Source: an uncultured Planctomycetia bacterium (GTDB lineage: Bacteria; Omnitrophota; Gorgyraeia; Duberdicusellales; 4484-171). Taken from it: a DNA stretch of 57,999 nucleotides. A model generated the notes under the pieces. The model was not told the origin of the DNA and made no database searches. It saw only the letters and a list, made by a program, of their open reading frames with translations. Position 1 is the stretch's first letter; every line of letters begins with the position of its first letter. The stretch lies in NCBI GenBank assembly GCA_964483625.1, contig CAZABB010000009.1:1-57999 (forward strand), read 5' to 3'. Positions 1-57,999 of the stretch are shown here, in pieces. The position numbers and the translations under genes are program-made.

Positions 1-70
1 CATTATAGGAGATTTTTTCCTAATTTGCACTGCTTTCTTAACGGGGAGCAGTATATAATGACCAAAACAG

Positions 71-134
71 AAATCCGTTTGGAACATTCGAATTTAGAAT
101 TTGTTTCGAATTTCGATATTCGTGCTTCGGATTT
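71..134. repeat. Degenerate heptamer repeat element, AAATCCG / TTCGGATTT family (mostly the right arm)
   Basis: aaatccg at 71-77, then attcgaatttagaatttgtttcgaatttcgatattcgtgcttcggattt with roughly 7-nt periodicity, directly after the ribH stop. Confidence 0.55.
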
Positions 135-142
135 TAAAAGAA

Positions 143-604
143 CTATAATTGAGTATACAAATCGGCCATTTCAATGGCTGAGAGAGCCGCGGTACGGCCG
201 CGGTTACCCTGCTTGGTCCCGGCCCGTTCCAGAGCCTGCTCGATTGTATCGGCCATAATCGTCCCCATGATAATCGGGACATTATGTCCTAATGAAAGGT
301 TGGCAATACCCTTGGCCAGCTCCGAAGCAACGTATTCAAAATGAGGCGTATCACCGCGGATAACCGCGCCCAGGGTTATAAACGCGTCGAATTTCTTAGA
401 CGTACACCACTTCGCCAGAAGTTGAGGGATTTCAAACGAACCCGGAGTCCAGGCAATCGTGATATCTTTCTCCTCTACCCCCTGTTTGCGCAATTCGTCA
501 ATACATCCTTCAAGGAGTTTGGTCCCGATCAACTCATTAAACCGTGATACGGCAATCGCGATACGTTTCCCTTTTCCCTGATAATTGCCTTTGATCTCTT
601 TCAT
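143..604 (-). CDS. ribH: 6,7-dimethyl-8-ribityllumazine synthase
   Basis: SRFN, PGSFEIP, GAVIRGDTPHFEYV and ERAGTKQGNRG motifs; AAGGAG RBS. Confidence 0.97.
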   Translation of the reverse strand: MKEIKGNYQGKGKRIAIAVSRFNELIGTKLLEGCIDELRKQGVEEKDITIAWTPGSFEIPQLLAKWCTSKKFDAFITLGAVIRGDTPHFEYVASELAKGIANLSLGHNVPIIMGTIMADTIEQALERAGTKQGNRGRTAALSAIEMADLYTQL

Positions 605-623
605 ATTTCCACTCCTTTTTAAT

Positions 624-710
624 GGTCACAAGGACACATAGACACAAGGTCACATGAGAGAATCCACTAAAAAATAAAAACGTGTGTCGTGTGACATGTG
701 ACTATGTGAC
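624..710. repeat. Empty GTCACA-family palindromic tandem-repeat element
   Basis: Left arm ggtcacaaggacacatagacacaaggtcacatg (624-656), right arm cgtgtgtcgtgtgacatgtgactatgtgac (681-710), A-rich spacer. Confidence 0.85.
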
Positions 711-714
711 TTTT

Positions 715-1905
715 TCATAGTAAATGGTCGAGTTTTATCTTCTTTGTATTTAAATAATGCTGATTCTCTTTTTGATGTTCGAACTTCACCGGGATCCGCT
801 CGACGACTTCCAACCCGTATCCCTCCAGACCGACAATTTTCTTGGGGTTATTGGTTAAAAGGCGAATTTTTCTGATACCCAGATCCACAAGAATCTGAGC
901 GCCGATTCCGTAATCACGCAGATCCGAAGCAAACCCGAGATCATGATTTGCCTCGACAGTATCCCGTCCGGATTCCTGCAGACTGTACGCTTTGATCTTA
1001 TTGGCCAGGCCGATACCTCTGCCTTCCTGGCGCATGTACAGTAAAACTCCGTGGTCTTCAGAAATCATACGCAAGGCTTCGTGCAGCTGAACGCCGCAGT
1101 CACAGCGTTTTGACCCCAGAACATCGCCGGTAAAACATTCCGAATGCACGCGAACCAGAACCGGTTTTTGAGAAATATTACCCTTGACCAGAGCAATATG
1201 ATGCGTGGCGTCGGTGCATGATTCATAAAGATGTAAAACAAAATCACCATAGGCCGTCGGTAACTGAACGGTTTCAAGTCGATTGATGAGTTTTTCCTTT
1301 TTACGGCGGTATTCGATGAGCGAGGCGATTGTACATATCTTCAATCCATGTTTTTCAGAGAATTTCATAAGATCGGGAAGCCGAGCCATGGTCCCGTCGT
1401 CGTTGATAATCTCACAGATCACTCCCGCCGGATAAAGCCCGGCCAGGCGAGACAGGTCCACCGCGGCTTCGGTATGGCCGGCCCGAGCCAGTACGCCTCC
1501 TTCTTTTGCTTCTAAAGGAAACAGGTGCCCGGGACGAACCAGATCTTCATGCTGCGAGTGGGAAGAAATGAGCACTTCTACGGTACGGGCCCGGTCAAAG
1601 GGAGAAATTCCGGTCGTGATCCCGCGACGTGCATCAACCGACATGCGCCAGGCGGTCTTAAACGGATCTTCCTGCTGTTGAGGCACATAGTGTAAATCAA
1701 GCCCCAACTGTTTCACTCTCTCCGGCTTAAGCGGAACACAGACCAACCCTCTGGCCTCTTTAATCATGAAATTAATCACATCAGGTGTGGCACGCTCGGC
1801 GGCGATGATCAAATCACCTTCATTCTCACGGGATTCGTCGTCAACGACGATGACCGGCCGGCCTTCTCTGATATCGGCTAAAATGTCTTCAATTGAAGCG
1901 AACAT
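715..1905 (-). CDS. ribBA: Bifunctional DHBP synthase / GTP cyclohydrolase II
   Basis: [32 protein letters not shown] and QEGRGIGL motifs. Confidence 0.97.
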
Positions 1906-1926
1906 ATACTTTCCTTTCAGGAAATC

Positions 1927-2020
1927 GATTACGGTGATTCTACGGGGATTACGGAGATTAAAAGATCACTGTAATCAATGCCGTAGGCATAATCACTGTA
2001 ATCATTCCGCCTTCGCGGAA
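1927..2020. repeat. GATTACGG / AATCACTGT 9-mer palindromic repeat element with embedded mini-hairpins
   Basis: gattacggtgatt..gattacggagatta faces gatcactgtaatc..aatcactgtaatc; hairpins atgcc-GTA-ggcat (1978-1990) and ttccgc..gcggaa (2005-2020). Confidence 0.75.
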
Positions 2021-2027
2021 GTAGATT

Positions 2028-2056
2028 ACCTTAACGCACATCGCCAAAAATGTCAA
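2028..2056 (-). promoter_or_regulatory. Putative sigma70 promoter for ribBA-ribH
   Basis: TTGACA-17 nt-TAAGGT on the minus strand. Confidence 0.55.
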
Positions 2057-2085
2057 GAAATATAAGGTTTTTAGAAAAAACCTTA

Positions 2086-2300
2086 TGATTACAATGATTA
2101 AATAGGGATTACGGCGATTAGGCCTACAGCGTGTATCGCGTCGTGCGTACTGCGTATTGCGTACAGGGTTCAATGTGATATAGAAAGAAAATATGAATAT
2201 GCGTTTTGTTCCCTGGCACGATACTCAACACGCAATACGAACATTATCTGTGACTATCTGTTTATAATCTGTGGCTATCTGTGTAAAGAAATTACGGAGA
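2086..2300. repeat. Cluster of repeat arms: orphan GATTAC arm, TGCGTAT/ACGCAAT palindrome, ATCTGTG arm
   Basis: gattacaatgatta..gattacggcgatta; gtgcgtactgcgtattgcgtacaggg faces ccctggcacgatactcaacacgcaatacg; atctgtg repeated about four times at 2245-2284. Confidence 0.65.
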
Positions 2301-2302
2301 TA

Positions 2303-3199
2303 TTAGAAAATAATACGCAGGCCAGCCTGGACATCAAATTGAGCCGAACGGCGGGTGAGATCGAGAAAAAATTCCTTGTTTTTAGCCATCTCTCGTGAAA
2401 AAGAAACCTTGGGAGCAAGCTTTCTCCCCCGGCGGCTGGTAACGGTCATCTCGATCCGGTTTTTGGCGAAGGTGACTTTAACCGGGAATATCCAGGTAAC
2501 CGGAGCACCCCGGTCGTATCTCAGGGTAAACCCTATTTTTGTCTTTGAGTATATTTTCCACGTCCCGGAAAGAGAAAATCGTTTCCTCTTTATGCGTACT
2601 CCTCTTTTGGTCTCATATCCGAAGCGGGAAATAAAATCGATGCGGTTTTTCTTCGGATCGCAGACGATTTTTTTACGGTCAAGCGTGATCTTTAAAAAGC
2701 TCCTCCCGCTTCGTTCGATCTTATACCCCAGCGAATTGCCGGCAAATGCCCAGCGGCCATTCAGCGTAAAGGTACTCACCCGGCAGCGGTTATCGGCGCG
2801 CCAGGCGTACATCAGGCGGTTGTCACCGGATATGCGCCACTGATTTTTAAACACAAGCGCCTGGTTTTTTCTGTCTTTCTGCAGGCGAAAAGTCAGGCGG
2901 TTATACTTGTCCGCACCCCAGGTCCCGTTCAGATAGATACGTTTTATGTGGCGGTGTGAAGGGGTATGACGCTCGAGCACCTTAAAGCCGATGCGGTTAT
3001 ACTTTGCTTCCTCAATTTTACCCTGAAACGAAATAGATTCACCGAAGGTATCGTTCTGCGTCCGGTTGACCAGAAACACCAGGTTATGCTTCTTATCGAG
3101 CGCCCACTGGCCCTTAATCTTTACCGAAGCCCCTTTGCCTTCGGGATGATAGATGAGGTTATTCGCCTCGACGGTGTAATGACCGCTTTTTTTCTTCAT
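2303..3199 (-). CDS. Hypothetical, very basic beta-rich protein with internal GxW-x2-D-x2-N-x-L-x-F repeats
   Basis: Long ORF (given as 2303-3214); start moved to ATG 3199 because the longer start lies inside a repeat arm; about five GxW repeats. Confidence 0.7.
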   Translation of the reverse strand: MKKKSGHYTVEANNLIYHPEGKGASVKIKGQWALDKKHNLVFLVNRTQNDTFGESISFQGKIEEAKYNRIGFKVLERHTPSHRHIKRIYLNGTWGADKYNRLTFRLQKDRKNQALVFKNQWRISGDNRLMYAWRADNRCRVSTFTLNGRWAFAGNSLGYKIERSGRSFLKITLDRKKIVCDPKKNRIDFISRFGYETKRGVRIKRKRFSLSGTWKIYSKTKIGFTLRYDRGAPVTWIFPVKVTFAKNRIEMTVTSRRGRKLAPKVSFSREMAKNKEFFLDLTRRSAQFDVQAGLRIIF

Positions 3200-3208
3200 A
3201 TTATTAAA

Positions 3209-3242
3209 GGTCACATAGTCACAAGGTCACACGTCACACGTT
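3209..3242. repeat. GTCACA-family arm, downstream end of the HEPN cassette
   Basis: ggtcacatagtcacaaggtcacacgtcacacgtt, 6 nt past the stop of 3249-3863. Confidence 0.85.
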
Positions 3243-3248
3243 AAAAAA

Positions 3249-3863
3249 CTAAATCGATTCCTCTATTTTTTCTTTATCCATTTGTCGCAATATATCCAAT
3301 CCTAACTTCGCAATGTTGAAACACCTTTTTGCATCTTCATCGCCATAAGTGGTTTGTCCGCGATGGAGGATGCGATTTCGTGGCCAAAATAGTTTTTCCT
3401 GAATGGACTTTACTAAATTATTTAGTTCTAAACTGGGGTATCCTTTCTTTATGGTATCGAGAAAGTCAGTATGATTACTCACAAAACATTCAAAACTACT
3501 AGATACCATTGATTGAGACACCTCGTTTATTTTTTTCGTAATATTCCATTTCGTTAGTTTCTTCTCTATATCACCATCCGAGATCTTACTATCGAGGTTT
3601 TTCCATTTTAGATATAATCTCGACAGTTCGCAGTCAAATGCCATGGCGGCATAGACAATAGATAGGTTGTAATCTTCATTTTTACGGTATTCATATCTAC
3701 TTTTTTCTAAAATTTTAAATCCGATAGTAATATCGTTGCTGAAACAATACGATAATCTGTTTCCACAGGGGCAATTTCCGCTTACTTCCGTATCGTGCAA
3801 CCTAAAGAACAGAAAATTCTCTTTTCCACATTTATCACATACAACATATAAAGGAGTCTTCAT
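3249..3863 (-). CDS. Putative HEPN-domain ribonuclease with N-terminal Zn-ribbon-like Cys pairs
   Basis: RNRILH (R-x4-H) motif; N-terminal HEPN-like helix YNLSIVYAAMAFDCEL; CDKC and CPC; visibly more AT-rich than its neighbours. Confidence 0.6.
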   Translation of the reverse strand: MKTPLYVVCDKCGKENFLFFRLHDTEVSGNCPCGNRLSYCFSNDITIGFKILEKSRYEYRKNEDYNLSIVYAAMAFDCELSRLYLKWKNLDSKISDGDIEKKLTKWNITKKINEVSQSMVSSSFECFVSNHTDFLDTIKKGYPSLELNNLVKSIQEKLFWPRNRILHRGQTTYGDEDAKRCFNIAKLGLDILRQMDKEKIEESI

Positions 3864-3929
3864 TTTGCCCGCTGTTTTTCTCCTTTAACTGCTAAATACT
3901 GCTTATAAAATTATTACACTCGCCCGTCT

Positions 3930-4018
3930 AACTTCTCTACGATGTCAGAAAACACACGACTTATAGACTTTCATGCTTCTTTTCACGTGTGTCTATGTGA
4001 CGTGTGTCGTGTGACTTA
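3930..4018. repeat. GTCACA-family arm plus 22-bp block, upstream end of the HEPN cassette
   Basis: Reverse complement of 3978-4018 matches 38731-38771 at 40/41; 3930-3951 matches 38788-38809 at 20/22. Confidence 0.9.
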
Positions 4019-5590
4019 TTTCTTAGTAGTTTTAAGCAGTTTGTATTCGATAGAATCCACCAACGCGTTGTAGGAGGCTTCGATGATATTTTGCGAAACT
4101 CCTATTGTTGTCCACGTATCGGTTTCATCCTGGGACTGGATAAGTACGCGTACCTGAGCGGCAGTTCCTTCTTCGGCATCAAGGACACGCACTTTAAAAT
4201 CGGTAAGATGCATCGACGAAAGTGCCGGATAGATCCCCTCCAAAGCTTTACGCAACGCGTTATCCAGGGCATTCACCGGCCCGTCACCTTCGGAAGCGGT
4301 ATGCTGCAGACTTCCCTTAACGCGTAGTTTTACCGTGGCTTCCGAAATCAAGGTGTTATCTTCGCGTTTTTCTATGATCACCCGAAAACCCAGGAGATCG
4401 AAAAACTTCTTGTATTTTTTGAACTCTCTTTTCAGGAGCAGTTCGAATGACGCCTCGGCTACCTCGAACTGATAACCCTGACGTTCCAAATCCTGAATAA
4501 GTCCGTGCAGTTTCTTCGCCCGGGGCGATTTCTTATCCAGATCGAAGGAAAGATCTTTAGCTTTTACCACCAGCGTCGATTTACCGGCAAGTTCGGAAAC
4601 CAGAAACCGACGGCGGTTACCCACGCGCGTCGGATCAGCATGTTCATAACACAGCGGATTTTTTACGACCGCATCGATATGAATACCTCCCTTATGGGCG
4701 AACGCGGATTTTCCCACAAACGGCTGGCTGTTACTATGCACAACATTACTGATCTCGCTGATAAAGTAGGAAAGTTCGGTAAGAGACTCCAATTTCTTCG
4801 CGCTCACAACCTCCCTCCCCAGCTTCTCCTGCAGGATTCCCATGATCGGAACAAGGTCCGCGTTTCCGCATCGTTCACCGTAGCCGTTAATCGTTCCCTG
4901 GATATGTATACATCCGGAGCCCACCGTAGCTACTGAATTACTTACGGCCATACCCAGGTCGTTATGGCAATGAATACCGAAGGTATCGATCCCCAGCTTC
5001 CCCTTGACCTCGGCGGCGATCCGGGAAATATCCCGGGGCAATGTTCCTCCGTTAGTGTCGCAAAAAACAATAAGTTCACAGCCCCCGGACAATGCGGCCT
5101 CGAGGGTTTTCAAGGCATACTCAGGATTATGCTTATACCCGTCAAAGAAATGTTCGGCATCATAAAATACTTTCCGCCCTTGTTTGGTTAAAAACCGTAC
5201 GCTGTCTTCGATCAGTTTCACATTGGCATCAAGAGGAATACGCAGAGCGTCTTTAACGTGAAGATCCCAGGTCTTACCGAAAATGGTAACGTACTTAGTC
5301 TCGGCTTTTAATAAGGCCTTTAAATTCTTATCTTTGGAGGCGGGCTTGGCCGGATGAGCCGTTGACCCAAACGGCGTAAGGTTCGCCTTTTTAAGCGGTT
5401 TTTTTCGAAAATGTTCAAATACCGCGTTATCTTTAGGGTTGGAAAACGGCCACCCTCCCTCGATGTAATGGATCCCGAAATCGTCCAGCTTTTCGGCAAT
5501 CGCGATCTTGTCTGCTACCGAATAAGAAATCCCTTCGGTCTGGGACCCGTCCCGTAATGTGGTATCGTATATCTCTATCTTCTTTATCAT
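4016..5590 (-). CDS. cimA: Citramalate synthase (alpha-IPM synthase family)
   Basis: DTTLRDGSQTEG, IEGGWP, DAEHFFDG, HCHND, GYGERCGNA and AFAHKGG motifs; LeuA-type regulatory domain. Confidence 0.9.
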   Translation of the reverse strand: MIKKIEIYDTTLRDGSQTEGISYSVADKIAIAEKLDDFGIHYIEGGWPFSNPKDNAVFEHFRKKPLKKANLTPFGSTAHPAKPASKDKNLKALLKAETKYVTIFGKTWDLHVKDALRIPLDANVKLIEDSVRFLTKQGRKVFYDAEHFFDGYKHNPEYALKTLEAALSGGCELIVFCDTNGGTLPRDISRIAAEVKGKLGIDTFGIHCHNDLGMAVSNSVATVGSGCIHIQGTINGYGERCGNADLVPIMGILQEKLGREVVSAKKLESLTELSYFISEISNVVHSNSQPFVGKSAFAHKGGIHIDAVVKNPLCYEHADPTRVGNRRRFLVSELAGKSTLVVKAKDLSFDLDKKSPRAKKLHGLIQDLERQGYQFEVAEASFELLLKREFKKYKKFFDLLGFRVIIEKREDNTLISEATVKLRVKGSLQHTASEGDGPVNALDNALRKALEGIYPALSSMHLTDFKVRVLDAEEGTAAQVRVLIQSQDETDTWTTIGVSQNIIEASYNALVDSIEYKLLKTTKK

Positions 5591-5623
5591 TATTTAAAAC
5601 TCCTATCTTCACCTCCGGCGAAC

Positions 5624-5718
5624 CACAGATCATCACTGATTTTCAACAGATGATCACAGACGGTTCTATCTGTGGCCATCTGTGGAATCCCACCCGAAGG
5701 GCTCTGTGATCATCTGTG
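5624..5718. repeat. CACAGAT / ATCTGTG palindromic tandem-repeat element
   Basis: cacagat..cactgat..aacagat..cacaga faces atctgtg..atctgtg..ctctgtg..atctgtg; ccc-GAA-ggg hairpin at 5693-5701. Confidence 0.8.
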
Positions 5719-5720
5719 TA

Positions 5721-6941
5721 TCACATTTTATCCAATTTGAACTCTTTGTGCAAAACTTTTAATGCCTTTTTTCCCTGCCGCTTATGGGTCACACAGGAGA
5801 TGCTAATCTCAGAAGTCGAGATCATCTCGATATTGATCTTATTCTTTGCCAGGACCGCGAAACACCGGGCGGCCACCCCCGAATGAGATCTCATTCCGAT
5901 GCCGACGATCGACACTTTGGCGATGGATTCATCGACCAGGACATCCTTGGCTTTTACTTTTTTTGCCAGTTCTTTTGAGGTCTTTAAAGCTTTTACCAGA
6001 GTGCTTTTGGACACAGTAAAGGAAATATCGGTCATCTTTTTATGGCTGACATTCTGTACGATCATATCGACATTGATCGATTTCTTGGCGAGTTCGGTAA
6101 ATACCTTGGCGGCCACACCGGGAGTGTCGGGCAGGTTACAGATAGTGATCTTGGCCTCGTTCTCCGTGAGGGCCACGCCGCGTACGACCGCTTCCTCGAT
6201 ATAAGAAACTTTTTCCATAATAATCGTTCCCTCCTTTTTCGTAAAACTGCTGCGCACATGCAGAGGTATATTGAATTTCTTGGCTACCTCGACCGCCCGG
6301 GTCTGCATGACCTGGGCGCCGCGGGCGGCAAGCTCCAGCATTTCGTCAAACGTGATCTTTTTGATCTTACGGGCTTCCGGGATAATCCGGGGATCAGCGG
6401 TAAAAATACCTTCAACATCGGTAAAAATTTCACACATATCCGCGCCAATCGCGCAGGCAATCGCGACGGCGCTTAGATCCGAACCGCCGCGGCCCAGGGT
6501 CGTGATTTCCTGTGCGGTACTTACCCCCTGGAATCCGGCGATGATCACCACATTCCCTTTCTTCAGTTCATCCTTAATCCGTTCGTTACGGATTGTCAAT
6601 ATTTTCGCCTGAGCATGGAATGTATCGGTAATAATACCTACCTGCGGTCCGGTAAGCGAAATAGCCTTTTCCCCCCGTTTATGCAGGGCCATCGCAAGCA
6701 GTGACGAGGAAATAATCTCACCGGTCGAGACCAGCATATCCATCTCCCGCTCGGACGCCCGGGGATTAATCTGATCCGCCAGTTCAATCAACTCATCAGT
6801 CGTATCCCCCATCGCCGAGACGACAACCACGACTTTATGGCCTTTGTTCACATACGATGCGACGCGATCGGCAACCCGATTCAATTTCTCGACGTTGCCG
6901 ACCGAAGATCCTCCGAACTTCTGCACGATAAGCTTACCCAT
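5721..6941 (-). CDS. lysC: Aspartate kinase
   Basis: QKFGGSS, SAMGDTTD, TTLGRGGSD and TDVEG motifs; two ACT domains. Confidence 0.96.
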   Translation of the reverse strand: MGKLIVQKFGGSSVGNVEKLNRVADRVASYVNKGHKVVVVVSAMGDTTDELIELADQINPRASEREMDMLVSTGEIISSSLLAMALHKRGEKAISLTGPQVGIITDTFHAQAKILTIRNERIKDELKKGNVVIIAGFQGVSTAQEITTLGRGGSDLSAVAIACAIGADMCEIFTDVEGIFTADPRIIPEARKIKKITFDEMLELAARGAQVMQTRAVEVAKKFNIPLHVRSSFTKKEGTIIMEKVSYIEEAVVRGVALTENEAKITICNLPDTPGVAAKVFTELAKKSINVDMIVQNVSHKKMTDISFTVSKSTLVKALKTSKELAKKVKAKDVLVDESIAKVSIVGIGMRSHSGVAARCFAVLAKNKINIEMISTSEISISCVTHKRQGKKALKVLHKEFKLDKM

Positions 6942-7007
6942 TGTTTACTCCTTTAATAAGGCTGTCACTTACGGAACGAAGTAATCGTAAGTGACTTAGC
7001 CGCATTA

Positions 7008-7111
7008 AACCCCGCCCTCTAAGCTGTTTTATGAGAGAAGGGTAATCTTAATTACTATCCTATCTTACCAGTCCTCGCCTCTGTTGCTACATTCTGCATA
7101 GGGGGCGGGGT
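7008..7111. mobile_element. MITE-like element of about 104 bp with imperfect terminal inverted repeats (copy 1)
   Basis: accccgccctctaagctgtttt ... ctgcatagggggcggggt; the same ends occur at 49734-49841. Confidence 0.6.
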
Positions 7112-7131
7112 CAAATTCAGCCAAAACAGAC

Positions 7132-8715
7132 TTATGTTCGCTCATTTCTTCGCTCCATAAGTCTGGGCTTCATTCGACACTCACCGATAATCATTGCGCT
7201 CATTACCAAAAGAACGAGCGTAATTCCCAACAAAAGATAATTTGCCGCGCGCAGGAACATAACTGCCTGTACGCCCAGAGCGCCGACCGTCACCAGAAGC
7301 ATGACTACCGCCGGAATCAGCGCGACGGTATGGTTTCTCCCCGAAGAAAGCAGCCAGCTTGCCGCGACCAGAAGAGCAAGGGCGGCGACCAGCTGGTTCG
7401 ATGCGCCAAAGATCGGCCACAACTTCTCCCATCCGCCACTGAATGCAAGATACCCGGCGCATACGGTCACGATCAGAGTACTGAGCCATTTATTTTCGAC
7501 CCCGAACAATTCCTGGGTGAGAAACCGGGTAATTCTCGTTGCGGTATCGAGCGTGGTCAGAATAAAAGCATTGAGGATGACGATAGCCATTACCTGACCG
7601 TAGCCGCCTAGAAAATACGTAATACGGGAAAACCCCAGGCTGAACGCGTCGATGGCACTGAGATGAGGGCTGGTATTTCTGGTCCCGAAAGCAACGCAGA
7701 ACAACACAATCACCGCTAATACCCCTTCAAGGATCATTGCCCCGTATCCCACCGGTTTAATATGCCTCTCGCTTGATATCTGCTTTGAAGTAGTCCCGCT
7801 TGCAACTAGAGAGTGAAATCCCGAAATCGCACCGCAGGCAACGGTAATGAACATAACGGGGAACAGAGGCCCCAGAGAAGATCCCGCGGCGAATAATTTT
7901 GATCCGGTCAATTCGTAAGGCTTAATCAGGAGTCCGGCAGACGCGACGGCAATACCAAAAAAGAGAAGAAAACTCGAAAGGTAATCACGCGGCTGAAGCA
8001 GAATCTGAACGGGTAATATCGAAGAGATAAAAGCGTAGAGAAACAGACCAATCATCCACGCCCGGTGCGGATCGGCAAAAGCCGGCGAAACCGGATGTAG
8101 ATTTCCCATTACGATCAGACCCGCCAGAAGAGCCAGGCCGATAAGCGTGGCCCATATCGTACCCAGACGGAAACGATAGATACAAACACCGATAACCAAC
8201 GCTACCGGAATTATTCCCACCGACGGAGTCACTACCTGCGGCTGAGAAACAAAGCTCTTTGCGCATAACGAGGCAAAAACCGCCACGACCAGAAGCAGCG
8301 CAAGCCATAAAAAAACCAGAAACATCTTACTCGCCCGGCGGGAAATGTATTTTTCGGCGATGGATCCCAGGGTCTTTCCCTCCTGGCGCACTGAGACTAC
8401 CAGAGCCAGAAAATCGTGAACACCGCCGATTAAAAGGCTTCCCAGAACGATCCAGACCAACGCCGGCAGCCAGCCCCAATGAATATAGGCGAGAGCCGGC
8501 CCGACGATGGGTCCGGCCCCGGCGATGGAGGCGAAATGGTGGCCGAAAAGTATCAGCGGATTCCTCGCCGGGACATAATCGACCCCGTCGTAACGGGTGG
8601 TACTGGGCATCGACGCCCGTCCGTCGATGGAAACGATACGACTGAGATATTTACCATAGACGTGATATCCCGCCGCCAGGATAGCGATAACGCTACAAAA
8701 CAGTAGAATACTCAT
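7132..8715 (-). CDS. cstA: Carbon starvation protein A (peptide/pyruvate transporter family)
   Basis: DGVDYVP, GHHFASIAGAGPIVGP, LLQPRDYL, ACGAISGFH and TTLDTATR motifs. Confidence 0.93.
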   Translation of the reverse strand: MSILLFCSVIAILAAGYHVYGKYLSRIVSIDGRASMPSTTRYDGVDYVPARNPLILFGHHFASIAGAGPIVGPALAYIHWGWLPALVWIVLGSLLIGGVHDFLALVVSVRQEGKTLGSIAEKYISRRASKMFLVFLWLALLLVVAVFASLCAKSFVSQPQVVTPSVGIIPVALVIGVCIYRFRLGTIWATLIGLALLAGLIVMGNLHPVSPAFADPHRAWMIGLFLYAFISSILPVQILLQPRDYLSSFLLFFGIAVASAGLLIKPYELTGSKLFAAGSSLGPLFPVMFITVACGAISGFHSLVASGTTSKQISSERHIKPVGYGAMILEGVLAVIVLFCVAFGTRNTSPHLSAIDAFSLGFSRITYFLGGYGQVMAIVILNAFILTTLDTATRITRFLTQELFGVENKWLSTLIVTVCAGYLAFSGGWEKLWPIFGASNQLVAALALLVAASWLLSSGRNHTVALIPAVVMLLVTVGALGVQAVMFLRAANYLLLGITLVLLVMSAMIIGECRMKPRLMERRNERT

Positions 8716-9905
8716 TTGGACAAGAAATATTTCAGGAGATCCGAACCTTTTTCGAAATAGAGCGGGCTGTTCTGGGCTTCCAGTTCCGAATAAGACGAAA
8801 AACCGTTGGATTCTACGGCGCGCCCTGAGATCAAGAAGGGAACCGGTTCATCGGTATGGGTCCTTTTGGCAATCGGCGTGGGATGATCCGGAGTAATCAG
8901 GATTTTATATTCGGTATCGCCTAAGTTTTCCCGCAGCGTTCCGACGATCAACTTATCGATACGTTCCAGGCAGGTTATTTTCATCCGAATATCCTGATTA
9001 TGCCCGGCTTCATCGGGAGCTTCGATGTGAATAAAAACGAAATCAATATCTGAGAGCGCATCCAGGGCCGCCCGGGCTTTCCCTTCATAGTTGGTATCAT
9101 AGTATCCGGTCGCACCTTCAACCTGAAGAACCCGCAGACCGGTGATTTTCCCTATTCCCTTGATTAGGTCGACGGCGGAAATTACCGCGCCCGGGATACC
9201 GAACTTATGTTCAAAAGACTCCATCTGCGGCTTCCGCCCCACACCCCACAGCCAGACCATATGCGCGGGATTCTCACTTAAATCGACACGGACTTTATTG
9301 ATCTCATGCTCACTTAAAATCCGTTTTGATTCCTTCATGATCCGTACGATTTCCTGAACACGCTCCCCGCGGGGAAAATGTTTTTCGATGTCCTTGCCGA
9401 GGATATCGTGCGGCGGGTAATATTTCAGTTTATCCAAGCCCAACGACACGCCGCCCCGATATACCATGAGATTACGGTAGCTCTTGCCGGAATAAAACTG
9501 AATTCGATCGTTTCCCATCTGCTGCTGGAGATAGTCGATAAGAATTTTTGCTTCGTGGTCACGGATATGCCCGGCGCTGTAATCGAACAGAGTACCGTCG
9601 TGTTCGGTAATAAAATTGCACCGAAACGCGAGGTCGTCTTCACCCAACTCAATCCCTAAGTTCGCCGCCTCAAGCGGACCGCGGCCGGTATAATATTCTT
9701 TCGGGTCATAGCCCAGAAGCGCAAGATTGGCAATATCACTGGAAGGAGAAAACCCGGCCGGTATCGTCTTCACCCGACCTAACTGGCCTGCTTTTACCAA
9801 CGCGTTGATATTGGGCAGATCGGCGACCGCAAGCGGGGTCTTATCCCCCAGCATCTCCAAGGGATAATCGGCGGCACCGTCTAAGATAACAACTATATAT
9901 TTCAT
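8712..9905 (-). CDS. apgM: Cofactor-independent phosphoglycerate mutase, ApgM type
   Basis: DGAAD, SDIANL, GRGPLEA, HIEAPDEAGH, TPDHPTP and H-T-D-E-P-V-P motifs. Confidence 0.85.
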   Translation of the reverse strand: MKYIVVILDGAADYPLEMLGDKTPLAVADLPNINALVKAGQLGRVKTIPAGFSPSSDIANLALLGYDPKEYYTGRGPLEAANLGIELGEDDLAFRCNFITEHDGTLFDYSAGHIRDHEAKILIDYLQQQMGNDRIQFYSGKSYRNLMVYRGGVSLGLDKLKYYPPHDILGKDIEKHFPRGERVQEIVRIMKESKRILSEHEINKVRVDLSENPAHMVWLWGVGRKPQMESFEHKFGIPGAVISAVDLIKGIGKITGLRVLQVEGATGYYDTNYEGKARAALDALSDIDFVFIHIEAPDEAGHNQDIRMKITCLERIDKLIVGTLRENLGDTEYKILITPDHPTPIAKRTHTDEPVPFLISGRAVESNGFSSYSELEAQNSPLYFEKGSDLLKYFLSK

Positions 9906-9913
9906 AGAGATAA

Positions 9914-9942
9914 AGTTTAATATAAATACCTATGATTGGCAA
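9914..9942 (-). promoter_or_regulatory. sigma70 promoter, probably leaderless apgM transcript
   Basis: TTGCCA-17-TAAACT, 8 nt before the ATG, no Shine-Dalgarno. Confidence 0.55.
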
Positions 9943-9959
9943 GGATTTTATAAACGTTA

Positions 9960-10047
9960 GCCCGTTTACCCGTTACCCAGTTCGCCCGTTTATATTCTTT
10001 TAATAAAAATTTAAAAAACGGGTTAAACGCGAGCACGGGAAAACGCG
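9960..10047. repeat. CCCGTT / AACGGG palindromic tandem-repeat element
   Basis: gcccgtttacccgttacccagttcgcccgttt faces aaacgggttaaacgcgagcacgggaaaacgcg across an AT-rich spacer. Confidence 0.75.
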
Positions 10048-10059
10048 TGAACCGATTAT

Positions 10060-10088
10060 TTGCAAATTATATTTGTCTATGTTATAGT
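10060..10088 (+). promoter_or_regulatory. sigma70 promoter with extended -10, near-leaderless trmI
   Basis: TTGCAA-17-TATAGT with TGn, 9 nt before ATG 10098. Confidence 0.6.
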
Positions 10089-10097
10089 AATCCCACT

Positions 10098-10868
10098 ATG
10101 CTAAAAGAAGGCGACCTTATTCTGCTTTACAAAGACGACCGCAGAAATTTCCTCACCCATTTGACCCGTGAGCGTTTTCACACCGATAAAGGGTTCATCG
10201 AGATGGAACCGCTCATCGGGGCCGAATACGGACTCACCGTAACCACAAATCTTGGTTACGATTTCTACGTGTTAAAACCTACACTGTATCAACTGATGAT
10301 GAAAGCCAAACGGCTTACCCAAATCGTTTATCCCAAAGACGCCGCCCTTATTATCAATAAATCCACGATCTCATCCGGCTCACATGTCATCGAAAGCGGT
10401 ATCGGTTCAGGCGCACTCACCACCGCCTTCGCCCATACCATCGGACCGCAAGGTAAGATTTACGCCTATGAGAGAAGCGAGATGTTTCTAAAAAACGCGA
10501 AAAAGAATTTGGAAAAAAACGGCCTGGCCGACCGGGTGGAATTCAAACAGAGAGAGATTACCCCCGAGGTACGCTTCGACGAACGTGATGTCGATTTCGT
10601 GATGATCGACGTGGGAAGCCCCTGGGAACTTCTTGATGCCGCCTATGAAGCGCTGAAACCCGGCTGCCGTATGGCAACGATCTGCCCCAACTTCGAGCAG
10701 GTAACCGAGACGGTATTTACCATGGAAGAGAAGGGCTTTATCAATATCGAAACGTTTGAAGTACTGACTCGCAGAATTTTAGTGCGGCGGGGCAAAACCC
10801 GCCCCGAACAACGAATTCCGTCTCATACCGGTTTTGTCATTTTGGGGACGAAGATTACCAAAACATAA
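10098..10868 (+). CDS. trmI: tRNA (adenine-N1)-methyltransferase, TrmI/GCD14 family
   Basis: TQIVYPKD, ESGIGSGALT, DVGSPWE and HTGF motifs; start taken at MLKEGD. Confidence 0.92.
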   Translation: MLKEGDLILLYKDDRRNFLTHLTRERFHTDKGFIEMEPLIGAEYGLTVTTNLGYDFYVLKPTLYQLMMKAKRLTQIVYPKDAALIINKSTISSGSHVIESGIGSGALTTAFAHTIGPQGKIYAYERSEMFLKNAKKNLEKNGLADRVEFKQREITPEVRFDERDVDFVMIDVGSPWELLDAAYEALKPGCRMATICPNFEQVTETVFTMEEKGFINIETFEVLTRRILVRRGKTRPEQRIPSHTGFVILGTKITKT

Positions 10869-10894
10869 CCATCCTGATATTGTCCTATAAAAAT

Positions 10895-10928
10895 AAAAAA
10901 GCAGAAGCTTTAAGCTTCTGCTTTTTTT
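10895..10928. terminator. Bidirectional intrinsic terminator
   Basis: aaaaaa-gcagaagctt-t-aagcttctgc-ttttttt between convergent genes. Confidence 0.9.
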
Positions 10929-10953
10929 AAAAACTCTTTTTGTTATTTCTAAC

Positions 10954-11649
10954 CTAACGTTTACGTTTTTTAAATCCTATTCCGAATAACCCAAGCAAAC
11001 CTGTTCCCAGCAGAACCATTGTTGCCGGTTCGGGAGTGTGCGCGGTAAGCGATGCCCGATCGAGACGGATATCGTTTATAGAGCAATGGGCATGAGGTGC
11101 CATTACGATAGTATCCAACTTTCCGTCGTTCAAATACGATAACATCCCTTCATCGCCGAGACTGATATCGAGCATCGCGTATTCCCGTACGGAATATCCC
11201 GGACTCCATACCCACTTATCAAAACACCCCCACCATCTACATACCTGCACCTGCTCCCAGTGACCGGGAACCCAGTATCCCAGATCATATGTCGCTTCGG
11301 TCAATAACTGATCTCCATCGAAAAATCCGGTCCAGATCTGAACCGTCTCTTGAGCGGTATCGCTCGATGAAAATACGAATTCCAAGTCGCCCTTGTAGGA
11401 GTCGATACCCACCGGATATCCGACCGCGTCAGTGGTCGGATACGGACTTAACGTGTTTGAATTCACAAGATCAAAATGCAGCGTGACCGACTGCGCCCCG
11501 AGAATATTGTATTCATACAGATCAATATAATTGTTATCATCCGGAGCACCATAGAACACTTCCACAAAAGGAATCGCCGCCTGGCATACGCCTGAAGTTA
11601 AAAGAAAAACTGCGGCGATTAAACCGATACCCAATACTTTCTTCATCAT
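10954..11649 (-). CDS. PEP-CTERM sorting-signal exported protein
   Basis: N-terminal signal peptide; C-terminal TPEPATMVLLGTGLLGLFGIGFKKRKR. Confidence 0.92.
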   Translation of the reverse strand: MMKKVLGIGLIAAVFLLTSGVCQAAIPFVEVFYGAPDDNNYIDLYEYNILGAQSVTLHFDLVNSNTLSPYPTTDAVGYPVGIDSYKGDLEFVFSSSDTAQETVQIWTGFFDGDQLLTEATYDLGYWVPGHWEQVQVCRWWGCFDKWVWSPGYSVREYAMLDISLGDEGMLSYLNDGKLDTIVMAPHAHCSINDIRLDRASLTAHTPEPATMVLLGTGLLGLFGIGFKKRKR

Positions 11650-11706
11650 CCGTCCCCCTTTTTACATGATAGATACTCGTAGATAAAATAGCCCACCTAT
11701 TCTACA

Positions 11707-11722
11707 AGCATAAACTGTGCCA
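11707..11722 (-). promoter_or_regulatory. sigma54 (-24/-12) promoter of the PEP-CTERM gene
   Basis: TGGCACagtttatGCT (GG-N10-GC) on the minus strand. Confidence 0.75.
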
Positions 11723-11814
11723 GATAAAGAACATATTGATAAATTGTAAATGACTTATTTGCTTAGGGTTAGAAAAAGTAGAAAAACAAAAGGTAGAATC
11801 GGAAGGCGAAAAAG

Positions 11815-11849
11815 TGTAAAATTTTCTGACAAAGTCGGAAAACTTTACA
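11815..11849. promoter_or_regulatory. Palindromic enhancer (bEBP / PrsR-type box)
   Basis: TGTAAAattttctgacaaagtcggaaaacTTTACA, about 95-125 bp upstream of the sigma54 site. Confidence 0.6.
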
Positions 11850-11927
11850 AAATTCACCTCGCAAGCAATACTTCGATGACCATACCGGTGTACGTAAAAG
11901 GCATCCGGCATTCTATAACTGCCCACC

Positions 11928-11956
11928 TTGACGCCCGAGAAAACTTTATCTATAAT
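11928..11956 (+). promoter_or_regulatory. sigma70 promoter, probably leaderless radical SAM transcript
   Basis: TTGACG-17-TATAAT, 8 nt before ATG 11965. Confidence 0.7.
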
Positions 11957-11964
11957 CGTTACCA

Positions 11965-13419
11965 ATGAGAATCGCCCTGGCAATACCTCCGGTATATGGC
12001 GTCAACGTCCCCCCGTTAGGATTGGCATATATTGCCGGTCAATTGTTAAAAGACGGACACAAAGTACAGATATTTTGTCTCAACTCTCGTCTGTATAAAA
12101 CCTGTCCGTCAAAACGTTTCCTCTGGAATATGAACAACAGCGGCCAATGGCAGAAGACCCAACGTATCTACAAGCATTTCGATGTACACACCCTCGCCGA
12201 CCAGTGGGCCCAAAAAATCCTCGCCGTTGATCCGGAAATAATCGGTTTGAGTGTCAACATCTACTCCCGTATTTTCGCAGACGCGGTGGCTGAGGCAATG
12301 AAAAAACGAAAGCCCGGCATCATCGTGATCTTCGGCGGACCGTTATGCAACAATCTTCAAGAAGATGTGTTAAACCCGAACGTGGACCTTTACGTGAGAG
12401 GCGAAGGGGAACAGATAATCAGCAATGTGATAAGACATCTCACCGAGCACGGCTCTCTCTCTTTCCTGACGATAAAGAGCACCGTGATAAACCAGAATGG
12501 TACCTTTAAAGATCTTGGTTGGAATCCTCAACCTCTCGATGTCAATTCCTTACCGTTTCCCGCTTTACATCTTTTTCCCTGGGAGAATTATACCAGCAAA
12601 AAAGAAATCCCAATCCTGTTCAGCCGCGGCTGCAACTACTCTTGCACATATTGTAATGATACAACCACCTGGGGAAGATACCGGATGCGCGATCCCAATA
12701 ATATACTACAAGAGATAATTCTTCACCGCCGTTTATTCGGCAGAAAGAGATTCAAATGCAGCGACCTAATGGTCAACGGCGACAGTAAAAAACTTCTCGA
12801 TCTCGCCCGCAGGATAATCGAGCATAAACTTGATATCGAATGGGGCGGCATGGCCCGGCCCCGCGCCGAACTTTCGCACGATGTATACGAAACATTACGC
12901 AAAGCCGGATGTCGTTATTTTTCCTATGGGGTTGAAAGCGGTTCGGAAAAAGTACTTAACCATATGGGAAAACCGCCGGCAAAAAAAGTCGCCCGGGCAT
13001 TAAAGAAGACCCATGCTGCCGGCATTCGCGTCTATACACTCTGGATGATAGGGTATCCTACCGAATCCTGGTCCGATCTCTGGCACACTATCTATTTTCT
13101 TATCCGTAACCGAAACTCAATCGATGAATTCGTCGGAACAAGTTGCTGTTATATATTTGAAAACTCCTGGCTGGGAAAGCATCAGGAGAAACTTCATATT
13201 CAGCGTTGCCCGCCGCAACAATGGTATATATCGGGTAAAAACACCCCGGGTATCCGCCAATGGCGTAAAAATCTTCTTGTCGCCGCCGGATGTCTTCTGG
13301 GCCTGCCCTCGATACAAGACACCTCTTTCTTCTTACGGATCCTCTTTAAACCGCTCAAATATCTCCCGTTTAGGATCGGCACGTTGATCGCGGATATGAA
13401 ATGGCATTTGCGGGCTTAA
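11965..13419 (+). CDS. B12-binding radical SAM protein (class B methyltransferase-like)
   Basis: PPLGLAYIA, IFGGP, RGEGE, SRGCNYSCTYC (CxxxCxxC), GVESGS and MIGYPTE motifs. Confidence 0.88.
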   Translation: MRIALAIPPVYGVNVPPLGLAYIAGQLLKDGHKVQIFCLNSRLYKTCPSKRFLWNMNNSGQWQKTQRIYKHFDVHTLADQWAQKILAVDPEIIGLSVNIYSRIFADAVAEAMKKRKPGIIVIFGGPLCNNLQEDVLNPNVDLYVRGEGEQIISNVIRHLTEHGSLSFLTIKSTVINQNGTFKDLGWNPQPLDVNSLPFPALHLFPWENYTSKKEIPILFSRGCNYSCTYCNDTTTWGRYRMRDPNNILQEIILHRRLFGRKRFKCSDLMVNGDSKKLLDLARRIIEHKLDIEWGGMARPRAELSHDVYETLRKAGCRYFSYGVESGSEKVLNHMGKPPAKKVARALKKTHAAGIRVYTLWMIGYPTESWSDLWHTIYFLIRNRNSIDEFVGTSCCYIFENSWLGKHQEKLHIQRCPPQQWYISGKNTPGIRQWRKNLLVAAGCLLGLPSIQDTSFFLRILFKPLKYLPFRIGTLIADMKWHLRA

Positions 13420-13506
13420 ATCCCCCCAACCTATGACAAATCCGCATTGTGGAGGAATTATTTCTTATCCCCCGTCACAACGAATTAGCGAATGATCACA
13501 TTCCAA

Positions 13507-13537
13507 TACCATTTCCAATCCCGCATCGGAAATGGCA
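13507..13537. repeat. REP-like palindrome downstream of RAYT
   Basis: taccatttccaatcccgcatcggaaatggca; inverted copy of 14219-14249. Confidence 0.8.
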
Positions 13538-13538
13538 G

Positions 13539-14198
13539 TTAATCCAAGAGTAAGTGCTTGATTTTATCAAGCTCTCGCTGATAGGAGATACGGTCGCGGA
13601 CAAATCCTTCATAGTCCCTCGCATTCATATCAAAATAGTCAGAAAAATCACATATTTTCCTGTCATCGCATATCGCGTTTACATATTCGCCATACGAAGA
13701 ATATGCCCACACAGAAGCGTTATCAATAAGAAAAGCGGTTACCGGGTTTAAATGTATGTAGCGAGTCAGATGAAGGAATTGCTCGTCCGTTTCAACGCAC
13801 ACATTCTTAAACCGTCCTTCCCAGAGAGGTCCTAAACGATTATATTTCACATTGAAGTATTTCGTGTAACTTTTTAATACGAGATTCATATACCTGGATA
13901 TGCCGTCCTCTGTAAACTGCTGAAGTACCAGATGCACATGAGTCGGCATAAGACAATAGGATAACAGTCTTACCAGCTTTGCAGAATTCCTAACGTCTGA
14001 TGCTATCGCGCTTTTTTGATCCGGAGAAAACTTCATAAAAACCGACAACTTGGACGGACTTTTTTCTGCCATATAGAAAAATAGGGCGTTCCTCATTCTC
14101 TCATAATCATTGTCGTTTCTGAAAATGTGGAACTCCGCTATACTTCGTGTAAAAACATGATAGACTTGTTCAGCAACCAAGGGCACTTTTCTGAGCAT
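13539..14198 (-). mobile_element. REP-associated tyrosine transposase (RAYT, IS200-like Y1 HUH)
   Basis: YHVFTR, YCLMPTHVHL (HUH), LWEGRF, YIHLNP and WAYSSY motifs; flanked by inverted palindromes. Confidence 0.85.
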
Positions 14199-14215
14199 CT
14201 CCTACCCTTGCCTCC

Positions 14216-14252
14216 TTATGCCGTTTCCAATGCGGGATTGGAAACGGCATAA
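14216..14252. repeat. Perfect REP-like palindrome upstream of RAYT
   Basis: ttatgccgtttccaat-gcggg-attggaaacggcataa, a 16-bp stem. Confidence 0.85.
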
Positions 14253-14415
14253 ACTAGCGATATTGTCATCCCCAAAAAGAGCCGTTTAATTCAGGTGACT
14301 TCATTGAACGCTTGATCAAAAGACGCATAAGATTCCCACGGGCTAAAAGTCCAGGGATGGTCAGTCTATTATTACACCCCAAACAATGTCGATTTGTGGC
14401 GTAGTCCTAAAAAGC

Positions 14416-14498
14416 AAAAAACCTTCACCGCCTAGGCGAAGGTTTTACTTGTTTTTTACGTGGAGGTTCCCCCTTCGAACACACCACTCAATTGTTAC
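14416..14498 (-). ncRNA. Putative small RNA or leader ending in an intrinsic terminator, with a loosely preQ1-I-like core
   Basis: Promoter TTGACA-17-TAGAGT (14533-14505); GTGG..GTTCG..CCACGTAAAAAACAAG; hairpin aaaaccttcgcc..ggtgaaggtttttt. Confidence 0.35.
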
Positions 14499-14873
14499 TT
14501 GTTCACTCTAACGCTAACACTTATTGTTGTCAAGATGATAATCCCTTTTGTTTACTGTTGAGGAACAATGCCCGGCAACAGTAAAAAAACGGCAATTAAA
14601 ACTAAGCATATCTTTCACTTCTGTAGTAATATAATTCCACAAACCCACATTGCCGGTAAAGTAATTAATCCACTCTCCTGCATAGGCACGACGGTCATAG
14701 AGCAGAAAACCCCCTTCACCACCTGGGCAAAGGGTTTCTCACGAAAGCCTGTACGTAAAATATGGTACAATAACCTTATAGTCATCCACTTTTGGAATGT
14801 TGTCAACTCAAAAATACACTCAGAAATACACAAACCAGTTGCTGCCCCAATTGCAATGCGGGCTTGATAATGG

Positions 14874-15722
14874 TTATGATGTCGGATGACATAGGTACTC
14901 GTGTGCCAGATAAGAGCTGCGTACATACGGCGCGCTTTTTACGCTCTTAAATCTCATTTCATACGCAACCTTTTCCCATTTGGCAAATTCATCCGGCGGG
15001 ATATATTCACAAGGGTAATGGCCTTTCGAAGGCGGCAGATATTGGCCGATACTTAAGAAATCACAATCGGCATCACGCAGATCTTTTAAAGCCCCCCGAA
15101 TCTCTTCTCCTTTCTCCCCCAGGCCGAGCATCAAACCCGATTTGGCAAAGATATCGGGATTCATTCTTCTTGTCGCGGATAGAATATCAAGCGATCGGCG
15201 ATAATCGGCACCAGAGCGCACAGCCGGATAAAGAGAAGGAACGGTTTCTATATTATGAGCGATGATATCAGGAGAAGCTCTGACTACTGTTTTTAATGCA
15301 TCTTTGTTGCCTGAAAAATCGGGGATTAACACTTCAATCGTACGGACACACTCAACCGTCCGTAATTCATCGATAGTTTGAGCAAACATTCCGGCTCCCC
15401 CGTCTCTTGCATCGTCCCGGGTAGGTGAGGTGATCACCACATGGCGTAATTGAAGCGTCTCGACCGCCTCACGCAGCCGCTGTGGTTCATCCCGATCCGG
15501 CGATGACGGATTTCCTTTTCTTACGCCGCAAAACCGGCAATTGCGTGTACAGACATCACCTAAGATCATAAATGTCGCCACTTCGTGTTTAAAACATTCG
15601 CCGATATTGGGACAGCGCGCTTCTTCACATACCGTATGGAGTGAACCGGCACGCAGCAAATCCTTCATCGCACGTAATTCGCTTATATTAATTTTCTTGT
15701 CCAGCCAGGGCGATTTCTTCAT
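14874..15722 (-). CDS. lipA: Lipoyl synthase
   Basis: TVCEEARCPNIGEC, CTRNCRFC and VRSSY motifs. Confidence 0.97.
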   Translation of the reverse strand: MKKSPWLDKKINISELRAMKDLLRAGSLHTVCEEARCPNIGECFKHEVATFMILGDVCTRNCRFCGVRKGNPSSPDRDEPQRLREAVETLQLRHVVITSPTRDDARDGGAGMFAQTIDELRTVECVRTIEVLIPDFSGNKDALKTVVRASPDIIAHNIETVPSLYPAVRSGADYRRSLDILSATRRMNPDIFAKSGLMLGLGEKGEEIRGALKDLRDADCDFLSIGQYLPPSKGHYPCEYIPPDEFAKWEKVAYEMRFKSVKSAPYVRSSYLAHEYLCHPTS

Positions 15723-16521
15723 TGCGTTCTGAATTCCATGCCTTTAAGCGATACTTGTTTTTTAACAATTCGAACATCAACTTTTTCTCTTCACGATCGA
15801 TATCTGCGCGCAGACAGCGCACCTCGAATGTTTTTTCAAATGAACGGTAAAGCTGATCTCTCAAACGCCGCATAGAGAACCGTTTACCCAAAGCCTGGTT
15901 GATACCGTGGGTTTTCTGCTCGATATCACCGGGAATATCCCGTAAGAGATGCCTTATTTTTCCGTAATCAACGACCAGAGGAAGACTACCCTGCTGGAAG
16001 ATCAGGCTACCTTTACGCTTCTGAGCGTTGCCGCCGATCTTTTTGCCGGAGATAAGAATATCGAAGTGTTCACAGGTAGAAAAACAGAATACCCCGTAAT
16101 TACCTAACTGAGCGTTTTTAGCATAGAAGTCCTGCGCGAACTGGGCTTTCGCGCCCAAACTCCGGTAGAAATCCATCAGAAACGAGGTCAGGACGCGGAA
16201 CGATTCCTTTACCCCCCCCGCAAGTTCCAGGTCTTCAGTCGAAAGTGTCAGGCTGTAGGTAAGGTCTGATCCGTGCAGAATCGCCGCGCCGCCGGTGAGA
16301 CGCCGCACAAAAGGAATGGATCGCGTATCCAGAATATCTTTAAGAAACGTACTCTCCGGCCACTGAAAGTATCCCAAAGAGACAAACGGCTTCTGCCAGC
16401 CGTAGATGCGCAAGGTCGGAATCTTTTTATACGGGTACAGGTTAAAAATAGCTTCATCCTTGGCCATGTTGGAATAGCCGTCACCGGAACCGTCTAAGAT
16501 TACACGCCAATTCTTGTTCAT
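15688..16521 (-). CDS. Lipoate-protein ligase / octanoyltransferase (LipM/LplA family)
   Basis: NMAKDEA, LRIYGW, SLGYFQ, VRRLTGG, KKIGGNAQ and QQGS motifs; start taken at MNKNW. Confidence 0.88.
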   Translation of the reverse strand: MNKNWRVILDGSGDGYSNMAKDEAIFNLYPYKKIPTLRIYGWQKPFVSLGYFQWPESTFLKDILDTRSIPFVRRLTGGAAILHGSDLTYSLTLSTEDLELAGGVKESFRVLTSFLMDFYRSLGAKAQFAQDFYAKNAQLGNYGVFCFSTCEHFDILISGKKIGGNAQKRKGSLIFQQGSLPLVVDYGKIRHLLRDIPGDIEQKTHGINQALGKRFSMRRLRDQLYRSFEKTFEVRCLRADIDREEKKLMFELLKNKYRLKAWNSERNEEIALAGQEN

Positions 16522-16535
16522 AATATTTTTATTCA

Positions 16536-16728
16536 GGTCACACGTCATACGACACACGTCACACGTAGATTCGAAATGAAGAAAATCCTAATGTCCAAAA
16601 TGGATAACGATGTTAAGTGTTCTCCTCATATCTTTTTCCTCTTTCTTCCTTTCTGCATTTGTTTGGAATTTCGGATTTTTTATTCTCCCTCTCCTACATG
16701 TGACCTTGTGACTTTGTGTCTTTGTGAC
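16536..16728. repeat. Nested element: GTCACA arms outside, AAATCC/GGATTT-type arms inside
   Basis: ggtcacacgtcatacgacacacgtcacacg ... catgtgaccttgtgactttgtgtctttgtgac; inside, ttcgaaat..aaatcc faces tttggaatttcggattt. Confidence 0.8.
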
Positions 16729-16731
16729 TTT

Positions 16732-18177
16732 TTATTTCTCCCATTTAAGAATGGGATTGCGGGCCGCTTTGACTTCATCAACCCTCCCGACGGGAGTATT
16801 GTGGGGGGAACTTTTGAGAACAGAAGGATCTTCTTCTATCTCCCGGTTAATTCTCTCCATAACTTCGATAAATGCGTCAAGCGTCTGTTTGCATTCGGTC
16901 TCAGTCGGCTCCACCATAAGCGCCTCTTTGACGATGAGAGGGAAATACATTGTAGGAGGATGAATGCCGTAATCGATCAGGCGCTTGGCAATATCGAAGG
17001 CAGAAGCCCCTTTCTCTTTCTGTTTGAGGCAGGAAAAAACCACCTCATGCATACAGGGCTTCAAAGACGCAACCTCGTAGGTATCTTTTAGTTTCTGGCG
17101 GATATAATTGGCGTTCAGCACCGCATGCTGGGCAACCCGGCGTAAGCCTTGCGAACCCAGCCGTAATACATACGCGTAGGCCTTCACCAGAACCGGAAAG
17201 TTTCCGTAAAAAGAACGGATACGACCAATCGAATGAGGTACATCGTAATTGAAACTGTACGTGCCTCCTTTTGCTTTAATAAGCGGCACCGGCAGAAACG
17301 GCCATAACTGTTCGGTCACTCCCACGACGCCCGACCCCGGACCGCCGCCGCCGTGAGGGGTAGCAAACGTCTTGTGCAGATTCAGGTGCACAATATCAAA
17401 CCCCATCTGCGCCGGTGTGGTTACTCCTAACAGGGCGTTGAAATTAGCGCCGTCATAATACATAAGCCCCCCGGCATCATGTACAAGACGGCTGATATCT
17501 ACAATGCGTTCCTCAAACAATCCCAGCGTATTGGGATTGGTAAGCATCACCGCGGCGGTCTCCTCATCAAGAAGCTCTTGGAGTTTGTCGACATCGAGTA
17601 ACCCGTGCGCATCACTTTCTGCTACCACCACTTCATACCCACACATACGGGCGGAAGCGGGATTGGTCCCGTGAGAGGAATCAGGTACGATGACCTTCTT
17701 ACGACGTTTGTCGCGGCGGGCGCGATGATACGCTGAAACCAGAAGCATCCCGGTTACCTCGCCGTGAGCTCCGGCACAGGGCGAGAGCGTAAAGGAATGC
17801 ATACCCGTCAACGCGCACAGTATGCGCTCCAGTTCATACATCAGCTCCATGGCTCCCTGCAGGTCACTCTCATTCTGATACGGATGCAGGTTCAGGAATC
17901 CCGGCGCATCGGTCACCTCCTCGGCTACCTTGGGATTATACTTCATCGTACAGGACCCCAACGGATAGAATTCGCTGTCGATACAGAAATTCTTCTTCGA
18001 CAGATTGGTATAATGACGCACGACGGAAAGCTCGCCGGGAGACGGAAGGTTAAGATCTTCTCTTAAGAAACGCTCCGGCAGAAGTTTCTTCAACCCCTCC
18101 AAAGGAATATCGGGAAGAGACAGGTAAGAAGTCTCAATCTGCGAAGTTTCCTCAAACAGAAATGTGTTCTTTTTCAT
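16732..18177 (-). CDS. gcvPB: Glycine dehydrogenase (decarboxylating) subunit 2
   Basis: PLGSCTMKYNP, SHGTNPAS, YYDGAN and HLNLHKTFATPHGGGGPG motifs. Confidence 0.96.
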   Translation of the reverse strand: MKKNTFLFEETSQIETSYLSLPDIPLEGLKKLLPERFLREDLNLPSPGELSVVRHYTNLSKKNFCIDSEFYPLGSCTMKYNPKVAEEVTDAPGFLNLHPYQNESDLQGAMELMYELERILCALTGMHSFTLSPCAGAHGEVTGMLLVSAYHRARRDKRRKKVIVPDSSHGTNPASARMCGYEVVVAESDAHGLLDVDKLQELLDEETAAVMLTNPNTLGLFEERIVDISRLVHDAGGLMYYDGANFNALLGVTTPAQMGFDIVHLNLHKTFATPHGGGGPGSGVVGVTEQLWPFLPVPLIKAKGGTYSFNYDVPHSIGRIRSFYGNFPVLVKAYAYVLRLGSQGLRRVAQHAVLNANYIRQKLKDTYEVASLKPCMHEVVFSCLKQKEKGASAFDIAKRLIDYGIHPPTMYFPLIVKEALMVEPTETECKQTLDAFIEVMERINREIEEDPSVLKSSPHNTPVGRVDEVKAARNPILKWEK

Positions 18178-19522
18178 GTTCGATGATGATCTTTCTTAAG
18201 GTCCCGACAAACTGATCGATATCCTCTCTGGTTTTAGTTTCGGTACAACAGGTTAAAATACGATTTTCATGCTCCGGAGCTATCTCTCCCAGATGCACTC
18301 CGCCTAAAATCCCCTCATCATGCAGACGCGTTAAGATCATTTGAGCGTCCTCGATATGCCAGACGAATTCATGAAAAAAACGGTCACCGAAGACAATCCG
18401 GACTTTTTCGATTTGAGAAAGTTTTTCTCTCAAATAACGAGCCAGGTTCATCGAATAAAACGCTGCCTTTTTTATTCCGTCGGCACCCATCAGCGCCAGA
18501 TACATTGCCGCACCGAGAGCGGCGTGAGAATGATTGGAACAAATATTACTGGTCGCGTTCTGGCGACGGATATGCTGTTCCCGGGTCTGAAGCGTAAGAC
18601 AGAACGCGCGCCTGTGATCCTGATCGGTCGTCTCACCTACGATACGACCGGGCAGCTGCCTTAAATATTCCTTACCCGCCGCCATGAAACCGAATGACCC
18701 GCCGCCGAGAGCCGGCGGCAACCCTAACGACTGTCCTTCACCGCATACGATATCGACCCCCATTTTCCCCGGCTCCCTCAATACTGCCAGGGCAAAAGGG
18801 TTTGCCACCAGAATCGAAAGCATCTGGTAAGGCTTTATTATCTTATTGATTTCTTCAACATCTTCGATTAAGCCGAAGAAATTCGGTGACGCCATAGCCA
18901 ATGCCGCCGTATCGTCATCGCACATATTCTTAAGCGCCTCGATGTCGATACACCCTTGAGCATCACAAGGAACCTCCTCCCGAAAAAGATCAAGATTCTC
19001 AAGGTAGGTATCAAGTACCGTACGATATTCGGGATGAATGCTCTGAGCTATCAGCATTTTCTTTTTTTTACGGATACGGAACGCCATAAGAACAGCCTCT
19101 ACCAAAGCTGTCGCTCCGTCGTAAAGGGACGCGTTGGAAACATCTAACCCCGACAGCTCACAGATATATGTCTGGTACTCGAAGATCGCCTGCAAGGTCC
19201 CTTGCGAACACTCCGGCTGATACGGAGTATATGCGGTATAAAATTCCGGCCGCGAAAGCAGATACTTCAATGCCGCCGGCGCATAATGGCTGTAGATACC
19301 GGCCCCCAGGAAGGAATTGAAATTATCTAACGGTTCATTTTGACACGCTGTCTCTTTCAGACGCTTGATCAAATCCGCTTCTGATAATGCCGCAAAGTGA
19401 TCCTGGTTTGACTTCCCTCTTAACTCTTGGGGAATAACCGCAAAGAGCTCTTCTAAGGAAGAAACGCCCACTTCTTTCAGCATTGCCTTTACGTCGTGTT
19501 CGGTATTGAGAATATAGGGCAT
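18152..19522 (-). CDS. gcvPA: Glycine dehydrogenase (decarboxylating) subunit 1
   Basis: FLGAG, YTAYTPYQPE, NASLYDG and TREQHIRR..ATSNICSN motifs. Confidence 0.96.
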   Translation of the reverse strand: MPYILNTEHDVKAMLKEVGVSSLEELFAVIPQELRGKSNQDHFAALSEADLIKRLKETACQNEPLDNFNSFLGAGIYSHYAPAALKYLLSRPEFYTAYTPYQPECSQGTLQAIFEYQTYICELSGLDVSNASLYDGATALVEAVLMAFRIRKKKKMLIAQSIHPEYRTVLDTYLENLDLFREEVPCDAQGCIDIEALKNMCDDDTAALAMASPNFFGLIEDVEEINKIIKPYQMLSILVANPFALAVLREPGKMGVDIVCGEGQSLGLPPALGGGSFGFMAAGKEYLRQLPGRIVGETTDQDHRRAFCLTLQTREQHIRRQNATSNICSNHSHAALGAAMYLALMGADGIKKAAFYSMNLARYLREKLSQIEKVRIVFGDRFFHEFVWHIEDAQMILTRLHDEGILGGVHLGEIAPEHENRILTCCTETKTREDIDQFVGTLRKIIIEHEKEHISV

Positions 19523-19526
19523 AATG

Positions 19527-19587
19527 AATCGTCGTTCGTCCTGCCCTCTCCCGACCTGTCGGGAGGGCTGGCGGGCGTGAGTCGATA
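19527..19587. repeat. Intergenic GC-rich hairpin inside a TCGTCGT-type arm
   Basis: ctcccgac-ct-gtcgggag within cctgccc..ggcggg, preceded by atcgtcgttcgtc. Confidence 0.45.
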
Positions 19588-19590
19588 GTT

Positions 19591-19965
19591 TTATTGAGTC
19601 CCGATGTGCGTTTTATAGGCGGACTCATCCAGGAGTGCACCGGTCTGGTTGGGATCGGCAAGCTTGATCTTGATCAGCCATCCCTTACCCATGGCATCCT
19701 CATTGACAAGGGCGGGATTTGAGTTCAATTCTTCGTTGACCTCGATAACCTCCCCGCTCAACGGCGCATACAGTTCGCTGGCGGCTTTGGTCGATTCAAC
19801 GGTCCCCACCTGTGCCCCCTGACTGACGGCACTGCCTACCGAAGGCAATTCGACAAATACAATATCTCCCAATTCTTTCTGGGCATAATCGGATATACCG
19901 ATGGTTGCCGAATTTCCTTCTACCTTTGCCCATTCGTGAGTTTTTGCAAAAAATAAATTACCCAT
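19591..19965 (-). CDS. gcvH: Glycine cleavage system H protein
   Basis: HEW, GISDYAQ, VESTKAAS (lipoyl Lys) and GWL motifs; start taken at MGNLF. Confidence 0.95.
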   Translation of the reverse strand: MGNLFFAKTHEWAKVEGNSATIGISDYAQKELGDIVFVELPSVGSAVSQGAQVGTVESTKAASELYAPLSGEVIEVNEELNSNPALVNEDAMGKGWLIKIKLADPNQTGALLDESAYKTHIGTQ

Positions 19966-19987
19966 TTGTTTTTTTCCTTTCATTGAA

Positions 19988-20074
19988 CACAGATAATCAC
20001 GAGATTAGAAACCGCAGATGATCACAGATACAAAATATCTGTGCCCATCTGTTGAAAATCAGTGACAATCTGTG
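19988..20074. repeat. CACAGAT / ATCTGTG palindromic tandem-repeat element
   Basis: cacagat..cgcagat..cacagat faces atctgtg..atctgtt..atcagtg..atctgtg; same family as 5624-5718. Confidence 0.8.
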
Positions 20075-20093
20075 CAAAACGATTCAGCAATCA

Positions 20094-21212
20094 TTATTTA
20101 ATAGAGCTCTGAAGTTTACTCGACGTATGCCGAAACGGAACAAACGGCAAGTCGACAATCTTCGCTTTGCATAACCGGCCGCGAATATCCACCTGAAACG
20201 ACGTATCACTTTGAGCATACGTGGGCGGGACATATCCCATTCCGATAAAAGAATCCAGGTGAGGCGAATAGGTCCCGGAGGTAACGTGGCCGATTTTGTA
20301 GCCTTCCTGAGAACAAAGACGGCAGTGCCGGCGAGGAACACCTCTTTCCTCCATGAGGAATCCGACCCGTACGTGTTCGAGTTGCCGCGACCTGATACGG
20401 ATAATCTCTTCTTTCCCGATAAAGTCTTTGGCGTTTAATTTGACGACCCAGTGTAACCCGGCTTCAAAAGGATTCGTCCGTTCATCGATGTCGTTCCCCC
20501 ATAGACAATATCCCGCTTCAATTCGCAGGATATCACGGGCTCCCAGGCCCGCATATCCCAATTCGTAGTCGGCGCCCGCGGCGGCGACCGCATCCCAAAG
20601 TTCCTCAGCGTCCCCGGCTGAGACATAAATCTCGAATCCGTCCTCACCGGTATACCCGGTGCGGGAAATACGACACCGAATCCCGGCACAAGAGGCATCG
20701 AGAAAACTCATGTACGCGAGTTTCTCGATCAACGAAGGTCCGCACAGCCGGCTCATGATCAGGTACGCTTTGGGCCCCTGGAGCGAAAGAAGTGCGGTCG
20801 ACTCGCTTTCATCGCTGATATCACATGTTTTGCCGGCGTGGGCCTGGATGATTTTAAGGTCTTTTTCTTTATTGGAAGCGTTGACGACACACAGGAAATC
20901 GTCTCTGCCGCGGTATACCATGAAATCGTCGACAACCCCTCCCTTCTCGCTCAGGATGAGATTGTAATGGATCTGTCCGGGCTTCAGGCGGGAGATGTCG
21001 TTGGTCGCTACCTTCTGCAGTAATTCGAGAGCGTCGGGCCCTTTGACGCGGATCTGCCCCATATGCGAGACGTCACACAGGGTAGCTGAGGTACGCGTCT
21101 GTTTTGCTTCCCTGACGATACTCTGATACTGAAGAGGCATTGCCCAGCCGTGGAAATCTACGATTTTTGCGTCTGATTGAACGGTTTTTTCGTACAGCGG
21201 GGTTTTCTTCAT
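20094..21212 (-). CDS. gcvT: Glycine cleavage system aminomethyltransferase T
   Basis: KTPLY, FHGWAMP, DVSHMG, RTGYTGEDGFE and GLGARD motifs; GGAGG RBS before ATG 21212. Confidence 0.96.
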   Translation of the reverse strand: MKKTPLYEKTVQSDAKIVDFHGWAMPLQYQSIVREAKQTRTSATLCDVSHMGQIRVKGPDALELLQKVATNDISRLKPGQIHYNLILSEKGGVVDDFMVYRGRDDFLCVVNASNKEKDLKIIQAHAGKTCDISDESESTALLSLQGPKAYLIMSRLCGPSLIEKLAYMSFLDASCAGIRCRISRTGYTGEDGFEIYVSAGDAEELWDAVAAAGADYELGYAGLGARDILRIEAGYCLWGNDIDERTNPFEAGLHWVVKLNAKDFIGKEEIIRIRSRQLEHVRVGFLMEERGVPRRHCRLCSQEGYKIGHVTSGTYSPHLDSFIGMGYVPPTYAQSDTSFQVDIRGRLCKAKIVDLPFVPFRHTSSKLQSSIK

Positions 21213-21411
21213 GAGGTCTTCCTCCGGAAAATTTTCTGCACATTGACTGAAAGAGTATATTATCTTAACATAAGTCATTGAAAAAAAAAGAAAAAATTCA
21301 TCACGATTACAGTGATTGAAAAATACCGGGAATATGGGAAAATAAACACCGAGCCGATTGATTCTGATCAGATAGGATTGAGGCGTTAGAAATCCTTCCT
21401 GAGGTTTAAAA

Positions 21412-21885
21412 ATGAGAAAAACCGGTACATCGAAAAACCTTATCAATGTTCTTAAAGAAAAGGAACAGACGATTGCGATAGCCGAATCGGTCACCGGTGG
21501 CTATACCACTTATCTTCTTACGAAAACACCCGGCGCTTCAGCGGTCGTTAAAATGGCAATCGTCGTATACTCGCTTTTTGCCAAAGAGAAAATGCTGGGA
21601 TTACCAAAGAAACACCTTACCCGGACCGACGGAGTATCGCCTCAGACAGCAAAACTGCTTGCCACAAAGGTAAGAAACAAAGCGAAATCTTCCCTCGGTG
21701 CCGCGATCGTCGGGTACGCCGGCCCCACCGCGCCAAAGGGAAAAAAAGGCACCGTGCACATGGCCGTTACCACAGGAAAAAGGACCGTCGTTAAATCACA
21801 GAATTTTCACGGCAGCCGTGACCAAATCCGTAAAAAATCGGCCCGCATACTTATTACCTTGATAGGGAAAATTGTAGGAATATAA
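21412..21885 (+). CDS. cinA: CinA C-terminal / NMN amidohydrolase (PncC) family
   Basis: AIAESVTGG, YS..AK..LG, GVS, GYAGP and GSRDQIR motifs. Confidence 0.85.
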   Translation: MRKTGTSKNLINVLKEKEQTIAIAESVTGGYTTYLLTKTPGASAVVKMAIVVYSLFAKEKMLGLPKKHLTRTDGVSPQTAKLLATKVRNKAKSSLGAAIVGYAGPTAPKGKKGTVHMAVTTGKRTVVKSQNFHGSRDQIRKKSARILITLIGKIVGI

Positions 21886-21888
21886 AAA

Positions 21889-22075
21889 TAGCGGTTAGCG
21901 TCGAGCGTGTAGCGGTTAGACGGGGAAACAGATAAAATAAATTATCTCCCTACTCTCTACGTGCTACTCGCTACTCTATAGAATAGAGGCCAACGACGAA
22001 CGACGCGACACACGCCGCAGGCGTTAATCACTGTAATCCTGGTTCTAATCACCGTAATCATTTCCCGAAGGGAAA
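21889..22075. repeat. Composite repeat: TAGCG/CGCTA palindrome, ACGACG arm and AATCACTGT arm with GNA mini-hairpins
   Basis: tagcggttagcgtcgagcgtgtagcg faces ctactctctacgtgctactcgcta; acgcc-GCA-ggcgt (22012-22024); tttccc-GAA-gggaaa (22061-22075). Confidence 0.7.
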
Positions 22076-22077
22076 AA

Positions 22078-22623
22078 ATGAGAGCATTCATTGCTTTACC
22101 CATACCTGATGAGATCAAAAAAGAAATTGCTGATATCCAGCGCCGGCTGAGAATGTGTGCGGCTGAAGCAAAATGGGTTAATCCTGAGAATTGTCATCTT
22201 ACCTTCAAGTTTCTTGGCGATATCGACAACGATCAACTACAACAGATCACCCCGGTACTGGCAACCGCCGGCGAGAAATTCTCTGGTTATGATGTACGGT
22301 TAACCGATTTCGGATTTTTCCCCAACACCCGCCGGCCGCGGGTATTCTTTATAGAAACCGATCATGCCGAACAATTAAAAACCGTTGCCTTCTGGATTGA
22401 AGACAGATTGGAAGCGTTCGGTTTCCCCAAAGAGCGAAAGTTTAAACCCCATATTACGCTCGCCCGGTTTAAAACCACCAAGAACATCAGCCGTCTTTGC
22501 GAAAATTCAGGAACGATCCGGTTAGGGTTGAGCTTCCCCGCCGACAAGATCGTTCTCTATAAAAGCACCCTCACACCTACCGGACCGATCTACGAAGAGA
22601 TCGCTAAAGTAGAACTTCATTAG
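22078..22623 (+). CDS. thpR: RNA 2',3'-cyclic phosphodiesterase (2H phosphoesterase)
   Basis: RAFIA start; two HxT motifs (HLTFKF and PHITLAR); GPIYE. Confidence 0.93.
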   Translation: MRAFIALPIPDEIKKEIADIQRRLRMCAAEAKWVNPENCHLTFKFLGDIDNDQLQQITPVLATAGEKFSGYDVRLTDFGFFPNTRRPRVFFIETDHAEQLKTVAFWIEDRLEAFGFPKERKFKPHITLARFKTTKNISRLCENSGTIRLGLSFPADKIVLYKSTLTPTGPIYEEIAKVELH

Positions 22624-22691
22624 TCTCCGGTCTATAGTCTATGGTCTATAGTTTCTCCCGACCAAATACTAAAGACTAACGACTATCGACT
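22621..22691. repeat. TAGTCTA / TAAAGAC palindromic heptamer element
   Basis: tagtctccggtctatagtctatggtctatagt faces actaaagactaacgactatcgact. Confidence 0.75.
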
Positions 22692-22706
22692 CTTTCATAT
22701 GTGACG

Positions 22707-23189
22707 TTACAGCTGCGGAAAGATCCGGATGAGCAGTTGTAAACAAAGATTGGCATAGATCCCGGCGACCAGATCGTCCCCGACTACGCCCCATCCGCCG
22801 GAGAGCTTTTCGATCCTGTTGGCCGGATACACCTTAAAGAAATCGAAAAACCTGAAAAAGCAAAACCCCAAAATCGCGATTGTGACCGAATACGGCACAA
22901 ATATGAACGTGACCAGTGCCCCGGCAAAATCGTCGATAACGATTTCCTTGCAATCCTTCTGCCCTAATATCCGTTCGGCACGCGAAGAAATCGGGAAGGA
23001 CACAAAAAGAACAATCAGCGTCACGGCAACATAGATCATCCCGTGATCGGGGGATACCACAAACAGAACGGTGCCGACAAGCGAACCGGCAGTGCCGCTT
23101 AAAAGCGGCAATTTGCCGACCCCGGCCAGCCGGGCAAAAATAAGAACAATACGGTCTAAAACGTTTTGATCAGTTTGCGATTGGCCCAT
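22707..23189 (-). CDS. pgpA: Phosphatidylglycerophosphatase A
   Basis: GTAGS, IVIDD, FRFFD..K..P and GVVGDDLVAG motifs. Confidence 0.9.
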   Translation of the reverse strand: MGQSQTDQNVLDRIVLIFARLAGVGKLPLLSGTAGSLVGTVLFVVSPDHGMIYVAVTLIVLFVSFPISSRAERILGQKDCKEIVIDDFAGALVTFIFVPYSVTIAILGFCFFRFFDFFKVYPANRIEKLSGGWGVVGDDLVAGIYANLCLQLLIRIFPQL

Positions 23190-23722
23190 AGGTAGTAAAT
23201 ACCTGAGGAAAGCGTAACGATAACAACATACCACATGATTCCCGAAATTACATACGGCTTATATTTCTGCAGCAGAGCAATGCCGGGATACAGCTTCTCC
23301 AGAATCAAAACGGAAAAGATCACCAGGATCCCCACGATCTGAGACACGGTTTTATGCTTGCCGAATTTTTTCGCCTCCAACACCACTCTGCGGTTAAGCA
23401 CAAGGATGCGGAACCCCGTAATTGTAAACTCCCTGAGCATAACCAACCCCACAAGCGGCGCACTGATGATCCGCAATTGCACGAACGCCAGGAATATCCC
23501 CAGAATAAGGATCTTATCGGCAACCGGGTCGAGAAGCTTACCCAGATCCGACACCAGGTTATACCGGCGGGCAAGCTGGCCGTCGAGATAATCACTGATC
23601 GCGGCCAGGATGAAAAATACCAGTGCCCAGGCCAAAGAACCGAGCGTATTCTTGAGGATAAAGATCACACAGAGAAACGCTAAAAAAATCCTTAAAAGAG
23701 TAAGGCGATTGGGGATATTCAT
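23156..23722 (-). CDS. pgsA: CDP-diacylglycerol--glycerol-3-phosphate 3-phosphatidyltransferase
   Basis: NIPNRLT, DYLDGQLAR, GKLLDPVADK and GKHKT motifs. Confidence 0.95.
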   Translation of the reverse strand: MNIPNRLTLLRIFLAFLCVIFILKNTLGSLAWALVFFILAAISDYLDGQLARRYNLVSDLGKLLDPVADKILILGIFLAFVQLRIISAPLVGLVMLREFTITGFRILVLNRRVVLEAKKFGKHKTVSQIVGILVIFSVLILEKLYPGIALLQKYKPYVISGIMWYVVIVTLSSGIYYLWANRKLIKTF

Positions 23723-24970
23723 CTAACCTGCCACCAGATCATATTCTAACGTATCGACCACCTCGAGTGAAAAAATACCGCCTTTGGTTACCATTTTATC
23801 CCGGACATACACGACTCCGTCGACGTCGAAACACTGATACTGGGTACGTCCGAGGATTTCATCCGGTTTTTTGAGGTCGATAAGCACCTCGATCTTCTTC
23901 CCCAAGAAGCGGTGATTAAGATTCCGCGCGATCGTGCGTTGCAATTCCAACAGTTCATTCCGGCGTCTTTCTTTGGTGCGATAGTGTACTCGCGGAGTCA
24001 AATCATACGCGGCGGTCCCCTCTTCCCGGGAAAACGTGAATATCCCAACATGATCAAGCTGCATATCCCGCACAAACCGCTTTAATTCTCCGAACTCCGT
24101 CTCTCCTTCACCGGGAAACCCTACGATCAGAGATGTTCTTATCGCCGCGCCGGGGATCTTTTTCCTGATTTTTTCAATGAGACTGAGAATCTGCTTCTTC
24201 GTCACGCTGCGATTCATTAATTTTAAAATTTTATCATTGACGTGCTGAATTGGCAAATCAATATATTTACAAAGGCGCGGCTGTGACGAAATGAGCTCAA
24301 TCAACTCATCCGTCATTAGTTTCGGATGAGTATACAGAAGCCTGAACCAGTCAATCTTTCGCGTACGTCTCAGTATCCCGTTCAGGAGCCAGACGAGACT
24401 TTTTTGCGGGGAGAGATCTCTTCCCCAGCTGGTCACATCCTGACCGATTATGTTGACCTCCCTCACACCCGATGCATCCAATGTTTCCACCTCCCGGAAA
24501 ATATCTTTTTGAGGACGACTCCTGAATCCGCCTTTGATCAGCGGGATCGCACAATAACTGCACCGGTGCCAACAACCTTCGGCAATTTTGACGAAAGCAA
24601 GATGCGCCGGGGTCAACGTTCCTGGAGAAAAAACCTCTTTTTCAGGGAACGGCACGGTGGCACCCCACTCATCGACACCGGGGAAATGTTTACGCAGCTG
24701 AGAGAGGTACCGTTTTACCAGACAGCCCCGGACGACGACTGTTTTGACTTTTCCGGCGCGCTTCAACCTGAGCGCCTGCCGGATGACATCCAGAGATTCC
24801 TCTTTGGCCGAGGTAATGAATCCACAGGTATTGACCAGCAGAACCTGGACGCCCGCGAGATCATCGCGAAACCGGTATCCCTTCTTCAGCAGATCCGAAG
24901 CGATAACTTCGGAATCATACGTATTACGGAAACAGCCCAGAGAGATGATGGAGAATGTTTTTTTGGACAT
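23723..24970 (-). CDS. rimO: Ribosomal protein S12 methylthiotransferase
   Basis: SLGC..N..DSE, NTCGFI..AKEES, KIAEGC.H.CSYCAIP motifs; TRAM domain. Confidence 0.92.
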   Translation of the reverse strand: MSKKTFSIISLGCFRNTYDSEVIASDLLKKGYRFRDDLAGVQVLLVNTCGFITSAKEESLDVIRQALRLKRAGKVKTVVVRGCLVKRYLSQLRKHFPGVDEWGATVPFPEKEVFSPGTLTPAHLAFVKIAEGCWHRCSYCAIPLIKGGFRSRPQKDIFREVETLDASGVREVNIIGQDVTSWGRDLSPQKSLVWLLNGILRRTRKIDWFRLLYTHPKLMTDELIELISSQPRLCKYIDLPIQHVNDKILKLMNRSVTKKQILSLIEKIRKKIPGAAIRTSLIVGFPGEGETEFGELKRFVRDMQLDHVGIFTFSREEGTAAYDLTPRVHYRTKERRRNELLELQRTIARNLNHRFLGKKIEVLIDLKKPDEILGRTQYQCFDVDGVVYVRDKMVTKGGIFSLEVVDTLEYDLVAG

Positions 24971-24993
24971 ACTGTTATTGTTATTAATTAAAA

Positions 24994-25085
24994 GTTTGCC
25001 CGTACTCCCGTTATTCTGCCTGCGGCAGAATTTCCCGTTATCCCGTTTTTATGAACGGGCAAAACGGGCGAACGGGTAAACGGGA
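24994..25085. repeat. CCCGTT / AACGGG palindromic tandem-repeat element with a GNA mini-hairpin
   Basis: cccgta..cccgtt..cccgtt..cccgtt faces aacggg x4; attctgcc/ggcagaat hairpin with a GCA loop on the minus strand (25013-25031). Confidence 0.8.
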
Positions 25086-25104
25086 CAACCTGAATGTTGG
25101 CCAT

Positions 25105-25896
25105 TTATTTATCAACGAATATGCCGACAGGTGTGACTTTCAGACTTTTGATCGGTTTCCTGATTTTGGTAAGGGCGGGCAGGATCTGGTCATTGACCTC
25201 GACATCGACGGCGGTCCCGTCACTGATTTTGAATTCCAATTCTTTCTTGGCCTGCCAGGTTTCAACGGCACCTTTTTTCAATATCCCTTCGAATACGATC
25301 GCACCTTCACGCCTGACCCTTACAAAACAATTCCGTTTGGCGGTAAGGGTCACGCTGATCTCTTCTTTTTGGGCGAAAGAAGAAACCTGCTGCGGCTGAT
25401 CGTCACCGGCATCGGAAAATACCACCTCATTCGCGACCGGACGATGCCGAAAAAGAGAAATAACAAATGCTCCTATTTTCTTCAATACCCAGATACTGCT
25501 CACGAGCAAAATTAAAATCACCCCGATGGTGATCGCGATGCGTATGTATTGCGACGGGATAGGGGGAATTTTTATTTTCGGCAAAGAGAGTCGCGGCAAG
25601 GAAAGATGAAGGGACCCCGTTCGCCCCTGGCGGTTACGCGGCTTTATCAGAGGCGCGGCTTCTTCCTGCGGACGGCGTTCTTCAAGAAGTGCTTCATCCA
25701 ACTCCTCCTGCAGAAACGAACAATAAATCTTTAAGAATCCTTTCAGATAAAACGGGTTCATCTCCTCCCATCGGCCGCTTTCCAACCGTTTAATCGCCGA
25801 AGGAGGCAATTTGGTCTTCTCTACGATCTCCTCGAGATTCAGACCACATTCGCGGCGTTTATCACGCAAGCGTGCAACAAATTCTTCTCTGGTCAT
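25105..25896 (-). CDS. rodZ: RodZ-like protein (HTH, TM segment, DUF4115)
   Basis: N-terminal HTH with YLKGFLKIY, one TM segment, C-terminal beta domain; ftsK-rodZ-rimO-pgsA synteny. Confidence 0.75.
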   Translation of the reverse strand: MTREEFVARLRDKRRECGLNLEEIVEKTKLPPSAIKRLESGRWEEMNPFYLKGFLKIYCSFLQEELDEALLEERRPQEEAAPLIKPRNRQGRTGSLHLSLPRLSLPKIKIPPIPSQYIRIAITIGVILILLVSSIWVLKKIGAFVISLFRHRPVANEVVFSDAGDDQPQQVSSFAQKEEISVTLTAKRNCFVRVRREGAIVFEGILKKGAVETWQAKKELEFKISDGTAVDVEVNDQILPALTKIRKPIKSLKVTPVGIFVDK

Positions 25897-28136
25897 ACCA
25901 AGCCTTTTTCTGCCAGATAACTTTGAGGATCAACGATGATTTCCCGTGCTTTACTCCCGCAAAAAGGACCGACGATACCGGCCTGCTCCATCAAATCAAG
26001 CAGCCGGGCCGCTCTTGTATATCCTACACGCATTCGGCGCTGCAGTAAAGAGGCCGATGCCTGCTGGGTCATCAGGACGATTTTGACCGCATCAGGGAAT
26101 AATTCATCCTCCTCCACCAGGCCCCGTGTTGATTTCTGTTCATTGACGATTTTTTCTTCATATACCGGCGCTCCCTGGTTACGGATAAAATCGGTAAGAC
26201 GTTCGATGTCGTCATCTTCAATCAGTGAGCACTGCGCGCGAATAGGACGCGGCGCGCCGGGTTTTAAAAAAAGCAGATCTCCCTTCCCTAACAGTTTTTC
26301 CGCCCCCATGAGATCCAGCACGGTACGGGAATCGACTTTGGAGGAAACCTTAAATGAAATCCGGGCCGGAAAGTTCGCTTTGATCACACCGGTAATAACG
26401 TCAACCGATGGACGTTGCGTTGCCAGAACCAAATGGATTCCCACCGCCCGGGAGAGCTGCGCCAGGCGCTGAATCGAGGTCTCGATACTGTCACGCGCGA
26501 TCGCCATCAAATCGGCAAGCTCATCGACGACAATCACGATATAGGGAAGACGGAACTGCTTGCGGTTATAGGCATCGATATTGCGGGCCCCTTCATCGGC
26601 CAGAAGACGATAGCGGGATTCCATTTCCTCTACCGCCCAGTTGAGCGCCGCAAACACCTTTTTGGCTTCGGAAATAATCGGATGAATCAGATGGGGTATG
26701 CCGGAAAACGGCGCAAGCTCCACCATTTTGGGATCGACCATGATAAATTTTACCTGGTCGGGACGGGCCTTAAACAGGATCGAAGTAATGAGCGCATTTA
26801 CACATACTGTCTTACCCGACCCGGTCGCCCCGGCAATTAACAGGTGGGGCATCTCTTTCAAATTGGCAACAACGGGATCACCTTTTACGTCTTTACCGAC
26901 CGCCAATGATAACGAAGACAAACTCTGAGCGAACACCTTCTCTTCCAGAACTTCCCGCAGATATACCAGGTGTTTCTTAGTATTGGGAACCTCAATGCCC
27001 ACCGTCCCCCTCCCCGGGATAGGAGCAACAATGCGAACACTTGCGGTCTTCATCGCCAGAGCGATATCATCACTCAAAACCGTAATCTTCTGAATCTTGA
27101 CTCCCGCGTGAGGTTCGAGCTCATACATGGTCACCACCGGCCCTTTCTGCACGCTGACGACCTTTGCCTGCACACCGAAATCTGAGAGCGTATCTTCGAG
27201 ATTCCGGATATTGCTTTTTATATCCTCTTTCATCCCGACCACATTGGTATCGGGCGGAACTTTCAATAATCCCAGATGAGGTAATACATATGTCCGGGGA
27301 TCGAACGTTTTTCTTGATTCTTTCTCCAGGTCTTCCATCTTCTTTTTTGCCTCATCCTGACTCAACGGGGAACGGCTGGAACCGGCGGCTTCGACCGGAC
27401 GCGCCGGCGGTGTGCGGGAAACCGGTTCTTCTTTGCTTTGAGCCGGTTTGGGTTTATAGATCTTTATCGGCGGAGACTTTTTACCGAAAAGAGAAGCCTT
27501 TTCTTTAACCGGAGGCTTCTGCGAACGCTGTTGTTTTTGTTGTTTTCGCTCCGTATGACGTTGCGCCCGCCGGGTACGCCAGGCTGCCAGATGTTGGGCG
27601 ACAAACGCAGCCGTTTTTGCGGCCAGCGAGGCCAGATCGACGAAGAAATATCCAAAAAGAATGATCGCGTTGACAATGGCGATAATGCTTAAGGAAATAA
27701 ACGCGCCCCAGAACCCCAGATACGTGCGGAAAAACCGGGCTACATAATAACCGATCATCCCCCCCCGGGCGTAGAGGATTTCAGTTTCGGTATAGAATAT
27801 CCCGACCAGAGCCGGCAGGAAAAATAACAGGAACCCGAACGAGATAATACTGATCAATCTCTTGTGCGAAATACCCTCAAAGCGAATCGCCTCCAGCTGA
27901 GATAGTCCGCGAAAGAAAAAGAAAAAAGGAAGGAAATAGGCGGTTACTCCGAACAGGAAAAAAAGAAAAAACCCCAGATAGCTTCCGAAAATACCGATTA
28001 AATTGTGAGGAGTTTTATGATAGGGAGCACTTAACGCAGGGATATCAAAGGGAGTGTAGGAAAATAAGCTTAAGAAGAGTATGATTCCCAGGGCAACAAG
28101 GACTATTCCCACAACCTGAGAAGGGAACTTCTTCAT
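25893..28136 (-). CDS. ftsK: DNA translocase FtsK
   Basis: N-terminal TMs; PHLLIAGATGSGKT, DPKMVEL and ATQRPSVD motifs; gamma domain LQRRMRVGYTRAARL. Confidence 0.97.
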   Translation of the reverse strand: MKKFPSQVVGIVLVALGIILFLSLFSYTPFDIPALSAPYHKTPHNLIGIFGSYLGFFLFFLFGVTAYFLPFFFFFRGLSQLEAIRFEGISHKRLISIISFGFLLFFLPALVGIFYTETEILYARGGMIGYYVARFFRTYLGFWGAFISLSIIAIVNAIILFGYFFVDLASLAAKTAAFVAQHLAAWRTRRAQRHTERKQQKQQRSQKPPVKEKASLFGKKSPPIKIYKPKPAQSKEEPVSRTPPARPVEAAGSSRSPLSQDEAKKKMEDLEKESRKTFDPRTYVLPHLGLLKVPPDTNVVGMKEDIKSNIRNLEDTLSDFGVQAKVVSVQKGPVVTMYELEPHAGVKIQKITVLSDDIALAMKTASVRIVAPIPGRGTVGIEVPNTKKHLVYLREVLEEKVFAQSLSSLSLAVGKDVKGDPVVANLKEMPHLLIAGATGSGKTVCVNALITSILFKARPDQVKFIMVDPKMVELAPFSGIPHLIHPIISEAKKVFAALNWAVEEMESRYRLLADEGARNIDAYNRKQFRLPYIVIVVDELADLMAIARDSIETSIQRLAQLSRAVGIHLVLATQRPSVDVITGVIKANFPARISFKVSSKVDSRTVLDLMGAEKLLGKGDLLFLKPGAPRPIRAQCSLIEDDDIERLTDFIRNQGAPVYEEKIVNEQKSTRGLVEEDELFPDAVKIVLMTQQASASLLQRRMRVGYTRAARLLDLMEQAGIVGPFCGSKAREIIVDPQSYLAEKGLV

Positions 28137-28140
28137 CAGA

Positions 28141-30222
28141 TTACACTTGTTTCATGCTCAACGTTACTTTTCCCTGTGGATCGATTTTGATGACTTTGGC
28201 TTTAACGACATCTCCCAGCTTAAGAAATTCGTTTACGTCTTTAACGTATCCGTCGGATATTTCTGAGACATGTATCAAACCTGATTTCCCGGGAAGAATA
28301 TCACAAAACGCGCCGAAGTTGACGATTTTTACCACTTTCACATCATATACCTCACCGATCTCAAGGTCCCGGGTGAGCCCGATGATATGCTTGGTCGCCC
28401 GTTCCAGGTCTTCGCTCGATTCGGCAACGACCGACACAATACCGGCGTCATCGATATCGATGTTCACGTTGTAATCTCTCGTCAGCTGGCGGATCATTTT
28501 TCCTCCCGGACCGATAACCACACCGATTTTATCGATGGGAATCTCGATGGAACGAATCTTCGGTGCGTATTTCGACATCTGATCCCGTGAAGAAGAAAGA
28601 ACCGCGTTCATTCTTTCCAAGATAGCCAGACGGGCTTCTTTCGCCCGGGCGAACGCTTCCTTCATAATTTCAAAAGAAAGGCCGGTAATCTTTATATCCA
28701 CCTGGATCGCCGTTACGCCGTCAGATGTCCCGGCGACTTTAAAATCCATGTCACCATGGTGATCCTCGGCCCCGGCGATGTCAGTCAGTACCCGAAACCC
28801 TTTATCCCCGGTTACCAATCCCATGGCGATGCCGGCTACCGGTTTCTCAATGGGAATCCCGGCATCCATAAGCGACAATGAAGACGCGCATACGGTAGCC
28901 ATCGAAGATGAACCATTCGACTCAAGGATTTCCGATACAATCCGGATCGTATAGGGAAAATCTTCTTTGGAGGGGATCATCCTCCGTAACGCTTTCTCGG
29001 CCAGCGCACCGTGCCCCAACTCCCGGCGGGAAGGACCGCGCATGAACTTTACCTCTCCCACACTGAACGGCGGGAAGAGATAGTGGAGCATGAAATGTTT
29101 CGACTTATCTCCCTCCAGAGTTTCAAGCATCTGCTCGTCACCGGACGTTCCCAGCGTAATCGTCGCCAGAGATTGCGTCTGCCCCCGGGTGAATACCGCC
29201 GAACCGTGCGTGCGCGGCAGGACGCCGGCCTCACAGGTTATCTGACGAATTTCATTCATCCCGCGGCCATCGGGACGGGAATCCTCTTCCAATATCTTTT
29301 TGCGGACAAAAGCCCCTTCTATTTCATAATAATACGATTTAATTTCACCTTCGGTCGTTTCCATCTGGCGTTTCTCAATAAGCTCTGCCGCAATATCCGC
29401 CAGGAGCGCGCGTGTTTCTTTATGACGCTGATCCCGGTCATTGATCTTGTACAGTCTCTCCAGGTGAGGCGTGACCAGATCGCCGACGGCTTTTTCTATT
29501 TCTTCGCTGGGAGTATACAGAGGATAATCGCCTTTTTCCTTGCCCGCCTGGGCGCGTAATTTTTCCTGGGCTTCGATGATCTTGACGATAGACGGCTGAG
29601 CGTATTTGATCGCCTCCAGGATCTCATCTTCGGAAAGCTCCTGAAATTCACCCTCGAGCATAACCACCGATTCTTTACTGGCGCAGATAATAAAATCGAT
29701 ATCGGAATTCTCTCTCTGCTCATACGTGGGATTGACAATAAACGTACCGTTTTGGCGGGCGATTCTTACCGCGCCGATCAGATGCGGAAAAGGAATGTCG
29801 GAAATGCAGAGAGCACAAGCGGCCCCGTTGATCGCCAGTACATCGGGGATATTGGTACGATCACTGGAGAGCACCATCGCGATAACCTGCACTTCATTGA
29901 CAAACCCTTTAGGGAAAAGCGGACGCAGGGTTCTATCGATGACCCGGGCCGAAAGGATTTCCCGATCCTTGGGCCGGCCTTCCTTCTTGATATATCCGCC
30001 GGGAATCTTCCCCATCGAATAGGGTTTTTCCTGATAGTCCACCATCAGCGGCATGAAACTGGCACCGGCAGCCGCTTCTTTGGCCGCGCATACCGTAACC
30101 AGTACCCTGGTATCCCCGTAGGAAACGATCACGCTGCCTGAAGCCTGACGGGCATAGGTGCCGGAAGAAAAAGTAAGAGAAGCTTCGCCAATTTGTTCGA
30201 GGGTGACAGAAAAAGGATTCAT
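28141..30222 (-). CDS. pnp: Polyribonucleotide nucleotidyltransferase
   Basis: RTHGSAVFTRGQTQ, RRELGHG, SNGSSS and GDMDFKVAG motifs; KH and S1 domains. Confidence 0.98.
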   Translation of the reverse strand: MNPFSVTLEQIGEASLTFSSGTYARQASGSVIVSYGDTRVLVTVCAAKEAAAGASFMPLMVDYQEKPYSMGKIPGGYIKKEGRPKDREILSARVIDRTLRPLFPKGFVNEVQVIAMVLSSDRTNIPDVLAINGAACALCISDIPFPHLIGAVRIARQNGTFIVNPTYEQRENSDIDFIICASKESVVMLEGEFQELSEDEILEAIKYAQPSIVKIIEAQEKLRAQAGKEKGDYPLYTPSEEIEKAVGDLVTPHLERLYKINDRDQRHKETRALLADIAAELIEKRQMETTEGEIKSYYYEIEGAFVRKKILEEDSRPDGRGMNEIRQITCEAGVLPRTHGSAVFTRGQTQSLATITLGTSGDEQMLETLEGDKSKHFMLHYLFPPFSVGEVKFMRGPSRRELGHGALAEKALRRMIPSKEDFPYTIRIVSEILESNGSSSMATVCASSLSLMDAGIPIEKPVAGIAMGLVTGDKGFRVLTDIAGAEDHHGDMDFKVAGTSDGVTAIQVDIKITGLSFEIMKEAFARAKEARLAILERMNAVLSSSRDQMSKYAPKIRSIEIPIDKIGVVIGPGGKMIRQLTRDYNVNIDIDDAGIVSVVAESSEDLERATKHIIGLTRDLEIGEVYDVKVVKIVNFGAFCDILPGKSGLIHVSEISDGYVKDVNEFLKLGDVVKAKVIKIDPQGKVTLSMKQV

Positions 30223-30489
30223 TTACTTGTGAAGTTTCAGCTCTTTAATTAAATTGTCATGCTCTTTATTATCTTTGACTTTCAGATATTGAAGGAGTCG
30301 GCGGCGCCGACCAACAAGCATCAGCAGGCCGCGACGCGAATGGAAGTCTTTCTTATGTTTTTTGAGATGTTCCGTGAGATCACGGATCCTTTCGGTCAGA
30401 AGAGCGACCTGAACCGATGCCGAACCCGTATCCTGAGGATGTTCTTTGAATTTTTCAATCAAATTTTTCTTTTGAGACTTCTTTAACAT
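30223..30489 (-). CDS. rpsO: 30S ribosomal protein S15
   Basis: [13 protein letters not shown] and [12 protein letters not shown] motifs; start taken at ATG 30489. Confidence 0.96.
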
Positions 30490-30496
30490 AAGTGGT

Positions 30497-30525
30497 ATTA
30501 TACCTTTCCCCCTATTACCTGTCAA
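30497..30525 (-). promoter_or_regulatory. Consensus sigma70 promoter giving a leaderless rpsO transcript
   Basis: TTGACA-17-TATAAT, 7 nt before the ATG. Confidence 0.8.
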
Positions 30526-30540
30526 CAAATTACCTGATTT

Positions 30541-30637
30541 GATAAAAAACCACCTTCTTTACTCCCACGAGGAAGCATATCCGCTGTCTTCTCCCCCTTT
30601 CCGGAAGCAAAAAGTGGACTTTATCACATCCGATATG
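30541..30637 (-). ncRNA. Putative structured RNA upstream of rpsO
   Basis: Promoter TTGACC-16-TGnTATAAT (30671-30644); long stem GATAAAGTCCACTTTTTGCTTCC / GGGAGTAAAGAAGGTGGTTTTTTATC. Confidence 0.35.
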
Positions 30638-30690
30638 TAGAGAATTATATCACAAAAGGTATGGCGGTCAACTGTTTATATACACTATTA

Positions 30691-32307
30691 TCAGGTGAGA
30701 AATTTGTTGGTAATCGGCATCCGGCGATCCCGGCCCAACGCCCGGGGGGTGATTTTAATGCCTACCGGGGACTGGCGGCGCTTATATTCATTATGATCAA
30801 CCATTTTCAGCACTTTTTCCACGATATTCTTCTTATACCCCTTGGCGATAATCGCATCGCGAGAAAGATCTTTCTCTATATACGCCTTCAGTATCCCGTC
30901 TAAGAGCGGATATTCCGGCAGCGTATCCTGATCCCGCTGGTCGGCTTTCAATTCCGCCGAAGGAGCTCGTTTGAGTATCGAGAGGGGGATCACGTCACCG
31001 TGTATACGGTTGATATAGCGGGCTAATTTATACACCAGGGTCTTATGGACATCCTTGATCAGCCCGAATCCACCGACCATATCCCCGTATAACGTACAGT
31101 AGCCGCAGGAAACTTCGCTCTTATTTCCCGTGTTCAACACCAGATACCCGAATTTATTGGAAAACGCCATAAGCAGATTGCCCCGGATTCTGGCCTGGAT
31201 ATTCTCTTCGGTCTTATCTTCTTTCGCTTTCTTCACCGAAGCGAAACAGGGTTTCAAACATTCCCGGTAGACGTCCATGATCGGATCAATAGGCAGGACC
31301 GAATATTTTATCCCCAGATTTTTACAAATCTTTTTGGCGTCGCCGAATGTCCCTTTCGATGTATATCGCGAAGGCATGATCAAAGCCGCAACATTCTTTG
31401 CCCCCAGGCTCAGTTTCGCCAGGGCAACCACCACCGCCGAATCGATCCCGCCAGATACCCCCACGATAACCTTCTTGAACCCGTTCTTGCGCACGTAATC
31501 GTACAAACCAAGCTGTAATGCCAGGAAAGCTTCTTTCTCCTTATGAGTGGTGATGCTTCGGGCCGGATATTTCTTTTTCGTATCCAGGGTAAAACCGAAC
31601 AGATCCTCGGCAAACCGCTTCGCATACGCAACGGGTTTACCGGCAGGCGAGAAGACCTTACTGGTACCGTCAAAAACCAGCTCATCCTGCCCCCCGACCA
31701 GATTGCAGTAAAGGATAAACGCGTTCGTCTTCTTTGCCGCGGCGGATAACACCTTCTCCCGTAAAGGAATTTTTCCCAGATGAAACGGAGAACTGGAAAG
31801 GTTCACGATGAAATCGAGATCTTTTTCCTTCAACGCATCGATCACCGATTCATTCCAGATATCCTCACAGATGGTCACGGCAAACGTATGGGAGGGAGTT
31901 TGATAACAAACCAGCTCTTCACCGGAAGTAAAGTAGCGCTTTTCGTCAAAAACCCCGTAATTAGGCAGCACCACTTTATGATACACATCTTTGACCTGGC
32001 CGTTATCGATAAGCGCACAGGCATTGTAGATTCTGCCGTCGCATGTATCGACAAAACCGACCAGCGCCATAAGCCCTTTTGCCGAACGAACGATTTTATT
32101 CAGATAATGCCGGTTAGCTCGGGCAAAATGGGGTTTCAGAAGCAAATCTTCCGGCGGATACCCGCACAAAGCCAGCTCCGGAAACACAACAATAGCCGCC
32201 TTATCTTTACGGGCAGCCTTTAAGGCGGCTATTATTTTGCGGGAATTACCCGCGAAATCTCCCACACAAGGGTTGATCTGAGCTAATACTACCTTTACGT
32301 TCGCCAT
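30691..32307 (-). CDS. nadE: Glutamine-dependent NAD+ synthetase
   Basis: Nitrilase domain (FPEL, K, ICEDIW) plus SGGIDS, ENIQAR, TGNKSE and PSAEL motifs. Confidence 0.97.
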   Translation of the reverse strand: MANVKVVLAQINPCVGDFAGNSRKIIAALKAARKDKAAIVVFPELALCGYPPEDLLLKPHFARANRHYLNKIVRSAKGLMALVGFVDTCDGRIYNACALIDNGQVKDVYHKVVLPNYGVFDEKRYFTSGEELVCYQTPSHTFAVTICEDIWNESVIDALKEKDLDFIVNLSSSPFHLGKIPLREKVLSAAAKKTNAFILYCNLVGGQDELVFDGTSKVFSPAGKPVAYAKRFAEDLFGFTLDTKKKYPARSITTHKEKEAFLALQLGLYDYVRKNGFKKVIVGVSGGIDSAVVVALAKLSLGAKNVAALIMPSRYTSKGTFGDAKKICKNLGIKYSVLPIDPIMDVYRECLKPCFASVKKAKEDKTEENIQARIRGNLLMAFSNKFGYLVLNTGNKSEVSCGYCTLYGDMVGGFGLIKDVHKTLVYKLARYINRIHGDVIPLSILKRAPSAELKADQRDQDTLPEYPLLDGILKAYIEKDLSRDAIIAKGYKKNIVEKVLKMVDHNEYKRRQSPVGIKITPRALGRDRRMPITNKFLT

Positions 32308-32374
32308 ACGATTCCTTTTCTCAAGAATATGCTTTTATTATAAGAAATCCCATTTTAAAATCAACACCTTTTAA

Positions 32375-32527
32375 TAGCGATGAGCGGATAGCGTTCAGCG
32401 ATTAAAATAGTCTTTGATCTTTGGTCTCTGGTCGACAGTATATAGTTTCGAATCCCAAAAACTAAAGACCAGATACAAGAGGCTATCGACTCCTTCTTGC
32501 CGCTCGTCGCTATTCGCTCTACGCTAT
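32375..32527. repeat. Nested element: TAGCG/CGCTA arms outside, GTCT/AGAC arms inside
   Basis: tagcgatgagcggatagcgttcagcg [tagtctttgatctttggtctctggtc .. actaaagaccagatac..ctatcgact] cgctcgtcgctattcgctctacgcta. Confidence 0.8.
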
Positions 32528-32533
32528 TTCCTA

Positions 32534-32562
32534 TTTACAATCCGGGGGGAATAACTTAAAAT
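32534..32562 (+). promoter_or_regulatory. sigma70 promoter, leaderless comF-lptFG transcript
   Basis: TTTACA-17-TAAAAT, 7 nt before ATG 32570. Confidence 0.6.
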
Positions 32563-32569
32563 AAGTCCT

Positions 32570-33274
32570 ATGTATGATATCGCCTCTCATCCTCTGACAA
32601 AACTTCTGTTTCCCCCGTTTTGTTTCGGCTGCCAAACGGCGGTTACCGGAGAAATCCTCTGTCACCGCTGCCGCTCAACACTCGAATTTCTAAGCCCCCC
32701 CTGGTGTATCCGCTGCGGCCGGCCGATTAAGGGAAGTAACCGTCTCTGCGTGACGTGTAAAAACAAACCGCGCGAATACGAAAATATAATAAGCGCTCTC
32801 TCCTATCGCGGCCCTCTGGTAAAACTTCTTGCTCTATTTAAATATTCCCATTATGATTTTCTTTCATCATTCTTTGTGTCCCTGATCCAGGAGCATCTGG
32901 AGGGAATCGGTTTCTGTGCCGACCGATACGATATGATCATTCCCGTACCGCTCCACCGGACCAAACAACGTCAGCGGGAGTATAACCAAAGCGCTTTACT
33001 GGCCCAAAAACTATCGGAGAAAATGCATATTCCCCGGGAGAACGACATTCTCTATTGCCGCAGACATCACCCTTCCCAGACGAAAATGGACCGGAAGGCA
33101 AGGGAGAAAAACGTCGAAAACACCTTCGCGTCAAGGAGGGTATTGAACGGAAACTCGGTCCTGCTCATAGACGATGTTGTCACCACCGGCGCGACGGCAT
33201 CGGCCTGCAGCAAAGCGTTAAAAGAAAACGGAGCCGGACGGGTTTCGGTATTAACTCTGGCGAGGGCTCAATGA
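32570..33274 (+). CDS. comF: ComF family protein (double zinc ribbon plus PRTase)
   Basis: Four CxxC pairs; PVPLH..R.YNQ; LLIDDVVTTGAT. Confidence 0.9.
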   Translation: MYDIASHPLTKLLFPPFCFGCQTAVTGEILCHRCRSTLEFLSPPWCIRCGRPIKGSNRLCVTCKNKPREYENIISALSYRGPLVKLLALFKYSHYDFLSSFFVSLIQEHLEGIGFCADRYDMIIPVPLHRTKQRQREYNQSALLAQKLSEKMHIPRENDILYCRRHHPSQTKMDRKAREKNVENTFASRRVLNGNSVLLIDDVVTTGATASACSKALKENGAGRVSVLTLARAQ

Positions 33275-34356
33275 GGACATTACGCAATTACATCCTGAGA
33301 GATTTCTTTGCTTCTTTCATCTTCGCGCTTCTATCTCTGACGCTGGTCATGCTGCTGGGAAACCTGGTAAAGATATCCGACATGGTTATTCGTAAAGGGG
33401 TCCCGATATTCGAAGCATTTAAACTGTTCGCCTTTTTAATGCCTTACCTTCTGGGGTTCACGATCCCCCTGGCGCTGCTTCTGGGGATACTGATCTGTAT
33501 GGGCCGGTTGATTGCCGACAATGAAATTGTGGCAATCCAGGTCGCCGGGATTTCCCTGGTCCGGATCTTACGGGTGTTCCTGATTATCGGAGTAATCTGT
33601 TCGCTGTTTCTTCTACTCTTAAATTCCAAGATCCTGCCGCATTTCCATTATCAATACCGCACGCAGATGAAAAAAATGTCCTCGGAAAAAATATCCATGG
33701 CCCTTGAACCGGGAGTTTTCCTGGACCATTTCGAGAATTTCATCTTATATGTCAGTGATATCGAAGAGAACAAACTGAAAAACGTGTATATTTACGAGAC
33801 CTCCGATGAAGCGTTAAGCCGGGTCACGTTCGCAAAACGGGGGGAATTCATCGTCGAGCCGCGCACGATAAAGATGAAACTGGAAGAGGGGTTCCGTGAC
33901 GAGGTCAGCCATAAAGACTCCCAGGAATTCTACCGGCTTAATTTCAAAGTTTTTTTCATGGATATTCCCCTGGAGCAGGAAGAGGGAAAAAAAGTAGAGA
34001 AAAAGACTTCCGACATGAGTCTGGCTGAACTAAAACGACGCGTAAAACGCCTTAAAAATACCGGAACCATACCCAAAGAACTCCTGCAGGAAATCCATAA
34101 ACGCATCAGCTTCTCCTTTTCTCCCCTGACCTTCGTTATTCTGGGATTCGGTATTGCCACCATCGTACGCCACCGGGAAAAGTCGATCAACTTCGGTATC
34201 GCATTTTTTACCGCGGGCATCTATTACCTATTCACGATTCTGGGCGAGACGCTGGTAGAATCGAATATTCTCGTACCCTCCCTGGGCATGTGGATTCCCA
34301 ATGTTATCTTCGTCATCCTGGGACTCTATCTAGTGAAAAATGTACATTATCGATAA
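33271..34356 (+). CDS. lptF: LPS export ABC permease, LptF family
   Basis: GRL..DNEI.A....GIS motif; 3+3 TM layout around a periplasmic domain; ATGA overlap with comF. Confidence 0.82.
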   Translation: MRTLRNYILRDFFASFIFALLSLTLVMLLGNLVKISDMVIRKGVPIFEAFKLFAFLMPYLLGFTIPLALLLGILICMGRLIADNEIVAIQVAGISLVRILRVFLIIGVICSLFLLLLNSKILPHFHYQYRTQMKKMSSEKISMALEPGVFLDHFENFILYVSDIEENKLKNVYIYETSDEALSRVTFAKRGEFIVEPRTIKMKLEEGFRDEVSHKDSQEFYRLNFKVFFMDIPLEQEEGKKVEKKTSDMSLAELKRRVKRLKNTGTIPKELLQEIHKRISFSFSPLTFVILGFGIATIVRHREKSINFGIAFFTAGIYYLFTILGETLVESNILVPSLGMWIPNVIFVILGLYLVKNVHYR

Positions 34357-35428
34357 ATACATTACGGTAAGAATCGTAAAAGGGTATCTGCTTATCCTGG
34401 CGGCGTTTTCCGGCCTCTATATCATCATCGACCTTTTTTCCAACCTTACTGATTTCTTACGGGCCGGGATAACCTTCGACGTCCTGCTCCAATATTATCT
34501 GTTTACTCTTCCGCTCGTATTTCTCAGAGTAAGCCCGTTTTCCCTTTTAATCAGCGTCCTCTATACCTTCACCGAATTAAACCGCACCAACGAAGTTTTA
34601 GGCATGCGCACCTTCGGCGTCAGCATCGCGAAAATCGCGATGCCGGTCCTGACGTTTTCACTGATCATTGCTTCCTGCGCGCTGTTTTTACAGGAAAAAG
34701 TCCTGATCGATTCGCAACGCCGGGCTGAAGACATCAAAGTCGAATTCTTAAGCGACAAGTCCCCCTCTTACAAGGAACAGCGTAACGTGGCATTCCGGGA
34801 CAAAAATATGATCTATTTTATCTCCCGGTTCATTCCCGCCGACAAATCACTGGTCGATGTCATCGTCTTCCGGGAAGACCGGAAGGGAAGTATCGCCGAG
34901 AAGATCGTTGCCCGCCGGATCACCTACATTAAAGGCGTATGGATCGCTTCCGACGTCGTCAGTTATAATGTCGACGATGAAGGAACGTTTCTCGACAAAC
35001 CATCCTACTGGAAAGAAAAGATTTTCGATCTGGATGATCCGCCTGAGAGTTTAATTATCAAAAAATCGATCTTTGAAGGATTTGCTTCGCTGAAAAACTT
35101 AAAGAGAGAAATCGACCGTCTCAGGAAAATAAACATGAACCAGTTGAGCTCAGGCCTCGTCATCGAATATCACCGTAAAATCGCCGACCCGCTGTCTCAT
35201 TTCTTTCTCATTATCGGAGTGCTTCCCTTTGCTCTTGAGATCAAAAAGCGCAAAGCCGGCCTTTCGTCTCTGGGCATCGGGTTTCTCGTGGGATTTGTCT
35301 ACTATGTAATCTTTTCCACCAGCATTGCCTTCGGCAAAGCCGGCCTTATGTTCCCTTTCCTGGCCCCGTGGGTCGCGGCTCTCTTTTTTCTCATCGTGGG
35401 AGTAAGCGGCCTGAAACTCATCCGGTGA
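34340..35428 (+). CDS. lptG: LPS export ABC permease, LptG family
   Basis: IIDKYI start; L...NE..GM...GVS motif; paired with lptF. Confidence 0.82.
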   Translation: MYIIDKYITVRIVKGYLLILAAFSGLYIIIDLFSNLTDFLRAGITFDVLLQYYLFTLPLVFLRVSPFSLLISVLYTFTELNRTNEVLGMRTFGVSIAKIAMPVLTFSLIIASCALFLQEKVLIDSQRRAEDIKVEFLSDKSPSYKEQRNVAFRDKNMIYFISRFIPADKSLVDVIVFREDRKGSIAEKIVARRITYIKGVWIASDVVSYNVDDEGTFLDKPSYWKEKIFDLDDPPESLIIKKSIFEGFASLKNLKREIDRLRKINMNQLSSGLVIEYHRKIADPLSHFFLIIGVLPFALEIKKRKAGLSSLGIGFLVGFVYYVIFSTSIAFGKAGLMFPFLAPWVAALFFLIVGVSGLKLIR

Positions 35429-35431
35429 TTT

Positions 35432-36553
35432 TTATCTGTAGAGGCGCGGTATGGTGGGCGAAAGGCGGGTAACGATTTCATAGGGAATCGTACCGGCCCA
35501 CCGGGCCAGATCACCGGCAGAGACCGAAACTCCTTTTTGAGAACCGATTAACGTAACGGGGGTCCCGGTTGAGACGGCTTGCGTTTTATCCAAACGAATC
35601 ATGATATGATCCATACAGACCCGGCCGCAGAGAGGGACAAGATTGCCGGAAACAATCACCTTGGCCTTATTGGACAGACGCCAGGGATACCCGTCGGCAT
35701 AGCCGACGGCACAGGTGGCAATACGACAGGCAGTGCGGGCAATAAACGTACGGCCGTATCCGATACTACGTCCGGCCGGTACACTTTTTAAAAAAACGAT
35801 TCGGGACTTAAGCGTTAAAAGCGGGCTAAGAGAAAGCTCGAGACTCGAATGCGGCTTAGCTCCATACAGGATCAAACCGGGACGTACCAGGTTAAACCGC
35901 GCGCGCCGATACCGCCAGAGTGCCATACTGTTTGCCGTATGAATATATTTGAAGTGTATCCCGGCTGATTGAAGTTCCTCAAGAAGCCGATTAAACGAAT
36001 CGATTTGTCTGCCGGTAAATTCCCGGTCACTATCGGCAACCGGATAGTGCGTAAATATCCCCTGCATATCGACGTGAGAAAGCCTTTTAACGCGCAGGAT
36101 ATCCCGGACGGCATGTTCGTGCCAGAACCCGATACGCCCCATGCCGGTATCCACTTTGACGTGCACCGGGTACTGTTTCTTTTTCCGCGCCGCGTAATCG
36201 TTCAGCTTTTTGGCAAAGCCGATATCAGTCACCGTCGGTGTCACATTATAGGCGATGAGATCCGGCACCGCTTCTTTCGGGAGAGCTGTCAGAATCAGTA
36301 TCGGCTCACTGACCCCCGCCTTACGCAGCCGAATCGCCTCCTCCAGACTTCCCACTCCCAGGGAATGAACGCCCAGCCGGCATAACTCCCGCGCGATCTC
36401 GACAAGGCCGTGGCCGTAAGCGTTCTGCTTGACCGTGGCAAGAATACCGACGTCTTTGCCGACGACCTTCTTGATCACCGCAACATTTGTTTTGAGCGCT
36501 TTCAGGCTTATCTCAATCCACAACGGTCTGTACATATCTTTATAATAGTTCAC
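35432..36553 (-). CDS. alr: Alanine racemase
   Basis: VKQNAYGHG (PLP Lys), KVDTGMGRIG, RPGLILYG, GYADG, GRVCMD and TIPYE motifs. Confidence 0.96.
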   Translation of the reverse strand: MNYYKDMYRPLWIEISLKALKTNVAVIKKVVGKDVGILATVKQNAYGHGLVEIARELCRLGVHSLGVGSLEEAIRLRKAGVSEPILILTALPKEAVPDLIAYNVTPTVTDIGFAKKLNDYAARKKKQYPVHVKVDTGMGRIGFWHEHAVRDILRVKRLSHVDMQGIFTHYPVADSDREFTGRQIDSFNRLLEELQSAGIHFKYIHTANSMALWRYRRARFNLVRPGLILYGAKPHSSLELSLSPLLTLKSRIVFLKSVPAGRSIGYGRTFIARTACRIATCAVGYADGYPWRLSNKAKVIVSGNLVPLCGRVCMDHIMIRLDKTQAVSTGTPVTLIGSQKGVSVSAGDLARWAGTIPYEIVTRLSPTIPRLYR

Positions 36554-45226: not shown

Positions 45227-45825
45227 CGATCTATGATCCTTTCGATATCTTGATAGATCTCGGGCAATGACTTCCGGGCCGGTACCACCCTGACCCGATT
45301 CGGATTATTACGGGCAATTGTTTTAAACCCTTTTTTGAGACGCCGGTGGAAATCCAGAGACCGGGCTTCGATACGGTCCTTGGTTTTGATCCTCCGCAAT
45401 CCGCTTTGTATATCGCTGTCGAGGAATAACGTCAGGTCGGGAATATACCCTAAAGAAAAAAGCTTTATGCCTTCAGACGTGATCTGCTTTAGACCCAGCC
45501 CATACCCCTGATAGGCAAGAGTGGAATCAAAAAACCGGTCGCATAATACGACATCATAACGGGTAAGGGCGACGGCGAGTTTCTCTTCGATCAACTGGGT
45601 GCGGGCTGCCAGATAGAGAAGCAATTCGGTATGCGGGCTGACATCATTGCCTTTGCCTAAAAGTATCCGGCGGATCTTCTCACCCGTCTTGGTCGAACCC
45701 GGTTCACGAAAGACCTTAACCCGCAGCTTCTTTTTGCGCAGATATTTCTCAAGATGCTTAAGCACGCTGCTTTTGCCGGAACCTTCCAGACCTTCGATGG
45801 TAATGAATAAGGCTTTTCTTTTCAT
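45190..45825 (-). CDS. tmk: Thymidylate kinase
   Basis: FITIEGLEGSGKS, REPG, CDRF..ST.AYQG and DRIE motifs. Confidence 0.95.
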   Translation of the reverse strand: MKRKALFITIEGLEGSGKSSVLKHLEKYLRKKKLRVKVFREPGSTKTGEKIRRILLGKGNDVSPHTELLLYLAARTQLIEEKLAVALTRYDVVLCDRFFDSTLAYQGYGLGLKQITSEGIKLFSLGYIPDLTLFLDSDIQSGLRRIKTKDRIEARSLDFHRRLKKGFKTIARNNPNRVRVVPARKSLPEIYQDIERIIDRWLNRKRRIRAS

Positions 45826-45835
45826 ATTGTTATAG

Positions 45836-45903
45836 AAGCGGATCCCCGCAGATCTAAACGCGGACTCACGCTGATAATACCCCTGGCAACCTACGCGGTT
45901 GCC
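45836..45903. repeat. CGCAGAT-type repeat arm plus hairpin
   Basis: gcggat..cgcagat..cgcggac..cgctgat; ggcaacc-tacgc-ggttgcc. Confidence 0.45.
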
Positions 45904-45917
45904 AAAAGGTTGAAGCA

Positions 45918-47360
45918 TTATATTCTACGGCGCCAGGTCGTACCGTCCTTGGTATCTTCGAGGATAATCCCCTGCTCAAGGAGTTTTTCGCGTACCCGGT
46001 CGGCTTCTTTAAAATTCTTTTGTTTTTTATACAATACCCGCATCTGGATATGAGCCTCTATCTCTTTTTCTGGCATCTCAAGCGGCTCATCAGTAAAGAA
46101 ATCAAGACAAAATATGCCGGCAATTTCTTGCATAACTTCTAAGGCATGCTTCAGTATGAATTTCTTAAGTTCCCCATCGCTTTCTAATGTCTTATTAAAC
46201 CTGCTTACTAGATCAAACAATACCGCAAGACCCCGAGGCATATTGAAATCATCGTCCATCGCTTCGATAAACTGCTGTCTAAGACCTTCAGCCTCCTTGG
46301 CCCCGCCGCCGGAAACTTCTTTCGTAATATCTACATGCCCATATTGTTGCTGCAGCTTATCGTGAAGAATCTTGATCCGTTCATAGGCCGCTTTGGCTTC
46401 CTCCATCCTCTCGAAAGAAAAATCAATGGAGCTTGCATAATGTGCACCAAGATAAAAAAGTTTCAGGATATCGGCCGGGTATTTTTTCAATACATCTTTC
46501 ACGGTGAAGAAATTGCCCAGCGATTTTGCCATCTTCTGACCGTTAATCGTTAATAACCCGTGGTGGATCCAGTATTTCGCAAACGGTTTACCAGTGAGAG
46601 CTTCGGCTTGAGCGACTTCGTTCTCATGGTGGGGAAAGACCAGATCCAGCCCGCCGCCGTGAATGTCGAGCGTATCTGTCTTTAAATATTTCTGGCTCAT
46701 CACCGAACATTCAATATGCCACCCGGGCCTGCCCCTTCCCCACGGACTCAGCCAGGACGGTTCGTCCTCTTTAACCTCTTTCCAGAGAGCGAAATCAAGA
46801 GGATCTTTTTTACGGGAATCCTTATCGATACGTACCGAATCAATAAGGTCATCGATCTTTTTGCCGGAAAGCTTCCCGTATCCGGTGAGCTTGCGTACGG
46901 AAAAATATACGTTTCCCCCCTCTTGATAGGCAAAGCCCTTAGCGATGAGCTGCTCGATATATGCCTGCATTTCTTTTATGTTCTCGGTCGCGGTAGGCTC
47001 TGAATCGGCCATGGGAAGCTTCATCAATTCTAAGTCTTCATAATAACTGTCGATATACGTAGTACGGACCTTTTCAAACGCATCCTCCAGAGAAATATTT
47101 CGTTCGGCGGTCCATTCCCTGGCGCGGTTAATGATCTTATCATCGACGTCGGTAATATTGCGCACCAGGTTGACCTCATACCCGCGGTATTTCAGGTACC
47201 GGCGGATCACCTCAAACACGTACAGCGACCGGGCATGGCCGATATGACAGTGATCATACACGGTCACCCCGCAGGTATACATATTTACCCCGGGGGCATC
47301 CAGAGGTTTGAAAACCTCTTTTTCTTTGGAAAGTGTATTAAATATTTTTAATTCTGACAT
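45918..47360 (-). CDS. cysS: Cysteine--tRNA ligase
   Basis: CGVTVY..HIGH, DFALWK, GRPGWHIECS and KMAKSLGN motifs. Confidence 0.98.
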   Translation of the reverse strand: MSELKIFNTLSKEKEVFKPLDAPGVNMYTCGVTVYDHCHIGHARSLYVFEVIRRYLKYRGYEVNLVRNITDVDDKIINRAREWTAERNISLEDAFEKVRTTYIDSYYEDLELMKLPMADSEPTATENIKEMQAYIEQLIAKGFAYQEGGNVYFSVRKLTGYGKLSGKKIDDLIDSVRIDKDSRKKDPLDFALWKEVKEDEPSWLSPWGRGRPGWHIECSVMSQKYLKTDTLDIHGGGLDLVFPHHENEVAQAEALTGKPFAKYWIHHGLLTINGQKMAKSLGNFFTVKDVLKKYPADILKLFYLGAHYASSIDFSFERMEEAKAAYERIKILHDKLQQQYGHVDITKEVSGGGAKEAEGLRQQFIEAMDDDFNMPRGLAVLFDLVSRFNKTLESDGELKKFILKHALEVMQEIAGIFCLDFFTDEPLEMPEKEIEAHIQMRVLYKKQKNFKEADRVREKLLEQGIILEDTKDGTTWRRRI

Positions 47361-47875
47361 TTTTTCATCAAAACAGTCGCCATCACCGCCAGAGCATCGA
47401 TCCCGCCTAAGATTTCCAGGTTCTCTTTGGATTTGATCTTGATATTTACATCCTTATTCTTAAGCAGTTTTTTAAGCGACTCGGTCATCTTTTTCTTATG
47501 TGGTGAAAGTCTGGGCCGCTGGGCGATAATGATCACATCGGCATTCAGCAGCCGGTATTTACCTTCGAGCTCCTCCAGGATGCATTTGAGGATTTTTTTA
47601 CTGGAAATACCCTTTGAGCTCTTGCGGCGGGGAGGAAAATGATCCCCGATATCCCCAAGCCCCGCGCCGCCGCATAACGCGTCGCTTACCGCGTGCAAAA
47701 GCACATCCCCGTCGGAAACCGCATCAATACCAAACGGTGCCGGTATGGTTACCCCCGCCAGAATCAGACTCTTTTTGCGGGGATTGAACCGGTGCACGTC
47801 GAATCCGAATCCAACCCGCAACAGATGGTCCGGGTCGAATCTCTCTTTCTTTTTTGAAACCGGTTGTGAGCTCAT
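47348..47875 (-). CDS. ispF: 2-C-methyl-D-erythritol 2,4-cyclodiphosphate synthase
   Basis: GFDVH, SDGDVLLHA and GDIG.HFP motifs. Confidence 0.9.
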   Translation of the reverse strand: MSSQPVSKKKERFDPDHLLRVGFGFDVHRFNPRKKSLILAGVTIPAPFGIDAVSDGDVLLHAVSDALCGGAGLGDIGDHFPPRRKSSKGISSKKILKCILEELEGKYRLLNADVIIIAQRPRLSPHKKKMTESLKKLLKNKDVNIKIKSKENLEILGGIDALAVMATVLMKKCQN

Positions 47876-48540
47876 TGCAACCCCTCTCTCACCAACGCCT
47901 TCGCCACGGCCAGATCGTCAGGATAGGTAATCTTGATATTACAATACTCACCCGCGACGATGCGGACTTTTTGCCCTGAGAGTTCAACCAACTGGGCCTC
48001 ATCATAGACATTTTTCTTCTTAACTTCCCTGAACGCCCGCGTCAACACCTCGCGGGTAAATCCCTGCGGCGTCTGAATAACATAGATGTCTTTTCTCTCG
48101 AGCGAAGCGATAACCGTTTTTCTCTTTACTTTCTTGATCGCCTCTTTCAGTTTGATCCCCGGTATTACCGCCGGATACCGCCGTAAAGCGCCGATCACCT
48201 TTCTTACACATGATGCTGAAACAAACGGACGAGCTCCGTCATGTACCAGAACAGTATCAATTTCGGACCTGAGAGCGCATAGCCCCCGATATACCGAATC
48301 CTGACGTCTCACGCCCCCCTCGACACACATCACCTTATCGTTTTTTATTTTTCTTTTTACCCGGGGCAGGTAAGCTTTCGACACGACAAGAGCGATCTGT
48401 CGTATGTGAGGCATGTTTAAAAAGGCTTCAAGGCTATACCGAAAGAGCTCCTTTTTTTCTATACGTACAAACGCTTTATCTTTTGGGCTCCTTAAGCGTT
48501 TACCTTTACCGGCACAGACAAGAATAACACCTATCTTCAT
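47872..48540 (-). CDS. ispD: 2-C-methyl-D-erythritol 4-phosphate cytidylyltransferase
   Basis: AGKGKR, GG.RQDSV, HDGARP, QTPQ.F and NIKIT motifs. Confidence 0.95.
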   Translation of the reverse strand: MKIGVILVCAGKGKRLRSPKDKAFVRIEKKELFRYSLEAFLNMPHIRQIALVVSKAYLPRVKRKIKNDKVMCVEGGVRRQDSVYRGLCALRSEIDTVLVHDGARPFVSASCVRKVIGALRRYPAVIPGIKLKEAIKKVKRKTVIASLERKDIYVIQTPQGFTREVLTRAFREVKKKNVYDEAQLVELSGQKVRIVAGEYCNIKITYPDDLAVAKALVREGLQ

Positions 48541-48546
48541 ACAACA

Positions 48547-48709
48547 TCACAAGGTCACATGTTTAACTTCAATGTTCAATGCAAATTCAGCAATGAGCAA
48601 TGAAAAATTTGAAGCATGGAGCATATCTCATGTTTTCTGCGTTTTATCACTGCTCAATGATAATTGCCCATTGAGAATTGACAGTTTCTCCATCGTGTAT
48701 CATGTGACC
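48547..48709. repeat. Nested element: short GGTCACATG/CATGTGACC arms outside, CAATG/CATTG heptamer arms inside
   Basis: tcacaaggtcacatg [ttcaatgttcaatg..gcaatgagcaatga / tcactgctcaatgataattgcccattgagaattga] catgtgacc. Confidence 0.7.
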
Positions 48710-48710
48710 A

Positions 48711-49694
48711 TTATTTATCCAGCTTGGTAAACACGATCCTCCCTGATGGAGATTGCAGGACCGAAGTCACCTCCACTTGAGCGACTTTACCGATCAGCCA
48801 TCGGGCATTCTCGACCACGACCATCGTCCCGTCTTCTAAATAGCCGACGGCCTGGTTGGGCTCTTTTCCCTCCTTAACCAGCTTAAGATCCATTTTCTCA
48901 CCCGGCATGAAGATCGGTTTGAGCGCGTTGGTCAAATCGTTGACGTTTAAGACCTTTACCCCTTCCAATTGCGCGATACGGTTTAAATTATAATCGGTCG
49001 TAAGAACTTTCGCGTCGATAAGCTTGGCCAGCCGGACGATCTTGGCATCAACACCTTTCTTGTCTTTGAAATCCTTCTCCTCGATAATCACCTGAATATG
49101 AGGTTCTTTTTTAAGTGAGTGCAGGATTTCAATACCGCGTTTACCGCGCTGACGTTTGATGTGCTCGGTTGAATCGGCCAGCGTTTGTAGCTCGTTTAAC
49201 ACAAACCGCGGCACGATGAAATTAGCATCGATAAACCCGGTTTTCACGATATCGAGGATTCTTCCGTCGATAATACTCGAGGTGTCGATCACGATCGATT
49301 CCTCATTACGATCCTGCCGGTTGAATCTTACATACGGAATTATGAGATAGAATTCCTCACTCGTTTTCAGAGCAAGAATCACACCGAAGTAAATAAACGT
49401 CAACACGAGAAAAAACTTCATCACGTAATTCAAGTTTCCCGGCAGCTGAAAGATATCGATAAGCCGGCCGATTGCCCCTCCGACAACCAACCCCAGGATT
49501 ATCCCGCACACCGCCGCGATAAAGTTTTTCAGCGAAACCCGGTGAGACAGGGCCTCGATACCTACTACAACGACACCGACATACAAGCCCGCCAGAGCAA
49601 ACATGATCGCCTGCTCACCGCCTAAAAGATACCCCGATCCGGCAAACACGAGCACAAAAAGCGCCCGGATGACATTAAGACTGTTCATAAACAC
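48711..49694 (-). CDS. yacL: Membrane PIN/TRAM-domain protein (YacL family)
   Basis: N-terminal TMs; DTSSIIDGRI, RGKRG and GYLEDGTMVVV motifs. Confidence 0.9.
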   Translation of the reverse strand: MFMNSLNVIRALFVLVFAGSGYLLGGEQAIMFALAGLYVGVVVVGIEALSHRVSLKNFIAAVCGIILGLVVGGAIGRLIDIFQLPGNLNYVMKFFLVLTFIYFGVILALKTSEEFYLIIPYVRFNRQDRNEESIVIDTSSIIDGRILDIVKTGFIDANFIVPRFVLNELQTLADSTEHIKRQRGKRGIEILHSLKKEPHIQVIIEEKDFKDKKGVDAKIVRLAKLIDAKVLTTDYNLNRIAQLEGVKVLNVNDLTNALKPIFMPGEKMDLKLVKEGKEPNQAVGYLEDGTMVVVENARWLIGKVAQVEVTSVLQSPSGRIVFTKLDK

Positions 49695-49733
49695 ATACCT
49701 CCTTCAATGATCCCGATATCCATCGGGGAAATT

Positions 49734-49841
49734 GAACCCTGCTCTCTAAGCTGTTTTGCCTTCTAAAGATTCTCATGAGCCGATACCTCTCTCATTATAA
49801 AATCCTCCTACAGAAAACATACTGCATAGAGCGCGGGGTTC
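49734..49841. mobile_element. MITE-like element of about 108 bp (copy 2)
   Basis: gaaccctgctctctaagctgtttt ... ctgcatagagcgcggggttc; same ends as 7008-7111. Confidence 0.6.
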
Positions 49842-49863
49842 TAACATATTAATAAAACTGCCC

Positions 49864-51225
49864 TTATCCCCACAGCAAATCAACCGTTTCCTTCAGACTC
49901 TGCACGGGATTAATTGTAATGTCTCCTCCTTTAAGATCAACTTCTTTGGCACTCTGGGCCGGGACAAACACCTCTTTAAACCCCGCCCGGACAATCTCCC
50001 GCAGACGGGCATTAAGGTTATGGATAGCCCGGATTTCTCCCGCCAGCCCTACCTCTCCCAGAAAAACCGTATCCTTGGTTATGATTTTGTCTTTGTGACT
50101 GGAGAGAATCGCGATGCACGCTCCCAAGTCGGCACTGGGATCGGCAATCCTCAAACCTCCGCTGACGTTTAAGAATACATCCTGGGAAGCGCAGGATACT
50201 TTCAGTCTCTTTTCGATGATCGCGATCAAAAGCGAAAAACGGTTGAAATCAAACCCCAGAGCCCGGCGCCGAACGACGCCGAACGACGCTTTACTTACCA
50301 GAGATTGAAGCTCCAAAACCAGAGGTCTCACTCCCTCGATCACACACACGACCGATGAACCCGCAACCGGCGTCTGATGGTGAGGCAGGAGGATTCCCGA
50401 GAGGCTTTCGGCTTCTTTCAGGCCCCCCTTGGTCATCTCAAACGCCGCAAGTTCCCCGGTCGCACCAAACCGGTTCTTGATTGTACGTAATATCCGGTAA
50501 TAGGATACCACTTCGTTCTCGAAATAGAGCACACAATCGACGATATGTTCCAGGAGTTTGGGACCGGCAATCGCGCCTTCCTTGGTCACATGGCCGACGA
50601 TGAACACGATCAATCCGGTCGTTTTGGCGATCTGAGTGAGAAAATCGGCGCATCCTTTAATCTGAGGCACACTCCCTTTCTGCGCCGGGATCGCCGGATG
50701 GTGGACCACCTGAATGGAATCAATGACAAGAAAATCAAACTTTTCTCTTTCGATATATTCATATACATTATCGAGATTCTCTTCGTTGAAAATATAGAAT
50801 GCTTCCCGATCGATACCTAATCGTTTCGCCCGCAACCCGACCTGTTCGATCGACTCCTCCGCGCTCACATAAAGAACCTTCCCCTGCGAAGTCAGCTTTC
50901 CGGCAACCTCCAAGAGGAGCGTCGATTTCCCTACCCCCGGTTCTCCGCCGATCAACACAACCTCACCCTTGACGAGACCGCCGCCGAGAATCGTATCAAA
51001 TCCGGCCAGGCCCGTCTGAATACGTTCGAGCTGATACTGCGAAACGTCGCTCAAAAGGACCGGTTTGCTTCGCGCGCGGGCGATCGAACGATCTGAGGCG
51101 GAAGTCTTTTTCTCGTTCATCTGCTGAAACGTCTCCCATTGAGCACAGACCGGACATTTCCCCAGCCACTTTACCGATTGATAGCCGCACTCACTGCAAA
51201 TGAATACACTTTGCGTTTTTCCCAT
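49864..51225 (-). CDS. radA: DNA repair protein RadA/Sms
   Basis: C4 zinc finger; GGEPGVGKST, DSIQ and KNRFG motifs. Confidence 0.97.
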   Translation of the reverse strand: MGKTQSVFICSECGYQSVKWLGKCPVCAQWETFQQMNEKKTSASDRSIARARSKPVLLSDVSQYQLERIQTGLAGFDTILGGGLVKGEVVLIGGEPGVGKSTLLLEVAGKLTSQGKVLYVSAEESIEQVGLRAKRLGIDREAFYIFNEENLDNVYEYIEREKFDFLVIDSIQVVHHPAIPAQKGSVPQIKGCADFLTQIAKTTGLIVFIVGHVTKEGAIAGPKLLEHIVDCVLYFENEVVSYYRILRTIKNRFGATGELAAFEMTKGGLKEAESLSGILLPHHQTPVAGSSVVCVIEGVRPLVLELQSLVSKASFGVVRRRALGFDFNRFSLLIAIIEKRLKVSCASQDVFLNVSGGLRIADPSADLGACIAILSSHKDKIITKDTVFLGEVGLAGEIRAIHNLNARLREIVRAGFKEVFVPAQSAKEVDLKGGDITINPVQSLKETVDLLWG

Positions 51226-51342
51226 CGTATCTGTTTTCTACTTACCAATATATAAAAACATACCGGTTCCGCTCTCTCAAAGAAGGAAACAAACCGAATC
51301 CTTTCATCGGGAAGATATTTCGTCCGCTACAAAAAGAGAGCC

Positions 51343-52059
51343 TTAACGTTTCTTTATCGGTTTTGGTTTATGTAAAAGTTTCCAGGGATGGGCTTTGATA
51401 TCCTCAACCAACTCTTCGGTTTTGGTATACAGTGAATCGTCATAAAGAAACTTCCCCAGTGTGCCTTGGCCTTGTCTTACATCACGCACGATTGCCTCAA
51501 AATTATCGGTGATGCTTCGTAAATTTAACACGATATCTTTAAAAGACCCCTTCACTTTCCCATCCTGAACGAACTCGTCAACTTTTACCATCGTTTCGTG
51601 AAAGGAAGACATGATCGTAGCTAAAGGAACCGACGAAACCCCGTCTACGACCTCTCCCGACTTTACATATTCATGAATTTCCTGAGGCGGAATAATTTCC
51701 AGATATTTTTCCCCGAAAAGGCTGAGACTGTTTATGAAAAACTCCGAACCGCGGGGAACCCTGGTTTCCTGCTGGATCTTCGCAGAGACATACACGACCG
51801 GTTTACTCTGGGAGGTATCGATCTCAACCTCCTTGATCTCTCCCACATCGACTCCGGCAATTCGTACCGGAGAAGCCGATTTGATCCCCTCGGCGAAATC
51901 GAACTTAACCGTAATCAGATAGGTTCCCTGCAGAAAAGAAACCTCCTGAATGGAAATCCCGGCGACAAAAAGCAAAAAGACGGCGCCGATGAGAAAGATT
52001 CCCACCCGGATCTCTAACAGATACTTCCGTATATCCAGAATTTTTCTTTTCATCTTCAT
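51343..52059 (-). CDS. mlaD: MlaD / MCE-domain protein
   Basis: TM segment then V.IAGV.VG and GEKYLEI; helical tail with GTLGKF. Confidence 0.88.
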   Translation of the reverse strand: MKMKRKILDIRKYLLEIRVGIFLIGAVFLLFVAGISIQEVSFLQGTYLITVKFDFAEGIKSASPVRIAGVDVGEIKEVEIDTSQSKPVVYVSAKIQQETRVPRGSEFFINSLSLFGEKYLEIIPPQEIHEYVKSGEVVDGVSSVPLATIMSSFHETMVKVDEFVQDGKVKGSFKDIVLNLRSITDNFEAIVRDVRQGQGTLGKFLYDDSLYTKTEELVEDIKAHPWKLLHKPKPIKKR

Positions 52060-52823
52060 ACCTCCATCTCTTTTATCGGCCCGCTCGAGGACCCTTGAAT
52101 GAATTGCACGACGCGCGGATCTTTTACTTTATCGGGATCTTTGACATCTTCCTTGGACCCTTCAAATATTATCTTTCCCTGTAATAAAAAGGCGACTCGC
52201 TGGGCGATCTTTAGGCCCACATCGAGATCGTGGGTAACGACCAGCGTCGTAATCGACAGCCGCTGGTGCAAATCCTGAATAAGATGCACGATTTTATCGA
52301 CCGAAATCGGATCGATCCCCGTCGTCGGCTCGTCATAAATGATGATCTTCGGCCGGTAAATGATCGCCCGGGCGATCGCGACTCTTTTTTTCATACCGCC
52401 GCTTAATTCGTACGGGTGCATGTTCTCCACGCCGTCTAACCCCACCATCTCCAGAGCCGTCAGCACCTTAGGCCTGATTTCTTTTTCTTTCAGGGCCGAA
52501 TGGTGCGTCAGCGCGAACCCAACATTCTGGCCGACGGTCAAAGAATCAAATAACGCGCTGTTTTGAAATACCAGCCCGAACTTAAGGCGTGTCTGGACCA
52601 GCTCTTCCTTATCGAGACGGGCCATATCTTTACCGTCAACAATCACTTTTCCGGTATCCGGATGCACCAGCCCGATCAGATGCCGCAGAAGAACGGTTTT
52701 TCCCGCGCCCGAGCGGCCCAGGATAAGAAACGCTTCCCCGGCTTCAATATTCAGATTGATCTTATCCAGAACTTTTTTCTGTTCGAACGCTTTACAGATG
52801 TTTTTTACTTCAATAAGGCTCAT
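52056..52823 (-). CDS. mlaF: Mla/Mkl-type ABC transporter ATPase
   Basis: GRSGAGKT, FQNSALFDSL, LSGGMKKRV and YDEPTTG motifs. Confidence 0.9.
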   Translation of the reverse strand: MSLIEVKNICKAFEQKKVLDKINLNIEAGEAFLILGRSGAGKTVLLRHLIGLVHPDTGKVIVDGKDMARLDKEELVQTRLKFGLVFQNSALFDSLTVGQNVGFALTHHSALKEKEIRPKVLTALEMVGLDGVENMHPYELSGGMKKRVAIARAIIYRPKIIIYDEPTTGIDPISVDKIVHLIQDLHQRLSITTLVVTHDLDVGLKIAQRVAFLLQGKIIFEGSKEDVKDPDKVKDPRVVQFIQGSSSGPIKEMEV

Positions 52824-53584
52824 ACCAGAACAAAGTAGAATAACGCCGTTAAAATACAGTCGGACATAATAATCAGCAAAAACGACCGGACGACCGCCAT
52901 CTGCACCGCGGTAGAAACATCCGATGACGATTGAGGCCGGAATCCCTCGAACGCGGAAATAAACGCGATGATCGAACCGAAACAAACGCTCTTGATCAAA
53001 CCGCTGACGATATCTTTATACTGCAGGGACTCAAACGTCATCTGAAAATACAGGTTGAACGGGATGGAAAACTTTGCCGCGCCCACCACGTAGCCGCCGA
53101 AAATCCCCAGACATCCTCCGTAAATAACCAGAAGCGGCATGGAAAAAACAAGACTGATGAACTTAGGAACAACCAGGTAATCTACCGGGTTCACCGCAAA
53201 CGCCTCCAGCGCATCGACCTGTTCGGAAATTTTCATTGCTCCGATCCCTGCGGTAATCGCCGCGCCGCTTCGGGCAGCGACAATCAGAGACCCCAAAACC
53301 GGCCCCAGCTCCCGTACCAGAGAAAGACCGACCAGAGAAGAAATGTAGATTTCCGAAGAAAACGTTTTTAAGAACGAGGCCGTCTGGAAGGCAATGATGA
53401 TTCCGACAAAAAAGGAAATCAACGAAACGAGAAAAAAACTGTCCAGGCCGATGGAAACGATCTCCTTCAGTACGATCTTCATGTTCCGCGGCCGGGTAAA
53501 AAGGAAATATATCGTATCTTTGATGAAAATCCCGACGCTGCCGCAATATTTAATCAGCCCTTCAAGCCCTCTTAATAGGTACAT
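52820..53584 (-). CDS. mlaE: MlaE family ABC permease
   Basis: RELGPV, GAMKISEQVDAL and YLVVP motifs. Confidence 0.92.
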   Translation of the reverse strand: MYLLRGLEGLIKYCGSVGIFIKDTIYFLFTRPRNMKIVLKEIVSIGLDSFFLVSLISFFVGIIIAFQTASFLKTFSSEIYISSLVGLSLVRELGPVLGSLIVAARSGAAITAGIGAMKISEQVDALEAFAVNPVDYLVVPKFISLVFSMPLLVIYGGCLGIFGGYVVGAAKFSIPFNLYFQMTFESLQYKDIVSGLIKSVCFGSIIAFISAFEGFRPQSSSDVSTAVQMAVVRSFLLIIMSDCILTALFYFVLV

Positions 53585-53590
53585 ATCGGT

Positions 53591-54478
53591 TTAAAACTCG
53601 CTTTTCTTTTCAAAACCCAGAATAGACTTGTCTTCCTGGACACGATACTTCAAAAACTGATCGCCGCGCACCCGGAACCGCAACTCCGTCCCCAGTTGCC
53701 GCTGAGCGGGGATGCCTGAGGTATCACTGCCCAGCCGTACTCCCAGCCGCGAATTGACGTCACGGCCGAGTCCTTTATCCCCGGCGTCGTTATAAATTCT
53801 CCATTGCCCGACGCTTAAGATTTCTTTCGCGCTGGAACGCAACCCCGCATACAGGCTCTTGAAATCCCCGGCGTTGACGAATCCGTCCAGCAAATACGTC
53901 GTGCCTTCAAGCAATACGACCTCGGAATTGTTGATGCGTAAATTGGGATAATACCCGTTAAAAAATAGCGACGACTCCTTAAATACCAGATCGACGAGCT
54001 TGCCGTCTTTAACAAACAGCTTTCCGCGTAACGCCGGATGATCGAAAGCACCCGCAACGACCACCTCGCCCTTTACCTGACCGCGGAAGTCTTCGGTATC
54101 CATATCCATGTGAACGGTCACGTTCAAGTCAACCTGATTTTTCACATAATCCATTGTACCACGAATCAGGAAATCTTCGCTCTTTGCGTAATTAATAATC
54201 AGCTGACCTTCCTTCTTGATAACTTTCGCTTTAATCGGCGCCAGCATCAGATCGCCCAAAGTGAGATCCCGGATATCCACGTTATAAATGAAATACCCCT
54301 GGCTCCTCGCTACCGACACAGAAGCTTCTCCGCCGAAAGAAGAATCTCCTATTTTAAATTCAGAAAGCAGTACCCGGAAAGAATGTGGAGAGTGGAAATC
54401 AACCGTTATCGTATTGCTAAAAGCATAGGCGTTCAGCGCAATCGCAATACAGGACAGTATTATGATCAGACATCTCAT
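53591..54478 (-). CDS. Hypothetical exported beta-rich protein (possibly AsmA/TamB-like)
   Basis: Signal peptide, beta-strand pattern, P.LRG.L.V.DG motif, C-terminal Phe; ATGA-coupled to clpC. Confidence 0.65.
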
Positions 54479-56922
54479 TCAAAAATCAATTCGTCGTTTT
54501 TACGCTTGGCAACCACCTTTACCTGTCCCCCCTTTTTCAGTTCTCCGGAAAACCGCCCGCGAATAATATCTTCGGCCAGAGGGTCTTCCAGAAACCGCTG
54601 CATGACTCTTTTGAGCGGCCGGGCGCCAAAAACAGGGTCAAACCCCTTCTCGATAAAGAAATCCTTGGCCTCAGGGGTAAGTTCCACGTAGAACCCCTGA
54701 TCTTTCAGCCGCTGGTTCACGTAATTAATTTCGATATCGACGATGTGCCCCAAAGAATGCTTATCGAGAGGTTTAAACACGATGATTTCATCGAGCCGGT
54801 TTAAGAACTCCGGCTTGAATGTTTTTTTCACCTCTTCCATCAGGTGTTTCTTCATATCGTCATAGCTGATCGAATCCTCCTGGGCCGCGGTAAACCCCAG
54901 GGAACCTTTCCGGCGGATGATGTCGGCCCCGACATTGGAAGTCATGATGATGATGGTGTTACGAAAATCGACTTTCCTTCCGAAGGAATCGGTCAGACGC
55001 CCTTCTTCAAATATCTGCAGAAGCAGGTTGAACACATCCTGGTGAGCTTTCTCTATTTCATCAAGCAGCACCACCGAATAAGGCCGGCGCCGGACCCGTT
55101 CGGTCAGCTGTCCGCCTTCTTCATATCCTACATACCCCGGTGGTGCTCCGACTAAACGGGATACGTTGAATTTTTCCATGTACTCACTCATATCCAGCTG
55201 AATAATCGCGTCTTCATCCCCGAACATGAACTCGGTCAAAGCCCGGGCCAGAAGAGTTTTTCCCACTCCGGTGGGCCCCAGAAAGATAAACGATCCGATG
55301 GGACGACGGGGCTCTTTCACTCCCGCCCGGGCGCGGCGCACACTGCGGGATATCGCCGCGATCGGTTCCTCCTGGCCGATGACATTTTTATTCAACTGTT
55401 CTTCCATCTTCAAAAGTTTATCCGATTCCGCTTCTTCCAGACGGAAAATGGGAATGCCGGTAATCTGAGAAACAAGTTTGGCGATCTCGTCAACCGAGAG
55501 ATTGGGAACGATCTGGTCCCGTTTTTTTCCCCAATCCCGACGCAAGCTTTCCAGTTTCACCCGCAGGCTCTTTTCCTCATCGCGCAGCCGGGCGGCAGCC
55601 TCGAAATCCTGCTGTTTGATCAGGGCCTCTTTCTCCTTAACGATCTCTTTTATCTTATTTTCCAGTTCCTGGATCTCCGGGGGGATAATCAAAACGGCAA
55701 GCCGCGACCGCGCCCCGGCTTCATCGATAAGATCGATCGCTTTATCCGGCAGAAAACGGCCCGAGACATACCGGTCGGACAACGTCGCCGCCGCCTCCAG
55801 GGCCTCGTCGGTGAATTTCACCCGGTGATGAGCCTCATATTTATCCCGAAGCCCTTTCAATATCTCAACGGTTTCGCTTACGGTATTGGGATCGACGAAG
55901 ATCGGCTGAAACCTTCTCTCCAATGCCGCGTCTTTTTCGATATGTTTACGGTATTCATCCAGGGTCGTCGCCCCGACACACTGAATCTCCCCCCGGGAAA
56001 GAGAGGGTTTGAGTATATTTGACGCATCGATCGCACCTTCGGCCGCGCCGGCTCCCACCAGCGTATGGAGTTCATCGATAAAAATGATAACTTCTTTGGA
56101 ACGCTTAATCTCCTCCATGACCGCCTTGATCCGTTCCTCAAACTGGCCGCGGTATTTTGTCCCGGCAATCATCAGCGCCAGATCAAGCCCGATAATCCTC
56201 TTATTACGCAGCACTTCCGGAACGTTTCCGTTGACGATACTCTGAGCCAGCCCTTCGATGATCGCGGTCTTACCTACCCCGGCTTCCCCCAGTAATACCG
56301 GGTTATTCTTGGTCCGGCGGGAAAGGACCTGGATAACCCGTTCGATCTCTACGGCCCGGCCGATAACCGGATCAAGTTTTCCTTCCCTCGCCAAGCGGGT
56401 AAGGTCTCTCCCGAATGAATCAAGAGCCGGTGTCTTGGAACTTGTCTGAGACGCGCCGCCGGGCGAACTGGAAGGAGCAGCATGCGATCCCCCCAACAAA
56501 GAAGCGATCTCATCCCGTACCTTCTCCAGATCAACACTGAGGCTGTACAACACCTGCATCGCCAACCCTTCTCCTTCACGGATAAGGCCTAAAAGAATAT
56601 GTTCGGTCCCGATATAATTGTGGCCGAGCGTCCGGGCTTCCTCTGCGGCAAGTTCCAGCGCTTTTTTCGCCCGCGGCGTAAAGGGAATATCCCCGACTAC
56701 TCCGGTAACGCTACCGGGAGTAACCAGTTTTTCCACCTCGATACGCAACCGGTCCAGGTCTACTCCTAAGTTCTGCAGTACCGCGCAGGCAACTCCTTCC
56801 CCTTCCCGTACCAGACCCAAAAGAATATGTTCGGTCCCGATATAATCATGATTAAAACGGCGGGCTTCCTCTTTAGCTAATACAAGCACTTTGCGTGCCC
56901 GTTCGGTAAATCGATTAAACAT
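54475..56922 (-). CDS. clpC: ATP-dependent Clp protease ATPase subunit ClpC
   Basis: Two Clp-N repeats; GEAGVGKT and GPTGVGKT Walker A motifs; UVR domain; GAPPGYVGY. Confidence 0.97.
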
Positions 56923-57970
56923 ATTTTCCTCCTAAATTCTTTCTGATCAGCTGTGCTCTAATATAATCCCGTTCCTGCTCGCGCAGCATCCTTTGCTCTA
57001 TCTTCTGTAAATGCGCGGGTTGAATATTAATAAACAAATTACTGATAGACTCTCTCTTGATTTTTTTAATTATACCTAAATCAACTCCTAAATACAACAT
57101 CGAAAGGTGCGACAACGCTTCTTTGCTTGCCATCAGCCGGGCATGTTTCAATATACCCATAGCCCGCCACACACTATCTTCGATGACGTGTTTTTGTTTC
57201 TTTAACAGGTTCCCCCGGGCAACCCGTTCCTGATCCTTGATCTGATTCACGATTCCCGCCAGATTCTCGATCAATTCGGGTTCGGAAAGCCCCAGGGTCA
57301 CCTGATTGGATATCTGAAAGAAATTACCCAGGGCTTGAGTCCCTTCCCCGAACAGACCGCGGGCCGTGAAGGAAAGTTTCGTCAACAACTCCAGAATCTT
57401 ATTTATTTTTTTGGTAAACACAAGCGCCGGCAGATGCAGCATACACGATGCCCGTAACGCGGTCCCCAGATTGGTGGGACAAGCGGTCAGGTATCCCAAA
57501 TCGGGCATGAAAGCATACGTTACCTTCTTGGACAGCTCATCATCGATACGATTGATCTTCTCCCAGATATGCTCCAGATCAAGACCTGAAGCCAGAACCT
57601 GCAAACGAATATGATCTTCTTCGTTGATCATCATCGACATTTTCTCATCGTCGGAGACAACCAGCCCCTTTCCCTTGGGAGAAAGCGTATGCTCCTGGCT
57701 GATCAGATGCCGTTCGAGAAGAAACTGACGATCGACCGGCGTGATATCTTCCATTTTTACGAACCGGGCCGTTTTCAACTGCCGTACGCCCGAACAGGCT
57801 TTCTTCATCTGCTTCAGTATTTCATTCTTTTGTAGCCCTTTGGCCCGATTGGAAAAAAGAGTATTCTGAAGATTGCGGGCAAGCCTCAGCCGGGAAGAGA
57901 TAACGATGGTAGAATCGGGCCCTTCGCCGTTGAGCCAGCTGTTCGGATTATGTAAAAACGAATCAAACAT
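56915..57970 (-). CDS. mcsB: Protein-arginine kinase
   Basis: [28 protein letters not shown] and FQISNQ motifs; directly upstream of clpC. Confidence 0.95.
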
Positions 57971-57999
57971 TTTTCCTGCCTTTGGTCCGTATCCGTTTG

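Follow-up and report, generated by a model that had tools for sequence, protein, structure and literature searches.

Intergenic palindromes of short tandem units in an Omnitrophota genome as probable ends of selfish gene-in-a-hairpin elements

Introduction

Contig CAZABB010000009.1 belongs to a bacterium related most closely, among named organisms, to Candidatus Omnitrophota MAGs. Its positions 1 to 57,999, hereafter the window, contain palindromes between genes in which an array of short, degenerate tandem units is followed by the reverse complement of that array. Several families with unrelated units share this layout, which raises the question of what generates or maintains them. We addressed this question in the window, in the genome to which it belongs (G000, assembly 94% complete), in the genome of a sister congener (G001, 91% complete) and in further relatives.

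Results

Tandem arrays in the intergenic gaps of the window

Based on crude longest-ORF calls, which underlie all gap counts given here, the window has 27 gaps of at least 60 nt, and 19 of them contain TRF arrays of period 6-10 (40 shuffles: mean 3.2, maximum 7). Under a strict criterion, an array together with its reverse-complement partner, 10 of the 27 gaps remain, compared with a mean of 0.23 and a maximum of 2 in shuffles. The original prediction, that nearly every gap over about 60 bp carries such an array, was overstated, as eight of the 27 are array-free (6942-7131, 11650-11964, 13420-13538, 14199-14873, 19523-19590, 30529-30690, 49695-49863 and 51226-51342).

The excess extends to the whole genome. 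Array loci defined by three exact 5-mers number 293, against 37, 57 and 39 in three shuffles. TRF arrays in non-ORF DNA are most often of period 7 (339 vs 24 in the shuffle), followed by periods 8 (141 vs 18), 9 (81 vs 19) and 10 (57 vs 15). The arrays are thus not random, standing far above shuffled sequence in the window and genome-wide. Short tandem units had been predicted with a length of 7-9 nt, and the periods reach 10.

Inspection of all gaps recovered every predicted family in its place: GTCACA (625-710 and others), CACAGAT (5623-5720, 19988-20077), GATTACGG (1927-2004, 22025-22060), CCCGTT (9955-10046, 24994-25094, 36556-36742), TAGTCT (22621-22691, 32410-32494, 41867-41949), TAGCG (21889-21976, 32376-32535), TGCGTAT (2138-2164), GGACG (36605-36712) and CAATG (48568-48686). 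For AAATCCG, the array at 71-134 was confirmed, while a second pair proposed at 16570/16665 is weak and was missed by TRF. The elements of the window, with the occupant of the orthologous G001 slot where compared, are as follows.

71-134: AAATCCG/TTCGAA-type array of ~8 heptamer units at the window edge (TRF 78-134, period 7, 8.4 copies)
625-710: GTCACA element, ribBA-ribH gap; arms 625-654 (8-nt type) and 683-710 (7-nt type), 28-nt loop; RNA fold -25.5 kcal/mol, z -2.69; orthologous element in G001
1927-2004: GATTACGG element, period 9; arms 1927-1960 and 1965-2004 with 7 and 15 reverse-complement core matches; same family in G001
2085-2283: extra arrays in the same 397-nt gap as the preceding element; GATTA-type 2085-2123, TGCGTAT 2138-2164, ATCTGTG (period 10) 2245-2283
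3210-4015: GTCACA element with cargo; arms 3210-3238 and 3988-4015, 749-nt loop; cimA stop codon abuts the arm
5623-5720: CACAGAT element with period 10, its arms paired in nested fashion (5623-5640/5668-5685, 5646-5660/5703-5717); fold z -4.32; TAGTCT element in G001
9955-10046: CCCGTT element, divergent gap; arm 9955-9992, AACGGG arm ~10010-10046; CACAGATGAT element in G001
16550-16731: GTCACA arms (16550-16566, 16699-16731) around the entire gcvPB-lplA gap; bracket also in L001/G001
19988-20077: CACAGAT element, gcvT-gcvH gap; fold z -6.84
21889-22060: TAGCG/TAGAG element, arms ~21889-21918 and ~21946-21976, and a lone CCGTAATC array, 22025-22060; TAGTC-type elements in G001 and L073
22621-22691: TAGTCT element in a convergent gap, its first unit beginning with the thpR TAG; arms 22621-22652 and 22659-22691; fold z -3.75
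24994-25094: CCCGTT element with a small hairpin dividing its 5' arm; 3' arm 25054-25088; fold z -5.50
32376-32535: nested element, divergent gap; TAGCG arms 32376-32402/32501-32535 enclose TAGTCT arms ~32410-32433/32463-32494; GTCACA element in G001 between the same conserved flanks
36556-36742: nested element; CCCGT arm ~36556-36585 and AACGGG arm 36723-36742 enclose GGACG/CGTCC arms ~36605-36712; TAGTCT element in G001
38734-39852: GTCACA arms (38734-38761, ~38837-38870) and TGTGAC arms (39791-39811, 39832-39852) bracketing an NYN-domain ORF, 39122-39757
40973-41100: GTCACA element, 3' arm interrupted by a 63-nt secondary element at 41016-41078
41867-41949: TAGTCT element; fold z -5.46; CACAGATGAT element in G001
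48538-48709: nested element; two outer GTCACA units per side, CAATG arms 48555-48603/48655-48686 inside; intact GTCACA element in G001

Several of these copies are nested and two carry cargo. The cargo ORF at 3249-3863 encodes 204 aa, with a Zn-ribbon-like N-terminus and an R-x4-H motif recognised by eye and no match in a Pfam search; in G001 the same arms enclose a short loop that lacks an ORF, the whole element measuring ~82 nt. No orthologue of the NYN ORF at 39122-39757 occurs in the syntenic stretch of G001.

Architecture of the arms

Arms are about 30 nt long (median 30) and usually consist of four degenerate units, exactly four in 95 of 121 GTCACA arms, with some arrays running up to 8-12 copies. 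The repertoire is broad, with 349 distinct consensus units among 651 arrays. Polarity is fixed within each family (GTCACA 38:4 and 32:2; CCCGTT 18:0), and arm pairs are convergent in 32 cases and divergent in three. The two arms differ in spacing, one being of an 8-nt and the other of a 7-nt type. Near-identical arms recur at many loci and are kept between genomes whose proteins are ~75% identical, and loops are not conserved among copies. Small UUCG-type hairpins occur inside arrays. The 63-nt secondary element has nine copies in the genome, seven of them between TGTGAC and TGTGTC units. No target-site duplication was evident at the arm flanks, where 97 of 120 arms have an A at position -2 that reads as part of the arm, nor did the elements allow an excision footprint or a junction of empty and filled sites to be defined.

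Genes within the palindromes

Some palindromes elsewhere in the genome enclose a small gene. Seven G000 genes, none of them in the window, exceed the Pfam cut-off for PF05635 (23S-rRNA intervening-sequence protein, a four-helix bundle), and all seven have a tandem array upstream and its reverse complement downstream. The arms belong to GTCACA (twice), TGCGTAT, TAGCG, GGACG, CCCGTT and a TAGAG-like family. An objective bracket score, the windows of which were widened after a narrower first version missed brackets visible by eye, reached at least 4 for six of the seven genes, as opposed to 181 of 1653 other G000 ORFs (10.9%). In relatives, 40 of 45 PF05635 loci in 29 genomes reached this score (median 8), compared with 16.7% when flanks were swapped. 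A second family, the PD-(D/E)XK nuclease PF13366, is bracketed by GATTACRG or CACAGATGAT arrays at all three of its G000 genes and by arms at seven of nine loci in relatives. The bracket test was thus failed by one G000 loop gene of seven, five PF05635 loci of 45 and two PF13366 loci of nine. Gene and unit length are paired, PF05635 occurring with 7-8-nt units and PF13366 with 9-10-nt units.

The window copies have neither gene in their loops, and the TAGTCT, CAATG and AAATCCG arrays have no loop gene in the assembled 94% of G000; PF05635 genes of G001 carry these three families. All ten predicted families have a loop gene in G000 or its sister genome, and the co-occurrence that had been envisaged, of each family with a particular small gene family, takes the form of a loop-borne PF05635 or PF13366 paralogue in at least one copy of each. 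A search of G001 (91% complete) for PF13366 returned none, though CACAGATGAT arrays are present. Every loop gene examined is flanked on both sides by protein-coding genes, as in the his operon on contig C73. Since other genes, such as toxin-antitoxin genes, are sometimes bracketed as well, the loops may be no more than places where any small mobile gene can settle.

One G000 PF05635 protein matches PDB 2gsc (XCC0516) with an E-value of 1.9e-17, and the loop genes match no known transposase. We know of no binding or catalysis for PF05635. For PF13366, one source gives the function as 'unknown' (PMC3424549).

Y1 transposases are encoded in this genome, and the palindromes could be REP/BIME-like REPINs moved by RAYT-type Y1 enzymes. 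Seven Y1_Tnp genes exceed the Pfam cut-off, one in the window at 13539-14198, and like REPs the elements are intergenic, palindromic, multicopy and near stop codons. However, six of the seven Y1 genes have their own simple hairpin or repeat at their flanks (none was seen at C1 98072-98770), no tandem-unit arrays lie beside any of them, and it is with PF05635 and PF13366 that the families co-vary. We consider a Y1-driven origin very improbable.

Covariation and turnover among relatives

Loop proteins and arm units change together. In an IQ-TREE phylogeny of 50 proteins, those with GTCACA arms form a clade (5/5; support 99/94), TAGCG proteins pair (100/98), and a GACG-type clade of four spans two taxonomic families (95/99). 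Protein identity is 72.0% for same-unit and 33.9% for different-unit pairs, a result reached by none of 5000 permutations, and in 17 of 19 cases the nearest-neighbour protein shares the unit family. PF05635 copy number correlates with the excess of arrays per kb of non-ORF DNA over 15 genomes (Spearman 0.68, p 0.005) and not significantly with paired arrays (rho 0.42, p 0.12), and a small excess of 0.43 per kb remains in genomes without a PF05635 match; as the genomes are kin, these cross-genome statistics overstate the association. The covariation could also reflect mere co-inheritance of gene and arms, for which recognition is not needed.

The architecture is common to several genera, with differing units. 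The GTCACA pattern has 165 matches in G000, 214 in G001 and 0-13 in 39 other relatives, and the family is expanded at genus level. Between the two congeners, 18 orthologous gaps with arrays, classified by eye, hold different families in eight cases, the same family in six and arrays in only one genome in four. G000 has a gene inside the loop where the G001 hairpin is bare.

This turnover bears on whether the arrays are double-stranded DNA operators for host proteins serving nucleoid organisation, insulation or recombination. Strand symmetry, a greater importance of motif arrays than of pairing, the unequal spacing of the two arms and their presence in all gap types would fit such sites. Nevertheless, the many unrelated unit families would call for many host proteins, families replace one another at the same slot between congeners, GTCACA is expanded only at genus level, and the loop genes are the only proteins tracking the families. 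Of all the readings weighed, we regard host operators as the least credible.

Behaviour of the elements as RNA hairpins

In 78 of 354 cases (22%), no more than 3 nt separate the outermost array from the stop codon, compared with 4.2% under random placement, and the profile of GTCACA positions relative to stop codons agrees. The predicted proximity to stop codons thus holds, as does its detail that the cimA TAA (4016-4018, minus strand) and the thpR TAG (22621-22623) abut or begin an arm. Such positions would be expected of host-selected RNA structures, intercistronic or 3'-end hairpins (terminators, mRNA stabilisers or processing sites) retained because every gap requires one, the loop genes then being passengers that exploit the sites. 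Fold z-scores of nine elements run from -1.8 to -6.8, an orthologous slot mostly holds some element even where the family differs, which suggests interchangeable families, and the UUCG-type hairpins within arrays point in the same direction. Stability or translational coupling has been suggested in the literature on cyanobacterial STRRs (PMC2670836).

The elements nevertheless do not behave as tuned RNA hairpins. Array density in divergent gaps, where no 3' end is expected, is similar to that elsewhere (2.29 per kb, with 3.55 in tandem and 2.66 in convergent gaps). Gaps with at least two arrays show no sense/antisense asymmetry (38 vs 31, p 0.32), unlike array-free gaps, in which the sense strand has the advantage (155 vs 84), and elements are oriented at random with respect to transcription (10 vs 6). 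Native GTCACA arm duplexes (-33.2 kcal/mol) pair worse than non-native ones (-40.5) and far worse than perfect complements (-66), the native partner being among the worst with a median rank of 25.5 of 32; TAGTCT arms behave likewise (-18.5 native vs -21.3 non-native, 11 pairs). A terminator or stabiliser function, one of the roles originally considered, is on these grounds unsupported as the main role. Intrinsic terminators, with a G+C-rich stem and U-tract at 3' ends only, were rejected on the similar density in divergent gaps and on the ribBA-ribH element, where no U-tract follows the stem on the sense strand. The window does contain a classical terminator, at 10895-10927. Host-selected RNA structure also leaves polarity, the four units per arm and the protein-unit covariation unexplained and sits poorly with the eight array-free gaps, and we consider it unlikely.

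Arm pairing bears equally on a purely mutational origin, in which slippage expands units and quasi-palindrome template switching copies them to the other arm, under weak repair and with no dedicated protein. The degenerate units, the arrays of 8-12 copies, the large number of distinct consensus units and the recurrence of one architecture with other units across genera are in keeping with this process. Template switching should, however, raise arm complementarity, contrary to the poor rank of native partners. Four-unit arms of fixed polarity, near-identical arms conserved at many loci between diverged genomes, and the link and covariation with PF05635 and PF13366 are likewise not accounted for, and a mutational by-product appears quite unlikely.

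Discussion

We propose, with a probability of roughly 0.6, that the palindromes are the ends and, for the most part, gene-less miniature copies of lineage-wide selfish 'gene-in-a-hairpin' elements. Such an element would consist of two inverted arms of ~30 nt, usually with four degenerate units of 7-10 nt each, in fixed polarity around a loop. A 'full' copy would carry one small gene in this loop, which in the 9-10-nt families would be the PF13366 PD-(D/E)XK nuclease. In the working that we propose, the loop protein would bind the units of its own arms as an oligomer, with roughly one unit per subunit, and would promote copying or insertion of the element elsewhere between genes, frequently within elements already in place. 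Copies that lack the gene would be mobilised in trans, like MITEs and REPINs. The initial idea, a single mechanism that recognises or generates the elements with several specificities, is partly supported by the loop paralogues of each family and by protein clades that co-vary with units; two gene families take the place of one mechanism, and recognition is putative.

The closest parallels are the intervening sequences (IVSs) with an S23p/PF05635 ORF in the 23S rRNA of Leptospira, Coxiella, Xanthomonas and others, which share the four-helix-bundle ORF in the loop and terminal inverted repeats of ~28-30 nt. Their stem of ~28 bp resembles the arms described here, with a median of 30 nt, interrupted stems and imperfect pairing. 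RNase III excises rRNA IVSs. In G000 (94% complete), no match to RNase III TIGR02191 was found, and PF14622 was found in three of 41 incomplete genomes (G000 and 40 relatives) against eight of 14 controls, the 38 genomes with no match including G000. The accounts of the 23S elements describe a PF05635 ORF between inverted repeats with a 28-bp stem, for which mobility, with the ORF as mobility factor, was proposed in 1993 (PMC4990558), and regard them as selfish and possibly mobile, with ORF-less forms (PMC4990558, PMC11270868). In contrast to these IVSs, which lie in rRNA helices (23S/16S), the present elements lie between protein-coding genes, and an Rfam search of the window found no rRNA. 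They also differ in having about four tandem units per arm, many protein-covarying families and hundreds of gene-less copies.

Cyanobacterial STRRs likewise consist of intergenic tandem heptamers, which dominate here with inverted partners. We are not aware of any association of STRRs with genes of PF05635 or PF13366. Elhai in 2008 reportedly described small secondary elements embedded in STRR heptamer arrays, a parallel to the 63-nt element within GTCACA arrays. STRRs are described as tandem 7-nt units of several families, intergenic, with possible inter-cistron hairpins and of unknown function (PMC2670836). The host differs, being an omnitrophote and not a heterocystous cyanobacterium, and the likeness is one of architecture.

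In REPIN-RAYT systems, a Y1 transposase that is present in single copy and has its own REPs on either side mobilises REP doublets (PMC3116915). The present elements similarly combine a master gene with cognate inverted repeats, many gene-less intergenic palindromes and lineage-specific families, but the flanked genes are PF05635 or PF13366, the arms are tandem arrays instead of a single imperfect palindrome, and the RAYT-like genes of this genome have separate simple hairpins at all but one. MITEs share terminal inverted repeats (here arms of fixed polarity), gene-less derivatives, nesting, intergenic location and lineage-specific bursts, and differ from the present elements in that here no target-site duplication was found, loops are unconserved and the presumed autonomous partner has no recognised transposase. 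CRISPR arrays, with 25-40-nt repeats and unique spacers of similar length, were rejected, the units here being contiguous, 7-10 nt long and followed by the reverse-complement array. Integron attC sites offer a general likeness only, as imperfect palindromes after ORFs, with loop cargo such as toxin-antitoxin genes. The elements had been called unlike REP/BIME, CRISPR and attC; this stands for CRISPR and for the absence of arrays flanking RAYT genes, and is too strong if it means that nothing known resembles them, given how close STRRs, 23S-rRNA IVSs and REPIN-RAYT systems come. Read as selfish genes carried in hairpins of their own units, the elements may explain a long-puzzling protein family.

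Tandem-unit palindromes in intergenic DNA

The genome that holds the window comprises 2.02 Mb in 80 contigs, the window being positions 1-57999 of contig C9; gene positions throughout derive from our own crude longest-ORF calling. The window genes lie mostly on the minus strand and are housekeeping genes (ribH, ribBA, cimA, lysC, the gcv operon, lipA and thpR), and the best named matches of GcvPB are Candidatus Omnitrophota MAGs (73%, 62% and 58% identity). The window is syntenic with contig C10 of the sister genome G001, with orthologues for 48 of its 53 genes.

The gaps contain palindromes built from two inverted arms of tandem degenerate 7-10-nt units around a loop. When all window gaps were printed, each of the unit families located by the original prediction was recovered at the position given there. 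These palindromes are real and highly non-random. Arrays of period 6-10 (TRF) are present in 19 of the 27 window gaps of at least 60 nt, and an array together with its reverse-complement partner occurs in 10 of the 27 under a strict k-mer criterion. Shuffled sequence is far poorer in both (mean 3.2 and maximum 7 over 40 shuffles for the former, mean 0.23 and maximum 2 for the latter). The expectation that nearly every gap carries such an architecture was too strong, because eight gaps are without an array.

The same excess extends over the whole genome. In a low-threshold TRF scan of non-ORF DNA, period 7 is represented by 339 arrays versus 24 in shuffled sequence, followed by periods 8 (141 versus 18), 9 (81 versus 19) and 10 (57 versus 15), in total 651 arrays with periods of 6-10, made of 349 different canonical units. 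Arrays of an exact 5-mer repeated three times number 293 (37-57 in shuffles), with 163 of them in non-ORF DNA, which makes up 9.5% of the genome. GTCACA/TGTGAC is the hexamer with the strongest intergenic enrichment (407 versus 447 occurrences, 8.9-fold). Of 530 arrays, 52.6% have a reverse-complement partner no more than 150 nt away, compared with 23.6% when the cores of other arrays serve as control. The predicted proximity to stop codons also held, as 78 of 354 arrays lie within 3 nt of a stop versus 4.2% expected from random placement.

Architecture of the elements

The median arm is 30 nt long. Among 121 GTCACA arms, 95 have four units, 25 have three and one has five; the arm ends in ...CACA-CGT, with A at position -2 in 97 of 120 arms. 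Polarity is fixed within each family: for GTCACA arrays the ratio of downstream to upstream partners is 38:4 (32:2 for the reverse-complement arrays), with 32 convergent and 3 divergent pairs, and the corresponding counts are 18:0 for CCCGTT and 16:4 for TAGTCT. The two GTCACA arms are unlike each other, one consisting of 8-nt units and the opposite one mostly of 7-nt units, and their loops start with CGT and end with ACG, the rest being variable.

Further sequences are found inserted in or among the arms:

Window 32376-32535, 36556-36742 and 48538-48709: nested elements, one inside another
Window 41016-41078: conserved 63-nt palindromic element, one of nine copies in this genome, also present in G001
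Window 39812-39830 and 39856-39880, and contigs C35, C74, C12, C20 and C18: small G+C hairpins among GTCACA units

Seven of the nine copies of the 63-nt element are flanked, in a single orientation, by TGTGAC on one side and TGTGTC on the other, both being units of GTCACA arms. The element looks like a small RNA gene or a second-order parasite living on the arrays. The small G+C hairpins, which include ones with UUCG-type loops, are wedged between GTCACA units, and the same ones recur at several loci. A separate dispersed element of about 110 nt, not related to the tandem-unit families, is present in two copies (window ~7011-7124 and 49735-49845). It has G+C-rich inverted ends of the CCCCGCCC...GGGCGGGG type and a common stretch, CTCTAAGCTGTTTT.

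Genes within the loops

Two bracketed loops encode paralogous ORFs of 116-131 aa that belong to PF05635 (23S_rRNA_IVP or S23p, the four-helix-bundle protein of 23S intervening sequences, IVSs; E 1.3e-35). These proteins match PDB entries 2gsc and 2rld, with five chains in each deposition. Each of the seven PF05635 genes of the genome is preceded by an array and followed by the reverse complement of that array, with a family of its own: GTCACA twice, TGCGTAT, TAGCG, GGACG, CCCGTT and one TAGAG-like. With windows of 170 nt outward and 50 nt inward for all genes, a widening decided after the data had been seen, a k-mer bracket score of at least 4 was reached by six of the seven, versus 10.9% of 1653 other ORFs. 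Under the first windows (100 nt out and 60 nt in; on the 3' side 10 nt in and 110 nt out), six of the seven were scored and three of those reached at least 4, since some arms fell beyond the windows or the ends of ORFs had been called wrongly.

PF05635 is found in 33 of 41 genomes (this one and 40 relatives) versus 1 of 14 control genomes. Across 45 PF05635 loci from 29 relatives, 40 score at least 4 and 31 at least 6, compared with 16.7% and 5.9% in a swapped-flank control. Two top-scoring ORFs outside PF05635 are PD-(D/E)XK nucleases of PF13366. This genome has three such genes, each lying between arrays of GATTACRG (period 9) or of CACAGATGAT (period 10), and seven of nine PF13366 loci in relatives are bracketed as well. 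The sister genome has ten PF05635 genes and contributes TAGTCT, CAATG and AAATCCG brackets. Co-occurrence of each family with a small gene, as the original prediction envisaged, is thereby borne out: all ten families that it named have a gene-bearing copy in one of these two genomes, none of these copies being inside the window.

Gene-bearing PF05635 and PF13366 elements are often neighbours (C39:14084-15630 in this genome; C17 of relative G009; C2 and C8 of relative G002). On C39 they stand on either side of one sugar-nucleotidyltransferase-like gene, and the equivalent slot in G001 holds a PF05635 element with different arms.

Covariation of loop proteins and units

A maximum-likelihood tree of 50 PF05635 proteins has clades that track the unit family. 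All five GTCACA proteins fall in a single clade (99/94), the TAGCG proteins form a pair (100/98), TGCGTAT groups with GCGTAAY (94/82), and a GACG-type clade of four (95/99) spans three genomes and two taxonomic families, its genes occupying different loci in different genomes as judged by eye. Among 24 labelled proteins, identity averages 72.0% for same-unit pairs (n=21) versus 33.9% for different-unit pairs, a value matched by 0 of 5000 label permutations, and the nearest neighbour is of the same unit family in 17 of 19 cases.

Relatives with more PF05635 copies also tend to have a larger excess of arrays per kb of non-ORF DNA (rho 0.68, p 0.005; 15 relatives, kin not being independent), the excess rising from 0.43 in genomes without PF05635 to 3.02 in those with at least seven copies; the correlation with paired arrays in the same 15 relatives was not significant (p 0.12). 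Nine relatives (G005, G007, G012, G013, G015, G016, G019, G025 and G038) were left out because each yielded less than 1500 nt of non-ORF DNA.

Turnover between genomes and cargo

The GTCACA-array pattern has 165 matches in this genome and 214 in G001. A few other genera have 13, 8 and at most 4, most of the 41 genomes searched have none, and the reversed control pattern gave 0 in all 41. Other genera have the same architecture with different units. In 18 orthologous gaps, classified by eye, one or both of the two sister genomes have arrays: the family is the same in six of these gaps and different in eight, and four have arrays in just one genome. Where the family is the same, the arms are almost identical while the proteins are ~75-85% identical. 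A search of metagenome contigs for a closer strain yielded one useful short contig (L073, ~82% nucleotide identity), in which the TAGCG slot of our genome is occupied by a TAGTC-type element.

Loops also differ in content. Downstream of cimA, both sister genomes have the same arms, and a 749-nt loop with an ORF is present in ours only:

Window 3249-3863: cargo ORF in a GTCACA loop, 204 aa

Pfam and NCBIfam searches with this ORF gave no match; a Zn-ribbon-like N-terminus and an R-x4-H motif, both recognised by eye, suggest a HEPN-like nuclease. An NYN-domain ORF (window 39122-39757) is likewise bracketed by arms and missing from G001. Other GTCACA-bracketed loops in this genome include ones with a porin-like gene, a radical-SAM gene and a putative Phd/RelE-like pair, the last recognised by eye in the translations.

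A non-array hairpin between gcvH and gcvPA (window 19523-19590) is conserved nearly base for base in G001, unlike nearby gaps, which cannot be aligned with that genome. The structure may serve regulation or processing.

RNA structures and known mobilisers

One alternative is that the elements are tuned RNA structures, for example terminators. Nine of them fold as long stems broken every 6-8 bp (z-scores -1.8 to -6.8). Native GTCACA arm pairs form duplexes of -33.2 kcal/mol, compared with -40.5 for non-native pairs and -66 for a perfect complement, and the native partner has a median rank of 25.5 of 32. TAGTCT behaves alike (native -18.5, non-native -21.3; 11 pairs). Compensatory pairing of the arms was thus rejected for these two families, which the test covers; the regex arm-finder gave 0-4 pairs each for CCCGTT, TAGCG, CACAGAT, GATTACGG and GGACG. 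Gaps with at least two arrays lack a folding advantage of sense over antisense strand (38 versus 31, p 0.32), whereas array-free gaps do have one (155 versus 84). The orientation of 8-nt and 7-nt arms relative to transcription is random (10 versus 6), and array density per kb is 2.29 in divergent, 3.55 in tandem and 2.66 in convergent gaps. Together, these four tests argue against tuned RNA structures, and the last three leave the terminator role raised earlier unsupported as a general one. Rfam at gathering thresholds gave 0 matches within the window.

A second alternative is mobilisation by a RAYT-type transposase, for which the window offers a candidate:

Window 13539-14198: Y1 transposase gene, RAYT/IS200-like (Pfam Y1_Tnp above cut-off, NCBIfam RAYT model below)
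Window ~13510-13538 and 14216-14252: REP-like hairpins flanking the Y1 gene

This gene lies within a ~4-kb stretch (10869-14873) that also encodes a PEP-CTERM protein and a B12 radical-SAM gene and is missing from the syntenic region of G001. The RAYT link was rejected because none of the seven Y1 genes carries tandem-unit arrays and six have simple hairpins or repeats of their own; none was seen at the seventh (C1 98072-98770). A link to retroelements and Avd was likewise rejected: no reverse transcriptase (RVT_1) was found in this genome, and the bAvd Pfam match is below cut-off. Excision by RNase III, as in rRNA IVSs, is unlikely here since the enzyme was not found in this genome (TIGR02191) and PF14622, its catalytic domain, is rare in this Omnitrophota class (3 of the 41 genomes comprising ours and 40 relatives, versus 8 of 14 controls). 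Its absence may render long stems inside operons harmless and able to accumulate.

Discussion

PF05635 has been recognised since 1993 as an ORF in rRNA intervening sequences and its structure has been solved, and tandem-heptamer hairpins (STRRs) have been recognised since 1990. To our knowledge, the former has no known function and the latter no known origin.

Passages of PMC2670836 describe STRRs as 7-bp repeats forming hairpins between cistrons, with function unknown. Sections of PMC4990558 present the Coxiella IVS as a selfish element with an S23p ORF and terminal inverted repeats that form a 28-bp stem cut by RNase III, report Xanthomonas S23p as a homopentamer, and recount how, in 1993, the IVS was proposed to be mobile and its ORF to be a mobility component. 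In excerpts of PMC3936711, 23S_rRNA_IVP genes lie between cas genes, such as cmr3/cmr2 in a cyanobacterium, and share the conserved motif GxxRxxxSxxxNxxE. A passage of PMC11270868 calls the domain 'functionally uncharacterized' and places it in rRNA insertions of CPR bacteria, and an entry in PMC3424549 lists the function of PF13366 as 'unknown'. In kind, the Omnitrophota elements are relatives of ribosomal IVS elements, STRRs and REPINs; what sets them apart is that their arms are segmented and covary with a PF05635 or PF13366 loop gene. We found no description of tandem-unit inverted arrays around such genes, or in Omnitrophota, in the openly licensed PMC and bioRxiv literature.

Arrays are associated with these genes, and loop proteins covary with units. 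The likeliest reading is that the palindromes are arms of selfish elements with a gene inside the hairpin, and of derivatives of these elements that lack the gene; for such elements we infer binding, cleavage and movement. More broadly, there is perhaps a one-in-three chance that PF05635 proteins and PF13366 nucleases, acting as sequence-specific oligomers, recognise and mobilise an unrecognised class of hairpin-bounded mobile elements, a scheme that would also explain rRNA IVSs and possibly STRRs. Each tandem unit would then be the binding site of one subunit, paralogues would diversify jointly with their own arms, and copies without a gene would colonise intergenic DNA.

Arrays, 651 in all with a median length of 30 nt, take up much of the intergenic DNA of this genome; they probably disrupt assemblies and may trip CRISPR or repeat finders. 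They also mark sites in operons that are hot spots of accessory-gene entry (toxin-antitoxin, NYN, HEPN-like), and the apparent absence of RNase III may bear on rRNA processing and on the tolerance of stems in operons. Two puzzles, the function of S23p and the origin of segmented palindromes, meet in this genome and its relatives, where a cognate loop gene per repeat family, together with covariation, makes both testable as cognate binding and trans-mobilisation.
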